Source: Obrimoposthia wandeli (taxonomy: Eukaryota). From it: DNA of 64,000 bases. The stretch is from positions 1 to 64,000 of the forward strand of contig CDROCS010001564.1 in assembly GCA_977020255.1 (NCBI GenBank), written 5' to 3'. Shown here in pieces: positions 1 through 64,000 of the stretch. A program made the position numbers and the translations under genes. The stretch's first letter is position 1, and the number at the start of each line of letters is the position of its first letter. The notes beneath the pieces were generated by a model. That model saw only the letters and a list, made by a program, of their open reading frames with translations, ran no database searches and was not told the DNA's origin.

Positions 1-654
1 TTTAATCAGATCAAGTTTAACGATGTCTTTTTCATTGCTAATAACATTCGCCAAACCAATTTCTTTTGCTTCTAAACCCAATACTTCTTCCGTAATTGGA
101 TCTTTATAAACAATGCTTGCTCGGAAAATTCCGTAGGCATGTGCGACGCCGTTACTGAAATCACCACGGCCATACGCTACACCGCCTGCGCCGTTCATAA
201 TTCGACCACCACCCGCCGCAAGAATATAAGGAGCACCTTCAAGCTCACCCGCTTCAACAATACGGTTACGGGTAATGAATGGCATAATCGCATCCATTGG
301 AATGGTCGGAATCGCAGACTCAATCGGTTCAATACGAGCGGTTGGGCTCATTTTTACCGTGCGACTCTCTTCGCCACGAGAAACAACCGTCACACGCACT
401 TCACCACCAATATTCATCAAACCGATAATATCACCGGGGAAAATCAAATGCGGGTTCTTAACTTGGTTATTTTGGTACCAAATATTGGGCCATTGCCACG
501 CATCGTCGGTATAGCGTTCGGAGATATCCCATAATGTATCTCCCTTTTTAACCGTATATCGCTCTGGAGCGTCTGGTTTTAACGTTAAAGCGTGACTAAT
601 TGTGCTTAGTACTAGAAAAATCGCAGTAATTAGGTAACGAACTGTTTTGCTCAT
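1..654 (-). CDS. LysM-domain periplasmic protein (TsaP/PA0020-like), 5' part; runs off the window edge
   Basis: Absent from the ORF track. Manual translation from ATG at 654: MSKTVRYLITAIFLVLSTISHALTLKPDAPERYTVKKGDTLWDISERYTDDAWQWPNIWYQNNQVKNPHLIFPGD, i.e. signal peptide plus LysM motif. The parts of the frame I translated (start and window edge) are open. Divergent from def, as in Pseudomonas. Confidence 0.85.
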   Translation of the reverse strand, partial: MSKTVRYLITAIFLVLSTISHALTLKPDAPERYTVKKGDTLWDISERYTDDAWQWPNIWYQNNQVKNPHLIFPGDIIGLMNIGGEVRVTVVSRGEESRTVKMSPTARIEPIESAIPTIPMDAIMPFITRNRIVEAGELEGAPYILAAGGGRIMNGAGGVAYGRGDFSNGVAHAYGIFRASIVYKDPITEEVLGLEAKEIGLANVISNEKDIVKLDLIK

Positions 655-798
655 CCTATAATCCCTTTATCATTGGCATATCAGCCAACAGTCTTGTTTT
701 GCCTTGTTATTATTGAAGACGCTATTTAATTAAAAGTAGCTCTATATATTACATCTTAGCAAGTTAAGTCCCATTAGTTCTATAAGCGCATCACATCT

Positions 799-1320
799 AT
801 GGCCATATTAGAGATATTAGAGTACCCAGATAAGCGTCTGCGTACCATTGCAAAACCCGTTACAGAAGTCACGGATAATATTCGTAAAATCATCGACGAC
901 ATGTTCGAGACGATGTACGAAGCACCTGGAATTGGCCTCGCGGCGAGCCAGGTGGACGTTCATCTACGTATAGTGACGATGGATTTATCGGATGATAAAG
1001 ATGACCCTCTGGTTTTCATTAACCCAGAAGTCACCGTTTTAGAAGGTGAATTAGAAAGCATGCAAGAAGGCTGCTTATCGGTTCCTGGCTTCTATGAAGA
1101 CGTGACTCGAGTCGAGCATTGCCTAGTAAAAGCGCTTGATCGTAACGGTAAGCCGTTTGAATTGGAAGCGCGTGGTTTATTAGCCGTGTGTATTCAGCAC
1201 GAACTGGATCATCTTGAAGGCAAACTAATGGTGGATTATTTATCCCCACTAAAGCGCAACCGCATTAAGTCTAAGCTTGAAAAGCAACACAAGTTAGAAG
1301 CGCGCCACAACCGTCGTTAA
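799..1320 (+). CDS. def: Peptide deformylase
   Basis: Motifs [13 protein letters not shown] and HELDH; directly upstream of fmt. Confidence 0.97.
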
Positions 1321-1349
1321 CACACGGTCGCCGCTAAGAAAGAGAGATT

Positions 1350-2303
1350 ATGGACGCCTTGAATATTGTTTTTGCCGGTACGCCGGATTTCGCTGCAGGT
1401 CATTTACAAGCGCTTATCGACAGTCGTCATAATGTGGTTGGCGTTTATAGCCAGCCCGACCGTCCTGCGGGCCGTGGTAAAAAGTTACAGCCTAGTCCAG
1501 TAAAAAAACTGGCTTTAGAGCATGAGATTCCGGTATTCCAACCGCTCAACTTTAAGCAAGAAGGTTCGATTGAAGAACTGAAAGCGTTGAATGCCGATAT
1601 CATGATTGTAGTAGCGTATGGTTTATTGCTGCCATTAGCGGTATTAGAAGCCCCTAAAATGGGTTGTCTAAATGTGCACGCATCTATCTTGCCCCGCTGG
1701 CGTGGTGCAGCGCCGATTCAACGGGCAATTCAAGCAGGTGATGCTGAAACAGGCATCACCATCATGCAAATGGATGTTGGCTTAGATACTGGCGACATGT
1801 TGAGTAAAACCGTCATCGAGATTAAAGCCGATGAAACCGGTGGCAGCTTGCACGACCGCTTGTTAGAAAAAGGGCCGACCGCGTTATTGCAAACCCTGAC
1901 TCTGCTGCAAGCGGGTGAGGCCATTGCGGAAAAGCAAGAGGATGAATTAGCCAACTACGCGCATAAACTGAGCAAAGAAGAAGCCCTGATTAACTGGTCT
2001 TTGCCTGCGCAAGAGATTGAATTGAATATTCGCGCCTTTAACCCATTCCCTTGTGCTTATGCCTTATTAGGTGATCAGCGTATTAAAGTATGGCAGGCCA
2101 TTACGCTGGAAGAACCCACCACGTTATTGCCAGGTACCATCGCTAGAGTCAGTGCCGAAGGCCTTGATGTTGCGACGGGGGCCGGTTTAATCCGTTTATT
2201 AAATATTCAACTTATCGGCAAAAAAGCCATGACGATCCGCGACTTCCTCAACGGTCAGCCCAATTTGTTTCAGCCACAGCACATGTTTGCTAGCCAGGCC
2301 TAA
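1350..2303 (+). CDS. fmt: Methionyl-tRNA formyltransferase
   Basis: FAGTPDFA, NVHASILPRWRGAAPIQRAI; def-fmt-rsmB synteny. Confidence 0.97.
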   Translation: MDALNIVFAGTPDFAAGHLQALIDSRHNVVGVYSQPDRPAGRGKKLQPSPVKKLALEHEIPVFQPLNFKQEGSIEELKALNADIMIVVAYGLLLPLAVLEAPKMGCLNVHASILPRWRGAAPIQRAIQAGDAETGITIMQMDVGLDTGDMLSKTVIEIKADETGGSLHDRLLEKGPTALLQTLTLLQAGEAIAEKQEDELANYAHKLSKEEALINWSLPAQEIELNIRAFNPFPCAYALLGDQRIKVWQAITLEEPTTLLPGTIARVSAEGLDVATGAGLIRLLNIQLIGKKAMTIRDFLNGQPNLFQPQHMFASQA

Positions 2304-2311
2304 TTAATACT

Positions 2312-3691
2312 ATGTCCAGATCAACTACCTCTACACCTACAAAGAATATTCGCGCTACCGCTGCACGGGTTTTAACTCAAGTCCAATACGGGCAATCATT
2401 AGCCCAATGCTTACCTGCTGCGGAAGATAAAATCGAGTTTGACGACATCCCTTTTTTACGTGAGCTTTGCTACGGCAGCTGTCGTTGGTATTTCCGTTTA
2501 AATGCCTTGGCAAAAATGCTGCTCGAAAAACCTTTTCAAGACCATGATGAAGATTTACATCAGTTATTGATTATTGGCTTGTATCAATTAGATATTCAGA
2601 AGAAAGCAGCCCATGCCGCTATTTATGAAACTGTAGAAGCCGCTATTAGCTTAGACAAGCCCTATTGTAAAGGTGTGATCAATGCCTGTTTGCGCCGCTA
2701 TGAGCGTGAACATATTGAGTTGAATAAATCCCTTGGGGATAACCCGGTGACTCTACACAGCCATCCAAAATGGTTAGTAAAAGCACTGAAGAAAGCTTGG
2801 CCTGATAATTATTTAGAAATAATGGAAGCCAACAATCAGCATCCTCCTTTTTGTATTCGAGTGAATCAGCTTCATCATAGTCGTGAAGAATACTTAGCCT
2901 TACTAGAGCAAGCGGGCATTCCAGCGAGCGCAGGCAAGCATGCTGAGCACAGTATTTATCTTGATCATGCGATGAATGTTTTTGAACTGCCAGGCTTTGA
3001 AGAAGGCTGGTGCAGTGTGCAAGATGAAGCCGCACAATTGGCCGCAGAATTATTAGAACCACAAGCGGGTGAAAAAATTCTTGATGCTTGCGCAGCTCCC
3101 GGTGGTAAAACCTGCCATATTTTAGAAAGTGCCGCCGATTTAAACGTGACCGCTATCGACTTAGAAGAAAAGCGCTTAGTTCGCGTAAACGAGAACTTAG
3201 AGCGTTTAAACCTAGAAGCTAAAACCATTGCTTGCGATGCAAATGATCTGGATGCTTGGTGGGATGGCGAGTTGTTCGATCGTATCTTATTAGACGCTCC
3301 TTGCGCTGCAATTGGAGTTATACGTCGTCACCCAGATATCAAACTACTGCGTCGCAAAGAAGACATTGAGCAACTAGCCGATGTGCAGCTAGGCTTATTA
3401 AAGTCACTGTGGTCTACGTTAAAACCCGGTGGTCGCTTAGTGTATGCCACCTGTTCCATCATGCCGATGGAAAATGCAGCGGTAATTGATGCGTTTATCC
3501 AGACACAAAATGATGCACATCAGGACGTACAGGTTTATAGTCTTCAAGATAGAAGCTGGGGAGTTGAGAGTGGTCAAGGTCGACAGCTATTCCCACAACG
3601 CTCAATCCAATCAGACGACGCAGAATCTGGTGAGAAGACAGAGCAAGGTCATGATGGTTTTTACTATGCTGTTCTCGAAAAAAAGAAATAG
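2312..3691 (+). CDS. rsmB: 16S rRNA m5C967 methyltransferase
   Basis: NusB-like N-terminus, [23 protein letters not shown]. Confidence 0.95.
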
Positions 3692-3692
3692 A

Positions 3693-5066
3693 GTGAAGAT
3701 AATAATTTTAGGTGCAGGCCAAGTAGGCGGCACCTTGGCAGAAAACCTCGCTAATGAACAAAACGACATTACCGTTATCGATACGGATGCTCAGCGTTTG
3801 CGTGAGCTGCAAGATTTAATCGACATTAAAACCGTCGTTGGCACAGGCTCTTATCCTCAGGTTCTGCGTCAAGCAGGTGCTGATGATGCCGACATGCTGA
3901 TTGCGGTGACTAACTCTGACGAAACCAATATGGTGGCCTGCCAGATTGCTTATACTCTATTTCGTACTCCTACGAAAATTAGCCGTATCCGCTCAAATGC
4001 CTACCTTAAACAGAAAGAACTGTTTAAATCAGACGCTTTCCCTATCGACGTATTGATTTCTCCTGAACAAGTCGTAACTAACTATATTAAGCGCTTATTA
4101 GAATATCCAGGTACGTTACAAGTATTGGATTTTGCTGATGAAAAAGTTCAGCTAGTTGCGGTTCGTGCTTATCACGGTGGATTATTGGTAGGACAAGAAC
4201 TTAGAAAGTTAAAAGAACACATGCCAAAGGCTGATACCAAGGTAGCGGCCATTTACCGCCGTGGTAAAGCCATTTTACCGACCGCTGATACGGTGATTGA
4301 AGTGGATGATGAAGTCTTCTTCATTGCGGCAAAAAATCATATCAAAACCGTCATGAGTGAACTGCGCCGCGAAGAAGATTCTTACAAGCGAATTTTAATC
4401 GCAGGGGGCGGTAATATTGGTTATCGCTTAGCTAAAACCTTAGAAAGTAAATATCGCCTTAAACTGATTGAACACGGCGAAGGTCGTGCTAAATTTCTCA
4501 GTGAAAATTTATCCAAGACCGTTGTTTTGATGGGTAGCGCGACAGACCAAGCGTTATTAGAAGAAGAGAATATCGATAATATTGATGTGTTTTGCGCTGT
4601 CACGAACGACGACGAAACCAACATCATGTCGTCTATGCTAGCCAAGCGTTTAGGCGCACGCAAAGTGATGACCCTAATAAACAAGGCGGCTTATGTCGAT
4701 CTTGTGCAAGGTGGTGTGATTGATGTTGCCATCTCTCCTCAGCAAACGACTATTGGCAGCTTGCTTACTCACGTAAGACGCGGGGACGTAGTAAACGTTC
4801 ACTCACTTCGTCGTGGTGCTGCCGAAGCCATTGAAGCCATTGCACATGGTGACAAGCTGACATCAAAAGTAGTAGGCCGTAACGTTGCCGATATTGATCT
4901 ACCAAAAGGTACAACTATCGGTGCCATCGTTCGCGGTGATCAAGTGATTATTTCTCATGGAAAGCTCATGGTGGAATCTGACGACCATATCATTTTGTTC
5001 GTAGTTGATAAGCGTCGAATTCCAGAAGTTGAAAGATTGTTCCAAGTCGGATTAGGGTTCTTCTAA
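3693..5066 (+). CDS. trkA: Trk potassium uptake NAD-binding subunit
   Basis: GTG start at 3693 gives (M)[11 protein letters not shown] and 457 aa; second Rossmann motif [10 protein letters not shown]. The track start at 3486 is an upstream over-extension into rsmB. Confidence 0.95.
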
Positions 5067-5068
5067 GC

Positions 5069-6517
5069 ATGCATTTTTCTGTTATTGCTCGGGTACTAGG
5101 GCTGCTGATGATGATTTTCAGCTTCACTTTAGTGCCACCTATGTTGGTTTCTTTACTCTATCAAGATGGTACTTTGAATGCTTTTCTATATGCACTGATG
5201 ATCACTTTTGGGATTGGTCTTGTTGTCTGGCTCCCCGTCCGCAATCATAAACAGGAACTGAAAACCCGAGATGGGTTTATCATCACTGTCTTATTCTGGT
5301 TAGTGTTAGCCTTCTCCGGAAGCCTTCCTCTTTACCTCGCCGACCATCCCGGTCTTAGTTATACCGATGCCTTTTTTGAATCGCTTTCCGGCTGGACAAC
5401 CACCGGGGCTACCGTGATTACCGGCCTTGATGAATTACCAAAATCCATTCTCTGGTATCGCCAGCAGTTACAATGGTTGGGTGGAATGGGGATTATTGTT
5501 TTAGCCGTTGCCGTATTACCGATGCTTGGTATTGGTGGTATGCAGCTATTTAGAGCAGAGACACCTGGCCCAGTTAAAGATTCTAAGCTAACGCCTAGGA
5601 TCACCGAGACGGCTAAAGCTCTTTGGTACATCTATCTTTCGTTAACCATTGCCTGTGCCACCGCCTATTGGTTCGCAGGTATGTCATTATTTGATGCTAT
5701 TGGCCATAGCTTTGCGACGGTTGCGATTGGAGGTTTCTCAACTCACGATGCCTCCTTAGGTTTCTTTAATAGCCCTACAATCGAAGCCATCGCGATGATT
5801 TTTATGGTTATTTCTGTATTAAACTTCGGCCTTCATTTCTATGCTTGGAAGAATAAATCACTTTTACATTACTTCATGGATTCTGAGTTTAAATTTTTAC
5901 TTTGGATTCTAGCGGGGGGAGCTCTATTAACAGTCTCTGCGCTTTGGCTAACCGATACTTATACGTTATCTGAATCAATTCGAAATGGTTTATTCCAACT
6001 AATATCCATCTCAACCACAACCGGTTTTGGCACCGCTGGCTTTGCCGAATGGCCGGTATTTTTACCGGTATTATTGTTCATGATGGCCTTTATTGGCGGC
6101 TGTGCAGGTTCAACCGGTGGCGGCATGAAAGTAATACGTATCTTGCTTATTTATAAGCAGGGGATTCGGGAAATACGTCGCTTGATTCACCCCAACGCGA
6201 TTATCCCCATCAAAATCAATAAGCGCCCAGTCAATGATCGGGTACTTGAGTCTGTATGGGGATTTTTCTCGGTCTATATTCTTACCTATATGATCATGAT
6301 GGTTGCACTTCTGGCTACCGGCCTTGATCACGTGACTGCTTTTTCGGCAGTCGGTGCTTGCCTTAATAACCTAGGCCCAGGTCTTGGTGACGTCGCGGCA
6401 CATTATGGCAATATCAGTGATGTTGCTAAGTGGATACTTTCAATCACTATGCTGCTTGGACGCTTAGAGATCTTCACATTCTTAGTATTAATGAGTCCCG
6501 CCTTTTGGCGTAATTAA
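5069..6517 (+). CDS. trkH: Trk potassium uptake membrane subunit
   Basis: Polytopic; pore motifs SGWTTTGAT, TVAIGGFS, STTTGFG, GCAGSTGGGMK, LNNLGPGLG. Confidence 0.95.
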   Translation: MHFSVIARVLGLLMMIFSFTLVPPMLVSLLYQDGTLNAFLYALMITFGIGLVVWLPVRNHKQELKTRDGFIITVLFWLVLAFSGSLPLYLADHPGLSYTDAFFESLSGWTTTGATVITGLDELPKSILWYRQQLQWLGGMGIIVLAVAVLPMLGIGGMQLFRAETPGPVKDSKLTPRITETAKALWYIYLSLTIACATAYWFAGMSLFDAIGHSFATVAIGGFSTHDASLGFFNSPTIEAIAMIFMVISVLNFGLHFYAWKNKSLLHYFMDSEFKFLLWILAGGALLTVSALWLTDTYTLSESIRNGLFQLISISTTTGFGTAGFAEWPVFLPVLLFMMAFIGGCAGSTGGGMKVIRILLIYKQGIREIRRLIHPNAIIPIKINKRPVNDRVLESVWGFFSVYILTYMIMMVALLATGLDHVTAFSAVGACLNNLGPGLGDVAAHYGNISDVAKWILSITMLLGRLEIFTFLVLMSPAFWRN

Positions 6518-6660
6518 AACAGCCTTCTATCTTCATCATTCTTGAGTGGATTAGGTCGAGCGAAGTTGAAAAGCTTTGCTAGACTTACCTCACATAGCTC
6601 TTCTTATTTAGTGTTGCGTATGGAACCTATTTATTGGCAAAGGATGCATGATTCAGCCTT

Positions 6661-8298
6661 ATGATTAATTTGGAAAAAGCGTTAGCGGGTAGGCGAATAC
6701 TGATCGTCGACGACCTCGTTGAAGCCCGCAGCTCATTAAAAAAAATGGCAACCATATTAGGGGGCGGCAATATCGATGTCGCCACTGATGGTATCGAAGC
6801 CATGCATCTAATTCATGAAAATGAGTATGACATAGTCTTATCTGACTATAATCTCGGCCGCACCAAAGATGGACAGCAGATTTTAGAAGAAGCCCGCTTT
6901 ACCGACCGACTGCGCGCCACATCGTTATTCATTGTTGTTACGGGTGAGAATGCCATCGATATGGTGATGGGGGCCTTAGAATACGACCCTGACGGCTATA
7001 TAACAAAGCCCTATACCCTAAATATGCTAAAAGAGCGCTTGATTCGTATTATTACGGTCAAAGAAGAATTGCGCCTAGTAAACGAAGCTATTGATTTACA
7101 AAAATACGATCTCGCGATCAAGCGCTGCTTAGAAGTACTGAAAAATAGCCCGCGCTTAAGACTACCCGCCTCTCGTATTTTAGGCCAATTATTATTACGC
7201 CAAAAACAGTTCGAGCCAGCATTGAAAATTTATTCTCATTTGTTAGATGAACGTTCCGTCTCTTGGGCAAAGTTAGGACAAGCCATCTGTATTTTTAAGC
7301 TAGGCGATCCTGATAGTGCTTTAGCCTTGTTAAGACGCACGTTGGTTACCCACCCACTTTATGTACAGTGTTACGACTGGATCGCAAAGATATTATTAAC
7401 CTTAGAAAAACCTTTAGAAGCACAAGAAGCCCTTGAGAAAGCCATCGCAATTTCTCCAAAAGCCGTCTTAAGGCAAATGGAACTAGGGCGAATAGCGTTT
7501 GAGAATGGCGATATGGCGGTGGCAGAACCTGCCTTTAAATACTCAGTTCGCCTCGGTCGTTATTCGTGTCATAAGTCGGTTAAAAATTATTTACAATTCG
7601 CTCGAGCCGCTCAAGCTTTCCTCAACGATCCTAAAGAAAGACAGACTCAGAACAAGGCTAATGAGGCCTTTCGAGCTTTAGACGAATTAAAACAAGATTT
7701 TGCCGATGATCAGGATTCACTATTTGAAGCCTCGATTGTGGAGAGTAAAACCCACCTCAATATGGAAAACAAAGATGACGCAAAACGCAGTGCTAATGAG
7801 GCCGAGGAGCTATTAGCCAAATTAGAATGTCCTAAGATGGATTATAAACTGCAAATGACAGAAACGTTTATCGAAACAGATCAATCGGTTAAAGCACAAC
7901 TGATGATTGATGAGCTCAAAGACTTAGAGCTTTCTGATAAGCAAAAAATCATACTCAACCGCCTTGATCATGAATTAAACGGCGAAGCGTTGAAGCGTCA
8001 TACAACCAGTCTAAATGATGAAGGGGTCGGCCACTATGAACGTGGTGAACTTGAAGAGGCTATCATTGCTTTTGACCAAGCAACTCGCTATGAACAAGCC
8101 GGCATCAGTGTGCTATTGAACGCCATACAAGCAAAAATATCGTTAATGGAACGAGATAGCCCGGATAAGAAAATCCTTAAAGATTGCCGTTCTCTATTAA
8201 TTCGAATCGGCACCATTGCTAAAGATGATGACCGTTTTACTCGCTATTCTCGCCTGCGTAAGACCTATGACCGATTGTGCAGAGCGGCTGCAGCATGA
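6661..8298 (+). CDS. Response regulator: N-terminal receiver domain followed by a TPR-like helical region
   Basis: ILIVDD ... LSDYNLG ... YITKP receiver motifs, then helical TPR-like repeats; no DNA-binding output domain seen. Confidence 0.8.
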   Translation: MINLEKALAGRRILIVDDLVEARSSLKKMATILGGGNIDVATDGIEAMHLIHENEYDIVLSDYNLGRTKDGQQILEEARFTDRLRATSLFIVVTGENAIDMVMGALEYDPDGYITKPYTLNMLKERLIRIITVKEELRLVNEAIDLQKYDLAIKRCLEVLKNSPRLRLPASRILGQLLLRQKQFEPALKIYSHLLDERSVSWAKLGQAICIFKLGDPDSALALLRRTLVTHPLYVQCYDWIAKILLTLEKPLEAQEALEKAIAISPKAVLRQMELGRIAFENGDMAVAEPAFKYSVRLGRYSCHKSVKNYLQFARAAQAFLNDPKERQTQNKANEAFRALDELKQDFADDQDSLFEASIVESKTHLNMENKDDAKRSANEAEELLAKLECPKMDYKLQMTETFIETDQSVKAQLMIDELKDLELSDKQKIILNRLDHELNGEALKRHTTSLNDEGVGHYERGELEEAIIAFDQATRYEQAGISVLLNAIQAKISLMERDSPDKKILKDCRSLLIRIGTIAKDDDRFTRYSRLRKTYDRLCRAAAA

Positions 8299-8942
8299 AG
8301 CATGAAGCTAAGTTTGAGTTCTTAGTCGCTGCCTTTGTTCATGATCTGAAGAACCAATTGCAATCCTTATCGGGTCAGCAAGATTTATTAATCAATGATC
8401 TACCGGAAGAATATCAGCAAAAGTTAGCACCGATGCTACGCCAAACGAACAAGATAAAAGAAGACACATTAAGGCTAGTCAGCTTATTTCGCTTAGAGAA
8501 TAAAGACAGCTTTGCCATGGATGATGCTTGGCCAAGAGACACTGCAAACAGTGCTATTGAATCTTGCAGCTTACAATTTCCTCAACTGAAAATCGACAAT
8601 CGTATTAGCTTAGAGGCACAAGGTTTCTATAACGAACAACTTATTCAATTAGCGCTCGTAACACTGATAACCAATAGTGCTCAAGCGGGGGCTAAATACA
8701 TAGAAGTACTTTGTGAAGAAGTTGAGAATCAAAGCCTGAGTATCACTATCCATGACGATGGACCGGGATTCAGCCAAGATATTCTCGACGGTTTAGCGGA
8801 TACCACTAAAGCAGAAGGAACGGGTCTAGGACTCTCTTTTGCTGAGATGATTTGCCAGGCCCACAAAGGTGCTAGCAAACAAGGAAAACTCACCATCAAT
8901 AATTCAAAAGTGGGCGCCATAGCGACCCTTTTCCTACCGTAG
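8295..8942 (+). CDS. Small soluble histidine kinase (HisKA + HATPase only)
   Basis: H-box HDLKN, N-box LITNSAQA, G1 HDDGPGF, G2 GTGLGL; ATGA overlap with the upstream stop; no TM or sensor domain. Confidence 0.8.
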
Positions 8943-9072
8943 AATACCCCCTAAACTCAATAATCACTTAAATCACAGAGGATATTACCTAGTGCCTACG
9001 GCGCTCTGCACTGCTATAATCCCAGCCTTTCGTATCTCCATATTTAACGTTGTTAGCATAGAAGGTCGCATC

Positions 9073-10113
9073 GTGTCTGAAATAGCATCTGAACAAAGCC
9101 GCCATAATGTAAAAACTTTTCAAGGCCTAATTGCCGCCTTGCAAGAGTTCTGGTCCGAACAGGGCTGTATTATTAGCCAACCAATTGATCTAGAAGTCGG
9201 TGCTGGCACATTTCACACCTCGACTTTCTTACGCGCAATCGGCCCAGAATCATGGAATGCCGCTTATGTTCAGCCATGTCGTCGTCCTACCGATGGCCGC
9301 TATGGTGAAAACCCAAACCGCTTACAGCACTACTACCAGTTTCAGGTAGTGATGAAGCCTTCGCCATTAGACATTCAAGAAAAATACTTGGAATGTCTAA
9401 AGGTTATCGGCATTGATACCCTAGTTCACGATATTCGTTTCGTAGAAGATAACTGGGAATCTCCAACACTTGGCGCTTGGGGCCTTGGCTGGGAAGTTTG
9501 GTTAAACGGCATGGAAGTAACTCAGTTCACCTATTTCCAACAAGTGGGTGGCCTAGAATGCTATCCAGTGACCGGTGAAATTACCATTGGTCTTGAGCGT
9601 ATTGCCATGTACCTGCAAGAAGTAGATTCTATCTATGACCTTGTTTGGACTTATGGTCCTGATGGTAAAGCCGTTACTTATGGCGATGTTTTCCACCAGA
9701 ACGAAGTTGAAATGTCAGCCTACAACTTTGAACATGCTGATGTTGATTTCTTATTCACGGCCTTTGATCAGCACGAAAAAGATTGTGCACGCTTGATCGA
9801 AGCAGGCCTTGCATTGCCCGCTTATGAAAAAGTTTTAAAAGCGTCCCATGCCTTTAATATGTTGGATGCACGTCACGCGATTTCGGTTACCGAGCGTCAG
9901 GGTTATATCTTACGTGTTCGTACGTTAGCGCGCAGCGTTGCCGAAGCGTATTTCCAGTCTCGCCGCATTCTAGAATTCCCATTAGCCCCTGATGACCTTC
10001 GTAAAGAAGTTCTAGCGTTGGCTGCTGCCTCTGAAAAAGCAGAAGCAGACAAAGCCGCAAAGAAGGCAGCAAAAGAAGCTGCTAAAAATGCAAAAGCAGG
10101 GGAGAAGAAATAA
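9073..10113 (+). CDS. glyQ: Glycyl-tRNA synthetase alpha subunit
   Basis: [41 protein letters not shown]; likely GTG start at 9073. Confidence 0.96.
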
Positions 10114-12185
10114 TGACTTCTACTACAAGAGATTTTCTAGTTGAGCTTGGTACTGAAGAGCTACCACCAACACAACTTAAAAAATTATCCGATGCTTTCA
10201 CTCAAGGCATCGTTGCTGGTTTAAAAGAAGCGGGCTTAAACGAAGGCATTGAAGTTGTTTCTTACGCTGCCCCACGTCGTCTTGCGGTTGTGGTTAAAAA
10301 CCTAGCCGAAAAACAAGCAGACCGTGACGAAGTGATCTTTGGCCCACCGGCTAACATCGCGTTTGATGCCGACGGTAATCCGACTAAAGCCGCATTAGGT
10401 TTTGCTAAAAAATCTGGCGCGAGTGTTGAAGATTTAAGCGAAGAAAACGGCAAGTTAAAAATCTCTCGTCGTATTGAAGGCAAGACAACCGCTGAATTAC
10501 TTGCGGGTATTATTCAAGCGTCATTAGAAAAATTACCGATTGCTAAGCGCATGCGTTGGGGTTCTAGCCGCATCGAATTCGTTCGTCCAGTGCAATGGTT
10601 AATCATGTTATTCGGTAACGAAGTTGTTAAAGGTGAAGTACTAGGTTTAGCGGCAGGTAATACCTCTCGCGGACATAGATTCCACGCCAATAAAGAAATT
10701 ACTATTTCTGCACCTGCTGATTACCAACAAGCTTTGCGTGATGCTTATGTGATTGTTGATTACAACGAACGCAAAGAATTGATCCGTGGTCAGGTAGCCG
10801 CCAAAGGCATCGAGATGGGCGGCATCGCCGTTATCGATGAAGATTTATTAGACGAAGTAACTGGCTTAAACGAATGGCCAACAGCCTTAGCTGGCAACTT
10901 CGACGAAGACTTTTTACGCGTTCCTAGTGAAGCGTTAATTTCTTCAATGAAAGAACACCAAAAGTATTTCCACGTTGAAGATGCTAACGGCGAACTAAAA
11001 CCTATTTTCATTACCCTAACGAACATTGAATCGAAAGATCCAAGACAAGTGATTGAAGGTAACGAAAAAGTTATTCGTCCACGTTTAGCCGATGCTGCTT
11101 TCTTCTGGGATACCGATCGTAAAAATACGTTAGAAAGTCGTTATGAAAAATTATCGACCGTTGTTTGGGTTAACAAACTCGGCACACTAAAAGCTAAAAC
11201 TGACCGCATTGAAATATTAGCCGAAAAGATTGCTGCTGCGATCGGTGCTGATACTCAACTTGCACAACGTGCGGCGAAACTTTGTAAGACTGATTTATTA
11301 ACCGACATGGTTTATGAATTTAGTGATCTTCAAGGTATTGCCGGAACGTATTACGCACAAGGCGATGGCGAACATGCTGACGTTTGTGCGGCGATGCAAG
11401 AACAGTACATGCCTGCTTTTGCCGGTGATGAATTACCAACAACTCAAGCCGGTATCTGCGTAGCGCTTGCGGACCGTATTGATAGTTTGGTGGGTTTATT
11501 TGGTCTTGGCCAAATCCCTACGGGTTCAAAAGATCCGTTTGCTCTACGTCGTGCCTCGTTAGGTGTGATGCGTATCTTGGTAGAAAAAGACATCAACATC
11601 GACCTAGGTCAGTTAATCGACTGGGGCATTGAATCGACTTGGGAAACTGAACCTAAGGCTGAAACCAAAGCGACGCTAACGGAATACATGTTAGACCGTT
11701 TCAGTGCTTGGTATAAAGACCAAGGAATTGCCACAGAGGTGTTCCAATCAGTACGTGCTTTAGGCGTGACCAACGCATTAGATATTAACAATCGCGTACA
11801 AGCCGTTAATGCTTTCTCTAGCATGAACGAAGCACAAGCATTAGCAGCCGCTAATAAGCGTGTATCGAACATTCTAGCGAAGAACGGTGGCGACTCAGTT
11901 TCTGCTGAAATCAATGCTGCTCTGTTAAGCGAAGATGCTGAAAAAGTATTAGCCGAACAAGTTGCTGCAAAGCAAACTGAAGTTCAGCCTCTATTAGCCG
12001 ATGCTAAATACAAAGAAGCTTTAGCAGCACTTGCAGACTTACGTGCAGCCGTTGATGCTTTCTTTGATAACGTGATGGTAATGGCCGACGATGAAGCTGT
12101 TAAAACTAACCGTTTAGCGTTATTGAAACAGCTACAAGGTTTGTTTATTGCGATTGCGGATATTTCTTTGCTTCAGCAAGGTTAA
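10113..12185 (+). CDS. glyS: Glycyl-tRNA synthetase beta subunit
   Basis: FLVELGTEELPP, MRWG, TGSKDPFALRR; TAATG coupling to glyQ. Confidence 0.96.
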   Translation: MTSTTRDFLVELGTEELPPTQLKKLSDAFTQGIVAGLKEAGLNEGIEVVSYAAPRRLAVVVKNLAEKQADRDEVIFGPPANIAFDADGNPTKAALGFAKKSGASVEDLSEENGKLKISRRIEGKTTAELLAGIIQASLEKLPIAKRMRWGSSRIEFVRPVQWLIMLFGNEVVKGEVLGLAAGNTSRGHRFHANKEITISAPADYQQALRDAYVIVDYNERKELIRGQVAAKGIEMGGIAVIDEDLLDEVTGLNEWPTALAGNFDEDFLRVPSEALISSMKEHQKYFHVEDANGELKPIFITLTNIESKDPRQVIEGNEKVIRPRLADAAFFWDTDRKNTLESRYEKLSTVVWVNKLGTLKAKTDRIEILAEKIAAAIGADTQLAQRAAKLCKTDLLTDMVYEFSDLQGIAGTYYAQGDGEHADVCAAMQEQYMPAFAGDELPTTQAGICVALADRIDSLVGLFGLGQIPTGSKDPFALRRASLGVMRILVEKDINIDLGQLIDWGIESTWETEPKAETKATLTEYMLDRFSAWYKDQGIATEVFQSVRALGVTNALDINNRVQAVNAFSSMNEAQALAAANKRVSNILAKNGGDSVSAEINAALLSEDAEKVLAEQVAAKQTEVQPLLADAKYKEALAALADLRAAVDAFFDNVMVMADDEAVKTNRLALLKQLQGLFIAIADISLLQQG

Positions 12186-12249
12186 TATTTTTTATTGAAT
12201 TTTAAAAGCGGCAATCTTTCTAGACAGTGTCTGGCAGAATAACTACACA

Positions 12250-13411
12250 TGGACTAAACTCCCTATTTAATTTTCATTTTTACTTTCCCTTATTGCTTGA
12301 TCAAGGTGGTGGAAAAGCTGACTCATCGTCAAACTTACCAATTTCCGCAGCGCTATAGAATTATCGTACAAAACAACCAGCAGTGATTGGATAAAAATTG
12401 AAGACGATCCTGACGATATTTTTGTATTTGAAGCCGAAGGCGATAACAAATATCAAGTCTCTATTGACTGTCCTTTTAACGAATATAAGAAAATTGACTA
12501 CTTTCACCTATGATAAAAATTTTCTCAATTAGATCAACGGTGATGCGAATGCAACAGTTGAAGTGTATTACTATTGATCATATTCCGGATAATATAATCA
12601 GCTACGAACTCTATACACCTTATAGCTTAGACACCTTTATATTTAAACCATGCGGTTTTTTTTGCTTTTTGTATGACCCAGCAAAGGATGCCTCTGCTTT
12701 AAATAGAATCGATCAGGACAAAGAAATTGAAGTGATGGGAGAAGTTTGCTTCGATACTGGTATTTGCCAAATGTACTATAGGAAAGAAAAGTCATTATGA
12801 TCGATTTTAATAATACTCAATACTCTAAAGAGGTTGCTTTGATTTCCTCTCCGCTTAAAGATAATTTCACATTCACTCCATATTATTGTTTTAATGCCGA
12901 ATCCGATTGTATGTATCTTACTACTGGATTCAACGACAATTCTCCTTATGTATTACTCCCAGAAAATTTTCAATCAGAAGATGACGGGTTCTATTATACG
13001 TGACTTGGAGACAACTCATACTATGAGATTCCTCAAAAACTTTCGCCAACTTTTTCTACAGTATCAAAATACAGTGACTTTAATATATCAACAGATGAAA
13101 AAAGATATAGAATTTCCGGTAAATTTCAAAGTTCAAGTAGCTAATAATCGTTCAGGGCTGCCATAACCTTTACAGAATTTATTATGGTTCAATCAAAACT
13201 AAATTACTCTAAAAAATTGTGCATGCAATCTACAACATAGAAAAAACTAATTGGCAATCTTCCTGAACAAGTTACTCGTGAAAATTATGACTCTAGTTAT
13301 TTCAGTTTATTTAAGCCATTACATATTAACGGTGAATTAACTAATAGAATAAATGGCAACCATAAAATTTTTCCTAGATTAACTATTCAAGACTCTAGCT
13401 CCCACGATTAA
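12250..13411 (+). pseudogene. Putative decayed AT-rich gene of unknown function
   Basis: Short overlapping fragments (12510-12800, 12797-13003). The 12797 frame continues to TAA at 13409 with in-frame stops at 13001, 13142, 13145 and 13238. Confidence 0.45.
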
Positions 13412-13452
13412 TTAAATACACCACAAAAAGAAAACGAATAAGCTATTAAATT

Positions 13453-14010
13453 ATGAACAAACTAATTATCCTAGACCGCGACGGCGTAATTAACCAAGAT
13501 TCTGACGACTATGTAAAAAGTCTAGAAGAATGGATTCCACTTGAAGGCAGCTGCGAAGCGATCGCCGATCTTTGCAAAGCAGGTTACACCATTGCAGTTG
13601 CGACCAACCAAAGTGGTTTAGCACGCGGATTTTTTTCTATCGATGACCTTGAAGCCATGCATGGCAGAATGAATGCTTTAGTAGAAGAAGCTGGCGGAGA
13701 AATCGCCACTATCAAATACTGCCCACACGGCCCTGATGATGCATGCGACTGTCGTAAACCATTACCTGGTCTAGTGGATCAAATAGAGAAGGAACTCAAT
13801 GTCAGTGCTGATGGTGCTTTCTTTATTGGTGATTCATTACGGGATTTACAAGCAGGATTATCAAAAGGCTGTAAACCTGTTTTAGTCATGACAGGGAAGG
13901 GCGAGAAGACTTTATTAAAAATGCTAACAACAGACGTTGAAGCTGAAATAAAGCAAGCGCCGGTATATACCGACCTTGCTCATTTTGCCCGCAAGCTACT
14001 AGCAAAATAG
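13453..14010 (+). CDS. gmhB: D,D-heptose 1,7-bisphosphate phosphatase
   Basis: HAD motif LDRDGVIN, TNQSG, CPH...CDCRKP, IGDSLRD. Confidence 0.93.
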   Translation: MNKLIILDRDGVINQDSDDYVKSLEEWIPLEGSCEAIADLCKAGYTIAVATNQSGLARGFFSIDDLEAMHGRMNALVEEAGGEIATIKYCPHGPDDACDCRKPLPGLVDQIEKELNVSADGAFFIGDSLRDLQAGLSKGCKPVLVMTGKGEKTLLKMLTTDVEAEIKQAPVYTDLAHFARKLLAK

Positions 14011-14037
14011 CGCTTACTGAGCGCTTGTTTTTGCGCT

Positions 14038-15366
14038 TTATAAAACCATCGCCGCAACCCAGCCCGCAACTAATAGCGGCAAGTTGAAGTGAATAAAGGT
14101 TGGTATAACGGTATCGCGCATATGGTTATGCTGACCATCAGCATTCAAGCCCGCTGTCGGCCCTAAGGTAGAGTCTGAAGCTGGTGAACCTGCATCTCCT
14201 AATGCACCAGCTGTACCAACCAAAGCAACAATCGCTAATGGGCTGAAGCCTAATTGAATACAAAGCGGAACATAAATCGCTGCAATGATTGGAATAGTAG
14301 AGAAAGAAGATCCAATACCCATCGTTAGCACTAAGCCGACGAACAATAATAAAAGTGCCGCTAACGCTTTATTATCACCCAACCAACCAGAAGCACCATT
14401 GACCAAACTATCGATATGACCGGTGCTTTTTAGTACTTCTGAAAACCCTGACGCTGCAATCATAATAAAACCGATCGATGCCATCATCTTCATGCCATCA
14501 ACCAATACGCCATCAGAATCTTTCCAGCGAATAACACCCGTTGCTGAAAACAGCAAAAACCCTGCCATTGCGCCCAATACCATAGATCCTAAATACAACT
14601 GCACAACAAAGGCTAAAACAATAGCAGCACCCGCAACCCATAACGACTTAGTACTAAATTCTTGATCGGCATGCTCTGTTTTCTCAACTAAAGCCTGATC
14701 GTAGCTACGGGGCTTTCTGTAGGTGTAAAACGCAGCAATGAGTAATCCTACCAGCATTCCCAATGCAGGAATGGCCATCGCCTTAACGACAGATAACCCT
14801 TCAACGGATACACCAGCGCTGGCAACATTTGCTAATAAAATTTCATTCAAATAAATGTTACCAAAGCCAATCGGTAAAAACATATACGGTGTGACTAGGC
14901 CAAAGGTTAATACACAGGCCACCAAACGGCGGTCTAGCTGTAAGCGAGTCATTACTAACAATAGCGGAGGAATTAGAATAGGAATGAATGCAATATGAAT
15001 AGGCACGATGTTTTGTGAACTTACGGCAATAAGCATCAAGCCAACAAGTATGCTGGTACGTAGCCAAAAGGAATCTTGCTGGCTTTGGTCACCCTTACCA
15101 TTAATGCGAGTCAGGATTTTTTGCGCCAATAAATGAGGAAGCCCAGATAAAGATATCGCTACTGCGAATCCACCCAATAGTGCGTAGCTCAAAGCAATGC
15201 CTGCTCCTCCACCGATGCCTGCATTGAATGCTTTCAGCGTAGTATCGATATCCATACCTGCAATCCAGCCGCCGACAAAGGCTGCAATGATCATAGATAG
15301 CATTACATGTAGCCGAGCAATACTCAGTACCAACATTAATATTACGGCGACTAAAACTGCATTCAT
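14038..15366 (-). CDS. YuiF/COG2056-like (Na+/H+ antiporter family) putative amino-acid permease
   Basis: Polytopic membrane protein; MNAVLVAVILMLVLS start, QNIVPIHIAFIP, GIGSSFSTIPI, GDAGSPASDSTLGPT. Confidence 0.75.
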   Translation of the reverse strand: MNAVLVAVILMLVLSIARLHVMLSMIIAAFVGGWIAGMDIDTTLKAFNAGIGGGAGIALSYALLGGFAVAISLSGLPHLLAQKILTRINGKGDQSQQDSFWLRTSILVGLMLIAVSSQNIVPIHIAFIPILIPPLLLVMTRLQLDRRLVACVLTFGLVTPYMFLPIGFGNIYLNEILLANVASAGVSVEGLSVVKAMAIPALGMLVGLLIAAFYTYRKPRSYDQALVEKTEHADQEFSTKSLWVAGAAIVLAFVVQLYLGSMVLGAMAGFLLFSATGVIRWKDSDGVLVDGMKMMASIGFIMIAASGFSEVLKSTGHIDSLVNGASGWLGDNKALAALLLLFVGLVLTMGIGSSFSTIPIIAAIYVPLCIQLGFSPLAIVALVGTAGALGDAGSPASDSTLGPTAGLNADGQHNHMRDTVIPTFIHFNLPLLVAGWVAAMVL

Positions 15367-15629
15367 AAAAACACCCTTCTTTAGGCAAGTGTCGGCTTTA
15401 GATAACAGGCTAAAAGCTGACCAAGTAGATAAGATGCGCGCAAGATAGCATAGCTGTGTGCAGAATGTGAGATTTGAAATTAAGGATATAGATTATAACA
15501 AGTAAATTTTCTCCCTATGCTTGAAAAAATTTAAGATAAATCTCTTTATTGTTAGCCACGTTTTTGTGTGAAAGAGGGCTCTATATACTCTTCTGTGGCT
15601 TTCATCGTATTTGTTCATTTATAACAGCT

Positions 15630-15657
15630 AAAAAAAGGGCCACATAAGTGGCCCTTT
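15630..15657 (-). terminator. Rho-independent terminator of the large lipoprotein gene
   Basis: AAAGGGCCAC-ATAA-GTGGCCCTTT perfect stem with a 7-nt A-run (U-tract on the minus strand). Confidence 0.8.
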
Positions 15658-15680
15658 AAATTTACAACTCTAATTAACGA

Positions 15681-18600
15681 TTAAATATCATCATTAGCGC
15701 CGGTTGCCGTTTGAGTAGCATCCCAATCACTGACTAAACCTGATACTGCAAAGTTATCACCCGCATCATAGGTTCCTGCAGAAGTTGGAATTGTCATTGT
15801 CAAAACAGTACCCGTTGCATTTACTGTACCTGAAGATGCAGCAAAATCAGGTGTTGTTGCAAAAACAGCATCTGTAAACCCTAGAATAGCAGTAACATCT
15901 GCTGCTGATAGAGGGCTAGTATAGGTAGCTATTCGATGAGTAGCAGTCACTATTACTGTAGCTGTCGCAGTACCAGTAGCAACAATTGTATTTGTCATCA
16001 CCGGGTTAATTCCTACTAATAAAGCGTAAGGGATCGTAGCAATGCCATATGCATCATCAGTCCAATTGTTCTCATTTTCATCTTCAATGTCATTGAAAGT
16101 TAAAAGACCACGCATATTAGTACCAGCACCACTAAGAGCAAAAGCAGTCGTTAGAGGTAAGTTATTCCCCCAGGCAAGCTTATCAATAGTCAAAACTGTA
16201 CCAGTACCATCAAGAGAGTAGTTTTCGGCAGATAAATCACCGTTATCAGGGAACACACTCAATGTTGCAGTACCACCAGTGAAGTTAAATACATCACCGT
16301 GTTTAGGTACAACTTTTTCATTAAAGGTAAGTGTTACCGAGTCACCGTCATAAGTACCCGATACAATAAACGGAGGTAATGCATCACGAACAATCACTCG
16401 AGGATTAGTCGCAGCCACTGCTGCATTTGGAGCCGTTGCCGTATCCGTTACACCATCAGTAAAGTCAATTGCAGTGCCATTATCAGCAGCCAATGTGAAT
16501 ACATTGTTTACATCGAACGTCATTAAATCAACATTATGACCATTTCCACGATCGTCTTGTAAAACATCGTTAGCAACGGTCCAGTTAGTCAGCACTGCTG
16601 TGCCAGTGAAAGCTGGGTCTGTTACATGTGCAATATCTTCAGAGAAAGCTACGGCCATAGTACGGCTTGCTGCTGCTGCCATCGCTGCATACGCGGTATT
16701 ATCATACCCTGTCGAAATGTACGGTGCGCCAGTAGTCGCATTAACAGCATTCTTCGCTGTTAGCTCTTTTGCTAAGCTATTATCATCATCTGCAGTTAGA
16801 ACAGTCGCAGTACCATCTGCTGATAAATTATCTAGCAACTGAGCTGTAATGTTCAGGATAGGGGTTTTACCTGTTGCATTACCAGCATTAGCCAATTCAC
16901 CACCATCACCAAACGTTTCACCTGTAACTAGGTAATCACTTGTATCCGTTACACCATAAGAGGTTTGCAAGGTAGTTGTTGGTGGCACTAGATCAGCTAG
17001 AGTTGTAGAAGTTGGGACACCAAAGCCATAACCTAAATCATCAACAGGGATGATCGATACTGCCCAACCCGCTTCAACGTTGTTTAATACTAGGCTTACA
17101 TCATTCGCATCCGATAGTGTGATAGTCGAGCCGTCACTACCTGTTAATACGTTAGAACCATTTGCTTCAACAACATTAGATGTTACCGCGGTAATATCCG
17201 AATAATCCGTCTGATCTGCACCTAGCTCATCCAGCACACTGATTATGTATCCAGAGGCAGAGTTTGGAGTGAAAGTGATAATCGCTTGGTCACCATCAAC
17301 ACCTGCTGCACCACCGCCAATCGCAGCCTGGAGTGCATTCAAACGTGCTGAAGCGTCTGCTGCGCCAATACCGTCATCATCGGTCGCATTCAGATGAGAA
17401 ATCAGAGTATCGCCATCTTTAACATCAGAAAATACTGAGTTATTAGCCGTTAGGGCTTGGTATGTATCAATACCCGTAGTGTCTTCTGTACCTTGCGCTG
17501 AAGTTACTGCGGCTGCACCTTTGTTAATATCAACAAACGTCGACATTTCTAAACGTACGAAGTCACCATTATTCTGGCTTCCACCAGAGATAGTAGCATC
17601 ATAGTTAATTGCACTTGCGTCAGTAAGCTGGTTACCGGCAATATCAGTGAAATCTATCGTTAGTAGGTTAACGTGAACACTTTGACCTTCTGTAATGTCG
17701 GTAGTCAGTGTTAATGTCATGCTTGTACGATCTGCTGATAAGACAACTGTATTAATTACTGCATAAGCACCTGAACCAAATTCATCTTGCTCATACTTAC
17801 CATTACCTGCGTTTGCTCCAGTATCATTCCAAACAAGTACTTCAACTGAGTTTTCAAGCGTTGTTGCATCAACAGAGTCAGCCAAAGGCTCACTGAAATG
17901 GACAACCAGACCTGTGCCTGCTGATGTTAAATCAATATCATCATTAAATAGGCCAGGATTACCGTTTGTAACACTGTCTACACGCGTTACGTATGGTGCA
18001 TCGTTATCGGCATCAGGAATGATACGTTCAAAATTAACCACACCTACTTCAATAGCAGATGTCCAATCTTGGGTTGAGATAGTTGTGTTACTACTTGCTG
18101 TATTTTCTTGTACATCCTGAAGAAGATAGCCAGCTACACGAGGTTTAAGTTCAGATTTGCTTGGTACGTTAGTAAAAGTAAAGCGACCTTCTGAATCGGT
18201 AGTAGTTACTACGTTTCGTACACCATAAGAAATTTCAGTACCATCCATCGCGCCTGATTGAAGTGCTGATTCTTCAGAACTACCATCGTAGTAGGTGCCA
18301 ATCATTTCTAGTGTGACTTCAGTATTAGCTAATGCAACACCGGTATCGTCATCACGTAGAGTACCCGTTACCGTTGCATTTAATGCAGGAAGAACGGCGG
18401 TACCTGCCTGAGCGATAAAGCCATCAATGAAGCTATGGGTATTGATATCTGTTGCACATGTTAACGTACCAGTACTGTTATTAGTACAATCATCATTACC
18501 ACCGTAATCAACAACCGCTGAAGGAGCAGTAACGGTAACCGTTGCGCCTAAATAACCTGCTGGCGGAGTGATGGATACAAGTAGGACTTGGTTTGTTTCA

Positions 18601-18959
18601 CCTAATACATCATTCGTTTCATTACCGTTATTAGAATGAGTGGTATTAACCACAACATCGGTCACAGGAATATTGGTGAACTGGTAAGTACCACCTACAG
18701 TCGTCGTCGTTGTACGACCTGCAATGCTGACTGTTGCTCCAGCGATTGGATTACCTTGGATATCTTGAACATAGCCAGACACGGTACCAATAGGGTTGGC
18801 TACACGCTGATAGTTATTAGATAAGCTAGCTTCAGTCGTTGTCGTTGAGTTCGCGTTTGAACGATCACCATCAACTAAGCAACCTGTTAATAAAGTTGTA
18901 CTTGACACCAATGCAATGGCTGTCGCTAATTTAGCTTTTTGAAAAAATTTATTTTCCAT
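15681..18959 (-). CDS. Large surface lipoprotein with carboxypeptidase-regulatory-like and several Ig-like (SbsA/Big_5-like) domains
   Basis: Lipobox LLTGC after a K-rich N-terminus; GTVSGYVQDIQGNPIAGATVSI and TVTGTLRDDDTGVALANTEV beta-sandwich starts; recurring xxxFSE/FNE Ig motifs; T/D/A/N/G-rich. Confidence 0.7.
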   Translation of the reverse strand: MENKFFQKAKLATAIALVSSTTLLTGCLVDGDRSNANSTTTTEASLSNNYQRVANPIGTVSGYVQDIQGNPIAGATVSIAGRTTTTTVGGTYQFTNIPVTDVVVNTTHSNNGNETNDVLGETNQVLLVSITPPAGYLGATVTVTAPSAVVDYGGNDDCTNNSTGTLTCATDINTHSFIDGFIAQAGTAVLPALNATVTGTLRDDDTGVALANTEVTLEMIGTYYDGSSEESALQSGAMDGTEISYGVRNVVTTTDSEGRFTFTNVPSKSELKPRVAGYLLQDVQENTASSNTTISTQDWTSAIEVGVVNFERIIPDADNDAPYVTRVDSVTNGNPGLFNDDIDLTSAGTGLVVHFSEPLADSVDATTLENSVEVLVWNDTGANAGNGKYEQDEFGSGAYAVINTVVLSADRTSMTLTLTTDITEGQSVHVNLLTIDFTDIAGNQLTDASAINYDATISGGSQNNGDFVRLEMSTFVDINKGAAAVTSAQGTEDTTGIDTYQALTANNSVFSDVKDGDTLISHLNATDDDGIGAADASARLNALQAAIGGGAAGVDGDQAIITFTPNSASGYIISVLDELGADQTDYSDITAVTSNVVEANGSNVLTGSDGSTITLSDANDVSLVLNNVEAGWAVSIIPVDDLGYGFGVPTSTTLADLVPPTTTLQTSYGVTDTSDYLVTGETFGDGGELANAGNATGKTPILNITAQLLDNLSADGTATVLTADDDNSLAKELTAKNAVNATTGAPYISTGYDNTAYAAMAAAASRTMAVAFSEDIAHVTDPAFTGTAVLTNWTVANDVLQDDRGNGHNVDLMTFDVNNVFTLAADNGTAIDFTDGVTDTATAPNAAVAATNPRVIVRDALPPFIVSGTYDGDSVTLTFNEKVVPKHGDVFNFTGGTATLSVFPDNGDLSAENYSLDGTGTVLTIDKLAWGNNLPLTTAFALSGAGTNMRGLLTFNDIEDENENNWTDDAYGIATIPYALLVGINPVMTNTIVATGTATATVIVTATHRIATYTSPLSAADVTAILGFTDAVFATTPDFAASSGTVNATGTVLTMTIPTSAGTYDAGDNFAVSGLVSDWDATQTATGANDDI

Positions 18960-19236
18960 TTGTTCCTTTCCTACTTAGTAGATACGTAATCTACCTAATG
19001 AAATATTTCACTAGACAGCTTAATCAAGAAAGAAAACAAGGAGGAGCCAGGTACGGCAGAAAACGTTCCTTGTTTCACTAGAAATATAAGTCTAGCCTGA
19101 GGAATTCATTTTAAAGTAGTTAGATATTTAGAATTACGAACAAAGTACCAGTGATTATGTTTTGCAACGTGACCCAATTCCACTTTTTTGTGATATTTGC
19201 CATTAATAAATTGATACTAATATCGTACGTATTTTT

Positions 19237-19989
19237 TTAACGATTGCTTAGCAAGAAGCTCCCTCGGCTGAATTTAGAGGCCAACACATGAAAGCCATTT
19301 TTACTGTAGTCATAATGTGCCAACCTTTCTTCAATAGGGCTCTTAGTTGCGAGAGACACTGTGAAGTCACCATTACGGGTCGTATAAGTCAAATATCTGC
19401 TCTCTGTCTTTAAAATTTTCCCCTTAGAAAACTCATACTGAGAACCCCAACGACCATTAAATATATTTTGGTCAAGCCCGGTACCTCTTAATTTCGCAGT
19501 AGATTCCATCACCGTCCAAAGAGAATAAAAATACCGCTTCCTTTTTTCACCTTGAAGAAACACTAATTTTTCAAGCTCCAACGGAGATAAGTACTGCTCA
19601 GAAAAATCAATAAAAGGTCGTTCTCGTACATGCTGTTCAATATCAACGCCGATAGGATTATTCAATGATACGGCCGCTACAACCCGATCTTTACTATGAG
19701 ATATGGATAAATAGACTTGGCCTTCAGGCGGAGGGTTAATCAAGACCGGTGCTGTTCCTAAGCCTTGATCAATCACCCAATACCCTTCAGCTTTCCCAAA
19801 TAAACATGTCAATCCCATGCGTAATAGATAGTGTCCCGCCAGGTATTGTTGCTGCCTTAGGGGTTTATTATAAGCACTAAACAGCTCCTTTTCTGGTTCA
19901 CTTAAGCACTGTTCTGCACGCTCAAAAAAGGCCTGACTCAGACCTGTAAATTGACAGTTAATAATAATGACATGACTCATTAAACTCAT
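19237..19989 (-). CDS. Sfp-type 4'-phosphopantetheinyl transferase
   Basis: YLSISHS, IGVDIE, FYSLWTVMESTAKLRGTGL; divergent from the ACP/KS operon. Confidence 0.85.
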   Translation of the reverse strand: MSLMSHVIIINCQFTGLSQAFFERAEQCLSEPEKELFSAYNKPLRQQQYLAGHYLLRMGLTCLFGKAEGYWVIDQGLGTAPVLINPPPEGQVYLSISHSKDRVVAAVSLNNPIGVDIEQHVRERPFIDFSEQYLSPLELEKLVFLQGEKRKRYFYSLWTVMESTAKLRGTGLDQNIFNGRWGSQYEFSKGKILKTESRYLTYTTRNGDFTVSLATKSPIEERLAHYDYSKNGFHVLASKFSRGSFLLSNR

Positions 19990-20129
19990 GACTCCTAGAT
20001 CGATCGGTCACATATTAGGACTGTGGTTCGATGATTGATAATGCTATTATTGCCGCTTGAAAATAGATTTTATAATAAATAGTTGCCGCATATAGCAATA
20101 ATCCGTTAAAGCAGTGGAAGATTAGGTCG

Positions 20130-20879
20130 ATGACCCGCATTTACATTAAAAATTGGTCAGCATGGACGCCTAATATCAAGCTCAAAGAAAACTGGGTGCT
20201 GTGGGCAAACAACCAACCTACAAACTCCTTTTCCGACGATCTCAATATTTCAGATGTCCCCGCAATGCTACGTCGACGTCTCAGTAATCTCGGTAAAATG
20301 GCACTTGCTTGTGCAAACGATACCGAACAAAGTATTCCTCAACGTCCTAGTTTATTCTGCAGTCGTCATGGCGAACTCGCTCGATCTATCGGCTTACTAA
20401 CCAGCCTTGCTCAAGGTGAATTATTATCACCCACCCAATTTAGCCTGTCTGTTCATAATGCCATTGGCGGTATGCTATCTATTAATAGGAAAGATTCTAG
20501 TAATATTACTGCCATCGCGGCCGCTGAAAATATGGTACCAACCGCGCTGTTAGAAGCCAGTTTGGTCATGCAAGAGCAGGGATGCGATGAAATATTGGTC
20601 GTCATTTATGATGATGCTCTTCCAGAACCTTATTCCACTCAGACAGTTGCTCCTGATCCAGCTTATGCTTTGGCTCTTGTTTTAACGAATGTCGCATCAG
20701 AGATAGAACTCGACTTATCAATAGTTTTACCATTAGAAACTGCTATTAATAAAGAGACTGTAGACGACCAGGCAGAGCCTCAGGCATTTTCGTTCATTAG
20801 ATTTCTGCTAGGCCAAGAACCATTATTACAATTGGCCAACCCGCAAACTTGCTACCAACTTAATAAAGTTGAGCATTAA
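20130..20879 (+). CDS. Beta-ketoacyl synthase chain-length factor (ApeC-like)
   Basis: PAMLRRRLS, FCSRHGEL, SPTQFSLSVHNAIGG; truncated KS fold with no recognisable catalytic motif. Confidence 0.85.
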   Translation: MTRIYIKNWSAWTPNIKLKENWVLWANNQPTNSFSDDLNISDVPAMLRRRLSNLGKMALACANDTEQSIPQRPSLFCSRHGELARSIGLLTSLAQGELLSPTQFSLSVHNAIGGMLSINRKDSSNITAIAAAENMVPTALLEASLVMQEQGCDEILVVIYDDALPEPYSTQTVAPDPAYALALVLTNVASEIELDLSIVLPLETAINKETVDDQAEPQAFSFIRFLLGQEPLLQLANPQTCYQLNKVEH

Positions 20880-20881
20880 GT

Positions 20882-21673
20882 ATGAACCTAGGTAAATACT
20901 GGCGTATTAGCGCAACCTTCATGTGCTTTTCAATATTTGGTATCGGTGGGTTTATTTTACCGTTATTCGTTAGGCCCTTATTATGGATTTTCATCAGGCA
21001 TTCAGACCAACGCCACCGAATAGGCAAAGCCTGTATCCATTATAGCTTTAGAGCATTTGTGGAGATGATGCAGTTTTTAGGGGTTATCAATTATCGTATT
21101 AGTGGTTTAGAGCACCTCACATCGTCAGGCCATTTAATTTTAGCCAACCATCCAACACTGATCGATGTTGTGATGTTAATTGCCTTTATTAAAAATTCTG
21201 ACTGCGTTGTCAAAGGTAGCTTATTGAACAACCCGCTAATAGGTGGCTCTCTTGTTATGGCAGGCTATATTGCCAATGACAATCCGACAGAGGTCATTAA
21301 GCAGGCAGCTCATTCTTTACAGCAGGGAAATAATGTCATTATTTTTCCTGAAGGCACTCGCACGACACGTGATCAGTCATTGAAATTCAAACGTGGTGCC
21401 GCAAATATTGCCCTAACCTCAGCTGCGGATATCATACCGGTCATAATCCAGTCGAATCCAGCGGCACTCAGTAAAGAACACTATTGGTACGAAGCTGCTA
21501 ATTCAAGAGTCGCGATTTCTATCAATATTAAGCAAGCCCTGAATAGTGATGAGCTTGCTCAGGGCGAACGTACACCTCACTCTTCAAGACAACTTACTCG
21601 CGATCTTGAGCGGTATTTCTCAGAAGCTCTGTCTCAGCAGCAATACCCAAATAAAACTAATAATGAACATTAA
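20882..21673 (+). CDS. PlsC-family acyltransferase (ApeD-like)
   Basis: LANHPTLID (HX4D), IFPEGTRT. Confidence 0.88.
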   Translation: MNLGKYWRISATFMCFSIFGIGGFILPLFVRPLLWIFIRHSDQRHRIGKACIHYSFRAFVEMMQFLGVINYRISGLEHLTSSGHLILANHPTLIDVVMLIAFIKNSDCVVKGSLLNNPLIGGSLVMAGYIANDNPTEVIKQAAHSLQQGNNVIIFPEGTRTTRDQSLKFKRGAANIALTSAADIIPVIIQSNPAALSKEHYWYEAANSRVAISINIKQALNSDELAQGERTPHSSRQLTRDLERYFSEALSQQQYPNKTNNEH

Positions 21674-21684
21674 GGAATATCACA

Positions 21685-21933
21685 ATGACACATGAAGAAA
21701 TACAAGGCCGCATCACCGACGTACTGTGTGAACTATTTGAACTTAATAGCGCAGATGTGACTCCAGAATCTCGTTTATATGAAGACCTGGATATCGATAG
21801 TATTGATGCGATCGATCTTATCGTTGAACTGAAAACAATGACCGATGGTAAGAAGATTGATCCTGAAGATTTTAAAGCAGTCCGTACCGTCAACGACGTT
21901 ATCCTTGCCATTGAAAAATTAATGAATACTTAA
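21685..21933 (+). CDS. Acyl carrier protein
   Basis: LYEDLDIDSIDAIDL phosphopantetheine-Ser motif; acidic, 82 aa. Confidence 0.92.
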   Translation: MTHEEIQGRITDVLCELFELNSADVTPESRLYEDLDIDSIDAIDLIVELKTMTDGKKIDPEDFKAVRTVNDVILAIEKLMNT

Positions 21934-21937
21934 TTCC

Positions 21938-22492
21938 ATGCAAGTTTTTTTGAAAATTCTCGTAGCCGTTTTAACTCTGCTGTATCCACTGGCAATTTAT
22001 TTTGGTTTACAGCATTTCGATCCACGCCACCTAGTCTTAGTATTATTTTTTGTGGTTATCGCTCGCGCCTTAACAACCGATAAATCTGTGACTAACCACT
22101 GGCTTTGGCTGCCCATATTTTTAGTGCTTATTGGCTGGAGCTGGATTGATAACTCCGATTTAGGGCTAAAGCTTTACCCTGTCATTATTAGTGCTAACTT
22201 ATTGCTATTATTCGGTTTCAGCTTACGCTCAGGTATGCCTATTGTTGAACGCTTAGCTCGCTTGCAGGAACCTAACTTACCACCAGAAGCGGTTATTTAT
22301 ACGCGTACGGTTACAAAAATCTGGTGCGTTTTCTTTATCATTAATGGTTCTATTGCTGCTTATACCGTAGCGCTGGGTGATACTGAAATCTGGACGCTTT
22401 ATAATGGCCTTATCTCGTATATTCTCATGGGGACATTAATGGCCGTAGAATATCTAGTCCGTATGCGTGTCAAAAGGCGTATTGATGCATAG
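21938..22492 (+). CDS. COG4648-like membrane protein (ApeG-like)
   Basis: Hydrophobic; KLYPVII, PIVERLARLQEP, YTRTVTKIW, WTLYNGLISY; ape position. Confidence 0.8.
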   Translation: MQVFLKILVAVLTLLYPLAIYFGLQHFDPRHLVLVLFFVVIARALTTDKSVTNHWLWLPIFLVLIGWSWIDNSDLGLKLYPVIISANLLLLFGFSLRSGMPIVERLARLQEPNLPPEAVIYTRTVTKIWCVFFIINGSIAAYTVALGDTEIWTLYNGLISYILMGTLMAVEYLVRMRVKRRIDA

Positions 22493-24245
22493 CTCTTCCT
22501 TAAGCAGCTTTATTCCTTTAGATAGTATTCTCCTTACGGCCAGACCCCCTGAGCAAGTCTTTGCTTTCTGTCCTGCAAAGGCGATTAGCTGGCAGGTTTG
22601 GCAAGCGAGAGTTCATGCTTGGCAAGAGTGCTTAAGTCAATATAAGGAAGAGAAGTGGGCGGTTTTCCATTCTGATAGCGCTGAGTTTTCTGCCATCCTG
22701 TTTGCACTTTGGTCATTGAATAAAACCAGCTGCATTCCTGGTATTAATAATTCAGCAACGACCAAAGATCTTGAGAAGCATGCCGATGGTTTTATTGGTC
22801 AATTTGAAGGTCATATTTTTAAGCCCTATCTTCAATCAGCCACTGCTGTTTCAGATGATACTTGCTCTCTCGCGGTAATGCCTAGCAAGCTCAATATCGA
22901 ATTACCATTAATAGAGATATTTACCTCAGGCTCTTCTGGTAAACCATTAGCGATTGCCAAAACACTGACACAATTAAGCCGAGAAATTGAGAGTCTAGAA
23001 CAACTTTGGGGCTGTGATATAAACAGTGCTCGTATCGTATCGACGGTCAGCCATCAACATATCTACGGTCTATTGTTTCGTATTTTATGGCCGATATGCG
23101 CACAGCGTGCTTTTTCTCGTTTCAATTTTGAATTCATCGAAGATCTTGCCAATAAACTTAACAGTATTGGTGAAACAGTGCTTATATCGAGTCCAACGCA
23201 CTTATCTCGATTGCCAGAGGGTTTAGATAAAACTCATATACGGTCGCTAACGAAAGCAGTATTTAGCTCAGGGGCTCCGCTTAAAGAACAAGATAGCTAT
23301 CAAGCATTTGAGTTCTTTCATACAAATATTAACGAAGTCTTCGGTAGCTCTGAAACTGGTGGTATTGCTTGGCGTCAACAACATAGCAACCAATACCAGT
23401 ATTGGAACGTCTTACCTAATGTCATCTTCAAGATTGATACTGACTCATCGCGTTTACAAACTCAGTCGCCTCACTTAATGACAGACGATTGGTATCTAAC
23501 CTCTGACCTTGCCCAAGGTATCGACCAACATAGTTTTAAACTACTGGGTCGCAGTGACAAAATCGTAAAAGTTGAAGGTAAGCGCTTATCCATAACGGCC
23601 ATGGAAAATCGTTTAATGGCCGAGACTTCTATTGAAGAAGCTCGCATTATTACAATCGATACAAACAAGCGTATTGAAATCGGCGCAGCCATTGTTCTTA
23701 GTACCCAAGGCCTGTGCTTATTAGCAAAAATTGGCCGTAGAGCCTTTAGTCTGCAATTAAAAGAAGCTTTGCTAACTCAGTTTGAGCGACCGCTATTACC
23801 AAGACGCTGGCGTTTTGTTGCTGAATTTAAGCGCAATAGCCAAAGCAAAGTATTACATCAGGATTTAATTGACCTATTTATGCAAACAGCTCCTCACGTT
23901 TTGCTACCTGTTATTGTAAAAACAGCGCAAGAAAATGAAAATACCGTGTTACTTGATTTGATCGTGCCGAAAGAGCTACGTTATTTCGATGGCCATTTTG
24001 ATCAGCACCCTGTGTTGCCAGGTGTCGTGCAAACTCACTGGGCTGAATACTATGCTCGTGAGCACTTTGAATTTTCTGAAAATTTCTCTGGTTTATCCAA
24101 TATTAAATTCCAACAGATTATTACACCAGGGCAGGAAGTTAAATTATTACTTTCGTTGAGCCATAAGAACGAATCCACTGCGATCAGTTTTTCTTATAGT
24201 TCCGATACCGGTAAACACGCCAGTGGTAAATTAAACTTTAGCTAG
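22485..24245 (+). CDS. AMP-dependent acyl-ACP/CoA synthetase fused to a C-terminal hot-dog dehydratase (ApeH-ApeI-like)
   Basis: FTSGSSGKP, FGSSETGGIA, GRSDKIVKVEGKR; C-terminal YFDGHFDQHPVLPGVVQ and IKFQQIITPG. Confidence 0.85.
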   Translation: MHSSSLSSFIPLDSILLTARPPEQVFAFCPAKAISWQVWQARVHAWQECLSQYKEEKWAVFHSDSAEFSAILFALWSLNKTSCIPGINNSATTKDLEKHADGFIGQFEGHIFKPYLQSATAVSDDTCSLAVMPSKLNIELPLIEIFTSGSSGKPLAIAKTLTQLSREIESLEQLWGCDINSARIVSTVSHQHIYGLLFRILWPICAQRAFSRFNFEFIEDLANKLNSIGETVLISSPTHLSRLPEGLDKTHIRSLTKAVFSSGAPLKEQDSYQAFEFFHTNINEVFGSSETGGIAWRQQHSNQYQYWNVLPNVIFKIDTDSSRLQTQSPHLMTDDWYLTSDLAQGIDQHSFKLLGRSDKIVKVEGKRLSITAMENRLMAETSIEEARIITIDTNKRIEIGAAIVLSTQGLCLLAKIGRRAFSLQLKEALLTQFERPLLPRRWRFVAEFKRNSQSKVLHQDLIDLFMQTAPHVLLPVIVKTAQENENTVLLDLIVPKELRYFDGHFDQHPVLPGVVQTHWAEYYAREHFEFSENFSGLSNIKFQQIITPGQEVKLLLSLSHKNESTAISFSYSSDTGKHASGKLNFS

Positions 24246-24296
24246 CCCTAAATAACGAATTCACATTTTATATAACTTTAAAGCAGATTTTAAATT

Positions 24297-25829
24297 ATGG
24301 TTACCTTCGACGGATCACGACTAACGATTGAAGACATTGTTAATGTTGCTCAACAAACATCTCAAGCAGAATTAAGCTCTGATACTGAGTTCCGAAAGCG
24401 TATTAGCCGAGGCAGTAGCTTCTTAGATAAGTTATTAGAAGAAGATGGTGAAATATACGGCGTAACAACAGGTTATGGCGATTCATGTACCGTTTCTATT
24501 CCGTCTGACTTAGTGACTGAACTGCCCAAGCATTTATATACGTTCCACGGCTGTGGTTTAGGTAGCATGCTATCACCTACCGCTGGCCGTGCAGCACTTG
24601 CGGTTCGCCTAACATCGTTATGCCAAGGTTACTCAGGTGTCAGCGAGAATTTATTAGAGCAGCTCGAGCGCTTATTAAAACAGGATATTATTCCTGTTAT
24701 TCCTGAAGAAGGCTCTGTGGGTGCGAGTGGTGACTTAACACCTCTTTCATATATCGCTGCTGTTTTATGTGGTGAACGTGACGTTTATTACCAAGATGAA
24801 ATTCGTCCAACAAAAGAAGTCTTTAAACAATTAAATATCTCACCGATTACATTGCGTCCTAAAGAAGGCTTAGCCATTATGAATGGTACCGCTGTGATGA
24901 CCGCAATTGCTTGCATTGCCTATAGCCGCGCTGAATATTTAGCAAAGTTAGCGACTCGAATTACCGCGTTAGTAACTTTGACAACTAAAGGTAATGCACA
25001 TCACTTTGATAAAACCTTATTCTCGGTTAAGCCTCACCAAGGCCAGCAAAAAATTGCCGCTTGGTTGCGTGATGATTTAGAAGTCGGCACTCCACCGCGT
25101 AACTCTGATCGACTACAAGACCGTTATTCATTGCGCTGCGCTCCTCACGTGATTGGTGTTATGCAAGATGCTCTACCGTGGATTAGACAGCTGATTGAAA
25201 ACGAATTAAACAGTGCCAACGACAATCCAATTATTGATGCTGAAGGTGAGCATGTTCTGCATGGTGGACATTTTTATGGCGGCCATATTGCACTCGCAAT
25301 GGATACCTTAAAAAATACAGTGGCTAACATTGCTGATCTGCTAGACCGTCAAATGGCATTAATGATGGATACAAAGTTCAACCATGGTTTACCGGCAAAT
25401 CTATCGGGAGCAGAAGGCCCACGCAAGGCTATTAATCATGGCTTTAAAGCAGTTCAAATTGGAACCTCTGCCTGGACCGCTGAAGCATTAAAATTAACAA
25501 TGCCTGCCAGTGTATTCTCTCGCTCTACTGAGTGTCATAACCAAGACAAGGTTAGCATGGGTACTATTGCAGCACGTGATTGTATTCGCGTATTACAGCT
25601 AACTGAACAAGTTGCAGCGGCTGCATTACTAGCCTCATGCCAAGGTTTAGAACTGCGCATGAAGAATAACGAAATTCAGAGTGATGATGTTTCGAATAAA
25701 ATCACTGACTTACTAGCAGAAGTTCGCACCATCAGCGCATTCATTACAGAAGACCGCGCACTTGATAAAGAACTACGAATAGTAATCGATGGCATTCAGA
25801 ACAAAACTTGGGATTTATACTCGGACTAA
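24297..25829 (+). CDS. MIO-dependent aromatic amino-acid ammonia-lyase (HAL/PAL/TAL family)
   Basis: IYGVTTGYG, GSVGASGDL (MIO-forming ASG), QDRYSLRC, HNQDKVSMG. Confidence 0.92.
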   Translation: MVTFDGSRLTIEDIVNVAQQTSQAELSSDTEFRKRISRGSSFLDKLLEEDGEIYGVTTGYGDSCTVSIPSDLVTELPKHLYTFHGCGLGSMLSPTAGRAALAVRLTSLCQGYSGVSENLLEQLERLLKQDIIPVIPEEGSVGASGDLTPLSYIAAVLCGERDVYYQDEIRPTKEVFKQLNISPITLRPKEGLAIMNGTAVMTAIACIAYSRAEYLAKLATRITALVTLTTKGNAHHFDKTLFSVKPHQGQQKIAAWLRDDLEVGTPPRNSDRLQDRYSLRCAPHVIGVMQDALPWIRQLIENELNSANDNPIIDAEGEHVLHGGHFYGGHIALAMDTLKNTVANIADLLDRQMALMMDTKFNHGLPANLSGAEGPRKAINHGFKAVQIGTSAWTAEALKLTMPASVFSRSTECHNQDKVSMGTIAARDCIRVLQLTEQVAAAALLASCQGLELRMKNNEIQSDDVSNKITDLLAEVRTISAFITEDRALDKELRIVIDGIQNKTWDLYSD

Positions 25830-25832
25830 ATT

Positions 25833-26261
25833 ATGTTGAAAGCATCTGTTGAAATTTTAGTACCCTTTCATGATGTCGATACCATGGAAATTGCATGGCA
25901 TGGACATTACGTTAAGTATTTTGAAATAGCCCGTTGTGAGCTATTGAATCAACTGGGTTATAACTACAAACAGATGCGCGACTCAGGATATTCTTGGCCT
26001 GTTATCGATTTGCACATTCGCTACCCCGGTCCTGCAACCTTTGATCAAACAATCATTGTGACTGCCATGCTAAAAGAATGGCAAAACCAACTAAAGATTC
26101 AATATGAGATTCGAGACTCGATTACGCATAAAAGACTTACCAAGGGTCATACCATTCAAGTCGCTGTCGATATGGAAAACCAACAGATGTGTTATGAATC
26201 TCCTAAGGTCCTGCTCGATATAATGAGTGAACTAGAAAATAGCCGTGAGCAAGATTCATGA
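25833..26261 (+). CDS. 4HBT-family acyl-CoA thioesterase (ApeK-like)
   Basis: VPFHDVDTMEIAWHGHYVKYFEIAR. Confidence 0.88.
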   Translation: MLKASVEILVPFHDVDTMEIAWHGHYVKYFEIARCELLNQLGYNYKQMRDSGYSWPVIDLHIRYPGPATFDQTIIVTAMLKEWQNQLKIQYEIRDSITHKRLTKGHTIQVAVDMENQQMCYESPKVLLDIMSELENSREQDS

Positions 26262-26839
26262 AGTTAATGCATTTCTTTATCTCTACCTTGCTACTCGCAA
26301 GTCTTATTATTTCAAATACTTTTGCATTATCAGAGGGGGAGCTGGATCGATTTAATCTTATTCTCTCTCAGCAAAATCATGTAGCCGGAGATTTTGAGCA
26401 GATAAAACATTTATCCATTTTACCGATGCCTATTCTGAGCTCAGGTAACTTTAAGTTTGACCAAGAAACTGGATTAAACTGGATCGTTTTAAAGCCTATT
26501 TATAGTCAGATGGTATTAGATGATAGCGGAATTCGCCAGATTCAAGACGGTAAGGTTGTATGGTCTTTGGATGCAAGCCAGCCAGCAGCCAGCCATATCT
26601 CTACGATTATTGCTTCTGTCTTAGCCGCGGATTGGGAAAAGTTAAGTGATCACTTTATCTTATCATCTGAAGAGCAGGGGAGTAATTGGATCATAAACTT
26701 ACTGCCTAAAAGCCAAGTTCTTTTAACCGCCATCTCTCGCATACAAATGACAGGCTCAGCTCAATTACAGAAAATGACCTTATTTGAAGCGAACGGTGAT
26801 AGCACGGTTATTATTTTCAATATTCGTCTAAGCTCCTGA
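26258..26839 (+). CDS. LolA-like outer-membrane lipid/lipoprotein carrier (ApeL-like)
   Basis: Signal peptide, GDFEQIKHL, LSSGNFKF...GLNW; ape position. Confidence 0.8.
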   Translation: MKLMHFFISTLLLASLIISNTFALSEGELDRFNLILSQQNHVAGDFEQIKHLSILPMPILSSGNFKFDQETGLNWIVLKPIYSQMVLDDSGIRQIQDGKVVWSLDASQPAASHISTIIASVLAADWEKLSDHFILSSEEQGSNWIINLLPKSQVLLTAISRIQMTGSAQLQKMTLFEANGDSTVIIFNIRLSS

Positions 26840-26847
26840 GAGCACTC

Positions 26848-29229
26848 ATGCCCATACTCGTAACCCGTAGTCTTTGGTTTATTATCATACTTGCTTGCTG
26901 CAGTTATATTCTCGCTGCGGGCTATAAAGGCTTTCAGTTTGATACCGATATCTTATCGTTATTACCTGCTAATCAAGATAGTGAAAGTGAACGTATTGCT
27001 AATCAGTCTCTCGCTCAATCCAGTAATAGAAAAGTTATTTTCTTAGTCTCAGCAGGCAATATAGAAACAAGCCAAAAATCAGCAGAGACTGTGGAGTCTC
27101 TGCTTAGACAAAGTACCGCGTTTAAGTCGATACAAGGAAAAGTCAGTGCTGAACAGATTCGTTCATTACAAGAGTCTATTGCGTATTTCGAATATTTCCA
27201 CCTAACGGATCAAGATCAAATACAGCTAGAAAATTACTCCGCTAGCACCTTAACCCTTGAGCAAACCGCTACCGCTAGAAACCCTATTGTTCAACAAGCG
27301 CTAACTCGTCTCTATAGCCCGATGAGTGCGATTATTGCTAAAGGTATTTATACCGATCCTCTGCAATTATTTTTCAACTGGCAAAGTAATATCGCGCCTC
27401 TCACCGCTTTTAAACTGTCCAATGATTGGCTAACAAGAGAAGTTAATGGTCTCAGCTATCATTTAATCAGTGCAGAATTAACCACGAGTCCTTTTGATCT
27501 TGCTACTCAGGAAGTTATCACCGATCTAGTTCTTGATATTCGCCAACATCTTACGAATGATTCAAAATTATTAACCTCGGGGATCATTTTCCATGCGACT
27601 CATGGTGCCAAACAAGCTCAATTTGAGATATCAACGATTGGTATCGGCTCTATTTTTGCTATTTTTGTTCTACTGATTTTTGTATTTCGTAGGGTTTCTC
27701 TCGTTGTATTAACGTTTCTACCCATTGTGATTGGTTGCACTGTGGCATTCAGTTTATCCCTTATGCTATTTGAAAAAGTACATCTAATTACTCTGGCTTT
27801 TGGCGCGGGGTTGATTGGTGTGGCGATTGATTATTCCCTTCATTACATTTGTGCAGCTTTAGCCATGTCAAAGTCGGCAACAAATACAACAGTATATAAA
27901 AATTCAGTATTAAAAATAATCTTACCTAGTTTAATTCTTGGCTTACTTTCAAGCATCGTCGCTTATGCAGCTCAGGGGATGACGCCTTTTCCAGGACTAA
28001 GACAAATGGCCTTCTTTTCTGCTATTGGGTTAATCAGTGCTTGGATTACCGTTGTATTATTCTTTCCGATGTTCAAAATTGAAAAAGTTGAATGGATCGA
28101 TTCAACTTTAACACCTATTTTTAGCTCTCTGAAAAAAGTATGGCCTAATACTTCAAATAAAAAATACACAATATTCTTGGGTATATTGGTTTGTTTGTCT
28201 CTTGTACAGCTATCACAATTAACAATAAATGATGACATTCGAAATCTACAAACCTCTCCCCAGAGCCTGATTGCCAATGAAGTTAAAACCTTACAGTTAA
28301 TCAAAGCGCCTTCTTTTAGCCAGTATTTAGTTCTGAAAGCAGAGAGTGCTGAAGCGCTTTTACAACGAGAAGAGTCTCTGCAGCCAACACTAGAAGCCAT
28401 GCGAACCTCTGGTCAAATTGGTGATTATCAATCTACCGCACGACAAGTTTTCTCTGCACAAAAACAGCGCTATCAAAATCAACTATTACGAGACAGCGTC
28501 TATGCTCCCCTACAACTGCTGCATCAATTCTCAGCAGCTCTTAATACACCCGTAATAGAAGAGCACGCTCGAACCGTTTTTAACCAGTCTTCAAATACAA
28601 TTGTTAATATTGACCAATGGCTAGAGGAACCTGCAAGCCAAGCTTATCGTCACTTATGGTTAGGTCAGCACAATAGTAATTTTTATTCCTTGATTACTTT
28701 TACCAACTTATCAAAAGATGCAGCTTCAACCTTGGCCTCACTAAATAATGAAGATGTATTGTACATAGACCGTCTAGCATCAATCAGCAATGTATTAACG
28801 CAGTACCGCTCACAATTATTCATTTGGATCATCGCCGCTTATTCGTTCATTCTTTGCCTTTTATGCTTTAAATACCGTCTTCAAGCTTGGCGAATTATTG
28901 CAGCACCTGCGCTGGCCAGTATTTTCACCATTGCTGTATTATCCGCTTTGGGAGCACACATCACGCTGTTCAATTTATTAGCCCTATTGATTGTTCTTGG
29001 CATCGGCTTAGACGCCAGTATTTTCCTATTTGATAGTAAGGGCAATGCTCATACCTGGTTGGCAGTGAATTTATCGACCCTTACAACCTTATTCGCTTTT
29101 GGCTTATTAGGCTTATGCCAAACACCAGTTTTGCATTATTTTGGCATTACTATTTTATTAGGCATTTTCTTAATCTGGCTATTAGCACCTAGCTTCACGA
29201 TCACAGGACAAAACAATGAAACTAATTAA
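26848..29229 (+). CDS. MMPL/RND-type exporter (ApeM-like)
   Basis: Two TM bundles separated by large loops; FGAGLIGVAIDY, VLGIGLDASIF. Confidence 0.85.
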   Translation: MPILVTRSLWFIIILACCSYILAAGYKGFQFDTDILSLLPANQDSESERIANQSLAQSSNRKVIFLVSAGNIETSQKSAETVESLLRQSTAFKSIQGKVSAEQIRSLQESIAYFEYFHLTDQDQIQLENYSASTLTLEQTATARNPIVQQALTRLYSPMSAIIAKGIYTDPLQLFFNWQSNIAPLTAFKLSNDWLTREVNGLSYHLISAELTTSPFDLATQEVITDLVLDIRQHLTNDSKLLTSGIIFHATHGAKQAQFEISTIGIGSIFAIFVLLIFVFRRVSLVVLTFLPIVIGCTVAFSLSLMLFEKVHLITLAFGAGLIGVAIDYSLHYICAALAMSKSATNTTVYKNSVLKIILPSLILGLLSSIVAYAAQGMTPFPGLRQMAFFSAIGLISAWITVVLFFPMFKIEKVEWIDSTLTPIFSSLKKVWPNTSNKKYTIFLGILVCLSLVQLSQLTINDDIRNLQTSPQSLIANEVKTLQLIKAPSFSQYLVLKAESAEALLQREESLQPTLEAMRTSGQIGDYQSTARQVFSAQKQRYQNQLLRDSVYAPLQLLHQFSAALNTPVIEEHARTVFNQSSNTIVNIDQWLEEPASQAYRHLWLGQHNSNFYSLITFTNLSKDAASTLASLNNEDVLYIDRLASISNVLTQYRSQLFIWIIAAYSFILCLLCFKYRLQAWRIIAAPALASIFTIAVLSALGAHITLFNLLALLIVLGIGLDASIFLFDSKGNAHTWLAVNLSTLTTLFAFGLLGLCQTPVLHYFGITILLGIFLIWLLAPSFTITGQNNETN

Positions 29230-29809
29230 AACGGTCTTTTTAATTCTTATATGCCATGGGCTATTAGCCTGTAGTACGTTTTCAAAGCCGCTGGTACTGC
29301 CAGAGTTTCCTTTGTTTGACCCTGCAGATTTGGGGCAAGAGATTCAATTAACTCAACTGGTTACCAGCCAAGTGAATGATTTACCCCAAGTTATGATAGC
29401 CGCGTGGTCAGTTGAAAATGGAAGCATGAATTTAGTCGGCTTAACGGTTACTGGACAAGAAATTTTACGCTTACAATACGACGGAGAGAATCTCATTGAA
29501 GAATACAGTCCGTTATTAAATGTGCCTATTAACGGCCGCATTGTTATTTCTCAAATCCAGTTGTCTTACTGGCCGCTTGATTCAATCCAGCGTCAACTTG
29601 CCGATTCTTCTTGGAAATTACTTCAAGATGAAAATCAGAGAATCATTACTTTCAAAGATCGTTCGATCACGACCATTAAAGAAAAGTCCAACACGGTAAT
29701 GCCAGAATTATTCAGCAAAGTATGGCCTGAACTTGTTTTACAAAGCCCGATATTTAATCAAAATTTAACGATTAAAACGATCTCAGTAGGAAAGATAAAT
29801 GAAAAATGA
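29216..29809 (+). CDS. DUF3261-like lipoprotein (ApeN-like)
   Basis: Lipobox LLAC, QIQLSYWP motif; ape position. Confidence 0.75.
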   Translation: MKLIKTVFLILICHGLLACSTFSKPLVLPEFPLFDPADLGQEIQLTQLVTSQVNDLPQVMIAAWSVENGSMNLVGLTVTGQEILRLQYDGENLIEEYSPLLNVPINGRIVISQIQLSYWPLDSIQRQLADSSWKLLQDENQRIITFKDRSITTIKEKSNTVMPELFSKVWPELVLQSPIFNQNLTIKTISVGKINEK

Positions 29810-31001
29810 GCCCGTTTATTTAAATCACCTTGGCTTGATATGCGCCTTGGGTTCTGATCATAAATCAATTTCAAATAAGTTATTTACTGGCTATTCAGAC
29901 AATTTAATACAGACCTCTGAATTCAGTGAGAAGTCTGTTTACTTGGGTAAAGTATCTGAATCTCTACCTGCATTAGAAGAGTTTCCTACTGTTGAACGCA
30001 CACGTAATAATCAGTTATTAAAAGCGGCTTTCAATCAAATTAAAGCGACGCTTACCTCAGACTATGGTCATATAAAAAAAGAACGAATTGGCATTGTGAT
30101 TGGCACCAGTACAAGTGGCATTGCTGAAGGCGAAAAAGCATTAGCCGAGCAAATAAAAACAGGTGACCTACCGGAAGGGTTTGACTACTCCATGCAAGAA
30201 ATGTCTGCCCCTGCCACAGCTCTTGCTGGCTGGGTTGGATCAAAAGGTCCTTGCTATGTTATTTCTACGGCCTGCTCCTCCAGTGCAAAGGCATTGGCCA
30301 GCGCACGCAGGCTTATTCGTTCTGGCATCTGTGATCTGGTAATCGCTGGCGGTGTCGATTCTTTAGCAGGCTTAACCGTCAATGGGTTTGCAGCTTTAGA
30401 TTCTGTAAGCAAAGGAATTTGTAATCCCTACAGCGCATCAAGAGACGGTATTAATATTGGTGAAGGTGCCGCCCTGTTTATGGTCAGTAATAAAGATCTT
30501 ACGACTAATCAAACTCCTGCAATAAGCCTTGCGGGTATCGGTGAATGTTCTGATGCTCATCATATTTCTGCACCAGAACCAGAGGGTAAAGGTGCCGAGC
30601 AGGCCATGCAGTTAGCAATGAGTAACGCTAATATATCCAAACAAGATATTGGCTATATTAATATGCACGGTACCGCTACGATTCAGAATGACCGTATGGA
30701 AGGGCGAGCCATTTATCGCTTATTTAAAGATTCCGTGCCTTGCTCTTCTACCAAAGGCTATACAGGTCATACCTTAGGAGCAGCAGGTGCCATTGAAGCC
30801 GCTTTCTGCTGGCTATTGTTAGCCAATGATAATCCTCATAAAATGCCCGTACATTTATCAGACCATGCAATAGACCCAGAACTTGAACCTATTTCGTTGG
30901 TAAAAGACAATACAGATAATCAGCCCATCAAGTACGCAATGAGTAATTCATTTGCTTTTGGTGGCAATAATATTTCGTTAATTTTAGAGCGCCGATCATA
31001 A
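29799..31001 (+). CDS. Beta-ketoacyl-ACP synthase (ApeO-like)
   Basis: STACSSS, HGTAT, GHTLGAAG, SNSFAFGGNN. Confidence 0.92.
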   Translation: MKNEPVYLNHLGLICALGSDHKSISNKLFTGYSDNLIQTSEFSEKSVYLGKVSESLPALEEFPTVERTRNNQLLKAAFNQIKATLTSDYGHIKKERIGIVIGTSTSGIAEGEKALAEQIKTGDLPEGFDYSMQEMSAPATALAGWVGSKGPCYVISTACSSSAKALASARRLIRSGICDLVIAGGVDSLAGLTVNGFAALDSVSKGICNPYSASRDGINIGEGAALFMVSNKDLTTNQTPAISLAGIGECSDAHHISAPEPEGKGAEQAMQLAMSNANISKQDIGYINMHGTATIQNDRMEGRAIYRLFKDSVPCSSTKGYTGHTLGAAGAIEAAFCWLLLANDNPHKMPVHLSDHAIDPELEPISLVKDNTDNQPIKYAMSNSFAFGGNNISLILERRS

Positions 31002-31456
31002 TGACGTACCCCATTGATGAATTGGTTCCACATTCCGGAACCATGAGTTTATTAGACAGGGTGGTCGAGTCTGGTGAAGACTGGCTGACTGCTGAAGTCA
31101 TTATTGGCCCTGAAACTTTATTTCTGAACAATGATACAGTTCCAGCTTGGGTCGGTATCGAATATATGGCACAAGCCATTGCAGCCTTCGCTGGCACTCT
31201 CGCTAAAGCGAATCAACAAAATGTTAAACTGGGGTTTTTACTCGGTACGAGAAAATATACCTCTTCCGTTTCAGATTTTCCTATCGGCACTCGATTATTA
31301 ATTCATGTCGAGAAGGAGTTGCAATCTGACGATGGCCTCGGCGTTTTCAATTGCTCTATTAATGCAGATAATATTTTAGTAAATGCTCGACTTAATGTAT
31401 TTCAACCAAAGAGTGCCGAGCAATATTTTGCAGAAGAAGGATTAAAAAGTGAATAA
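31001..31456 (+). CDS. Hot-dog dehydratase partner (ApeP-like)
   Basis: ELVPHSGTMSLLD, EYMAQAIAAFAG, GFLLGTR. Confidence 0.85.
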   Translation: MTYPIDELVPHSGTMSLLDRVVESGEDWLTAEVIIGPETLFLNNDTVPAWVGIEYMAQAIAAFAGTLAKANQQNVKLGFLLGTRKYTSSVSDFPIGTRLLIHVEKELQSDDGLGVFNCSINADNILVNARLNVFQPKSAEQYFAEEGLKSE

Positions 31457-32180
31457 CGATAAGACAATTTTAGTGACAGGTTCAAGCCGAGGTATCGGCC
31501 GTGCGATTGCATTAAGATTAGCAAAGGATGGCTTTGATATTGTTATTCATTGTCGCTCTGGATTAGAACAGGCGCAAGAAACACAAGCAGGAGTTGAAGC
31601 GCTAGGCCGTAAGGCCCGCATTATTCAATTTGATATTGCTAATCGAAAAGAAACTCATGATGTATTAATGGCTGACATCGAAGAGTTTGAAATGTATTAC
31701 GGTATTGTCTGTAATGCAGGATTAACACGTGATAACGCTTACCCAGCGATGAGTCCTGAAGACTGGGACTTAGTTGTACACACCAATCTCGATGGCTTCT
31801 TTAATGTCACTCATCCTTTAACAATGCCGTTAATACGTCGTCGTAAGCCTGGGCGTATCGTTGCGATATCTTCAGTATCAGGTGTTATTGGTAATCGTGG
31901 GCAAGTAAATTACAGCGCATCGAAAGCAGGGCTGATTGGTGCCTGTAAAGCATTAGCCGTTGAACTGGCTAAGCGTGCGATTACTGTTAACTGTGTTGCA
32001 CCAGGGTTAATCGAGACCGAGATGGTTGAAAATGTGCACATTGAAGAAGCTCTAAAAATGATCCCTGCAAAGCGTATGGGTCAGCCTGAAGAAGTCGCTG
32101 CAGCTGTCAGCTTTTTAATGGCTGAGGACGCAGGTTATGTCACTCGCCAAGTAATATCCGTAAACGGTGGTATGTGTTAA
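31449..32180 (+). CDS. fabG: 3-oxoacyl-ACP reductase (ApeQ-like FabG paralog)
   Basis: TGSSRGIG, CNAG, NYSASK, NCVAPG. Confidence 0.9.
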   Translation: MNNDKTILVTGSSRGIGRAIALRLAKDGFDIVIHCRSGLEQAQETQAGVEALGRKARIIQFDIANRKETHDVLMADIEEFEMYYGIVCNAGLTRDNAYPAMSPEDWDLVVHTNLDGFFNVTHPLTMPLIRRRKPGRIVAISSVSGVIGNRGQVNYSASKAGLIGACKALAVELAKRAITVNCVAPGLIETEMVENVHIEEALKMIPAKRMGQPEEVAAAVSFLMAEDAGYVTRQVISVNGGMC

Positions 32181-33409
32181 TGAACAGAGTTGTAATCACT
32201 GGCATGGCTGGCTTGTCTCCTATCGGACTTGATTGGGAAACAATTTCTCATAACCTTAAAAGCATGAAAACAGGTATTCGTTATATTGAAGATTGGGAAA
32301 AGTACCAAGGCTTAGATACTCGATTGGCTGCACCGATAGAAAATTTTGAAAAACCAGAACATTACACACGCAAACAAACTCGCAGCATGGGGCGTGTTGC
32401 ATTGATGGCAACTAGAGCAACGGAATTAGCGTTAGAGCAGGCTGGTTTATTAAACGACGAACGTATTCAAGATGGTCGTATGGGGGTCTCATTTGGCTCC
32501 TCTAGCGGCACGCCTGATGCCGTTGCAGACTTTGCCCAGATGAAACTTAATAACAGCACTCGTGGGTTAACTGCGACGTCTTACATTAAAATGATGGCTC
32601 ATACGGCCCCGGTAAATATCGGAGTTTTCTTTGGTTTAAAAGGCCGAGTGATCACTACATCTAGCGCTTGTACTTCGGGTAGCCAAGGTATCGGTTATGC
32701 TTATGAAGCGATAAAATTTGGTCGCCAAGAAATGATGGTAGCCGGTGGTTGTGAAGAGTTATGCGCGACGGAAGCTGCTGTCTTCGATACGTTATTCGCT
32801 ACTAGCACCAAAAACGATACTCCAGATAAAACACCATCGCCGTTTGATAAGAATCGTGATGGCCTGGTCATCGGTGAAGGAGCAGGTGCCCTAATTTTGG
32901 AGTCGCTCGAGTCTGCACAATCTCGAGGGGCAAAGATTCTTGCAGAAATCGTTGGTTTTGGCAGCAACTCTGATGGCACCCACGTAACTCAACCAAACGC
33001 GAAGACCATGCAAAAAGCGATGGAATTAGCATTACAAGATGCGAATATTAGCGCCGATAAAATTGGTTATGTTAGTGCTCACGGCACATCAACTGATCGT
33101 GGAGACGTTGCTGAAACGACAGCGACCTTTAGTGTATTCGGTAAAAACATCGCCATTAGTTCAATGAAAAGTTTTACCGGGCATACCCTTGGCGCTTGCG
33201 GTGCTTTAGAAGCCCAGGCATCGATCAATATGATGAAAGAAGGCTGGTTTCATGCAACGGCCAACTTAACCGAAATTGATCCTGAGTGTGGCGATTTGGA
33301 TTACATCAGAGATGAAGTTCGTGAGCTACATACAGATCATGTCATGAGTAATAATTTCGCTTTTGGTGGCATTAACACATCGCTAATTTTTAAACGCTGG
33401 CAAGACTAG
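32180..33409 (+). CDS. Beta-ketoacyl-ACP synthase II-like (ApeR-like)
   Basis: SACTSG, HGTST, GHTLGACG, NNFAFGGIN; ATG at 32180 overlaps the fabG stop. Confidence 0.92.
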   Translation: MNRVVITGMAGLSPIGLDWETISHNLKSMKTGIRYIEDWEKYQGLDTRLAAPIENFEKPEHYTRKQTRSMGRVALMATRATELALEQAGLLNDERIQDGRMGVSFGSSSGTPDAVADFAQMKLNNSTRGLTATSYIKMMAHTAPVNIGVFFGLKGRVITTSSACTSGSQGIGYAYEAIKFGRQEMMVAGGCEELCATEAAVFDTLFATSTKNDTPDKTPSPFDKNRDGLVIGEGAGALILESLESAQSRGAKILAEIVGFGSNSDGTHVTQPNAKTMQKAMELALQDANISADKIGYVSAHGTSTDRGDVAETTATFSVFGKNIAISSMKSFTGHTLGACGALEAQASINMMKEGWFHATANLTEIDPECGDLDYIRDEVRELHTDHVMSNNFAFGGINTSLIFKRWQD

Positions 33410-33435
33410 CCGTTTGGTAATTTTCATAACGCCAT

Positions 33436-33476
33436 AAAAAAACCGCTGACTGCTATTTGCAGTGAGCGGTTTTTTT
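33436..33476. terminator. Bidirectional rho-independent terminator
   Basis: A7-CCGCT-G-ACTGC-TATTT-GCAGT-G-AGCGG-T7 between convergent genes. Confidence 0.85.
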
Positions 33477-33512
33477 GTGCATGAAATAAAAACGTCTTAT
33501 TTTTTAATACAC

Positions 33513-34592
33513 TTAAGCTTTCTTAACGCACTTAAACAAAGTATGGCCTGCACCGATATCATCGATATCCGTTTCAACCATTAAGCCTGCCTGATGCAGA
33601 AGCTTAATCATGTCTTTAGAGTGATACATACGGCTGTTGCCGTTCGCCATCGCTGTAAAGTATAACGACGTCGCATTAATACTATAAGCCGCGGCTTCAT
33701 AGCGCTGACGATCCCAGTAAGTGTCCATAATATACAGGCTCGTATCACCTGTCATGGCCACTGCTGCACGTTTGAGAATACTTAAAATTTGCTCTTCAGA
33801 GAAACAGTCTAAAAACTGGCTCATCCAAATAACGTCTGCACCTTCAACAAAAGGCGCTTCATTATCGAGAAGATTAATTGGGTGACCGCTAATACGATCG
33901 GCAAACCCTTGTTCTTCAGCATTTTCTTTCATTACCTTAATTTGCTGTGGCAAATCCATGATGGTGACATTAACGTCTTCATCAAAGCGCACGCAAGATA
34001 ATGCCCATTTCCCAGTATTCCCACCTACATCAACAAGATGCTTTGGCTTATCTTTAAACACAATCGGCAATACTTCTGGGAAAGAATGATCTGAATAATA
34101 ATGATCAAATTTAAACCAACTTTCTTTCGCTTTTTCAGGCAGTGATGTTAGAGCAGGGTAGATTGTTGGCCAATCACCAAAGACTTTTAAGCCTTCTGGT
34201 TTACCATTACGAATAGCAGCTTCCATCTCATACAAGCCTTCGTAGCAAACGTCTTGAGTGAAGTCTAAGTTAATGCGAGCCATCTGGTCACCCAATAAAA
34301 AGTAACCTACTTTATCAAGTACATAATGAGTGTCGTCTTTTAACCAAACAACATTCATCGATAACGCCATATCCAATAGGACCTTTACGCCATATTCTGA
34401 AATACCTGTTTTTTCATTCAAGTACTCAGCATTTGCCCCTGCTTGACCCGCTTCAGAAACGGCTTCAAGTATTCCTGTACGGATTAACGTTACACCCGTT
34501 TGAAAAGCAAAGGGAGCAAAGGCAATTTTTTGCGCTTCTAATTTTGCATTTATTGCAGAAATTGTATGTGGCTTAGAATAAAGGGTCATCAA
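33513..34592 (-). CDS. Class I SAM-dependent methyltransferase (ApeB-like)
   Basis: LVDVGGNTG, IMDLP, IWMSQFLDCF; N-terminal dimerisation helix region. Confidence 0.88.
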   Translation of the reverse strand: MMTLYSKPHTISAINAKLEAQKIAFAPFAFQTGVTLIRTGILEAVSEAGQAGANAEYLNEKTGISEYGVKVLLDMALSMNVVWLKDDTHYVLDKVGYFLLGDQMARINLDFTQDVCYEGLYEMEAAIRNGKPEGLKVFGDWPTIYPALTSLPEKAKESWFKFDHYYSDHSFPEVLPIVFKDKPKHLVDVGGNTGKWALSCVRFDEDVNVTIMDLPQQIKVMKENAEEQGFADRISGHPINLLDNEAPFVEGADVIWMSQFLDCFSEEQILSILKRAAVAMTGDTSLYIMDTYWDRQRYEAAAYSINATSLYFTAMANGNSRMYHSKDMIKLLHQAGLMVETDIDDIGAGHTLFKCVKKA

Positions 34593-34753
34593 AAAAACCT
34601 AATCGTCTGAATATATATAGAAAAAGAAAGCATAATGCCATAAGCACCTATAGAAAACTATGTTCCATAATATAGGTGTAATATGGCATAATTAATTTAT
34701 TGATCCGGTGAAAATCACTCGACAAATGCCATTACATATTAAAGGATTCACCC

Positions 34754-35008
34754 TTGAACACTTTGGAACTTGAGCTTAAAACGCTAATTATTGAAACCTT
34801 AAATTTAGAAGATTTAACAGCTGCTGATATTAAAAGCGAAGATGCTTTATTTGGTGAAGGCTTAGGCTTAGATTCAATCGATGCGCTTGAGTTGGGTGTT
34901 GCTCTTAAGAAGCAGTACAACATAACTTTAGATGCCGATTCTGAAGAAACGCGCGCTCATTTTGCATCAGTATCTGCACTGGCTAAATTGGTAAGCTCTT
35001 ACCAATAA
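34754..35008 (+). CDS. Second acyl carrier protein
   Basis: LFGEGLGLDSIDALELG; TTG start preceded by AAAGGA. Confidence 0.9.
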   Translation: MNTLELELKTLIIETLNLEDLTAADIKSEDALFGEGLGLDSIDALELGVALKKQYNITLDADSEETRAHFASVSALAKLVSSYQ

Positions 35009-35068
35009 TTGCTAGCGAGCCAAATAACTCTTTATTTGGCTTCTTTATTCTTTTTCCTTGGCTCTGTT

Positions 35069-35818
35069 ATGTCCTATTGCTTCTTAATTCCTTGCTACAA
35101 CCATGGTAAAACCTTGCGAGCTACGTTAGAAAACTTACAAGTTTTTGGCCTAACGGTTCTCGTAATTGATGATGGTTCGGATGCAGAAAATGCTGCATTA
35201 ATTAATGCAGCATGCTCAGACTTTGATTTTGCTGACTTACATGTAAAAGGTAGAAATAGTGGCAAGGGCGGCGCCGTAATAACAGGAATGCTATTAGCCT
35301 CGGCTAGGGGGTTTAGTCATGCTGTTCAAATTGACGCCGATGGCCAACACAATATCAATGATGCTCACCTATTAATTGATAAATCTGAACGAAACCCTAA
35401 TACCTTAATTTGTGGCCGACCTATTTATGACGAGTCTATTCCTAAGCACCGTTATTATGCTCGATATATAACTCATGTTTGGGTATGGATAGAGACCTTG
35501 TCTTTTTCAATACCTGATTCAATGTGTGGATTTCGGGTATACCCACTATCGGCCTGTAAAACCCTCCTTAATAGCACTAAGGTAGGCAAATATATGGATT
35601 TTGATGGTGAGTTGATTGTCCGTCTTTATTGGCAAAAAGTACCGATGATATTCATCCCGACTAAAGTCATTTACCCTGAAAATGGTAGTTCTAACTTTAG
35701 AGCACTACAGGATAATGTTTTGATCAGTTGGATGCATACACGGTTATTTTTCGGGATGGTATTAAGAAGCCCTAAACTCATAATGAGAAAATTATCTCGT
35801 CATCAAATTGAGAAATAA
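35069..35818 (+). CDS. Glycosyltransferase family 2 (N-terminal half of ApeJ-like)
   Basis: LIPCYNH, VIDDGS, GKGGAV, QIDADGQH, DSMCGFRVYP; likely ATG at 35069. Confidence 0.88.
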   Translation: MSYCFLIPCYNHGKTLRATLENLQVFGLTVLVIDDGSDAENAALINAACSDFDFADLHVKGRNSGKGGAVITGMLLASARGFSHAVQIDADGQHNINDAHLLIDKSERNPNTLICGRPIYDESIPKHRYYARYITHVWVWIETLSFSIPDSMCGFRVYPLSACKTLLNSTKVGKYMDFDGELIVRLYWQKVPMIFIPTKVIYPENGSSNFRALQDNVLISWMHTRLFFGMVLRSPKLIMRKLSRHQIEK

Positions 35819-35820
35819 TT

Positions 35821-36753
35821 ATGAGAAAAATTCCAAACCAACATTGGTCCAAAGTCAGCGAACGTGGAAGTTCACTCGGGATTTCAACTTTATATACTAT
35901 CTACAATATTTTTGGTAAACCCAGTTTTTACCTGATCCTTATTCCTGTTTTGTTATTCTTTTATTTAACAGGCAAAGAACAACGCCTAGCGGTTATAGCA
36001 TTTCAAAAAAAAGTCACTCAGCAGCGTAACTTAAAAGGCTTACCAACTCCCAAGCTCAACCCCTTTTTACAGTATTTTGAATTTGGCCGTTCAGCATTAG
36101 ATAAAATCACAGCATGGCTTGGTAAAATTACTCTTGAAGATATGACCTTTAATAACAAGCCGCAAATGCTAGAGATTGTAGCTAAGCAAAGAGGAGGGGT
36201 TATTTTAACGTCTCACTTGGGCAATATGGAGGTGTGTCGAGCACTTAGCGAAGGTTTTCCAGGTTTAAAAGTAAACGCGCTTGTTCATACTCAGAATGCA
36301 GTAAAGTTTAATCAGCTATTACAAACTATTTCACCGACCTCTGGTATCAACCTGATAGAGGTTAGTGAGCTGGGGCCTGATACTGCTATGAAGTTATTAG
36401 ATAAGATAGAGCAGGGTGAGTACATTGCCATTGTGGGCGATAGAACCTCGATTGCTCAACATGGTCGTATTATTGAAGCTGATTTCTTAGGAGAAACAGC
36501 GTTCTTTCCTGAAGGGCCCTTTATTTTAGCCTCTATTTTAAAAAGTCCTGTTTATTTTATGAGCTGTATTCGTTCTGAAAAGGGATTTTCAGTTGATTTC
36601 ATTCCATATAAAGACAAACTTATTCTTATACGCAAACAACGACAAGAGAGCTTACAGGTTGCTGTCCAGGACTATGCAAACTGGCTTTCCGACTTGGCTA
36701 TTAAAGCGCCGTATCAATGGTTTAATTTTTTTGATATTTGGGAAAGAAAATAA
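35821..36753 (+). CDS. LpxL-like acyltransferase (C-terminal half of ApeJ-like)
   Basis: HWSKVSERGS, SHLGNME, VGDRT, FPEGPF, PYQWFNFFDIW. Confidence 0.85.
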   Translation: MRKIPNQHWSKVSERGSSLGISTLYTIYNIFGKPSFYLILIPVLLFFYLTGKEQRLAVIAFQKKVTQQRNLKGLPTPKLNPFLQYFEFGRSALDKITAWLGKITLEDMTFNNKPQMLEIVAKQRGGVILTSHLGNMEVCRALSEGFPGLKVNALVHTQNAVKFNQLLQTISPTSGINLIEVSELGPDTAMKLLDKIEQGEYIAIVGDRTSIAQHGRIIEADFLGETAFFPEGPFILASILKSPVYFMSCIRSEKGFSVDFIPYKDKLILIRKQRQESLQVAVQDYANWLSDLAIKAPYQWFNFFDIWERK

Positions 36754-36798
36754 GACCTTGCACAGAATTTAATTCATCAAGGTCTCTGTTAATGGCCG

Positions 36799-37362
36799 TT
36801 ACCTTTTAATCCTTTCGACCTTGCCATTGTCATCAAAAACAACATCGAATGTATTAAATCGGCTACTCCAGTATTTCCAAACATTATCTTTCAAAGACTT
36901 CGTTTTATGCACTGGAGGATGTCCAATAGCCAAAATAACGCCTTCTTTAGTCATCCCTTTAAATACTTTACCCGCTAATAACCCTTCTTTATCAATAGCA
37001 TTAAGATTTCTTAATTTTGATTTTTGACAGGAGGTATTGAAATATTTTTTAATATTTTCTTCGAACGATCCACTCGCTTTATGATACAAATATTGGTATT
37101 GCTCACCCTTTGTTTCAAAGATCAGTTTCTTTTTACTGACATCTAATAATTGAACTTCTGTGCAACGTGGAATAAAACCAGCTTGCTGATAATTAATTGA
37201 ATATAAACGTTTTCTTTGTTCGTCAGGATGAAGGTTTGTTTGTGTATATACCTTATCTGCATCCAGCATCGTTTGTTCACCATTGCCTGTTAATAGCTTT
37301 GGTGCACTTGCACATGCCGTTAAAGCAATTGTGGTGATTATTAACATCGTATTTTTAAACAT
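36799..37362 (-). CDS. Lipoprotein with a C-terminal SmpA/BamE-like domain
   Basis: Lipobox LTAC; GMTKEGVILAIGHP...WKYW...VVFDDNGKV. Confidence 0.6.
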   Translation of the reverse strand: MFKNTMLIITTIALTACASAPKLLTGNGEQTMLDADKVYTQTNLHPDEQRKRLYSINYQQAGFIPRCTEVQLLDVSKKKLIFETKGEQYQYLYHKASGSFEENIKKYFNTSCQKSKLRNLNAIDKEGLLAGKVFKGMTKEGVILAIGHPPVHKTKSLKDNVWKYWSSRFNTFDVVFDDNGKVERIKR

Positions 37363-37411
37363 ATTATTTCCTTATATGAAGTTAAATTATTTCAGTAAGT
37401 ATAATTAACGG

Positions 37412-37840
37412 TTACCAAAAAGTTCTATAACGTCTATGGCAAGCGTTACAAGCATTTCCAGCCTCATCCCAATTTTCAATAACTGCTCTTTTATCTTTAT
37501 TTTTTATTGATTCATCAATCTTCTCTATTGATCCTGCTAGTCCATTAAAACGTTTTTCAAAATCTTCTAAATTACTCCAAATACGTTCACGTGCTCTCGT
37601 ATTTTTATAACTGTTAGCAGGAAATGATTGCTTTAAAAAGCGAATATCATCATTAAGATCCTGGCTGATTAAATCTATCTCATTCCAGTTGATTTCTGAC
37701 TTTTCTGCGGCATCAATTACCAATTCGAGGTTATCTTCGATATTAGTAAAAGCTTGTTTCCTTTCTAAAGATAGCGCTCTGAAATCTTCACTAAAAGCAT
37801 AGTGTGAAAATAGCAGACAAATAATTATTAAATATTTCAT
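37412..37840 (-). CDS. Cytochrome c' (class II c-type cytochrome)
   Basis: Signal peptide, TRARERIWSNLEDF, C-terminal CNACH haem motif. Confidence 0.85.
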   Translation of the reverse strand: MKYLIIICLLFSHYAFSEDFRALSLERKQAFTNIEDNLELVIDAAEKSEINWNEIDLISQDLNDDIRFLKQSFPANSYKNTRARERIWSNLEDFEKRFNGLAGSIEKIDESIKNKDKRAVIENWDEAGNACNACHRRYRTFW

Positions 37841-37912
37841 GTGTACCTCAATGATTTATTTTTAAGTAATTTAACATTTAACCAGTTAAAAAGATTTTTT
37901 CATAACTTTCTT

Positions 37913-37950
37913 AAAAAAAAAGAGAAGCCCATTTCTGGTGCTTCTCTTTT
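37913..37950 (-). terminator. Terminator downstream of gyrB
   Basis: AAAAGAGAAGC ... GCTTCTCTTTT stem with a long A-run on the distal side. Confidence 0.75.
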
Positions 37951-37969
37951 GAACTAACGTGGATATTTT

Positions 37970-40477
<2,508 letters not shown>

Positions 40478-40596
40478 TCATTCAATAAGTTTCGTTATTG
40501 GATGAACACTATGACCATTTTTTTCTGTGTATTTGTTATGAAAACTAGAATACTTATTCTTTTATCTAATATTCATCATTCTATAATTAACTAAGG

Positions 40597-41688
40597 TTAA
40601 TCAGTTGGAGTCTTATCACTAATATTTCCATGTTCCACGTGGAACATTTTGCAGCCTTCAGGCTTCCACATATCACTAATACTATTGTGTTCGATACTGG
40701 TGATAAAGACCTGACATTTTAAATCTTCTAGTAACTGACATAGAGCAGATCGATGTTTTTCATCTAGCTCTGACGCCAGGTCATCTACCAGGTAGATTGT
40801 ACTGCGCTCCGTCTCCTGCTGAAACAATACGCCCTGAGAAAGCTTAAGCGCGGCTACAACGGCTTTTTGCTGCCCACGTGACAAGATGTCAGCGGCATTC
40901 ATGTTATCGACTTTAATACGTAATTCAGCGCGTTGTGGACCAGATTGTGTATGCCCTATCTGTAAATCACGTTCGCGTTGTTTATGTAAAATGTCGATTA
41001 ATTCTGACTTCCTTTCCCAGCCGGGATAGAAGGATAATTGCACGTCTAGATTAGCATCTAATCGGTTTAAAGTATGCTGAAATACAGGGACTAAGCGCTC
41101 TATATAAGCCTTTCTTGATTCGTTCACAGCATTGGCTGCTTTCACGAAACCTTTATCCCAAACATCCAGCCAATCAGGTTGTTGCTTCTTTAATACCGCA
41201 TTACGTTGCTGCAGTAGTTTTTTGAACTCTCGCCATTGATCTAAAAAGGAATGTTCCACGTGGAACACACCCCAATCAATAAACTGACGGCGCTCTTGTG
41301 GCGAGCCTGATAACAGTCTGAAAGTATTGGGTTCTATAATTTGTACAGGAAGCCAGGAAGAGGCTTCGGCTTGGGAGTGAAGAGCTTCACCATTTAGTTT
41401 AATCACTTTGTCACCACTGCGACTGCGCTGTACACCTAAACGAGCATTGCCTAATCGATTATCATCAATCTCAGCAAATAATACACACTCGTCCATATCA
41501 TGTTGGATAACAGGTTTTAATAAGTGATGACGAAAAGATTTTCCACTAGCGAGTATATACAGGGCTTCAAGCAAACTGCTTTTACCACTACCGTTTTCAC
41601 CGTAGATAAAATTAACCCCCAGAGCGGGGGTTAATGATAGCGGTTGTAAGTTACGTACACCGCTGACTTGTAAACGTTTTATCGGCAT
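40597..41688 (-). CDS. recF: DNA replication/repair protein RecF
   Basis: GENGSGKSSLLEA, LSRGQQK, LVDDLASELD. Confidence 0.96.
   Translation of the reverse strand: MPIKRLQVSGVRNLQPLSLTPALGVNFIYGENGSGKSSLLEALYILASGKSFRHHLLKPVIQHDMDECVLFAEIDDNRLGNARLGVQRSRSGDKVIKLNGEALHSQAEASSWLPVQIIEPNTFRLLSGSPQERRQFIDWGVFHVEHSFLDQWREFKKLLQQRNAVLKKQQPDWLDVWDKGFVKAANAVNESRKAYIERLVPVFQHTLNRLDANLDVQLSFYPGWERKSELIDILHKQRERDLQIGHTQSGPQRAELRIKVDNMNAADILSRGQQKAVVAALKLSQGVLFQQETERSTIYLVDDLASELDEKHRSALCQLLEDLKCQVFITSIEHNSISDMWKPEGCKMFHVEHGNISDKTPTD
40631..40646. other. parS centromere-like site (inside recF)
   Basis: Perfect palindrome TGTTCCACGTGGAACA, the Pseudomonas-type parS. Confidence 0.9.
41252..41267. other. 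parS centromere-like site (inside recF)
   Basis: Second perfect TGTTCCACGTGGAACA. Confidence 0.9.
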
Positions 41689-41708
41689 AAAAGAGCCAGC
41701 TGCTACAA

Positions 41709-42809
41709 CTACAAACGCATTGGCATAACGACATATAACGCATCGCTATTATCAGATTCTTCTAATAGCGCACTGCTATTAGCATCGGATAGTGTGATCT
41801 TAGCTTGATCAGTACCAATAACGCCTAATACGTCTTGAAGGTAGCTAACATTAAAGCCAACTTCTAAGCTGTCACCTTCATAATCTACCGCGATAGATTC
41901 CTCGGCTTCTTCTTGCTCAGGGTTATTAGCAAATACTTGCAAGTTACCTGTCGTCAATAAAACACGAACACCACGATATTTTTCATTCGAAAGAATCGCT
42001 GTACGAGCAAATACTTGGCGCAGTTCCTGACGGTCGGCCAAAATAACCTTATTACCGTTTTTAGGAATTACACGGCCATAATCAGGGAACTTTCCATCTA
42101 CCAATTTAGAGGTAAAAGTAAAATCACCGGTTTCAGCACGGATATGGTTTGGACTTAAAAATAAAGTAACGCTGTCTTCAGGTTCCGTTAAAAGCTTACT
42201 TAGTTCTAAGATACCTTTACGCGGAACTATCAGCTGTAGCTGTGTTTCTGGACCACTCGCTTCAACGATACACGTTGCTAAGCGGTGCCCATCTGTCGCG
42301 ACAGAACGTAGCGAAGAAGCATTAACTTCAAGCAACATACCGTTTAAATAATAACGAACATCTTGCTGAGCCATTGCAAAAGCAACACGATCGATAACAC
42401 GACGTAGCTTGGCTTGCTCAACAGTAAAAGGCTGTTCACCTTCAATCTCTTCGATATTTGGGAATTCAGTTGCTGGCAAGCTTGATAAAGTAAAACGCGA
42501 ACGACCAGAACGTATATTGATACGCTGTTCGTCTTGTTCAAACTCAATCATTGAGCCATCAGGTAATGAACGAACGATGTCCATTAACTTCTTGCCTGGA
42601 ACGGTGATTTCACCTTCCATTGTAACTTCTTCCAAAGTTACGCGACCAACCAGTTCAACTTCAAGGTCGGTACCGGTTAGTGATAGTTGCTTACCTTTAA
42701 CATCTAACAAAATATTAGAAAGTACTGGTAAGGTTTGGCGTTTTTCAACAACACCAGCAACAAGTTGTAATGGGCGCAGTAGTGCTTCCCTAGAAATTAC
42801 GAACTTCAT
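41709..42809 (-). CDS. dnaN: DNA polymerase III beta clamp
   Basis: QTLPVLSNILL, TDLEVEL, ATDGHRL, GKFPDY, VVMPMRL. Confidence 0.98.
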   Translation of the reverse strand: MKFVISREALLRPLQLVAGVVEKRQTLPVLSNILLDVKGKQLSLTGTDLEVELVGRVTLEEVTMEGEITVPGKKLMDIVRSLPDGSMIEFEQDEQRINIRSGRSRFTLSSLPATEFPNIEEIEGEQPFTVEQAKLRRVIDRVAFAMAQQDVRYYLNGMLLEVNASSLRSVATDGHRLATCIVEASGPETQLQLIVPRKGILELSKLLTEPEDSVTLFLSPNHIRAETGDFTFTSKLVDGKFPDYGRVIPKNGNKVILADRQELRQVFARTAILSNEKYRGVRVLLTTGNLQVFANNPEQEEAEESIAVDYEGDSLEVGFNVSYLQDVLGVIGTDQAKITLSDANSSALLEESDNSDALYVVMPMRL

Positions 42810-42828
42810 GTTTCTCCACTCTACCCAT

Positions 42829-44373
42829 CTAGGTTGTTAGTGAGCGCATTAGGTTTTTATAATCTTCCCTAATGTCCGCCATTGTTTCTTGTAATTCTTT
42901 TATCTTACGACAGCCGTGTAGGACTGTCGTATGGTCGCGTCCACCAAAGGCTTCACCGATTTCGGGAAGGCTATGATTGGTTAATTCTTTGCTTAAAGCC
43001 ATCGCAACCTGACGTGGACGCGCAATAGAGCGAGTTCGACGCTTTGATAATAAATCCGAAAGCTTAAGTTTATAGTATTCTGCAACAGTTCTCTGAATAT
43101 TATCAATACTAACCTGTCTGTCTTGCAAGGCCAGTAAATCTTTCAAAGATTCTTTAATAAAGGGTAGAGTAATCTCACTGCCGGTAAAATGCGAGTTCGC
43201 AATAACACGTTTCAACGCGCCTTCTAACTCACGAACATTTGAACGGATTTTTTGAGCTATAAAAAAAGCCGCATCATCAGGTAGATGTACATTCGCCTGA
43301 TCGGCTTTCTTTAATAGAATGGCAACACGAGTTTCTAATTCAGGAGGCTCAACGGCAACCGTTAAACCCCAACCAAAGCGACTCTTTAAACGTTCTTCTA
43401 AACCATTGATTTCACGTGGATAGCGATCGCACGTTAAAATCATTTGCTGTCCACCTTCTAATAAAGCATTGAAGGTATGAAAGAATTCTTCTTGCGAACG
43501 TTCTTTGCCCGCAAAAAATTGAATATCATCAATTAATAACGCATCTAGACTGCGATAGAAACGCTTAAATTCGTTAATCGCGTTTAATTGTAACGCTTTC
43601 ACCATGTCTTGCACAAAACGCTCTGAGTGAACGTACAGAACCTGAGCATTGGTATCTTTCTGCTGCATATGGTTACCCACCGCATGCATCAGGTGAGTTT
43701 TACCTAAACCTACACCACCGTATATAAATAGTGGGTTGTAAGAACCGCCAGCGTTTTCTGCAACTTGTTGAGCAGCAGCATGGGCCAACTGATTTGATTT
43801 ACCTTCAACAAACGTTTCAAAGGTAAACGTTTTATTAAGAAAGCTTTGGTGCTGAATTCCGCCTTCAACTTGAACTTCACGTCGGCCAGCAGGCCTTGAA
43901 GGAGAAGATTGCCTAATATCCATAGAAAAAACAGGGTTATTAATAGGCTGCCGAGCTTGTTCTATATCAAGAGAGCCTTGAGTAGGGGCATTTATGTCTT
44001 CTGCTGAAACGTCTCGTGCGAAAGAAGGCTTTCTATTAAAGGAAGCAGTAGAGTTTCTACTAACAGGAGGAGCAGGTTTTTTAACCGGTAAACGCGGCAT
44101 TCCAGAAGGAGCTGCTTTAGCCTTGGCCTTTGCACCCGCTATAGAAATTTCAACTTCGATCATTCGACCGTCATTAATTTCACAGATTATTTCAAGAATA
44201 CGATGAAGGTATTTATCTTTAACCCAATCTTTGACAAAGCGGTTTGGTGCACGCAATAAAACACCGTCACCCTCTGCTTCAAATAGCAGTGGACGAATCC
44301 AAGTATTGTATTGCTGTGAGGGCAGTTCATCCTGCAAATAATCCAAACAACGGTTCCAGAGCGCCTCAGCCAC
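42829..44373 (-). CDS. dnaA: Chromosomal replication initiator DnaA
   Basis: [39 protein letters not shown]. Confidence 0.98.
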
Positions 44374-44917
44374 CTAACAGCATTCCTTAATTTAATATAA
44401 ATCAATGTAAATAGAACTGTATTCTACCCTATATCCGTTAAAGTTATCCACAATTAATGGCTAAGAGCGTGATTAATAGGTTCAATAGGTGTGTGGATAA
44501 CAGCACAGAAGCTGAATATGAAATGTGTGTAAGCATTGATCATAATATAGCCTTGTGCAAAACTCCCAAGTTATCCACCGATTGTCTACGGGTAATACTC
44601 AGGCTAAAGGTTAATTAAACAGGACTTATATAATGCGTAAGTCATTGTTTTTAAAGACTTTTATCTGGTTATCAACAGAAAACTGGCTCTATAATAGTAA
44701 TAATAAGAATAAATAAAACATTACTTACATACATAAAAACATAAACTCTAATTAATAAATCTTTAAAAGAAGTTAATCAGAGTAAAATTAATTCTGATTC
44801 GATGATTAAAATAAATACACATTGCCCATTGCGTGATTGGAAATATTTCAATACAATCTGGCACCTAATTTTTAAACCATAAATTTACACCTTGTGTGAA
44901 TTGGATGAGTAATTCCT
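44374..44917. other. Probable oriC (dnaA-rpmH interval)
   Basis: DnaA boxes TTATCCACA 44444, TGTGGATAA 44492, TTATCCACC 44571, TTATCAACA 44669; then DnaA-trio-like TAATAGTAATAATAA (44692-44706) and a very AT-rich unwinding-type stretch. Confidence 0.8.
44829..44857 (+). promoter_or_regulatory. Sigma70 promoter for the rpmH operon
   Basis: TTGCGT-17 nt-TACAAT. Confidence 0.65.
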
Positions 44918-45052
44918 ATGAAACGTACTTTTCAACCAAGCGTATTGAAGCGTAAGCGCAACCACGGTTTCCGTGCTCGTATGGCTACTAAAAGCGGTCG
45001 TCAGATTATTTCTGCACGTCGTGCCAAAGGCCGTACTAAGTTATCAGCTTAA
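44918..45052 (+). CDS. rpmH: 50S ribosomal protein L34
   Basis: Below the ORF-track cutoff; [44 protein letters not shown]. Confidence 0.98.
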
Positions 45053-45070
45053 TATTGATTTAATCAATAT

Positions 45071-45454
45071 ATGAATACTTTTGAATTTCCTAGATCCGTT
45101 CGCTTATTGAGCCCTGGGGATTTCTCCCAAGTATTTGATAACACCGAGTTTAAGGCCAGTAATCGATATTTGTTGGTTCTGGCTACTCCGAGTAAAAGCG
45201 GCGATTCTCGCTTAGGCTTTGTCATAGCTAAGAAGCATGTCAAACATGCTGTTCAGAGAAATCGTGTAAAACGTATTATTCGCGAGTCTTTTCGCCTGAA
45301 TCAGCATCAGATGGCTAACAATGATTTTGTTATTTTGGCACGTCCTGGGATCCATGATCTTGAGAACGCTGAAATACGTGAAATGATTGATGGTCTCTGG
45401 TTCAAGCTGAGGCAATCTAATGGTAAACGATCCAATAAAAGTAAAAAACGCTAG
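45071..45454 (+). CDS. rnpA: Ribonuclease P protein component
   Basis: RLGFVIAKK, AVQRNRVKRIIRESFR. Confidence 0.96.
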   Translation: MNTFEFPRSVRLLSPGDFSQVFDNTEFKASNRYLLVLATPSKSGDSRLGFVIAKKHVKHAVQRNRVKRIIRESFRLNQHQMANNDFVILARPGIHDLENAEIREMIDGLWFKLRQSNGKRSNKSKKR

Positions 45455-45722
45455 TCCAAAAGCTCTGTCTTTTGTTGCTAAGTCATGTTTATTACTAGTT
45501 AATGTCTACCGTTACGCAATCAGTCCTTTATTTCCCAGCCGATGCCGTTATTATCCTACATGCTCTGCGTATGCGCACGAAGCTATTGTTAGATATGGTG
45601 CTTGGACAGGTGGAAAACTGGCCATGAAACGCATTTTGCGTTGCCATCCTTGGGCTAGCCATGGTGTCGATCCGGTACCAGAACTTAACCCTTCCCACTC
45701 ATGCTGTAGACGGAACCCCTAA
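45420..45722 (+). CDS. yidD: Membrane protein insertion efficiency factor
   Basis: YRYAISPL..SRCRYYPTCSAY, RILRCHPW, GVDPVP. Confidence 0.93.
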   Translation: MVNDPIKVKNASPKALSFVAKSCLLLVNVYRYAISPLFPSRCRYYPTCSAYAHEAIVRYGAWTGGKLAMKRILRCHPWASHGVDPVPELNPSHSCCRRNP

Positions 45723-45724
45723 TC

Positions 45725-47452
45725 ATGGATATCCGCCGTTTTGCCATAATATTTGGCTTGGCTATTTCAACTTATTTATTAATTCTTGCGTGGAATGACG
45801 ATTATGGTCAAGACACGGTTGCTAATGCGCCTATCGCACAAAGTACGACGATAGAAGTTGGTGATTCACCAGCTGCGGGCGAAATCATTGCCGCTGGAGA
45901 AACCAGTAGCATAGATAGTGACATTCCTAATATTGTTCCTGCTGCACTTGAGCCTGAAGTTTCGGCCGTTGTAAGCACACAACTTATTCAAGTAAAGACC
46001 GATGTATTAAACGTAACGATCAACCCTCTTGGTGGTGAAATCGTTGAAGTTTCTTTACCGGCTTATCCTGCAGATAAAGAAAACAAAGATATTCCTTTTG
46101 TCTTGATGGAAAACAATGCTCGCCGTGTTTATGTTGCACAAAGTGGCTTGTTGGACGGTAAAGGCAAGCAATGGGAGAAATATCAAGCGTATTCAGCGTC
46201 TCAGGTTAGCTATCAGCTAGATGAAACAGCCGATATTTTAACGGTAGTGCTAACGACTCAATTAGATGACGTAGAAGTGAAAAAAGTTTTCACCTTCCAG
46301 CGTAATAACTATCTTATTGATGTGAAATACCAAGTTGCTAACGGTTCAGATAGCCAATGGCGCGGTGTTTTCTTCGCACAATTAAAGCGTGATCGTTCTG
46401 AAGATCCTCATCAAGGCAGCTCAATGGGTATGCAGGCTTATTTAGGCCCTGCTATTACTACGAACTTATCCAAGTATGAAAAAATCAGCTTTGACGATAT
46501 AGATGATAAGCGTTTAGCAGAAAGCGTTGATGGCGGCTGGGTTGCTATGTTGCAACACTATTTCGTATCAGCTTGGGTTGCTAATCCTGATACAACTCAT
46601 TCTGTTTACGCTAAGCCTAATAAGCAAGGCGAATACATTGTTGGTTTCCATGATGGCAAAACACCTTTGCAAGTTGCTGCTGGTGAAACCGGTACGGTTG
46701 GCGCTCAGCTATATGTCGGTCCAAAGTCTCAATATGTTCTTGCTGAAGTTGCTGAAAGCTTAGATCTAACCATCGATTACGGTTGGTTATGGTGGATCGC
46801 TCAGCCATTGTTCGCAATCATGAACTTTATCGAATCAGGTTATATCAACTTTCTGGGTATGGTCGAAATTGATCTGGGTGGCGGCGTTGGAAACTGGGGT
46901 GTAGCGATTATTCTACTCACTGTTTTCATTAAGCTTTGTTTCTTTAAATTGTCTGCTACTAGTTACCGTTCAATGGCGAACATGCGTAAGGTTGCGCCTA
47001 AACTTGCCGCTATTCGTGAACAGCACGCTGATAATAAAGAAAAACTAGGCCAAGAAATGATGGCCTTGTATAAGAAAGAGAAGATTAATCCTCTTGGCGG
47101 TTGTTTGCCGATTCTTGTACAGATGCCAGTATTTATTGCCTTGTATTGGGTACTTGCAGAAAGTGTTGAGCTTCGTCAGGCACCTTTCATGTTGTGGATT
47201 AATGATTTATCAGCAATCGATCCTTACTTCGTATTACCGCTATTAATGGGTGCGAGTATGTTTGTTCAGATGCAGTTGAATCCAACACCTCCAGATCCTA
47301 TTCAAGCACGTGTTATGAAGCTAATGCCTATTATCTTCACGGTATTCTTCTTGTTCTTCCCATCAGGTCTTGTACTGTATTGGGTAGTGAACAACTTGCT
47401 ATCGATCACTCAGCAATATGTGATTACTAAGCAAATTGAGAATGCAGATTAA
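45725..47452 (+). CDS. yidC: Membrane protein insertase YidC
   Basis: IDYGWLWWI, GNWGVAII, NPLGGCLP, LVLYWVVNN. Confidence 0.97.
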   Translation: MDIRRFAIIFGLAISTYLLILAWNDDYGQDTVANAPIAQSTTIEVGDSPAAGEIIAAGETSSIDSDIPNIVPAALEPEVSAVVSTQLIQVKTDVLNVTINPLGGEIVEVSLPAYPADKENKDIPFVLMENNARRVYVAQSGLLDGKGKQWEKYQAYSASQVSYQLDETADILTVVLTTQLDDVEVKKVFTFQRNNYLIDVKYQVANGSDSQWRGVFFAQLKRDRSEDPHQGSSMGMQAYLGPAITTNLSKYEKISFDDIDDKRLAESVDGGWVAMLQHYFVSAWVANPDTTHSVYAKPNKQGEYIVGFHDGKTPLQVAAGETGTVGAQLYVGPKSQYVLAEVAESLDLTIDYGWLWWIAQPLFAIMNFIESGYINFLGMVEIDLGGGVGNWGVAIILLTVFIKLCFFKLSATSYRSMANMRKVAPKLAAIREQHADNKEKLGQEMMALYKKEKINPLGGCLPILVQMPVFIALYWVLAESVELRQAPFMLWINDLSAIDPYFVLPLLMGASMFVQMQLNPTPPDPIQARVMKLMPIIFTVFFLFFPSGLVLYWVVNNLLSITQQYVITKQIENAD

Positions 47453-47498
47453 GGCTAATGTCGAAAATACATTAGTATTTTAGTTAGCTTGATCAATG

Positions 47499-47533
47499 AA
47501 AAAGGCCGCCGTCGAAAGACAGCGGCCTTTTTT
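47499..47533 (+). terminator. Terminator after yidC
   Basis: AAAAAGGCCGCCGTC-GAAA-GACAGCGGCCTTTTTT. Confidence 0.85.
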
Positions 47534-47584
47534 GTGGATAAAATAAAGTTATTAATAATAATCACCTGTTAATTGAGAATATTC

Positions 47585-49000
47585 ATGTCTGCATCTGAAG
47601 CCGTACACCAAGATACTATTGCCGCTGTTGCGACTGCACCTGGTCGAGGCGGCGTCGGGATTGTGCGGGTATCTGGTCCTAAGGCACAAGAAATTGCTCA
47701 TTCAGTTCTAGGATTATTACCAAAGCCTAGATATGCCCACTACGGATCCTTTAAAGATGCAGAGGGAAATGAGCTGGACGAAGGCTTAGGTTTATTCTTC
47801 CCAAACCCACATTCCTTTACCGGTGAAGATGTTTTAGAGCTGCAGGGACATGGTGGCCCCGTTGTACTTGATTTCATCTTACAGCGCTGTGTAGAGCTTG
47901 GTGCTCGCATTGCTCGTCCTGGTGAATTCTCTGAGCGTGCTTTCTTAAATGACAAGTTAGATTTAGCTCAAGCCGAAGCGATTGCCGATCTGATTGACGC
48001 ATCATCTGCTCAAGCGGCACGATGTGCTTTGCGTTCATTGCAGGGCGTTTTTTCCGATAAAATTCATGGACTCGTCGATCAACTTATCCACTTACGTACT
48101 TTTGTCGAAGCCTCAATTGATTTTCCAGAAGAAGAAATTGATTTCTTAAGCGACGGCAAAGTTGCTGCGATGTTGCAAAAAGTGAAAGCAGCCGTTGCTG
48201 GAGTACTTCAAGAAGCGAATCAAGGGGCAATACTCCGAGAAGGAATGAACGTAGTGATTGCAGGGCGTCCGAACGCGGGTAAGTCCTCACTATTAAATGC
48301 GTTAGCAGGCAAAGATAAAGCGATTGTTACCGACATTGCAGGAACAACGCGCGATGTTTTGAAAGAACATATCCACATTGATGGGATGCCGCTACATATC
48401 ATTGATACTGCGGGTTTACGCGATTCGCCTGATGAAGTTGAGCGCATAGGTATTCAACGAGCCTGGGCTGAAATAGCGCAGGCCGATCGTGTTTTATTAA
48501 TGATTGATAGCACAATGGATGAAACCGATCCTAGAGCCCTATTGCATGCGCTCTATGATGAACAAGGCTTAGCCAACGAAACGGAAGCCTTGATTGCCAG
48601 TGGCCACATTACCGTAATTCGCAATAAAGCAGATTTATTAGCAGACGATCATGCATCCGCCAAACTGGGTTTACATGATGAAGCAGACTTTCCGACGTTA
48701 GCGATTTCGGCCAAGCAAAATCTGGGGATAAATGAGCTCCGCGAACACTTAAAAGAAGTGATGGGCTTTAACTCTACCAATGAAGGTGGATTTCTTGCTC
48801 GACGCCGTCATATCGAAGCGCTAGAGAAAGCTCAGGATGCTATTCAAGCCGGTGAAGACCAGTTATTAGGGGCTATGGCAGGGGAGCTTCTTGCAGAAGA
48901 CTTACGCATGGCACAGCAATCGTTAGGTGAAATTACTGGTGAGTTCACTGCTGATGATCTTCTTGGAAATATTTTTGGTAGTTTCTGTATAGGCAAGTAG
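47585..49000 (+). CDS. mnmE: tRNA modification GTPase MnmE (TrmE)
   Basis: [41 protein letters not shown]-terminal FCIGK. Confidence 0.97.
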
Positions 49001-49080
49001 CCAAAGAATCTACAAACTAAATCACTAAAGCCTGCAAAAAATCAGCCGACATCTATAGTTATATCATCGTGATGTAATAT

Positions 49081-49953
49081 GTGAGGTTGGCTGTGTCAGT
49101 TGTTATTTCTTATTTATCCACAATAAAGACTCTAATTTTTCTTGTTCTCATTAGCTTGATCACAGGCTGTATTGCCGAAGATAAAGAAGATGAAAATCCC
49201 ATTAATAGCGTTGGTGAAGAGGTCGATGATACTTCACTAGGGCTAAATGGCTTTTGGAATGGCGGCTTTGAACAAACCGATACTCTGCGCGTATTAATTT
49301 TTAATGGTGATGTCTATGGGCTTGATGCTCTTAATGCATTTTTTGGAACAGTAGAATCTCCATCACAGGAAGAAGTTGATTTCTCTCTTACTGCTTACCC
49401 TCTTTCGTATATCGATGCGGCAAACTTTGAATTTGTTGCCGATGGTGCGGCCACGACTTATACGATTAATGGTTTGCTAGCAACGACAACGTCTCTTGTT
49501 GGCGATTATGCAACCGATGGCAATGAGTTTGGCTCCTTAGCATTAACTAATGATGGCACCTTTAGCAATAACTCCTCGCTAACCTCTTTAGCGGGTAAGT
49601 GGACAACGACAACTTTAGAAATGAATATCACCAGTCGTGGGCGCTTCCATGGTGTTAATAATGGCTTAGATAAAGATTGCTCCTTTGAAGGTCAGATTAA
49701 TCTTATAAATTCTGGTGATTCCTTGTTGGCTTTAACTATAAATCGTCGAGAGTGTGATGATTTCAATGGTGACTCAACAGGCTTTGCCGCAATAAATTCA
49801 GAGGGAGAGCTTGAACTCTATAGCAAGATGGGTAGCTCACTGCTGTTCATGAAATTCGCAGCTCCTGCTACCAGTGGTAGTACAGCACCTGATACTTCTA
49901 CTGACGAACCGGTAGTAGAAGAACCTGTTGTAGAGGCAGCAGCAGAGGTATAA
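49081..49953 (+). CDS. Hypothetical acidic lipoprotein
   Basis: Lipobox LITGC; two LxGxW-initiated beta-rich segments; E/V/P-rich tail; start codon uncertain. Confidence 0.6.
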   Translation: MRLAVSVVISYLSTIKTLIFLVLISLITGCIAEDKEDENPINSVGEEVDDTSLGLNGFWNGGFEQTDTLRVLIFNGDVYGLDALNAFFGTVESPSQEEVDFSLTAYPLSYIDAANFEFVADGAATTYTINGLLATTTSLVGDYATDGNEFGSLALTNDGTFSNNSSLTSLAGKWTTTTLEMNITSRGRFHGVNNGLDKDCSFEGQINLINSGDSLLALTINRRECDDFNGDSTGFAAINSEGELELYSKMGSSLLFMKFAAPATSGSTAPDTSTDEPVVEEPVVEAAAEV

Positions 49954-50343
49954 GTTCTATTTTGTGCATAACTCTGTGGGTTAGCTGTAGTAACTTTGGC
50001 AGTAATCACGTATTACCTCTTAATAAAGTACTGTATAAATATTAGATAATAAAGTTACCCACAATTATCCACAGCTTTTCATATATAAAGAACCCTTATT
50101 ATATAAGGGCTTAGACGCCTTATGCTTAACCTTTGATAACTTTAACCACATCAAAATAATTAGTTGTGCATTATAAAATACAAATGACTGATTATTTTTT
50201 AACCAAATATATTTCTATACACTGCTCTTAACCGTTTAATCAGGTATAATGCGCGCCATTTTTACGATTTAGTGTGTTTCTTTAATGCCACTGAATCTTT
50301 TGCTCAGGCTTTTATGCCAAAGAGCCGTTTTGAGGTTGTGCTT
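49954..50343. other. Second DnaA-box cluster upstream of mnmG (oriC2-like)
   Basis: TGTGCATAA 49963, TTACCCACA 50055, TTATCCACA 50065, TGTGCATTA 50165 in an AT-rich interval. Confidence 0.65.
50245..50257 (+). promoter_or_regulatory. Probable mnmG -10 element with GC-rich discriminator
   Basis: TATAAT followed by GCGCGCC; -35 not clearly identifiable. Confidence 0.45.
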
Positions 50344-52227
50344 GTGGATTATCCAGTTCGTTATGATGTGATTGTTGTTGGTGGTGGCCATGCGGGAACA
50401 GAGGCTGCGCTTGCTTCAGCTCGTATGGGAGCCAAAACCCTACTACTTACCCACAATACCGATACCATTGGCGTAATGTCCTGCAACCCAGCCATTGGTG
50501 GCATTGGTAAAAGCCACTTAGTAAAAGAAATTGATGCTTTAGATGGTGCAATGGCGCGGGCTACTGATAAAGGCGGTATTCAATTCCGTACTTTGAATGC
50601 TCGCAAAGGCCCAGCAGTTCGCGCAACCCGTGCACAAGCCGATCGCCAGTTATATCGCGCTGCGATTCGTGACATTGTTGAAAACCAAGAAAACCTCGAT
50701 ATTTTCCAAGCGTCTTGTGATGACTTGATCATGCAGGGCGAAAAAGCCGCAGGTGTTATCACCAATACCAACATGCGCATCCATGCAACGTCAGTTGTAT
50801 TAACAGCGGGGACGTTTTTAGGTGGACTTATCCACATAGGAATGGAAAACCATAAAGGTGGCCGCGCAGGAGATCCTGCTTCTGTTGCTTTAGCGCATCG
50901 ACTACGCGAGATGCCATTTAATGTAGGGCGTTTGAAAACCGGTACTCCTGCTCGAATCGATGCACGTTCTGTAGATTTCTCAGTGATGCAGGTTCAACCG
51001 GGGGATTTACCACTGCCAGTGATGTCCTTTATGGGCAATGTAAATGAACATCCTGAACAGGTGAACTGCTACATCACCCATACCAACGAGCGTACGCATG
51101 ACATTATCCGCGCCAACCTAGATCGCTCGCCTATGTATGCCGGTGTGATTGAAGGCATTGGCCCACGTTATTGCCCATCGATTGAAGATAAGGTGATGCG
51201 TTTCGCTGATAAAACCAGCCACCAGATTTTCGTTGAGCCTGAAGGCTTACGTACACACGAGTTATACCCCAATGGTATTTCTACTAGCTTGCCGTTTGAT
51301 GTACAGCTTGATCTTATCCACAGCATGGTTGGTTTTGAAAAAGCACACATTACCCGTCCAGGTTATGCGATTGAATACGATTATTTCAATCCACAAGACT
51401 TGAAGCACAACTTAGAAACCAAGTTCGTTCCTAACTTGTTCTTCGCTGGCCAAATTAACGGCACTACCGGTTATGAAGAAGCCGGTGCGCAAGGTTTATT
51501 AGCCGGAGCTAACGCTGCATTGCGTGCATTTGAGAAAGAGGCTTGGAGCCCACGTCGTGATGAAGCTTACATCGGTGTATTAGTCGATGACTTGATCACC
51601 ATGGGTACCAAAGAACCGTATCGCATGTTTACCAGCCGTGCGGAATATCGCTTAATCTTACGTGAAGATAACGCCGATTTACGCCTTACTGAGATTGGCC
51701 GTAACCTAGGTCTTGTAGGGGATGAACGTTGGGCTGCCTTCTGCGAAAAGAAAGAAGCCATCGAAAAAGAAAATCAGCGTTTAAATACCACCTGGATACA
51801 ACCTAAAACACCCGAAGGGGATGCGGTTAATGCCCTGATTGAAAGTCCTCTAAGTCGTGAATACAGTTTAAAAGATCTGCTTAAACGTCCAGGTTTAAAC
51901 TATGCTGATATCGCAGGGCTTAAAGGCGAGGTTGTTACTGATCCAAGAGTTGCTGAGCAGGTAGAAATTCAAGCTAAGTACGATGGCTATATCACTCGTC
52001 AGAAAGACGAAATCGAGCAAATGCGTCGTTATGAAGCAACGCCTTTACCTGAGAACTTTGATTACACTGTGATTGGTGGTCTGTCTAACGAAGTTATACA
52101 GAAGCTCGATACCATGAAGCCGGAAACATTAGGCAGTGCTTCTCGTATTCAAGGGGTAACACCTGCGGCGATTAGCCAGATTCTTGTACACATGAAAAAG
52201 ATAAAACTAGCCCGTAAGAGTGCGTAA
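50344..52227 (+). CDS. mnmG: tRNA uridine 5-carboxymethylaminomethyl modification enzyme MnmG (GidA)
   Basis: [44 protein letters not shown]; GTG start at 50344. Confidence 0.97.
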
Positions 52228-52280
52228 TCACAATGGTTATACACAAGGATGTGGATCAAACTTCAGAAGAAGATCAGTCA

Positions 52281-52793
52281 ATGACTGAGCGTATGAAAAT
52301 GCGCTCAGGCCAACCTTATAATAGCCTCGATATCGAATTGAGGCTATTACGCGAAAAAGCCCGTCTTGCCTGTGGCAAATACAATGCTCATCCGAGCAAA
52401 GGCAATTTCAAGCATATCAGTCGTTTATTCAACAAGTTATCCACAGCGGTAATCGAACCCGGCTTCCAGTGTGATTATGGCGGGCAAATCTCCTTAGGGG
52501 ATAACTTCTACGCCAACTTCAACTGCGTAATGCTCGATAGCGCGTCGATCACCATTGGTGATGACGTCATGCTGGGTCCAGGCGTGCATATCTATACGGT
52601 CGATCATCCAAGGGATGCCCAAGCACGAAGAGCCGGCGGCTGCATTGCTAAGCCCGTGATTATCGGTGACGGGGTTTGGATTGGCGGTGGTGCTAAGATA
52701 CTACCTGGAGTGACGATTGGTAAAAATGCAATTATTGGCGCTAATGCCGTTGTTACTAAAAATGTGGCTGCTGATTCTCGGTTTCTGGGCTGA
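52281..52793 (+). CDS. Sugar O-acetyltransferase (Maa/LacA hexapeptide family)
   Basis: IEPGFQCDYG, YANFNCVMLD, PVIIGDGVWIGGGAKILPGVTIG; ATG at 52281 preferred. Confidence 0.88.
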   Translation: MTERMKMRSGQPYNSLDIELRLLREKARLACGKYNAHPSKGNFKHISRLFNKLSTAVIEPGFQCDYGGQISLGDNFYANFNCVMLDSASITIGDDVMLGPGVHIYTVDHPRDAQARRAGGCIAKPVIIGDGVWIGGGAKILPGVTIGKNAIIGANAVVTKNVAADSRFLG

Positions 52794-52799
52794 AGTTTT

Positions 52800-52985
52800 A
52801 AAAGCGCTTCACCACCGAGACTCAGAGTACACAGAGAAGAGCGGAGGTAAGATAAAAGAAAAAGAGGCAAAAAGATTAAGCGGTAAATCCCAAAAACGAA
52901 ATAAAGCCGTAAGGTCCTAAATCAAATATTCTTCTTTTTCCTCTGTGTAGCGAAGCGGCTCTGTGCCTCTGTGGTGAGAGCTTTT
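52800..52985. repeat. About 186-bp element with imperfect terminal inverted repeats (CACAGAG/CTCTGTG family)
   Basis: Left arm AAAAGCGCTTCACCACCGAGACTCAGAGTACACAGAG; right arm CTCTGTGTAG...CTCTGTGCCTCTGTGGTGAGAGCTTTT; A-rich interior. Confidence 0.7.
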
Positions 52986-53043
52986 CATCTTTTATGTTAG
53001 AATACCCAACTCTTTAAATCGACAGATCCAAACTCGGCAAATT

Positions 53044-53673
53044 ATGGCTAACTACTCTTCTGCAATCTCCTCTGGCGCGACCCAAATGGGTGTTTCTTTA
53101 AGCGACCAGCAACTTGAACTCTTGGTGGAATACCTAGAATTGTTCATCAAGTGGAATAAAGCTTATAACTTGTCAGCGATTCGCGATCCTGAGCAAATGA
53201 TTCCGCTGCACTTATTAGATAGCCTTATTGTGAATTCATACATTCAGGCTGTGGATAACATTATCGATGTGGGTACAGGCCCTGGTTTACCAGGCATAGT
53301 GCTCGCGATTATGAACCCTGAGAAGAAGTTCACGCTACTGGATAGTAACGGTAAAAAGACACGCTTCTTGTTCCAAGCAAAACTGGCTTTAAAGCTGGAT
53401 AACGTCACCATTATCAATGAGCGCGTAGAAGCCTATCAACCTGAGCAAGGTTTCGATATGATCGTATCCCGTGCTTTTGCTTCAATCACCGACATGACTT
53501 ACTGGTGCACGCACTTGTTAGCGGAAAAAGGCATTTTCTTAGCGATGAAGGGTCAATACCCAACGGAAGAATTTGCCGCGGTAGCGGATAAATATGAGCT
53601 AATTGAAAGCCACGAATTAAACGTTCCTGGAGTAGACGGTGAACGTCACCTTTTAGCCTTTAAACCAAAATAA
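53044..53673 (+). CDS. rsmG: 16S rRNA m7G527 methyltransferase (GidB)
   Basis: KWNKAYNLSAIRD, HLLDSL, IDVGTGPGLPG, LLDSNGKK, SRAFA. Confidence 0.97.
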   Translation: MANYSSAISSGATQMGVSLSDQQLELLVEYLELFIKWNKAYNLSAIRDPEQMIPLHLLDSLIVNSYIQAVDNIIDVGTGPGLPGIVLAIMNPEKKFTLLDSNGKKTRFLFQAKLALKLDNVTIINERVEAYQPEQGFDMIVSRAFASITDMTYWCTHLLAEKGIFLAMKGQYPTEEFAAVADKYELIESHELNVPGVDGERHLLAFKPK

Positions 53674-53712
53674 TTTTAAAATCCCTTATTGTCTGGGCTG
53701 CAGGATAGCGAA

Positions 53713-54531
53713 ATGAGTAAAATTTTAGTCGTTGCCAATCAAAAAGGTGGTGTGGGTAAAACCACCACTGCAGTTAACCTATCTGCTTCTCTTGCCGCTA
53801 CCAAGCGCAAAGTATTGATGGTCGACCTTGATCCGCAAGGTAATGCGACGATGGGCAGTGGTATTGATAAGCACGAGCTAGAACTGTCGTTATATGATGT
53901 ATTAACCGGCAAGTGCAATATTGCTGATGCGATCATTACTGCCGAAAATGCAGGCTTTGATGTCGTGCCGACCAATTCAGATTTAACCGCAGCTGAAGTT
54001 GAGCTGATGAATCTTCCTGAGCGAGAAACACGTCTTCGCTTCGCTTTAGAAGAAGTCAGTGCTAACTACGATTACATTATTATTGATTGTCCGCCTTCGC
54101 TAAGTATGCTGACAGTTAATGCAATGGTTGCATCTCAAGGTGTGTTAATTCCAATGCAGTGTGAGTATTACGCACTGGAAGGTTTGTCTGCATTAATGCA
54201 AACCATTGAAAAAATTAAGTCGAGCCTCAATCCTGAATTGGAAATCGAAGGTATTCTGCGCACTATGTATGACCCGCGTAATAGTTTGACGACCGATGTG
54301 TCAACTCAGCTGATCGCGCATTTTGGCGACAAAGTTTATAGCACGGTTATCCCACGAAACGTTCGTTTGGCAGAAGCTCCAAGTTATGGATTACCGGCTT
54401 TGGCTTATGATAAAAATTCTCGTGGGGCGATGGCTTATTTAGCGCTAGCGGGTGAAATGAATCGTCGCACTAAAAGCAAAAAATCAGTAACGAAAAAAAC
54501 CGCTAACAAAAAAGTCACCAGCAAAGCATAA
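53713..54531 (+). CDS. parA: Chromosome partitioning ATPase ParA (Soj)
   Basis: ANQKGGVGKTTT, DLDPQGNAT, IDCPP, PRNVRLAEAPS. Confidence 0.96.
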   Translation: MSKILVVANQKGGVGKTTTAVNLSASLAATKRKVLMVDLDPQGNATMGSGIDKHELELSLYDVLTGKCNIADAIITAENAGFDVVPTNSDLTAAEVELMNLPERETRLRFALEEVSANYDYIIIDCPPSLSMLTVNAMVASQGVLIPMQCEYYALEGLSALMQTIEKIKSSLNPELEIEGILRTMYDPRNSLTTDVSTQLIAHFGDKVYSTVIPRNVRLAEAPSYGLPALAYDKNSRGAMAYLALAGEMNRRTKSKKSVTKKTANKKVTSKA

Positions 54532-54599
54532 GACTTGTTAGTACGATAATAATTTGAAAATCTAGAATTTGAATATTCTAGTAATGTTTGGATATCATC

Positions 54600-55517
54600 A
54601 TGTCAAAGAAACGTGGCCTCGGACGTGGCCTCGATGCATTATTAGGTGATGCATTAGCTCAAAATAAATCGGCAATGGATGCCGCAGATACTACGGAAGT
54701 GAGTATTCAGCCCAATAGTGCTGAGACTGACAAAAATAGTGGTGGCATTAAACATTTACCCGTTGAGTTCATTCAGCCAGGGCAATACCAGCCGCGTAAA
54801 GATATGCATCAAGAAGCGTTAGAAGAACTTGCTGCGTCTATCAAGGCTCAAGGTTTAATGCAGCCTATCGTTATTCGCCCAATAGTAGGCAAAGATGATC
54901 GCTACGAAATTATTGCCGGTGAGCGTCGCTGGCGTGCAACTCAGATTGCGGGTCTTGATACTGTTCCTGTAATAATCAAAGATGTGCCAGACGATGCCGC
55001 GATAGCGATGGCGTTGATTGAGAACATTCAGCGTGAAAACCTAAATTCTATGGAAGAAGCGCAAGCGCTCCATCGTTTACAGCAAGAATTTGAGCTGACT
55101 CAGCAAGAAGTCGGCGATGCGGTAGGTAAGTCTCGGGCGACGGTTGCTAATTTATTACGCTTAATGCAGCTTAATGATGATGTAAAAATCATGTTAGAGC
55201 GTGGCGATATTGAAATGGGACATGCTAAAGCGCTATTAGGTTTACAAGAACTGAAGCAAAGTGAAGCGGCTCGTCATGTTGTTGCAAAAGATATGACAGT
55301 CCGTCAGACCGAAGCTTATGTACGTAACCTACAAGATGAAGTGAAGCCTAAAGAAAAAGCCCGTCCTAACCCTGATATTCAACGATTAGAGCGCACATTA
55401 GGTGAACGATTGGGCGCTAATGTTGCAATTCAACACTCTGCTAAAGGCAAGGGAAAGCTAGTGATTAACTACACTAGTTTGGATGAATTAGACGGAATTC
55501 TTGCTCATATTAAATAG
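54600..55517 (+). CDS. parB: Chromosome partitioning protein ParB (Spo0J)
   Basis: KKRGLGRGLDALL, QPRK, IIAGERRWRA, ENIQRENLN, HTH. Confidence 0.96.
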   Translation: MSKKRGLGRGLDALLGDALAQNKSAMDAADTTEVSIQPNSAETDKNSGGIKHLPVEFIQPGQYQPRKDMHQEALEELAASIKAQGLMQPIVIRPIVGKDDRYEIIAGERRWRATQIAGLDTVPVIIKDVPDDAAIAMALIENIQRENLNSMEEAQALHRLQQEFELTQQEVGDAVGKSRATVANLLRLMQLNDDVKIMLERGDIEMGHAKALLGLQELKQSEAARHVVAKDMTVRQTEAYVRNLQDEVKPKEKARPNPDIQRLERTLGERLGANVAIQHSAKGKGKLVINYTSLDELDGILAHIK

Positions 55518-55587
55518 GTTTAATATTGGGTAAACCATTTTCGGTATGATTATCAACAATTAAATCAACCTAAAGACCAGCTTTAGG

Positions 55588-55616
55588 TTGAAGATTGTGA
55601 CGTAAATCAATATAAT
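55588..55616 (+). promoter_or_regulatory. Sigma70 promoter of the atp operon
   Basis: TTGAAG-17 nt-TATAAT, 37 nt before atpI. Confidence 0.7.
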
Positions 55617-55653
55617 CCATGCGCCTAAAATGTAGGCGAAAGAGGGGTCTTCC

Positions 55654-56022
55654 GTGACATCGATAGCTAGACCTCCGGTTTATCGCATTGCCATAATGCA
55701 GTTCGCTTTGAGCATAATTATTGCGTTATTCGCCTTGATACATAGCTTTGAAGCGGGTTATTCAGCCTTGTTAGGTGGTTTAACTTGTGCAGTACCTAGC
55801 GGGTACTTCATTTGGCGGGCGTTTAAATACAGCGGTGCTCGATCTGTTGATCAGGTTGTGCAATCGTTTTATCAAGGGCAGTCGTGGAAATTTGTTCTCA
55901 CCGCAATGAGTTTTGCAGTGATATTTTCACGAGTAGATCCCTTGAATCCCTGGGCATTGTTTGGGGCGTTCATCACAGTGCAGTTTAGTCATGTGATGGC
56001 AGCAAGAATTGCGAAGTTGTGA
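55654..56022 (+). CDS. atpI: ATP synthase protein I
   Basis: Small 4-TM protein, SALLGG...VPSGYF, SFYQGQSWKF; first gene of the atp operon. Confidence 0.88.
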   Translation: MTSIARPPVYRIAIMQFALSIIIALFALIHSFEAGYSALLGGLTCAVPSGYFIWRAFKYSGARSVDQVVQSFYQGQSWKFVLTAMSFAVIFSRVDPLNPWALFGAFITVQFSHVMAARIAKL

Positions 56023-56088
56023 TGAGTTCATTCTAAGAATGAATTGATCAGAGCTTTTAACACTTTTTTAAACTTAAAATGAGAGTGA

Positions 56089-56991
<903 letters not shown>

Positions 56992-57022
56992 TTTTTTAAC
57001 CTTTTTACTCACTAACGTTTAA

Positions 57023-57268
<246 letters not shown>

Positions 57269-57294
57269 TTCATTTTATATAAGAGGGCTCTGGC

Positions 57295-57765
57295 ATGAAC
57301 ATTAATGCAACTTTGATCGGCCAGATCATAACTTTCGCAATCTTCGTGGCGTTTTGCATGAAGTTTGTTTGGCCTCACCTTTTGGGTGCTATGGCTGAAC
57401 GCGAAAAGAAAATTGCTGATGGCCTAGATGCCGCTAATCGCGCTACTCGTGACTTGGAACTTGCTCAACAAAAAGCAGGCGAACAGTTACGTGAAAGCAA
57501 AGAGAAAGCTGCAGAAATCATTGAGCAAGCTAACAAGCGCGCTAACCAAATTATCGATGAAGCGAAAGACGCTGCTCGTGAAGAAGGTTCTCGTTTGGCA
57601 GCTGCTGCTCAAGCTGAAATTGAGCAAGATGTGAATCGTGCTAAAGAAGGATTGCGTAAACAGGTTTCTGCTCTTGCAGTGGCTGGCGCATCTAAAATCT
57701 TAGCAAAATCAGTTGATGAATCAGTTCATAGCGAATTGCTTGATCAGTTGGCTAACGAGCTTTAA
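57295..57765 (+). CDS. atpF: ATP synthase F0 subunit b
   Basis: [18 protein letters not shown], coiled coil. Confidence 0.97.
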
Positions 57766-57776
57766 GCGAGGAAGCC

Positions 57777-58313
57777 ATGGCTGAATTAACCACTCTTGCG
57801 CGGCCTTATGCCAAAGCAGCTTTTGCTGAAGCAGTAGAGCAGAATGCTCTAGTACAGTGGTCTGACATGTTATCGATTGCGACTCAGTTCGCAGCCGATG
57901 ACATGTTAGCGAAAGTACTAGTACATCCGTCTCTTACTGCTGAGCAACAAGCTACGGCATTAACCGACTTGTGCGGTGACAAGTTAAATCAGGCAGGAAA
58001 AAATTTCCTGATGATTCTAGGCGAAAATAAACGTCTAACTTTGTTACCACAAATTGTTGAAGCCTTTGAAGAATTAAAAGCAGCACAGGAACACGCTATT
58101 GACGTGACTGTAACCTCTGCTTTTGAACTAACAGACGCACAACAAGAAACATTGTCTCTAGCACTGAAAAATAAATTACAGTGCGACGTACGTTTAACAG
58201 GCGAGGTTGACCATTCTTTGGTTGGCGGCGCTATTATTCGTGCTGGAGACTTAGTCATCGACGGATCTGTTCGCGGTAAGCTAGCTAAGCTAGCCGAAGC
58301 AATGGACACCTAG
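57777..58313 (+). CDS. atpH: ATP synthase F1 delta
   Basis: TTLARPYAKAAF, GGAIIRAGDLVIDGSVRGKL. Confidence 0.97.
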   Translation: MAELTTLARPYAKAAFAEAVEQNALVQWSDMLSIATQFAADDMLAKVLVHPSLTAEQQATALTDLCGDKLNQAGKNFLMILGENKRLTLLPQIVEAFEELKAAQEHAIDVTVTSAFELTDAQQETLSLALKNKLQCDVRLTGEVDHSLVGGAIIRAGDLVIDGSVRGKLAKLAEAMDT

Positions 58314-58330
58314 TTGAGGGATGAATTAGC

Positions 58331-59869
58331 ATGCAGCAACTGAATCCATCTGAGATCAGCGAAATCATTAAGAAGCGCATCGATAATCTTGATGTTACTT
58401 CTCAAGCCCAGAATGAGGGCACCGTTGTATCAGTATTCGACGGTATCGTTCGTATCCATGGTCTTGCCGACGTAATGTACGGTGAGATGATTGAATTTGA
58501 AGGCGGTAAATACGGTCTTGCGCTTAACTTAGAGCGTGACTCTGTAGGCGCAGTAGTTCTTGGCGATTACAAGACTATCGCTGAAGGCCAAACCGCTAAA
58601 TGTACCGGCCGTATTCTTGAAGTACCAGTAGGCGAAGCTTTGCTTGGTCGCGTTGTAGACGCACTTGGTACTCCAATTGACGGTAAAGGTCCTCTTAACG
58701 CGGAAAAGACTGCTCCTGTTGAACGTGTTGCACCTGGTGTAATTTCACGTCAAGGCGTAGATCAACCGCTTGAGACTGGTTATAAATCTGTAGATTCCAT
58801 GGTGCCTGTTGGCCGTGGTCAGCGCGAGCTGATCATTGGTGACCGTCAGACTGGTAAATCTTCAATGGCTATCGACGCCATTATTAACCAGAAAGGCACC
58901 GGCGTTAAATGTGTATACGTTGCTATCGGCCAGAAGCAATCTTCTATTGCGAACGTTGTTCGTAAGTTAGAAGAGCATGGCGCGATGGAACACACAATTA
59001 TCGTAGCCGCAGGCGCGTCAGATCCAGCATCTATGTTGTATCTTTCTCCGTACTCTGGTTGTGCAATGGGTGAATATTTCCTCGATAAAGGCGAAGACGC
59101 CTTGATCGTATATGATGATTTAACCAAGCAAGCTTGGGCATATCGTCAGATCTCCCTATTGTTGAAACGTCCTCCGGGCCGTGAAGCATACCCTGGTGAT
59201 GTTTTCTACCTTCACTCTCGTCTATTGGAACGCGCTTGTCGTGTAAACCCAATCTACGTTGAGAGAGAAAGTGGCGTGAAAGGTCAGACTGGTTCTTTAA
59301 CCGCTCTTCCTATCATCGAAACTCAGGGCGGAGATGTTTCTGCTTTCGTACCGACTAACGTAATTTCGATTACTGATGGTCAGATCTTCCTTGAAACTAG
59401 CCTATTCAATGCCGGCGTACGTCCAGCAATGAACGCAGGTATTTCGGTTTCTCGTGTTGGTGGTGCAGCGCAAACAAAAATTATTAAGAAGTTAGGCGGT
59501 GGTATTCGTCTTGCTTTGGCTCAGTACCGTGAACTAGCAGCATTTGCTCAGTTTGCTTCTGACCTTGACGATGCTACTCGTGCTCAACTTGAGTTCGGTC
59601 AGCGCGTTACAGAGTTAATGAAGCAGAAGCAATATGCACCTATGTCTACTGGTGAAATGGGTCTGTCGATTTTTGCTGCTAACGAAGGCTTCCTAGACGA
59701 CGTTGAAGTATCCAAAATTGGTGATTTCGAAGCCGCATTGCTTTCTTACGCTAACAGCGAATTCGCTGAATTAATGGCGCAGATCAATGTTAAAGGCGAC
59801 TACAGCAAAGATATTGCTGCTGGTCTTAAAGAGTTGGTTGAGAAATTCAAAGCCACTCAAGCCTGGTAA
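58331..59869 (+). CDS. atpA: ATP synthase F1 alpha
   Basis: [29 protein letters not shown]. Confidence 0.98.
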
Positions 59870-59895
59870 ATCGAGCTTAACAGTTATGTGAGCTG

Positions 59896-59917
59896 AAGCC
59901 GGGTTTCGACTCGGCTT
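59896..59917 (+). other. Intercistronic stem-loop between atpA and atpG
   Basis: AAGCCGGGT-TTCG-ACTCGGCTT, 9-bp stem with one G-U pair. Confidence 0.7.
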
Positions 59918-59945
59918 TAAATTCAACGTTAATGAGGCAGCTTTT

Positions 59946-60806
59946 ATGGCAGTCGGCAAAGAGATTAAAGAGCAAATTTCGAGTGTACAAAGTACGCAGA
60001 AAATTACCTCAGCAATGGAAAAAGTTGCTGTAAGTAAGATGCGTCGTGCTCAGGCTCGTATGGCCCATGGTCGTCCATACGCGGATCGTATCCGTGTTGT
60101 GATTGGTCACTTGGCTAATGCAAACTCTGAGTATCGTCATCGTTATTTGCAAGACCGCGAAGTTAAGCGTGTTGGCTATATCGTGGTGTCTTCCGACCGA
60201 GGCCTTTGTGGTGGCTTGAACAACAATGCGTTCAAACACCTCGTAAAAGATGTTAAAGCTTGGCAAGAAAAAGGCGTAGAAGCGAGCTTCTGTGCTGTTG
60301 GCTCTAAAGCCATCAATTTCTTCAATAGCTTTGGCGGCAATGTTCTAGCATCAACAAGCCATTTAGGCGATGCACCAGAACTGGCTAGCCTTATCGGTTC
60401 GGTAAAGGCCATGTTAGACGCTTTCGATGCAGGTGATATCGATCGTTTATACATAGTGCGCAACCGTTTCGTGAACACCATGACACAAGCACCTGAAGTG
60501 GCACAATTGTTACCACTACAGGCTCAATCAGACGAAGAACTGAAAGGTCATTGGGATTACATCTACGAACCTGATGCAAAAGAGATTTTAGAAGGTCTTT
60601 TATTGCGCTACGTAGAATCTCAAGTGTACCAAGGCGTCGTTGAAAACAATGCATGTGAACAAGCCGCTCGTATGTTTGCGATGAAAAACGCAACAGACAA
60701 TGCTGGTGACATCATTGATGATTTGAACATGCTTTATAACAAAGCACGTCAATCAGCGATTACCCAAGAAATTTCAGAAATCGTCAGCGGTGCTGCAGCG
60801 GTATAA
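59946..60806 (+). CDS. atpG: ATP synthase F1 gamma
   Basis: [38 protein letters not shown]. Confidence 0.98.
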
Positions 60807-60829
60807 CGCTGAGCAACGCAGGCTTATAA

Positions 60830-62242
<1,413 letters not shown>

Positions 62243-62259
62243 TCAAAGAGGCGAATACT

Positions 62260-62688
62260 ATGACCATGATATCTGTCCATTGTGACATAGTCAGCGCAGA
62301 GGAAAGCATTTTCTCTGGGTTGGTAGAAATGGTAGTAGCAGCCGGTGAGTTGGGTGACCTGGGTATTTCCCGTGGTCACGCTGCTTTGCTTACTGCATTG
62401 AAGCCAGGTCCGGTTCGCATCATCAAACAAGGTGGTGAGGAAGAAGTGATCTACGTTTCAGGCGGTTATTTAGAAGTTCAGCCAAACAATATATCTGTTT
62501 TGGCTGATACCGCCTTGCGTGCTACAGACCTCGATGAGGCTGCAGCATTAGAAGCACAGCAACATGCTCAGAAAGCGTTAGAAAATCAGAGTGCAGACTT
62601 TGACTACTCTCGTGCTATGACCCAGTTGGCAGAAGCCGCAGCTCAGTTGCGTACTATCCAGCAGATTCGTAGTAAGTTGAGCAGATAA
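62260..62688 (+). CDS. atpC: ATP synthase F1 epsilon
   Basis: [34 protein letters not shown]. Confidence 0.97.
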
Positions 62689-62716
62689 TCTAGTTTAACT
62701 AGTGATCTTGCTTCAT

Positions 62717-62753
62717 AAAAAACCGGACTCCAGTAATGGGGTTCGGTTTTTTT
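62717..62753 (+). terminator. atp operon terminator
   Basis: AAAAAACCGGACTCCA-GTAA-TGGGGTTCGGTTTTTTT. Confidence 0.85.
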
Positions 62754-62955
62754 ATGTCTTTAAGAAATGCAAGCTTAGAAGTAAATGCTAATGAACTTTG
62801 CATCTATCAAGTGTAATAATTCAGTGTTAAGTTGATACAAATTAACCTGCGTATGAAAAAAGCTAAGATTTCGAATCTTATACATTATGAATAATGTAAG
62901 GGTGTGATTACTTTAATAAACATGTATTTTTCAGTTTTATAATAATGCCTATTTC

Positions 62956-63414
62956 ATGCGGGAGGTATATATCGAAATGGTGATGATATGGGTTATATCT
63001 GCTATACCAATGGTTATTGTTAATGCTCTTTTAATCATGCAGTTAATAGGATTTTCACTTACTGGTGACTTTCATACTCAGATTGAAATTATTTGGGTAC
63101 TGTATTTATTCTTAATTATTTATGCCGTCATTCAGCATCGCTCTATATATAGATTATTGATGAATAGAAAATCTTCTAAACCGCGACTAATACCGGAGTA
63201 CTTTTATTACATACGGCATAACATTTCATTAGTATGGAATAGAAAGTTTAATTTACTTGAAACAGTTTGGAGGTACTTATTTTTTGTCTACTTTAATGTT
63301 CTATTGTTTTGGTTACTAGATTTTAAAGTAATTTCTTTAGCGGCTCTTATCTTGGTTTATATTCCAGTAGTACTAAAATCATACGCTCTGTTTTTAGTAA
63401 CAAGGAAGAAATAG
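62956..63414 (+). CDS. Hypothetical membrane protein (AT-rich)
   Basis: 152-aa ORF with about four hydrophobic segments; no recognised motif. Confidence 0.5.
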   Translation: MREVYIEMVMIWVISAIPMVIVNALLIMQLIGFSLTGDFHTQIEIIWVLYLFLIIYAVIQHRSIYRLLMNRKSSKPRLIPEYFYYIRHNISLVWNRKFNLLETVWRYLFFVYFNVLLFWLLDFKVISLAALILVYIPVVLKSYALFLVTRKK

Positions 63415-63992
63415 TGTATTACGTATTATATTTTGTTGTGATCATCACTACATTATGGAATGAAGTTTTGAATGATCCACCGACATATTATCACTTTCAA
63501 AGTAGATTGATAAAAATAGACTCTGTTGAATTATTAATCTCAATAGATAGTTATATCCTTGGTATTAAATATGCTTCTCGGAAGATTGAAATCTCTGAAG
63601 GTTTCGAAAATAAACTCTCAAATGGTTTACTAAGGCTGTCACAGTTGAAAAGTGATAAATATGAATATTTAGATAGTGATTTATCGGTAATAGAAGAAAA
63701 TGTAAACTTTGATTTGTTGCTGAATATCGAAAATAGTTACCCAGAATATAAATTAAATGCAGACGTTAAAAATATTAAACCGGACTTTAGTGAAAGTTTA
63801 AACGTTTCTATTCGATATTTTGATAAAGAAGAATCAATTTTTGATAAGCATCTAGTTGCTCCTCATTACCCTGACTATTTTTGTAGAAGAGATGATTTTG
63901 GGAAGTTTAATGATTTCATTTTCTCCTGCACGCTCGAAAAAGGCCTTTTTCTTTCGGGGTATGAAACAATATTACGAAAGTTTTATGAGTAG
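63414..63992 (+). CDS. Hypothetical protein with N-terminal hydrophobic anchor (AT-rich)
   Basis: 192-aa ORF, GTG start overlapping the upstream TAG; no recognised motif. Confidence 0.5.
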   Translation: MYYVLYFVVIITTLWNEVLNDPPTYYHFQSRLIKIDSVELLISIDSYILGIKYASRKIEISEGFENKLSNGLLRLSQLKSDKYEYLDSDLSVIEENVNFDLLLNIENSYPEYKLNADVKNIKPDFSESLNVSIRYFDKEESIFDKHLVAPHYPDYFCRRDDFGKFNDFIFSCTLEKGLFLSGYETILRKFYE

Positions 63993-64000
63993 TTGTTTTG

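What the first reader, a model, noticed from the sequence alone, without database searches (positions are those of the whole stretch)
19237..36753. Rearranged aryl-polyene-like type II PKS cluster that may make an undescribed pigment-lipid
All the hallmark ape functions are present, but the architecture differs from the E. coli/Xenorhabdus model. It is split into four transcription units (PPTase <-, main operon ->, methyltransferase <-, ACP-GT-AT ->). It has an ammonia-lyase inside the main operon, a fused synthetase-dehydratase and a split GT/acyltransferase. I saw no chorismatase and no flavin halogenase/reductase. Inference: the starter comes from a deaminated aromatic amino acid rather than free 4-hydroxybenzoate, so the head group may differ from known APEs. 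This is the best candidate in the window for a novel system.
Basis: partly seen in the sequence, partly recalled or inferred. Interest (0 to 1): 0.75.

Follow-up and report, generated by a model that had tools for sequence, protein, structure and literature searches.

The report
Ordinary aryl-polyene pigment gene cluster
This is a complete, intact aryl-polyene (yellow membrane pigment) gene cluster from an Oleispira-like marine bacterium; its supposedly unusual features, above all the built-in ammonia-lyase, occur in about half of the related clusters sampled, so it is an ordinary member of a known family with only a small local gene reshuffle.

Summary
Window 19237-36753 holds 19 intact genes in four orientation blocks. 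They comprise every E. coli ape function from ApeB to ApeR, plus a PPTase and a MIO ammonia-lyase. The claim of novelty does not hold. All 25 named species loci that encode this lyase have it inside an APE cluster, at a fixed slot between the GT/acyltransferase genes and ApeK. These loci span Gamma-, Beta- and Alphaproteobacteria and a Spirochaetales MAG. In an even sample of 401 genomes of the same class, 15 of about 30 APE loci carry the lyase. The ApeH-ApeI fusion (18 of 26 loci), the separate GT and acyltransferase genes (22 of 25) and the divergent PPTase are also common states. Two papers list an ammonia lyase among the genes of the characterised Aliivibrio fischeri APE cluster (MIBiG BGC0000837). 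On an ApeR tree, lyase-bearing and lyase-less clusters interleave, so the lyase is an accessory gene. It probably acts as a tyrosine ammonia-lyase, as FlxA does in flexirubin synthesis. That would give the usual 4-hydroxyphenyl head group, not a new one. Only the move of ApeE-GT-AT to behind ApeR is lineage-specific, and it is shared with Oleispira-like relatives. The scan's notes hold no earlier aryl-polyene finding on other DNA of this assembly. Verdict: a new member of a known kind, of low interest.

The parts
19237..19989 (-). Sfp/HetI-type 4'-phosphopantetheinyl transferase, divergent from the main operon
   Evidence: PF01648 46 bits; weak HetI/AcpT hits. A divergent PPTase sits in the same position in 14 of the 25 species loci. 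It is only 42% identical to the Oleispira MAG's copy.
20130..20879 (+). ApeC, ketosynthase chain-length factor
   Evidence: PF13723 198 bits; 34% identical to E. coli ApeC
20882..21673 (+). ApeD, lysophospholipid acyltransferase
   Evidence: PF01553; 37% identical to E. coli ApeD
21685..21933 (+). Acyl carrier protein, orthologue of E. coli ApeF (the second ACP)
   Evidence: PF00550; 53% identical to ApeF
21938..22492 (+). ApeG (COG4648 family); no Pfam hit
   Evidence: 57% identical to E. coli ApeG over residues 77-181; conserved in all related loci
22467..24245 (+). Fusion of the ApeH aryl-acid adenylating / ACP-loading enzyme with the ApeI dehydratase
   Evidence: PF00501 + PF22818. Residues 63-474 are 28% identical to ApeH and residues 488-589 are 33% identical to ApeI. 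Fused in 18 of 26 related loci.
24297..25829 (+). MIO-dependent aromatic amino acid ammonia-lyase of the APE-cluster clade (probable TAL)
   Evidence: PF00221 547 bits. Has the A-S-G MIO triad, F83-H84 at the RsTAL H89-L90 switch and N-Q-D at motif 2. Lies in an APE cluster in all 25 species loci.
25833..26261 (+). ApeK hotdog thioesterase
   Evidence: PF13279; 50% identical to ApeK
26258..26839 (+). ApeL, LolA-like carrier
   Evidence: PF03548; 27% identical to ApeL
26848..29229 (+). ApeM, RND/MMPL-type exporter
   Evidence: HpnN-like hit; 27% identical to ApeM over 778 residues
29216..29809 (+). ApeN, DUF3261 (LolB-like)
   Evidence: PF11659 77 bits; 26% identical to ApeN
29799..31001 (+). 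ApeO, elongating ketosynthase
   Evidence: PRK09185 494 bits, over its cut-off; 42% identical to ApeO; Cys-His-His triad present
31001..31456 (+). ApeP dehydratase
   Evidence: PF22817 75 bits; 34% identical to ApeP
31449..32180 (+). ApeQ ketoreductase
   Evidence: SDR families; 59% identical to ApeQ
32174..33409 (+). ApeR, initiating ketosynthase
   Evidence: PRK09116 706 bits, over its cut-off; 59% identical to ApeR; Cys-His-His triad present
33513..34592 (-). ApeB / FlxJ-family SAM methyltransferase (ring methylation), convergent with ApeR
   Evidence: NF053543 530 bits against a 560-bit cut-off; 53% identical to E. coli ApeB
34754..35008 (+). Acyl carrier protein, orthologue of E. coli ApeE (the first, starter-loading ACP), relocated
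   Evidence: PF00550; 58% identical to ApeE. In 22 canonical loci this ACP lies directly after ApeD.
35009..35818 (+). GT2 glycosyltransferase, equivalent to the N-terminal half of E. coli ApeJ, relocated
   Evidence: PF00535; 53% identical to ApeJ residues 6-249; weak PpgS (polyprenyl-P-GalNAc synthase) hit
35821..36753 (+). LpxL-type acyltransferase, equivalent to the C-terminal half of E. coli ApeJ, relocated
   Evidence: PF03279; 37% identical to ApeJ residues 243-550

Best explanation
This is a functional aryl-polyene lipid (APE) biosynthetic gene cluster of the common lyase-bearing proteobacterial type. It lies next to oriC on a contig of an Oleispira-like gammaproteobacterium. The steps below are inferred unless marked as shown. 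The PPTase activates the two ACPs. The MIO lyase deaminates L-tyrosine to 4-coumarate. The ApeH domain adenylates the aryl acid and loads it on the ApeE-type ACP. ApeR initiates the chain, and ApeO:ApeC, ApeQ and ApeI/ApeP extend it with malonyl units into a polyene. The ApeB-type methyltransferase methylates the 4-hydroxyphenyl ring. ApeK, ApeD, the GT2 and the LpxL-type acyltransferase attach the chromophore to a glycolipid anchor. ApeL, ApeM and ApeN move it to the outer membrane, where it acts as an antioxidant pigment. What is shown here: the gene content, one-to-one orthology with E. coli apeB-R, intact catalytic residues, and conservation of the lyase at a fixed position in many APE clusters. 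What is specific to this lineage is only the relocation of ApeE-GT-AT to behind ApeR, with the methyltransferase inverted between them.
For: Domain content. One-to-one orthology to E. coli ApeB-ApeR at 26-59% identity. KS Cys-His-His triads intact. Same layout and same flanks in L003, L004 and L006 (an Oleispira MAG). The lyase lies inside an APE cluster in 25 of 25 species loci. It is also in the cluster in Aestuariicella and Endobugula. In 15 of 33 ApeP-positive genomes from an even sample of 401, a lyase lies 5-8 kb upstream of ApeP on the same strand. The lyase clade has conserved F/Y-H and N-Q-D motifs that differ from the HutH S-H and N-Q-E-D. No urocanase was found in the two relatives tested. 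Precedent from FlxA, a proven TAL with HAL-like motif 1 and TAL/PAL-like motif 2: PMC3992019. Ammonia lyase is named as a characteristic gene of APE Vf (BGC0000837). The APE core-gene definition and the GalNAc-phosphoglycerol anchor: bioRxiv 10.1101/2020.12.19.423268.
Against: No enzyme of this lyase clade has been assayed in any paper I could reach, so tyrosine specificity is an inference. The residue aligned to the RsTAL selectivity His89 is Phe, which is the PAL-like state. UbiC is present in the relatives, so 4-hydroxybenzoate could still be the starter. Family scans cannot tell a 4-HBA loader from a 4-coumarate loader, since E. coli ApeH and the window's domain both score about 75 bits on TIGR02372. 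I could not compare the cluster directly with the A. fischeri sequences. No expression data were found.
Confidence: 0.85

Rival explanations
1. The starter is still 4-hydroxybenzoate from UbiC, as in E. coli. The lyase is then an optional helper, for example a second precursor supply or a route whose 4-coumarate is shortened elsewhere. The product would be the same as in lyase-less clusters.
For: UbiC is present in the Oleispira MAG and in Marinobacter. On the ApeR tree the lyase state needs 9 changes, at least 3 of them forced by well-supported branches, with no other visible change in gene content. The ApeH domain is an orthologue of E. coli ApeH.
Against: The lyase is very strongly conserved (93% against 42-67% for many neighbouring genes). 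It sits at a fixed slot in the operon across four bacterial classes. This argues for a core role where it is present. No chain-shortening enzyme is encoded in the cluster.
Confidence: 0.2
2. The lyase is a phenylalanine ammonia-lyase, so cinnamate is the starter and the head group is an unhydroxylated phenyl ring. That would be a head group not known from APEs.
For: Phe83 aligns with RsTAL His89, and the best-matching chain (2o78) carries Phe at that position. From my own knowledge of Watts et al. 2006, the H89F change converts this TAL into a PAL.
Against: The motif here is F-H, not the F-L of PALs, and this rule already failed for FlxA (PMC3992019). The cluster keeps an ApeB-type ring methyltransferase at 53% identity. 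In known APEs that enzyme methylates next to the phenolic OH.
Confidence: 0.1
3. The lyase is an ordinary histidine ammonia-lyase (HutH) that merely sits among the ape genes.
For: It scores 417 bits against the HutH model TIGR01225, below the 539-bit cut-off. Many databases name its homologues histidine ammonia-lyase.
Against: Motif 2 is N-Q-D, not the N-Q-E-D of HutH. It is 31-34% identical to true HutH paralogues from related genomes. No urocanase was found in G001 or G002, where it is the only MIO lyase. It lies at a fixed position inside APE operons.
Confidence: 0.03
4. This is a truly new pigment-lipid system.
For: No product has been characterised from this lineage. The ApeE-GT-AT relocation was seen only in the Oleispira-like group.
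Against: Every gene has an APE orthologue. The gene set is shared with dozens of species. The relocation changes gene order, not gene content.
Confidence: 0.04

Closest known systems
APE Vf cluster of Aliivibrio (Vibrio) fischeri ES114 (MIBiG BGC0000837; Cimermancic et al. 2014)
   Same: It is a proteobacterial APE cluster that, according to two papers, includes an ammonia lyase along with type II PKS genes and acyl/glycosyltransferases (PMC5851621; PMC8719888). Heterologous expression showed that cluster is sufficient for APE production (PMC8253772).
   Different: I could not fetch its sequence, so identity and gene order were not compared. The window's ApeE-GT-AT block is relocated relative to the canonical order seen in 22 species loci.
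E. coli CFT073 / Xenorhabdus doucetiae ape cluster (ApeA-R)
   Same: All functions from ApeB to ApeR are present as one-to-one orthologues at 26-59% identity. The order C-D-(ACP)-G-H-I ... K-L-M-N-O-P-Q-R is kept.
   Different: The window adds a PPTase and a MIO lyase and lacks ApeA. ApeH and ApeI are fused, and ApeJ is split into GT2 and acyltransferase genes. ApeB is inverted behind ApeR, and ApeE has moved together with the GT and AT genes.
Flexirubin cluster of Chitinophaga pinensis / Flavobacterium johnsoniae (FlxA TAL, FlxY ligase, FlxJ methyltransferase, DarA/DarB)
   Same: An in-cluster MIO lyase combined with an aryl-acid-activating enzyme feeds a type II FAS-like polyene synthase. 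The methyltransferase scores 530 bits on the FlxJ family model. The lyase shows the same mixed motif pattern that was described for FlxA.
   Different: The lyase is far below the FlxA cut-off (354 against 700 bits). No DarA or DarB is in the window: the only DarB-model hit is a 26-bit match on ApeR. The host is a gammaproteobacterium, and the anchoring genes are of the E. coli ape type.
Lyase-bearing APE clusters of Cellvibrionaceae and relatives (Pseudomaricurvus/Aestuariicella, Simiduia, Teredinibacter, Endobugula, Marinobacter)
   Same: They have the same gene set, including the divergent PPTase, the fused H-I, the split GT/AT and the lyase. Identities are 68-77% for the lyase and 66-78% for the KR/KS genes. 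They are the nearest neighbours on the ApeR tree.
   Different: Those clusters keep everything in one operon, with both ACPs after ApeD and GT-AT before the lyase. Some add a flavin halogenase (L001) or place the methyltransferase between ApeM and ApeN (L018, L021, L030).

Membership tests
Aryl polyene (APE) biosynthetic gene cluster family | The core genes used by Grammbitter et al. 2020 to call an ape BGC: KS (apeO, apeR), ACP (apeE, apeF), CLF (apeC), DH (apeI, apeP), KR (apeQ), transporter (apeM) | tested here: met
   All nine are present, each best-matching the corresponding E. coli protein.
Aryl polyene (APE) biosynthetic gene cluster family | An aryl-acid-activating enzyme (ApeH) and lipid-anchoring and export genes (ApeD, ApeJ, ApeK, ApeL, ApeN) | tested here: met
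   ApeH domain at 28% identity, ApeD 37%, ApeJ halves 53% and 37%, ApeK 50%, ApeL 27%, ApeN 26%.
Aryl polyene (APE) biosynthetic gene cluster family | Intact catalytic residues in the ketosynthases | tested here: met
   The Cys-His-His triad aligns with E. coli ApeR and ApeO.
Aryl polyene (APE) biosynthetic gene cluster family | Production of an aryl-polyene chromophore (yellow pigment absorbing near 430-440 nm) | not testable with these tools
   This needs expression and LC-UV/MS. No RNA run holding the stretch was found.
Flexirubin cluster (Bacteroidota) | DarA/DarB dialkylresorcinol genes and a FlxA-equivalog TAL | tested here: not met
   No DarA or DarB is in the 64-kb window, and DarB models hit only ApeR, at 26 bits. 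The lyase scores 354 bits against the 700-bit FlxA cut-off (350 bits). The flanks are proteobacterial.
Xanthomonadin-type cluster | XanB2 chorismatase (3-/4-HBA synthase) and ring halogenation genes | tested here: not met
   No such domains occur in any cluster ORF. A halogenase is present in the relative L001 but not in the window.
Tyrosine ammonia-lyase (functional class) | MIO-forming Ala-Ser-Gly triad, Gln (not Glu) at motif 2, and the selectivity residues at motif 1 | tested here: inconclusive
   The A-S-G triad and N-Q-D are present. Motif 1 is F-H, which is neither the TAL H-L, the PAL F-L nor the HAL S-H. FlxA shows that motif 1 does not predict the substrate. Enzyme activity cannot be tested here.

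The most novel reading that the evidence does not exclude
The F/Y-H clade of MIO lyases embedded in proteobacterial APE clusters has, as far as I could find, never been assayed. It might not be a TAL. A PAL-like or other specificity would give roughly half of gammaproteobacterial APE clusters, this one included, a head group or initiation route different from the 4-HBA paradigm established in E. coli and Xenorhabdus.
Probability: 0.1. Interest if true: 0.45.

Novelty: new member of a known kind. Interest (0 to 1): 0.15.

Why it matters
The finding adds little. It places a standard antioxidant membrane-pigment cluster in an Oleispira-like, biofilm-dwelling marine bacterium, and it documents a minor operon reshuffle. 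The more useful by-product is the general picture. About half of the sampled gammaproteobacterial APE clusters carry a conserved, distinct MIO lyase at a fixed position, and it has been gained or lost repeatedly. I found no published assay of its substrate. The 4-HBA initiation model from E. coli and Xenorhabdus may therefore not describe half of the family. That question belongs to the whole family, not to this window.

Tried and rejected
(1) My first guess was a Bacteroidota flexirubin cluster, from the GC content of about 42%, the TAL and the FlxJ-like methyltransferase. I rejected it because the flanks are gyrB-recF-dnaN-dnaA, rnpA-yidD-yidC-mnmE and glyQS, the nearest relative is an Oleispira MAG, no DarA/DarB is present, and the lyase is far below the FlxA cut-off.
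(2) The genome search 'relatives' failed because G000 has no relatives in the collection. I worked through handles from named loci instead.
(3) The promoter and terminator scan was at chance level and uninformative.
(4) Rfam found nothing in the window.
(5) NCBIfam cannot separate 4-HBA loaders from 4-coumarate loaders.
(6) The Cimermancic 2014 paper is not held in the library, so the A. fischeri gene content is cited second-hand.
(7) The TAL literature I read gave no motif information for FlxA-type enzymes.
(9) I did not use structure prediction, read laying or the large representative search. The family assignment was never in doubt, so they would not have changed the verdict.


Full report
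**1. What is there**

ORF listing with Pfam and NCBIfam scans confirms 19 intact genes in window 19237-36753.
- A Sfp/HetI-type PPTase lies on the minus strand (19237-19989).
- A 13.3-kb plus-strand block (20130-33409) encodes a chain-length factor, a lysophospholipid acyltransferase, an ACP, a 184-aa protein with no Pfam hit, an AMP-ligase fused to an ApeI-type dehydratase, a MIO aromatic ammonia-lyase, a hotdog thioesterase, a LolA-like protein, an RND/MMPL-like exporter, DUF3261, a ketosynthase, an ApeP dehydratase, a ketoreductase and a second ketosynthase.
- A methyltransferase lies on the minus strand (33513-34592).
- A plus-strand ACP, GT2 and LpxL-type acyltransferase unit follows (34754-36753).

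No halogenase or chorismatase domain is present. The 'four transcription units' rest on orientation only, because the promoter and terminator scans were no better than shuffled sequence.

**2. Context**

The flanks are glyQ-glyS, a HAD hydrolase and an NhaC-type antiporter on one side. On the other side are cytochrome c', gyrB-recF-dnaN-dnaA, and then rnpA-yidD-yidC-mnmE. This is the origin region of a gammaproteobacterial chromosome.

The nearest named relative is an uncultured Oleispira MAG, with 93% lyase identity and 70-84% DNA identity.

G000 itself is a 1.35-Gb assembly of 6,912 contigs. It holds about 24 different intact bacterial MIO lyases and one exon-split lyase. It is therefore a host-plus-microbes or metagenome-like assembly, and the window is one bacterial member of it. 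The same DNA occurs at 88-96% of sampled words in four biofilm-metagenome runs of an independent study.

**3. Orthology with the characterised E. coli cluster**

I fetched an E. coli ape locus and compared proteins. Every window gene except the PPTase and the lyase has one best E. coli partner.

| Window gene | E. coli partner | Identity |
|---|---|---|
| CLF 20130-20879 | ApeC | 34% |
| LPLAT 20882-21673 | ApeD | 37% |
| Upstream ACP 21685-21933 | ApeF | 53% |
| 184-aa protein 21938-22492 | ApeG | 57% |
| Fusion 22467-24245 | ApeH / ApeI | 28% / 33% |
| Thioesterase | ApeK | 50% |
| LolA-like | ApeL | 27% |
| Exporter | ApeM | 27% |
| DUF3261 | ApeN | 26% |
| KS 29799-31001 | ApeO | 42% |
| Dehydratase 31001-31456 | ApeP | 34% |
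| KR | ApeQ | 59% |
| KS 32174-33409 | ApeR | 59% |
| Methyltransferase | ApeB | 53% |
| Downstream ACP 34754-35008 | ApeE | 58% |
| GT2 | ApeJ N-terminal half | 53% |
| LpxL-type acyltransferase | ApeJ C-terminal half | 37% |

The ketosynthase Cys-His-His triads are intact. All core genes that Grammbitter et al. use to define an ape BGC are present. Membership in the APE family is therefore met on every feature that sequence can test.

**4. Are the 'differences' unusual?**

They are not.
- The lyase has hundreds of homologues at 70-77% identity in marine Gammaproteobacteria.
- A scan of named species genomes returned 25 loci. Annotating them against the window's proteins shows the lyase inside an APE cluster in all 25.
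- The canonical order is [PPTase(-)] C-D-ACP-ACP-G-H/I-GT-AT-lyase-K-L-M-(MT)-N-O-P-Q-R.
- The loci span Cellvibrionaceae, Marinobacter, Pokkaliibacter, Methyloglobulus, Rubrivivax (Beta), Ruegeria (Alpha) and a Spirochaetales MAG. Aestuariicella and Endobugula show the same layout.
- ApeH and ApeI are fused in 18 of 26 loci. GT and AT are separate genes in 22 of 25.
- A divergent upstream PPTase is present in 14 of the 25 species loci.

For an unbiased frequency I sampled 401 genomes evenly from the class of one of these relatives. Thirty-three carry an ApeP-like gene. In 15 of these, a MIO lyase lies 5-8 kb upstream of ApeP on the same strand. Inspecting the loci shows that three of the 33 are false ApeP hits. 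It also shows that the lyase, when present, always sits between the GT/AT genes and ApeK. So about half of the sampled APE clusters are of this type.

The literature agrees. PMC8719888 names ammonia lyase among the 'characteristic aryl polyene biosynthetic genes' of MIBiG BGC0000837 (APE Vf, A. fischeri ES114). PMC5851621 lists an ammonia lyase among the genes of that cluster. [quoted passage not shown]

**5. Phylogeny**

An ApeR tree of 48 loci puts the window next to the Oleispira MAG with 100% support, inside a clade made up mostly of Cellvibrionaceae. All members of that clade have the canonical order, so the window's arrangement is derived.

Lyase presence needs 9 changes on this tree, of which at least 3 are forced by well-supported branches. 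For example, lyase-less L048 and L050 are sister to lyase-bearing L059 and L061. The lyase is therefore an accessory gene within one cluster family, not the mark of a separate system.

One caveat applies. The set is enriched for lyase-bearing loci, because 25 of them were found using the lyase as the query.

**6. What the lyase probably does**

- Against RsTAL (the best PDB match), the window enzyme has the A-S-G MIO triad. It has F83-H84 at the His89-Leu90 selectivity switch and N-Q-D at the Gln/Glu motif 2.
- Across APE-cluster lyases from four classes, F/Y-H-G-C-G and S-T-E-C-H-N-Q-D are conserved.
- The HutH-type paralogues taken from related genomes have S-H and N-Q-E-D, and they are only 31-34% identical to the window enzyme.
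- The two score classes are also separate on PF00221: 511-539 bits for in-cluster lyases against 558-627 bits for the others.
- In the Oleispira MAG and in Marinobacter this is the only MIO lyase, and no urocanase was found. A role in histidine use is therefore unlikely.
- Schöner et al. showed that FlxA, whose motif 1 looks HAL-like and whose motif 2 looks TAL/PAL-like, is a specific TAL that feeds 4-coumarate into flexirubin synthesis (PMC3992019).

By analogy I infer Tyr to 4-coumarate here. This is also supported by the retained ApeB-type ring methyltransferase, which in known APEs methylates next to the phenolic OH. The inference is not shown. A PAL activity (Phe at the switch position) or continued use of UbiC-derived 4-HBA remain possible, since UbiC is present. 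Family scans cannot distinguish the loader's substrate.

In either case the expected head group is the ordinary, possibly methylated, 4-hydroxyphenyl ring.

**7. What is specific to this window**

Only two things are specific.
- The ApeE-type ACP has been taken from behind ApeD, and GT-AT from in front of the lyase. They now form one unit behind ApeR, with the methyltransferase inverted in between. Three Oleispira-like relatives share this layout (L003, L004, L006). A convergent methyltransferase behind ApeR also occurs in an otherwise canonical locus (L056).
- The stretch 15.5-20.0 kb (a 1092-aa ORF plus the PPTase) has no DNA match in the relative.

Neither changes the gene content.

**8. 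Verdict**

This is a new member of a known kind. Interest is low.

The scan's notes hold no earlier aryl-polyene finding on other DNA of this assembly. The motif is explained as the signature of the whole APE-lyase clade.

Noticed in passing
G000 as a whole (window = C1564:1-64000): The assembly is 1.35 Gb in 6,912 contigs. It holds about 24 different intact bacterial MIO lyases on separate contigs, plus an exon-split lyase on C2622 and C729. It looks like a eukaryotic host assembled together with many marine bacteria. The window is the oriC region of one Oleispira-like member.
   Followed up: partly
window 15681-18959 (-): A 1092-aa ORF lies between the NhaC antiporter and the PPTase. It has only a weak CarboxypepD_reg hit and no NCBIfam hit. 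It is absent from the relatives L003, L004 and L006, where the PPTase follows the antiporter directly, and it has no DNA match in L006.
   Followed up: partly
window 12186-13452: A low-GC stretch of about 1.27 kb (GC 0.36 in the 12-14 kb bin) lies between glyS and the HAD hydrolase. It holds only small ORFs without Pfam hits. In the relatives this spacer is about 100-120 bp. It may be a small insertion.
   Followed up: partly
G000:C2082:33008-34492 (-): This lyase passes the FlxA equivalog cut-off (828 against 700 bits). A flexirubin-type Bacteroidota cluster is therefore probably present elsewhere in the same assembly.
   Followed up: no
G000:C998, C4085, C506: Further MIO lyases score in or near the APE-type range (531-555 bits). 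They may mark APE clusters in other bacteria of the assembly.
   Followed up: no
L002 (Granulosicoccus antarcticus CP018632.1, lyase at 10001-11527): This lyase is 72% identical to the window's and has the same F-H and N-Q-D motifs. It stands alone, with no APE gene within 10 kb. The clade is therefore not strictly tied to APE clusters.
   Followed up: partly
L001/L008 (Aestuariicella/Pseudomaricurvus hydrocarbonicus), 15303-16553: A flavin-dependent (Trp_halogenase-type) halogenase lies between ApeM and ApeN in an otherwise equivalent cluster. This suggests a halogenated APE head group in that species.
   Followed up: no
window cluster vs L006: Divergence between the two relatives is very uneven. 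The lyase, methyltransferase, KR, ApeR and ACPs are 86-93% identical. The H-I fusion, ApeL/M/N, ApeC/D and GT are 56-67% identical, and the PPTase is 42%. Housekeeping flanks are about 90%.
   Followed up: partly
window 22467-31456: The same DNA is held at 88-96% of sampled words by four biofilm-metagenome runs of one independent study. Marine-sediment and ice metagenomes hold small shares of it. No run that holds it is on record as RNA.
   Followed up: no
window 35009-35818: The best NCBIfam hit of the GT2 is a polyprenyl-phospho-GalNAc synthase (PpgS; 52 bits, far below its cut-off). This fits the GalNAc-phosphate-glycerol anchor reported for Xenorhabdus APE lipids.
   Followed up: no
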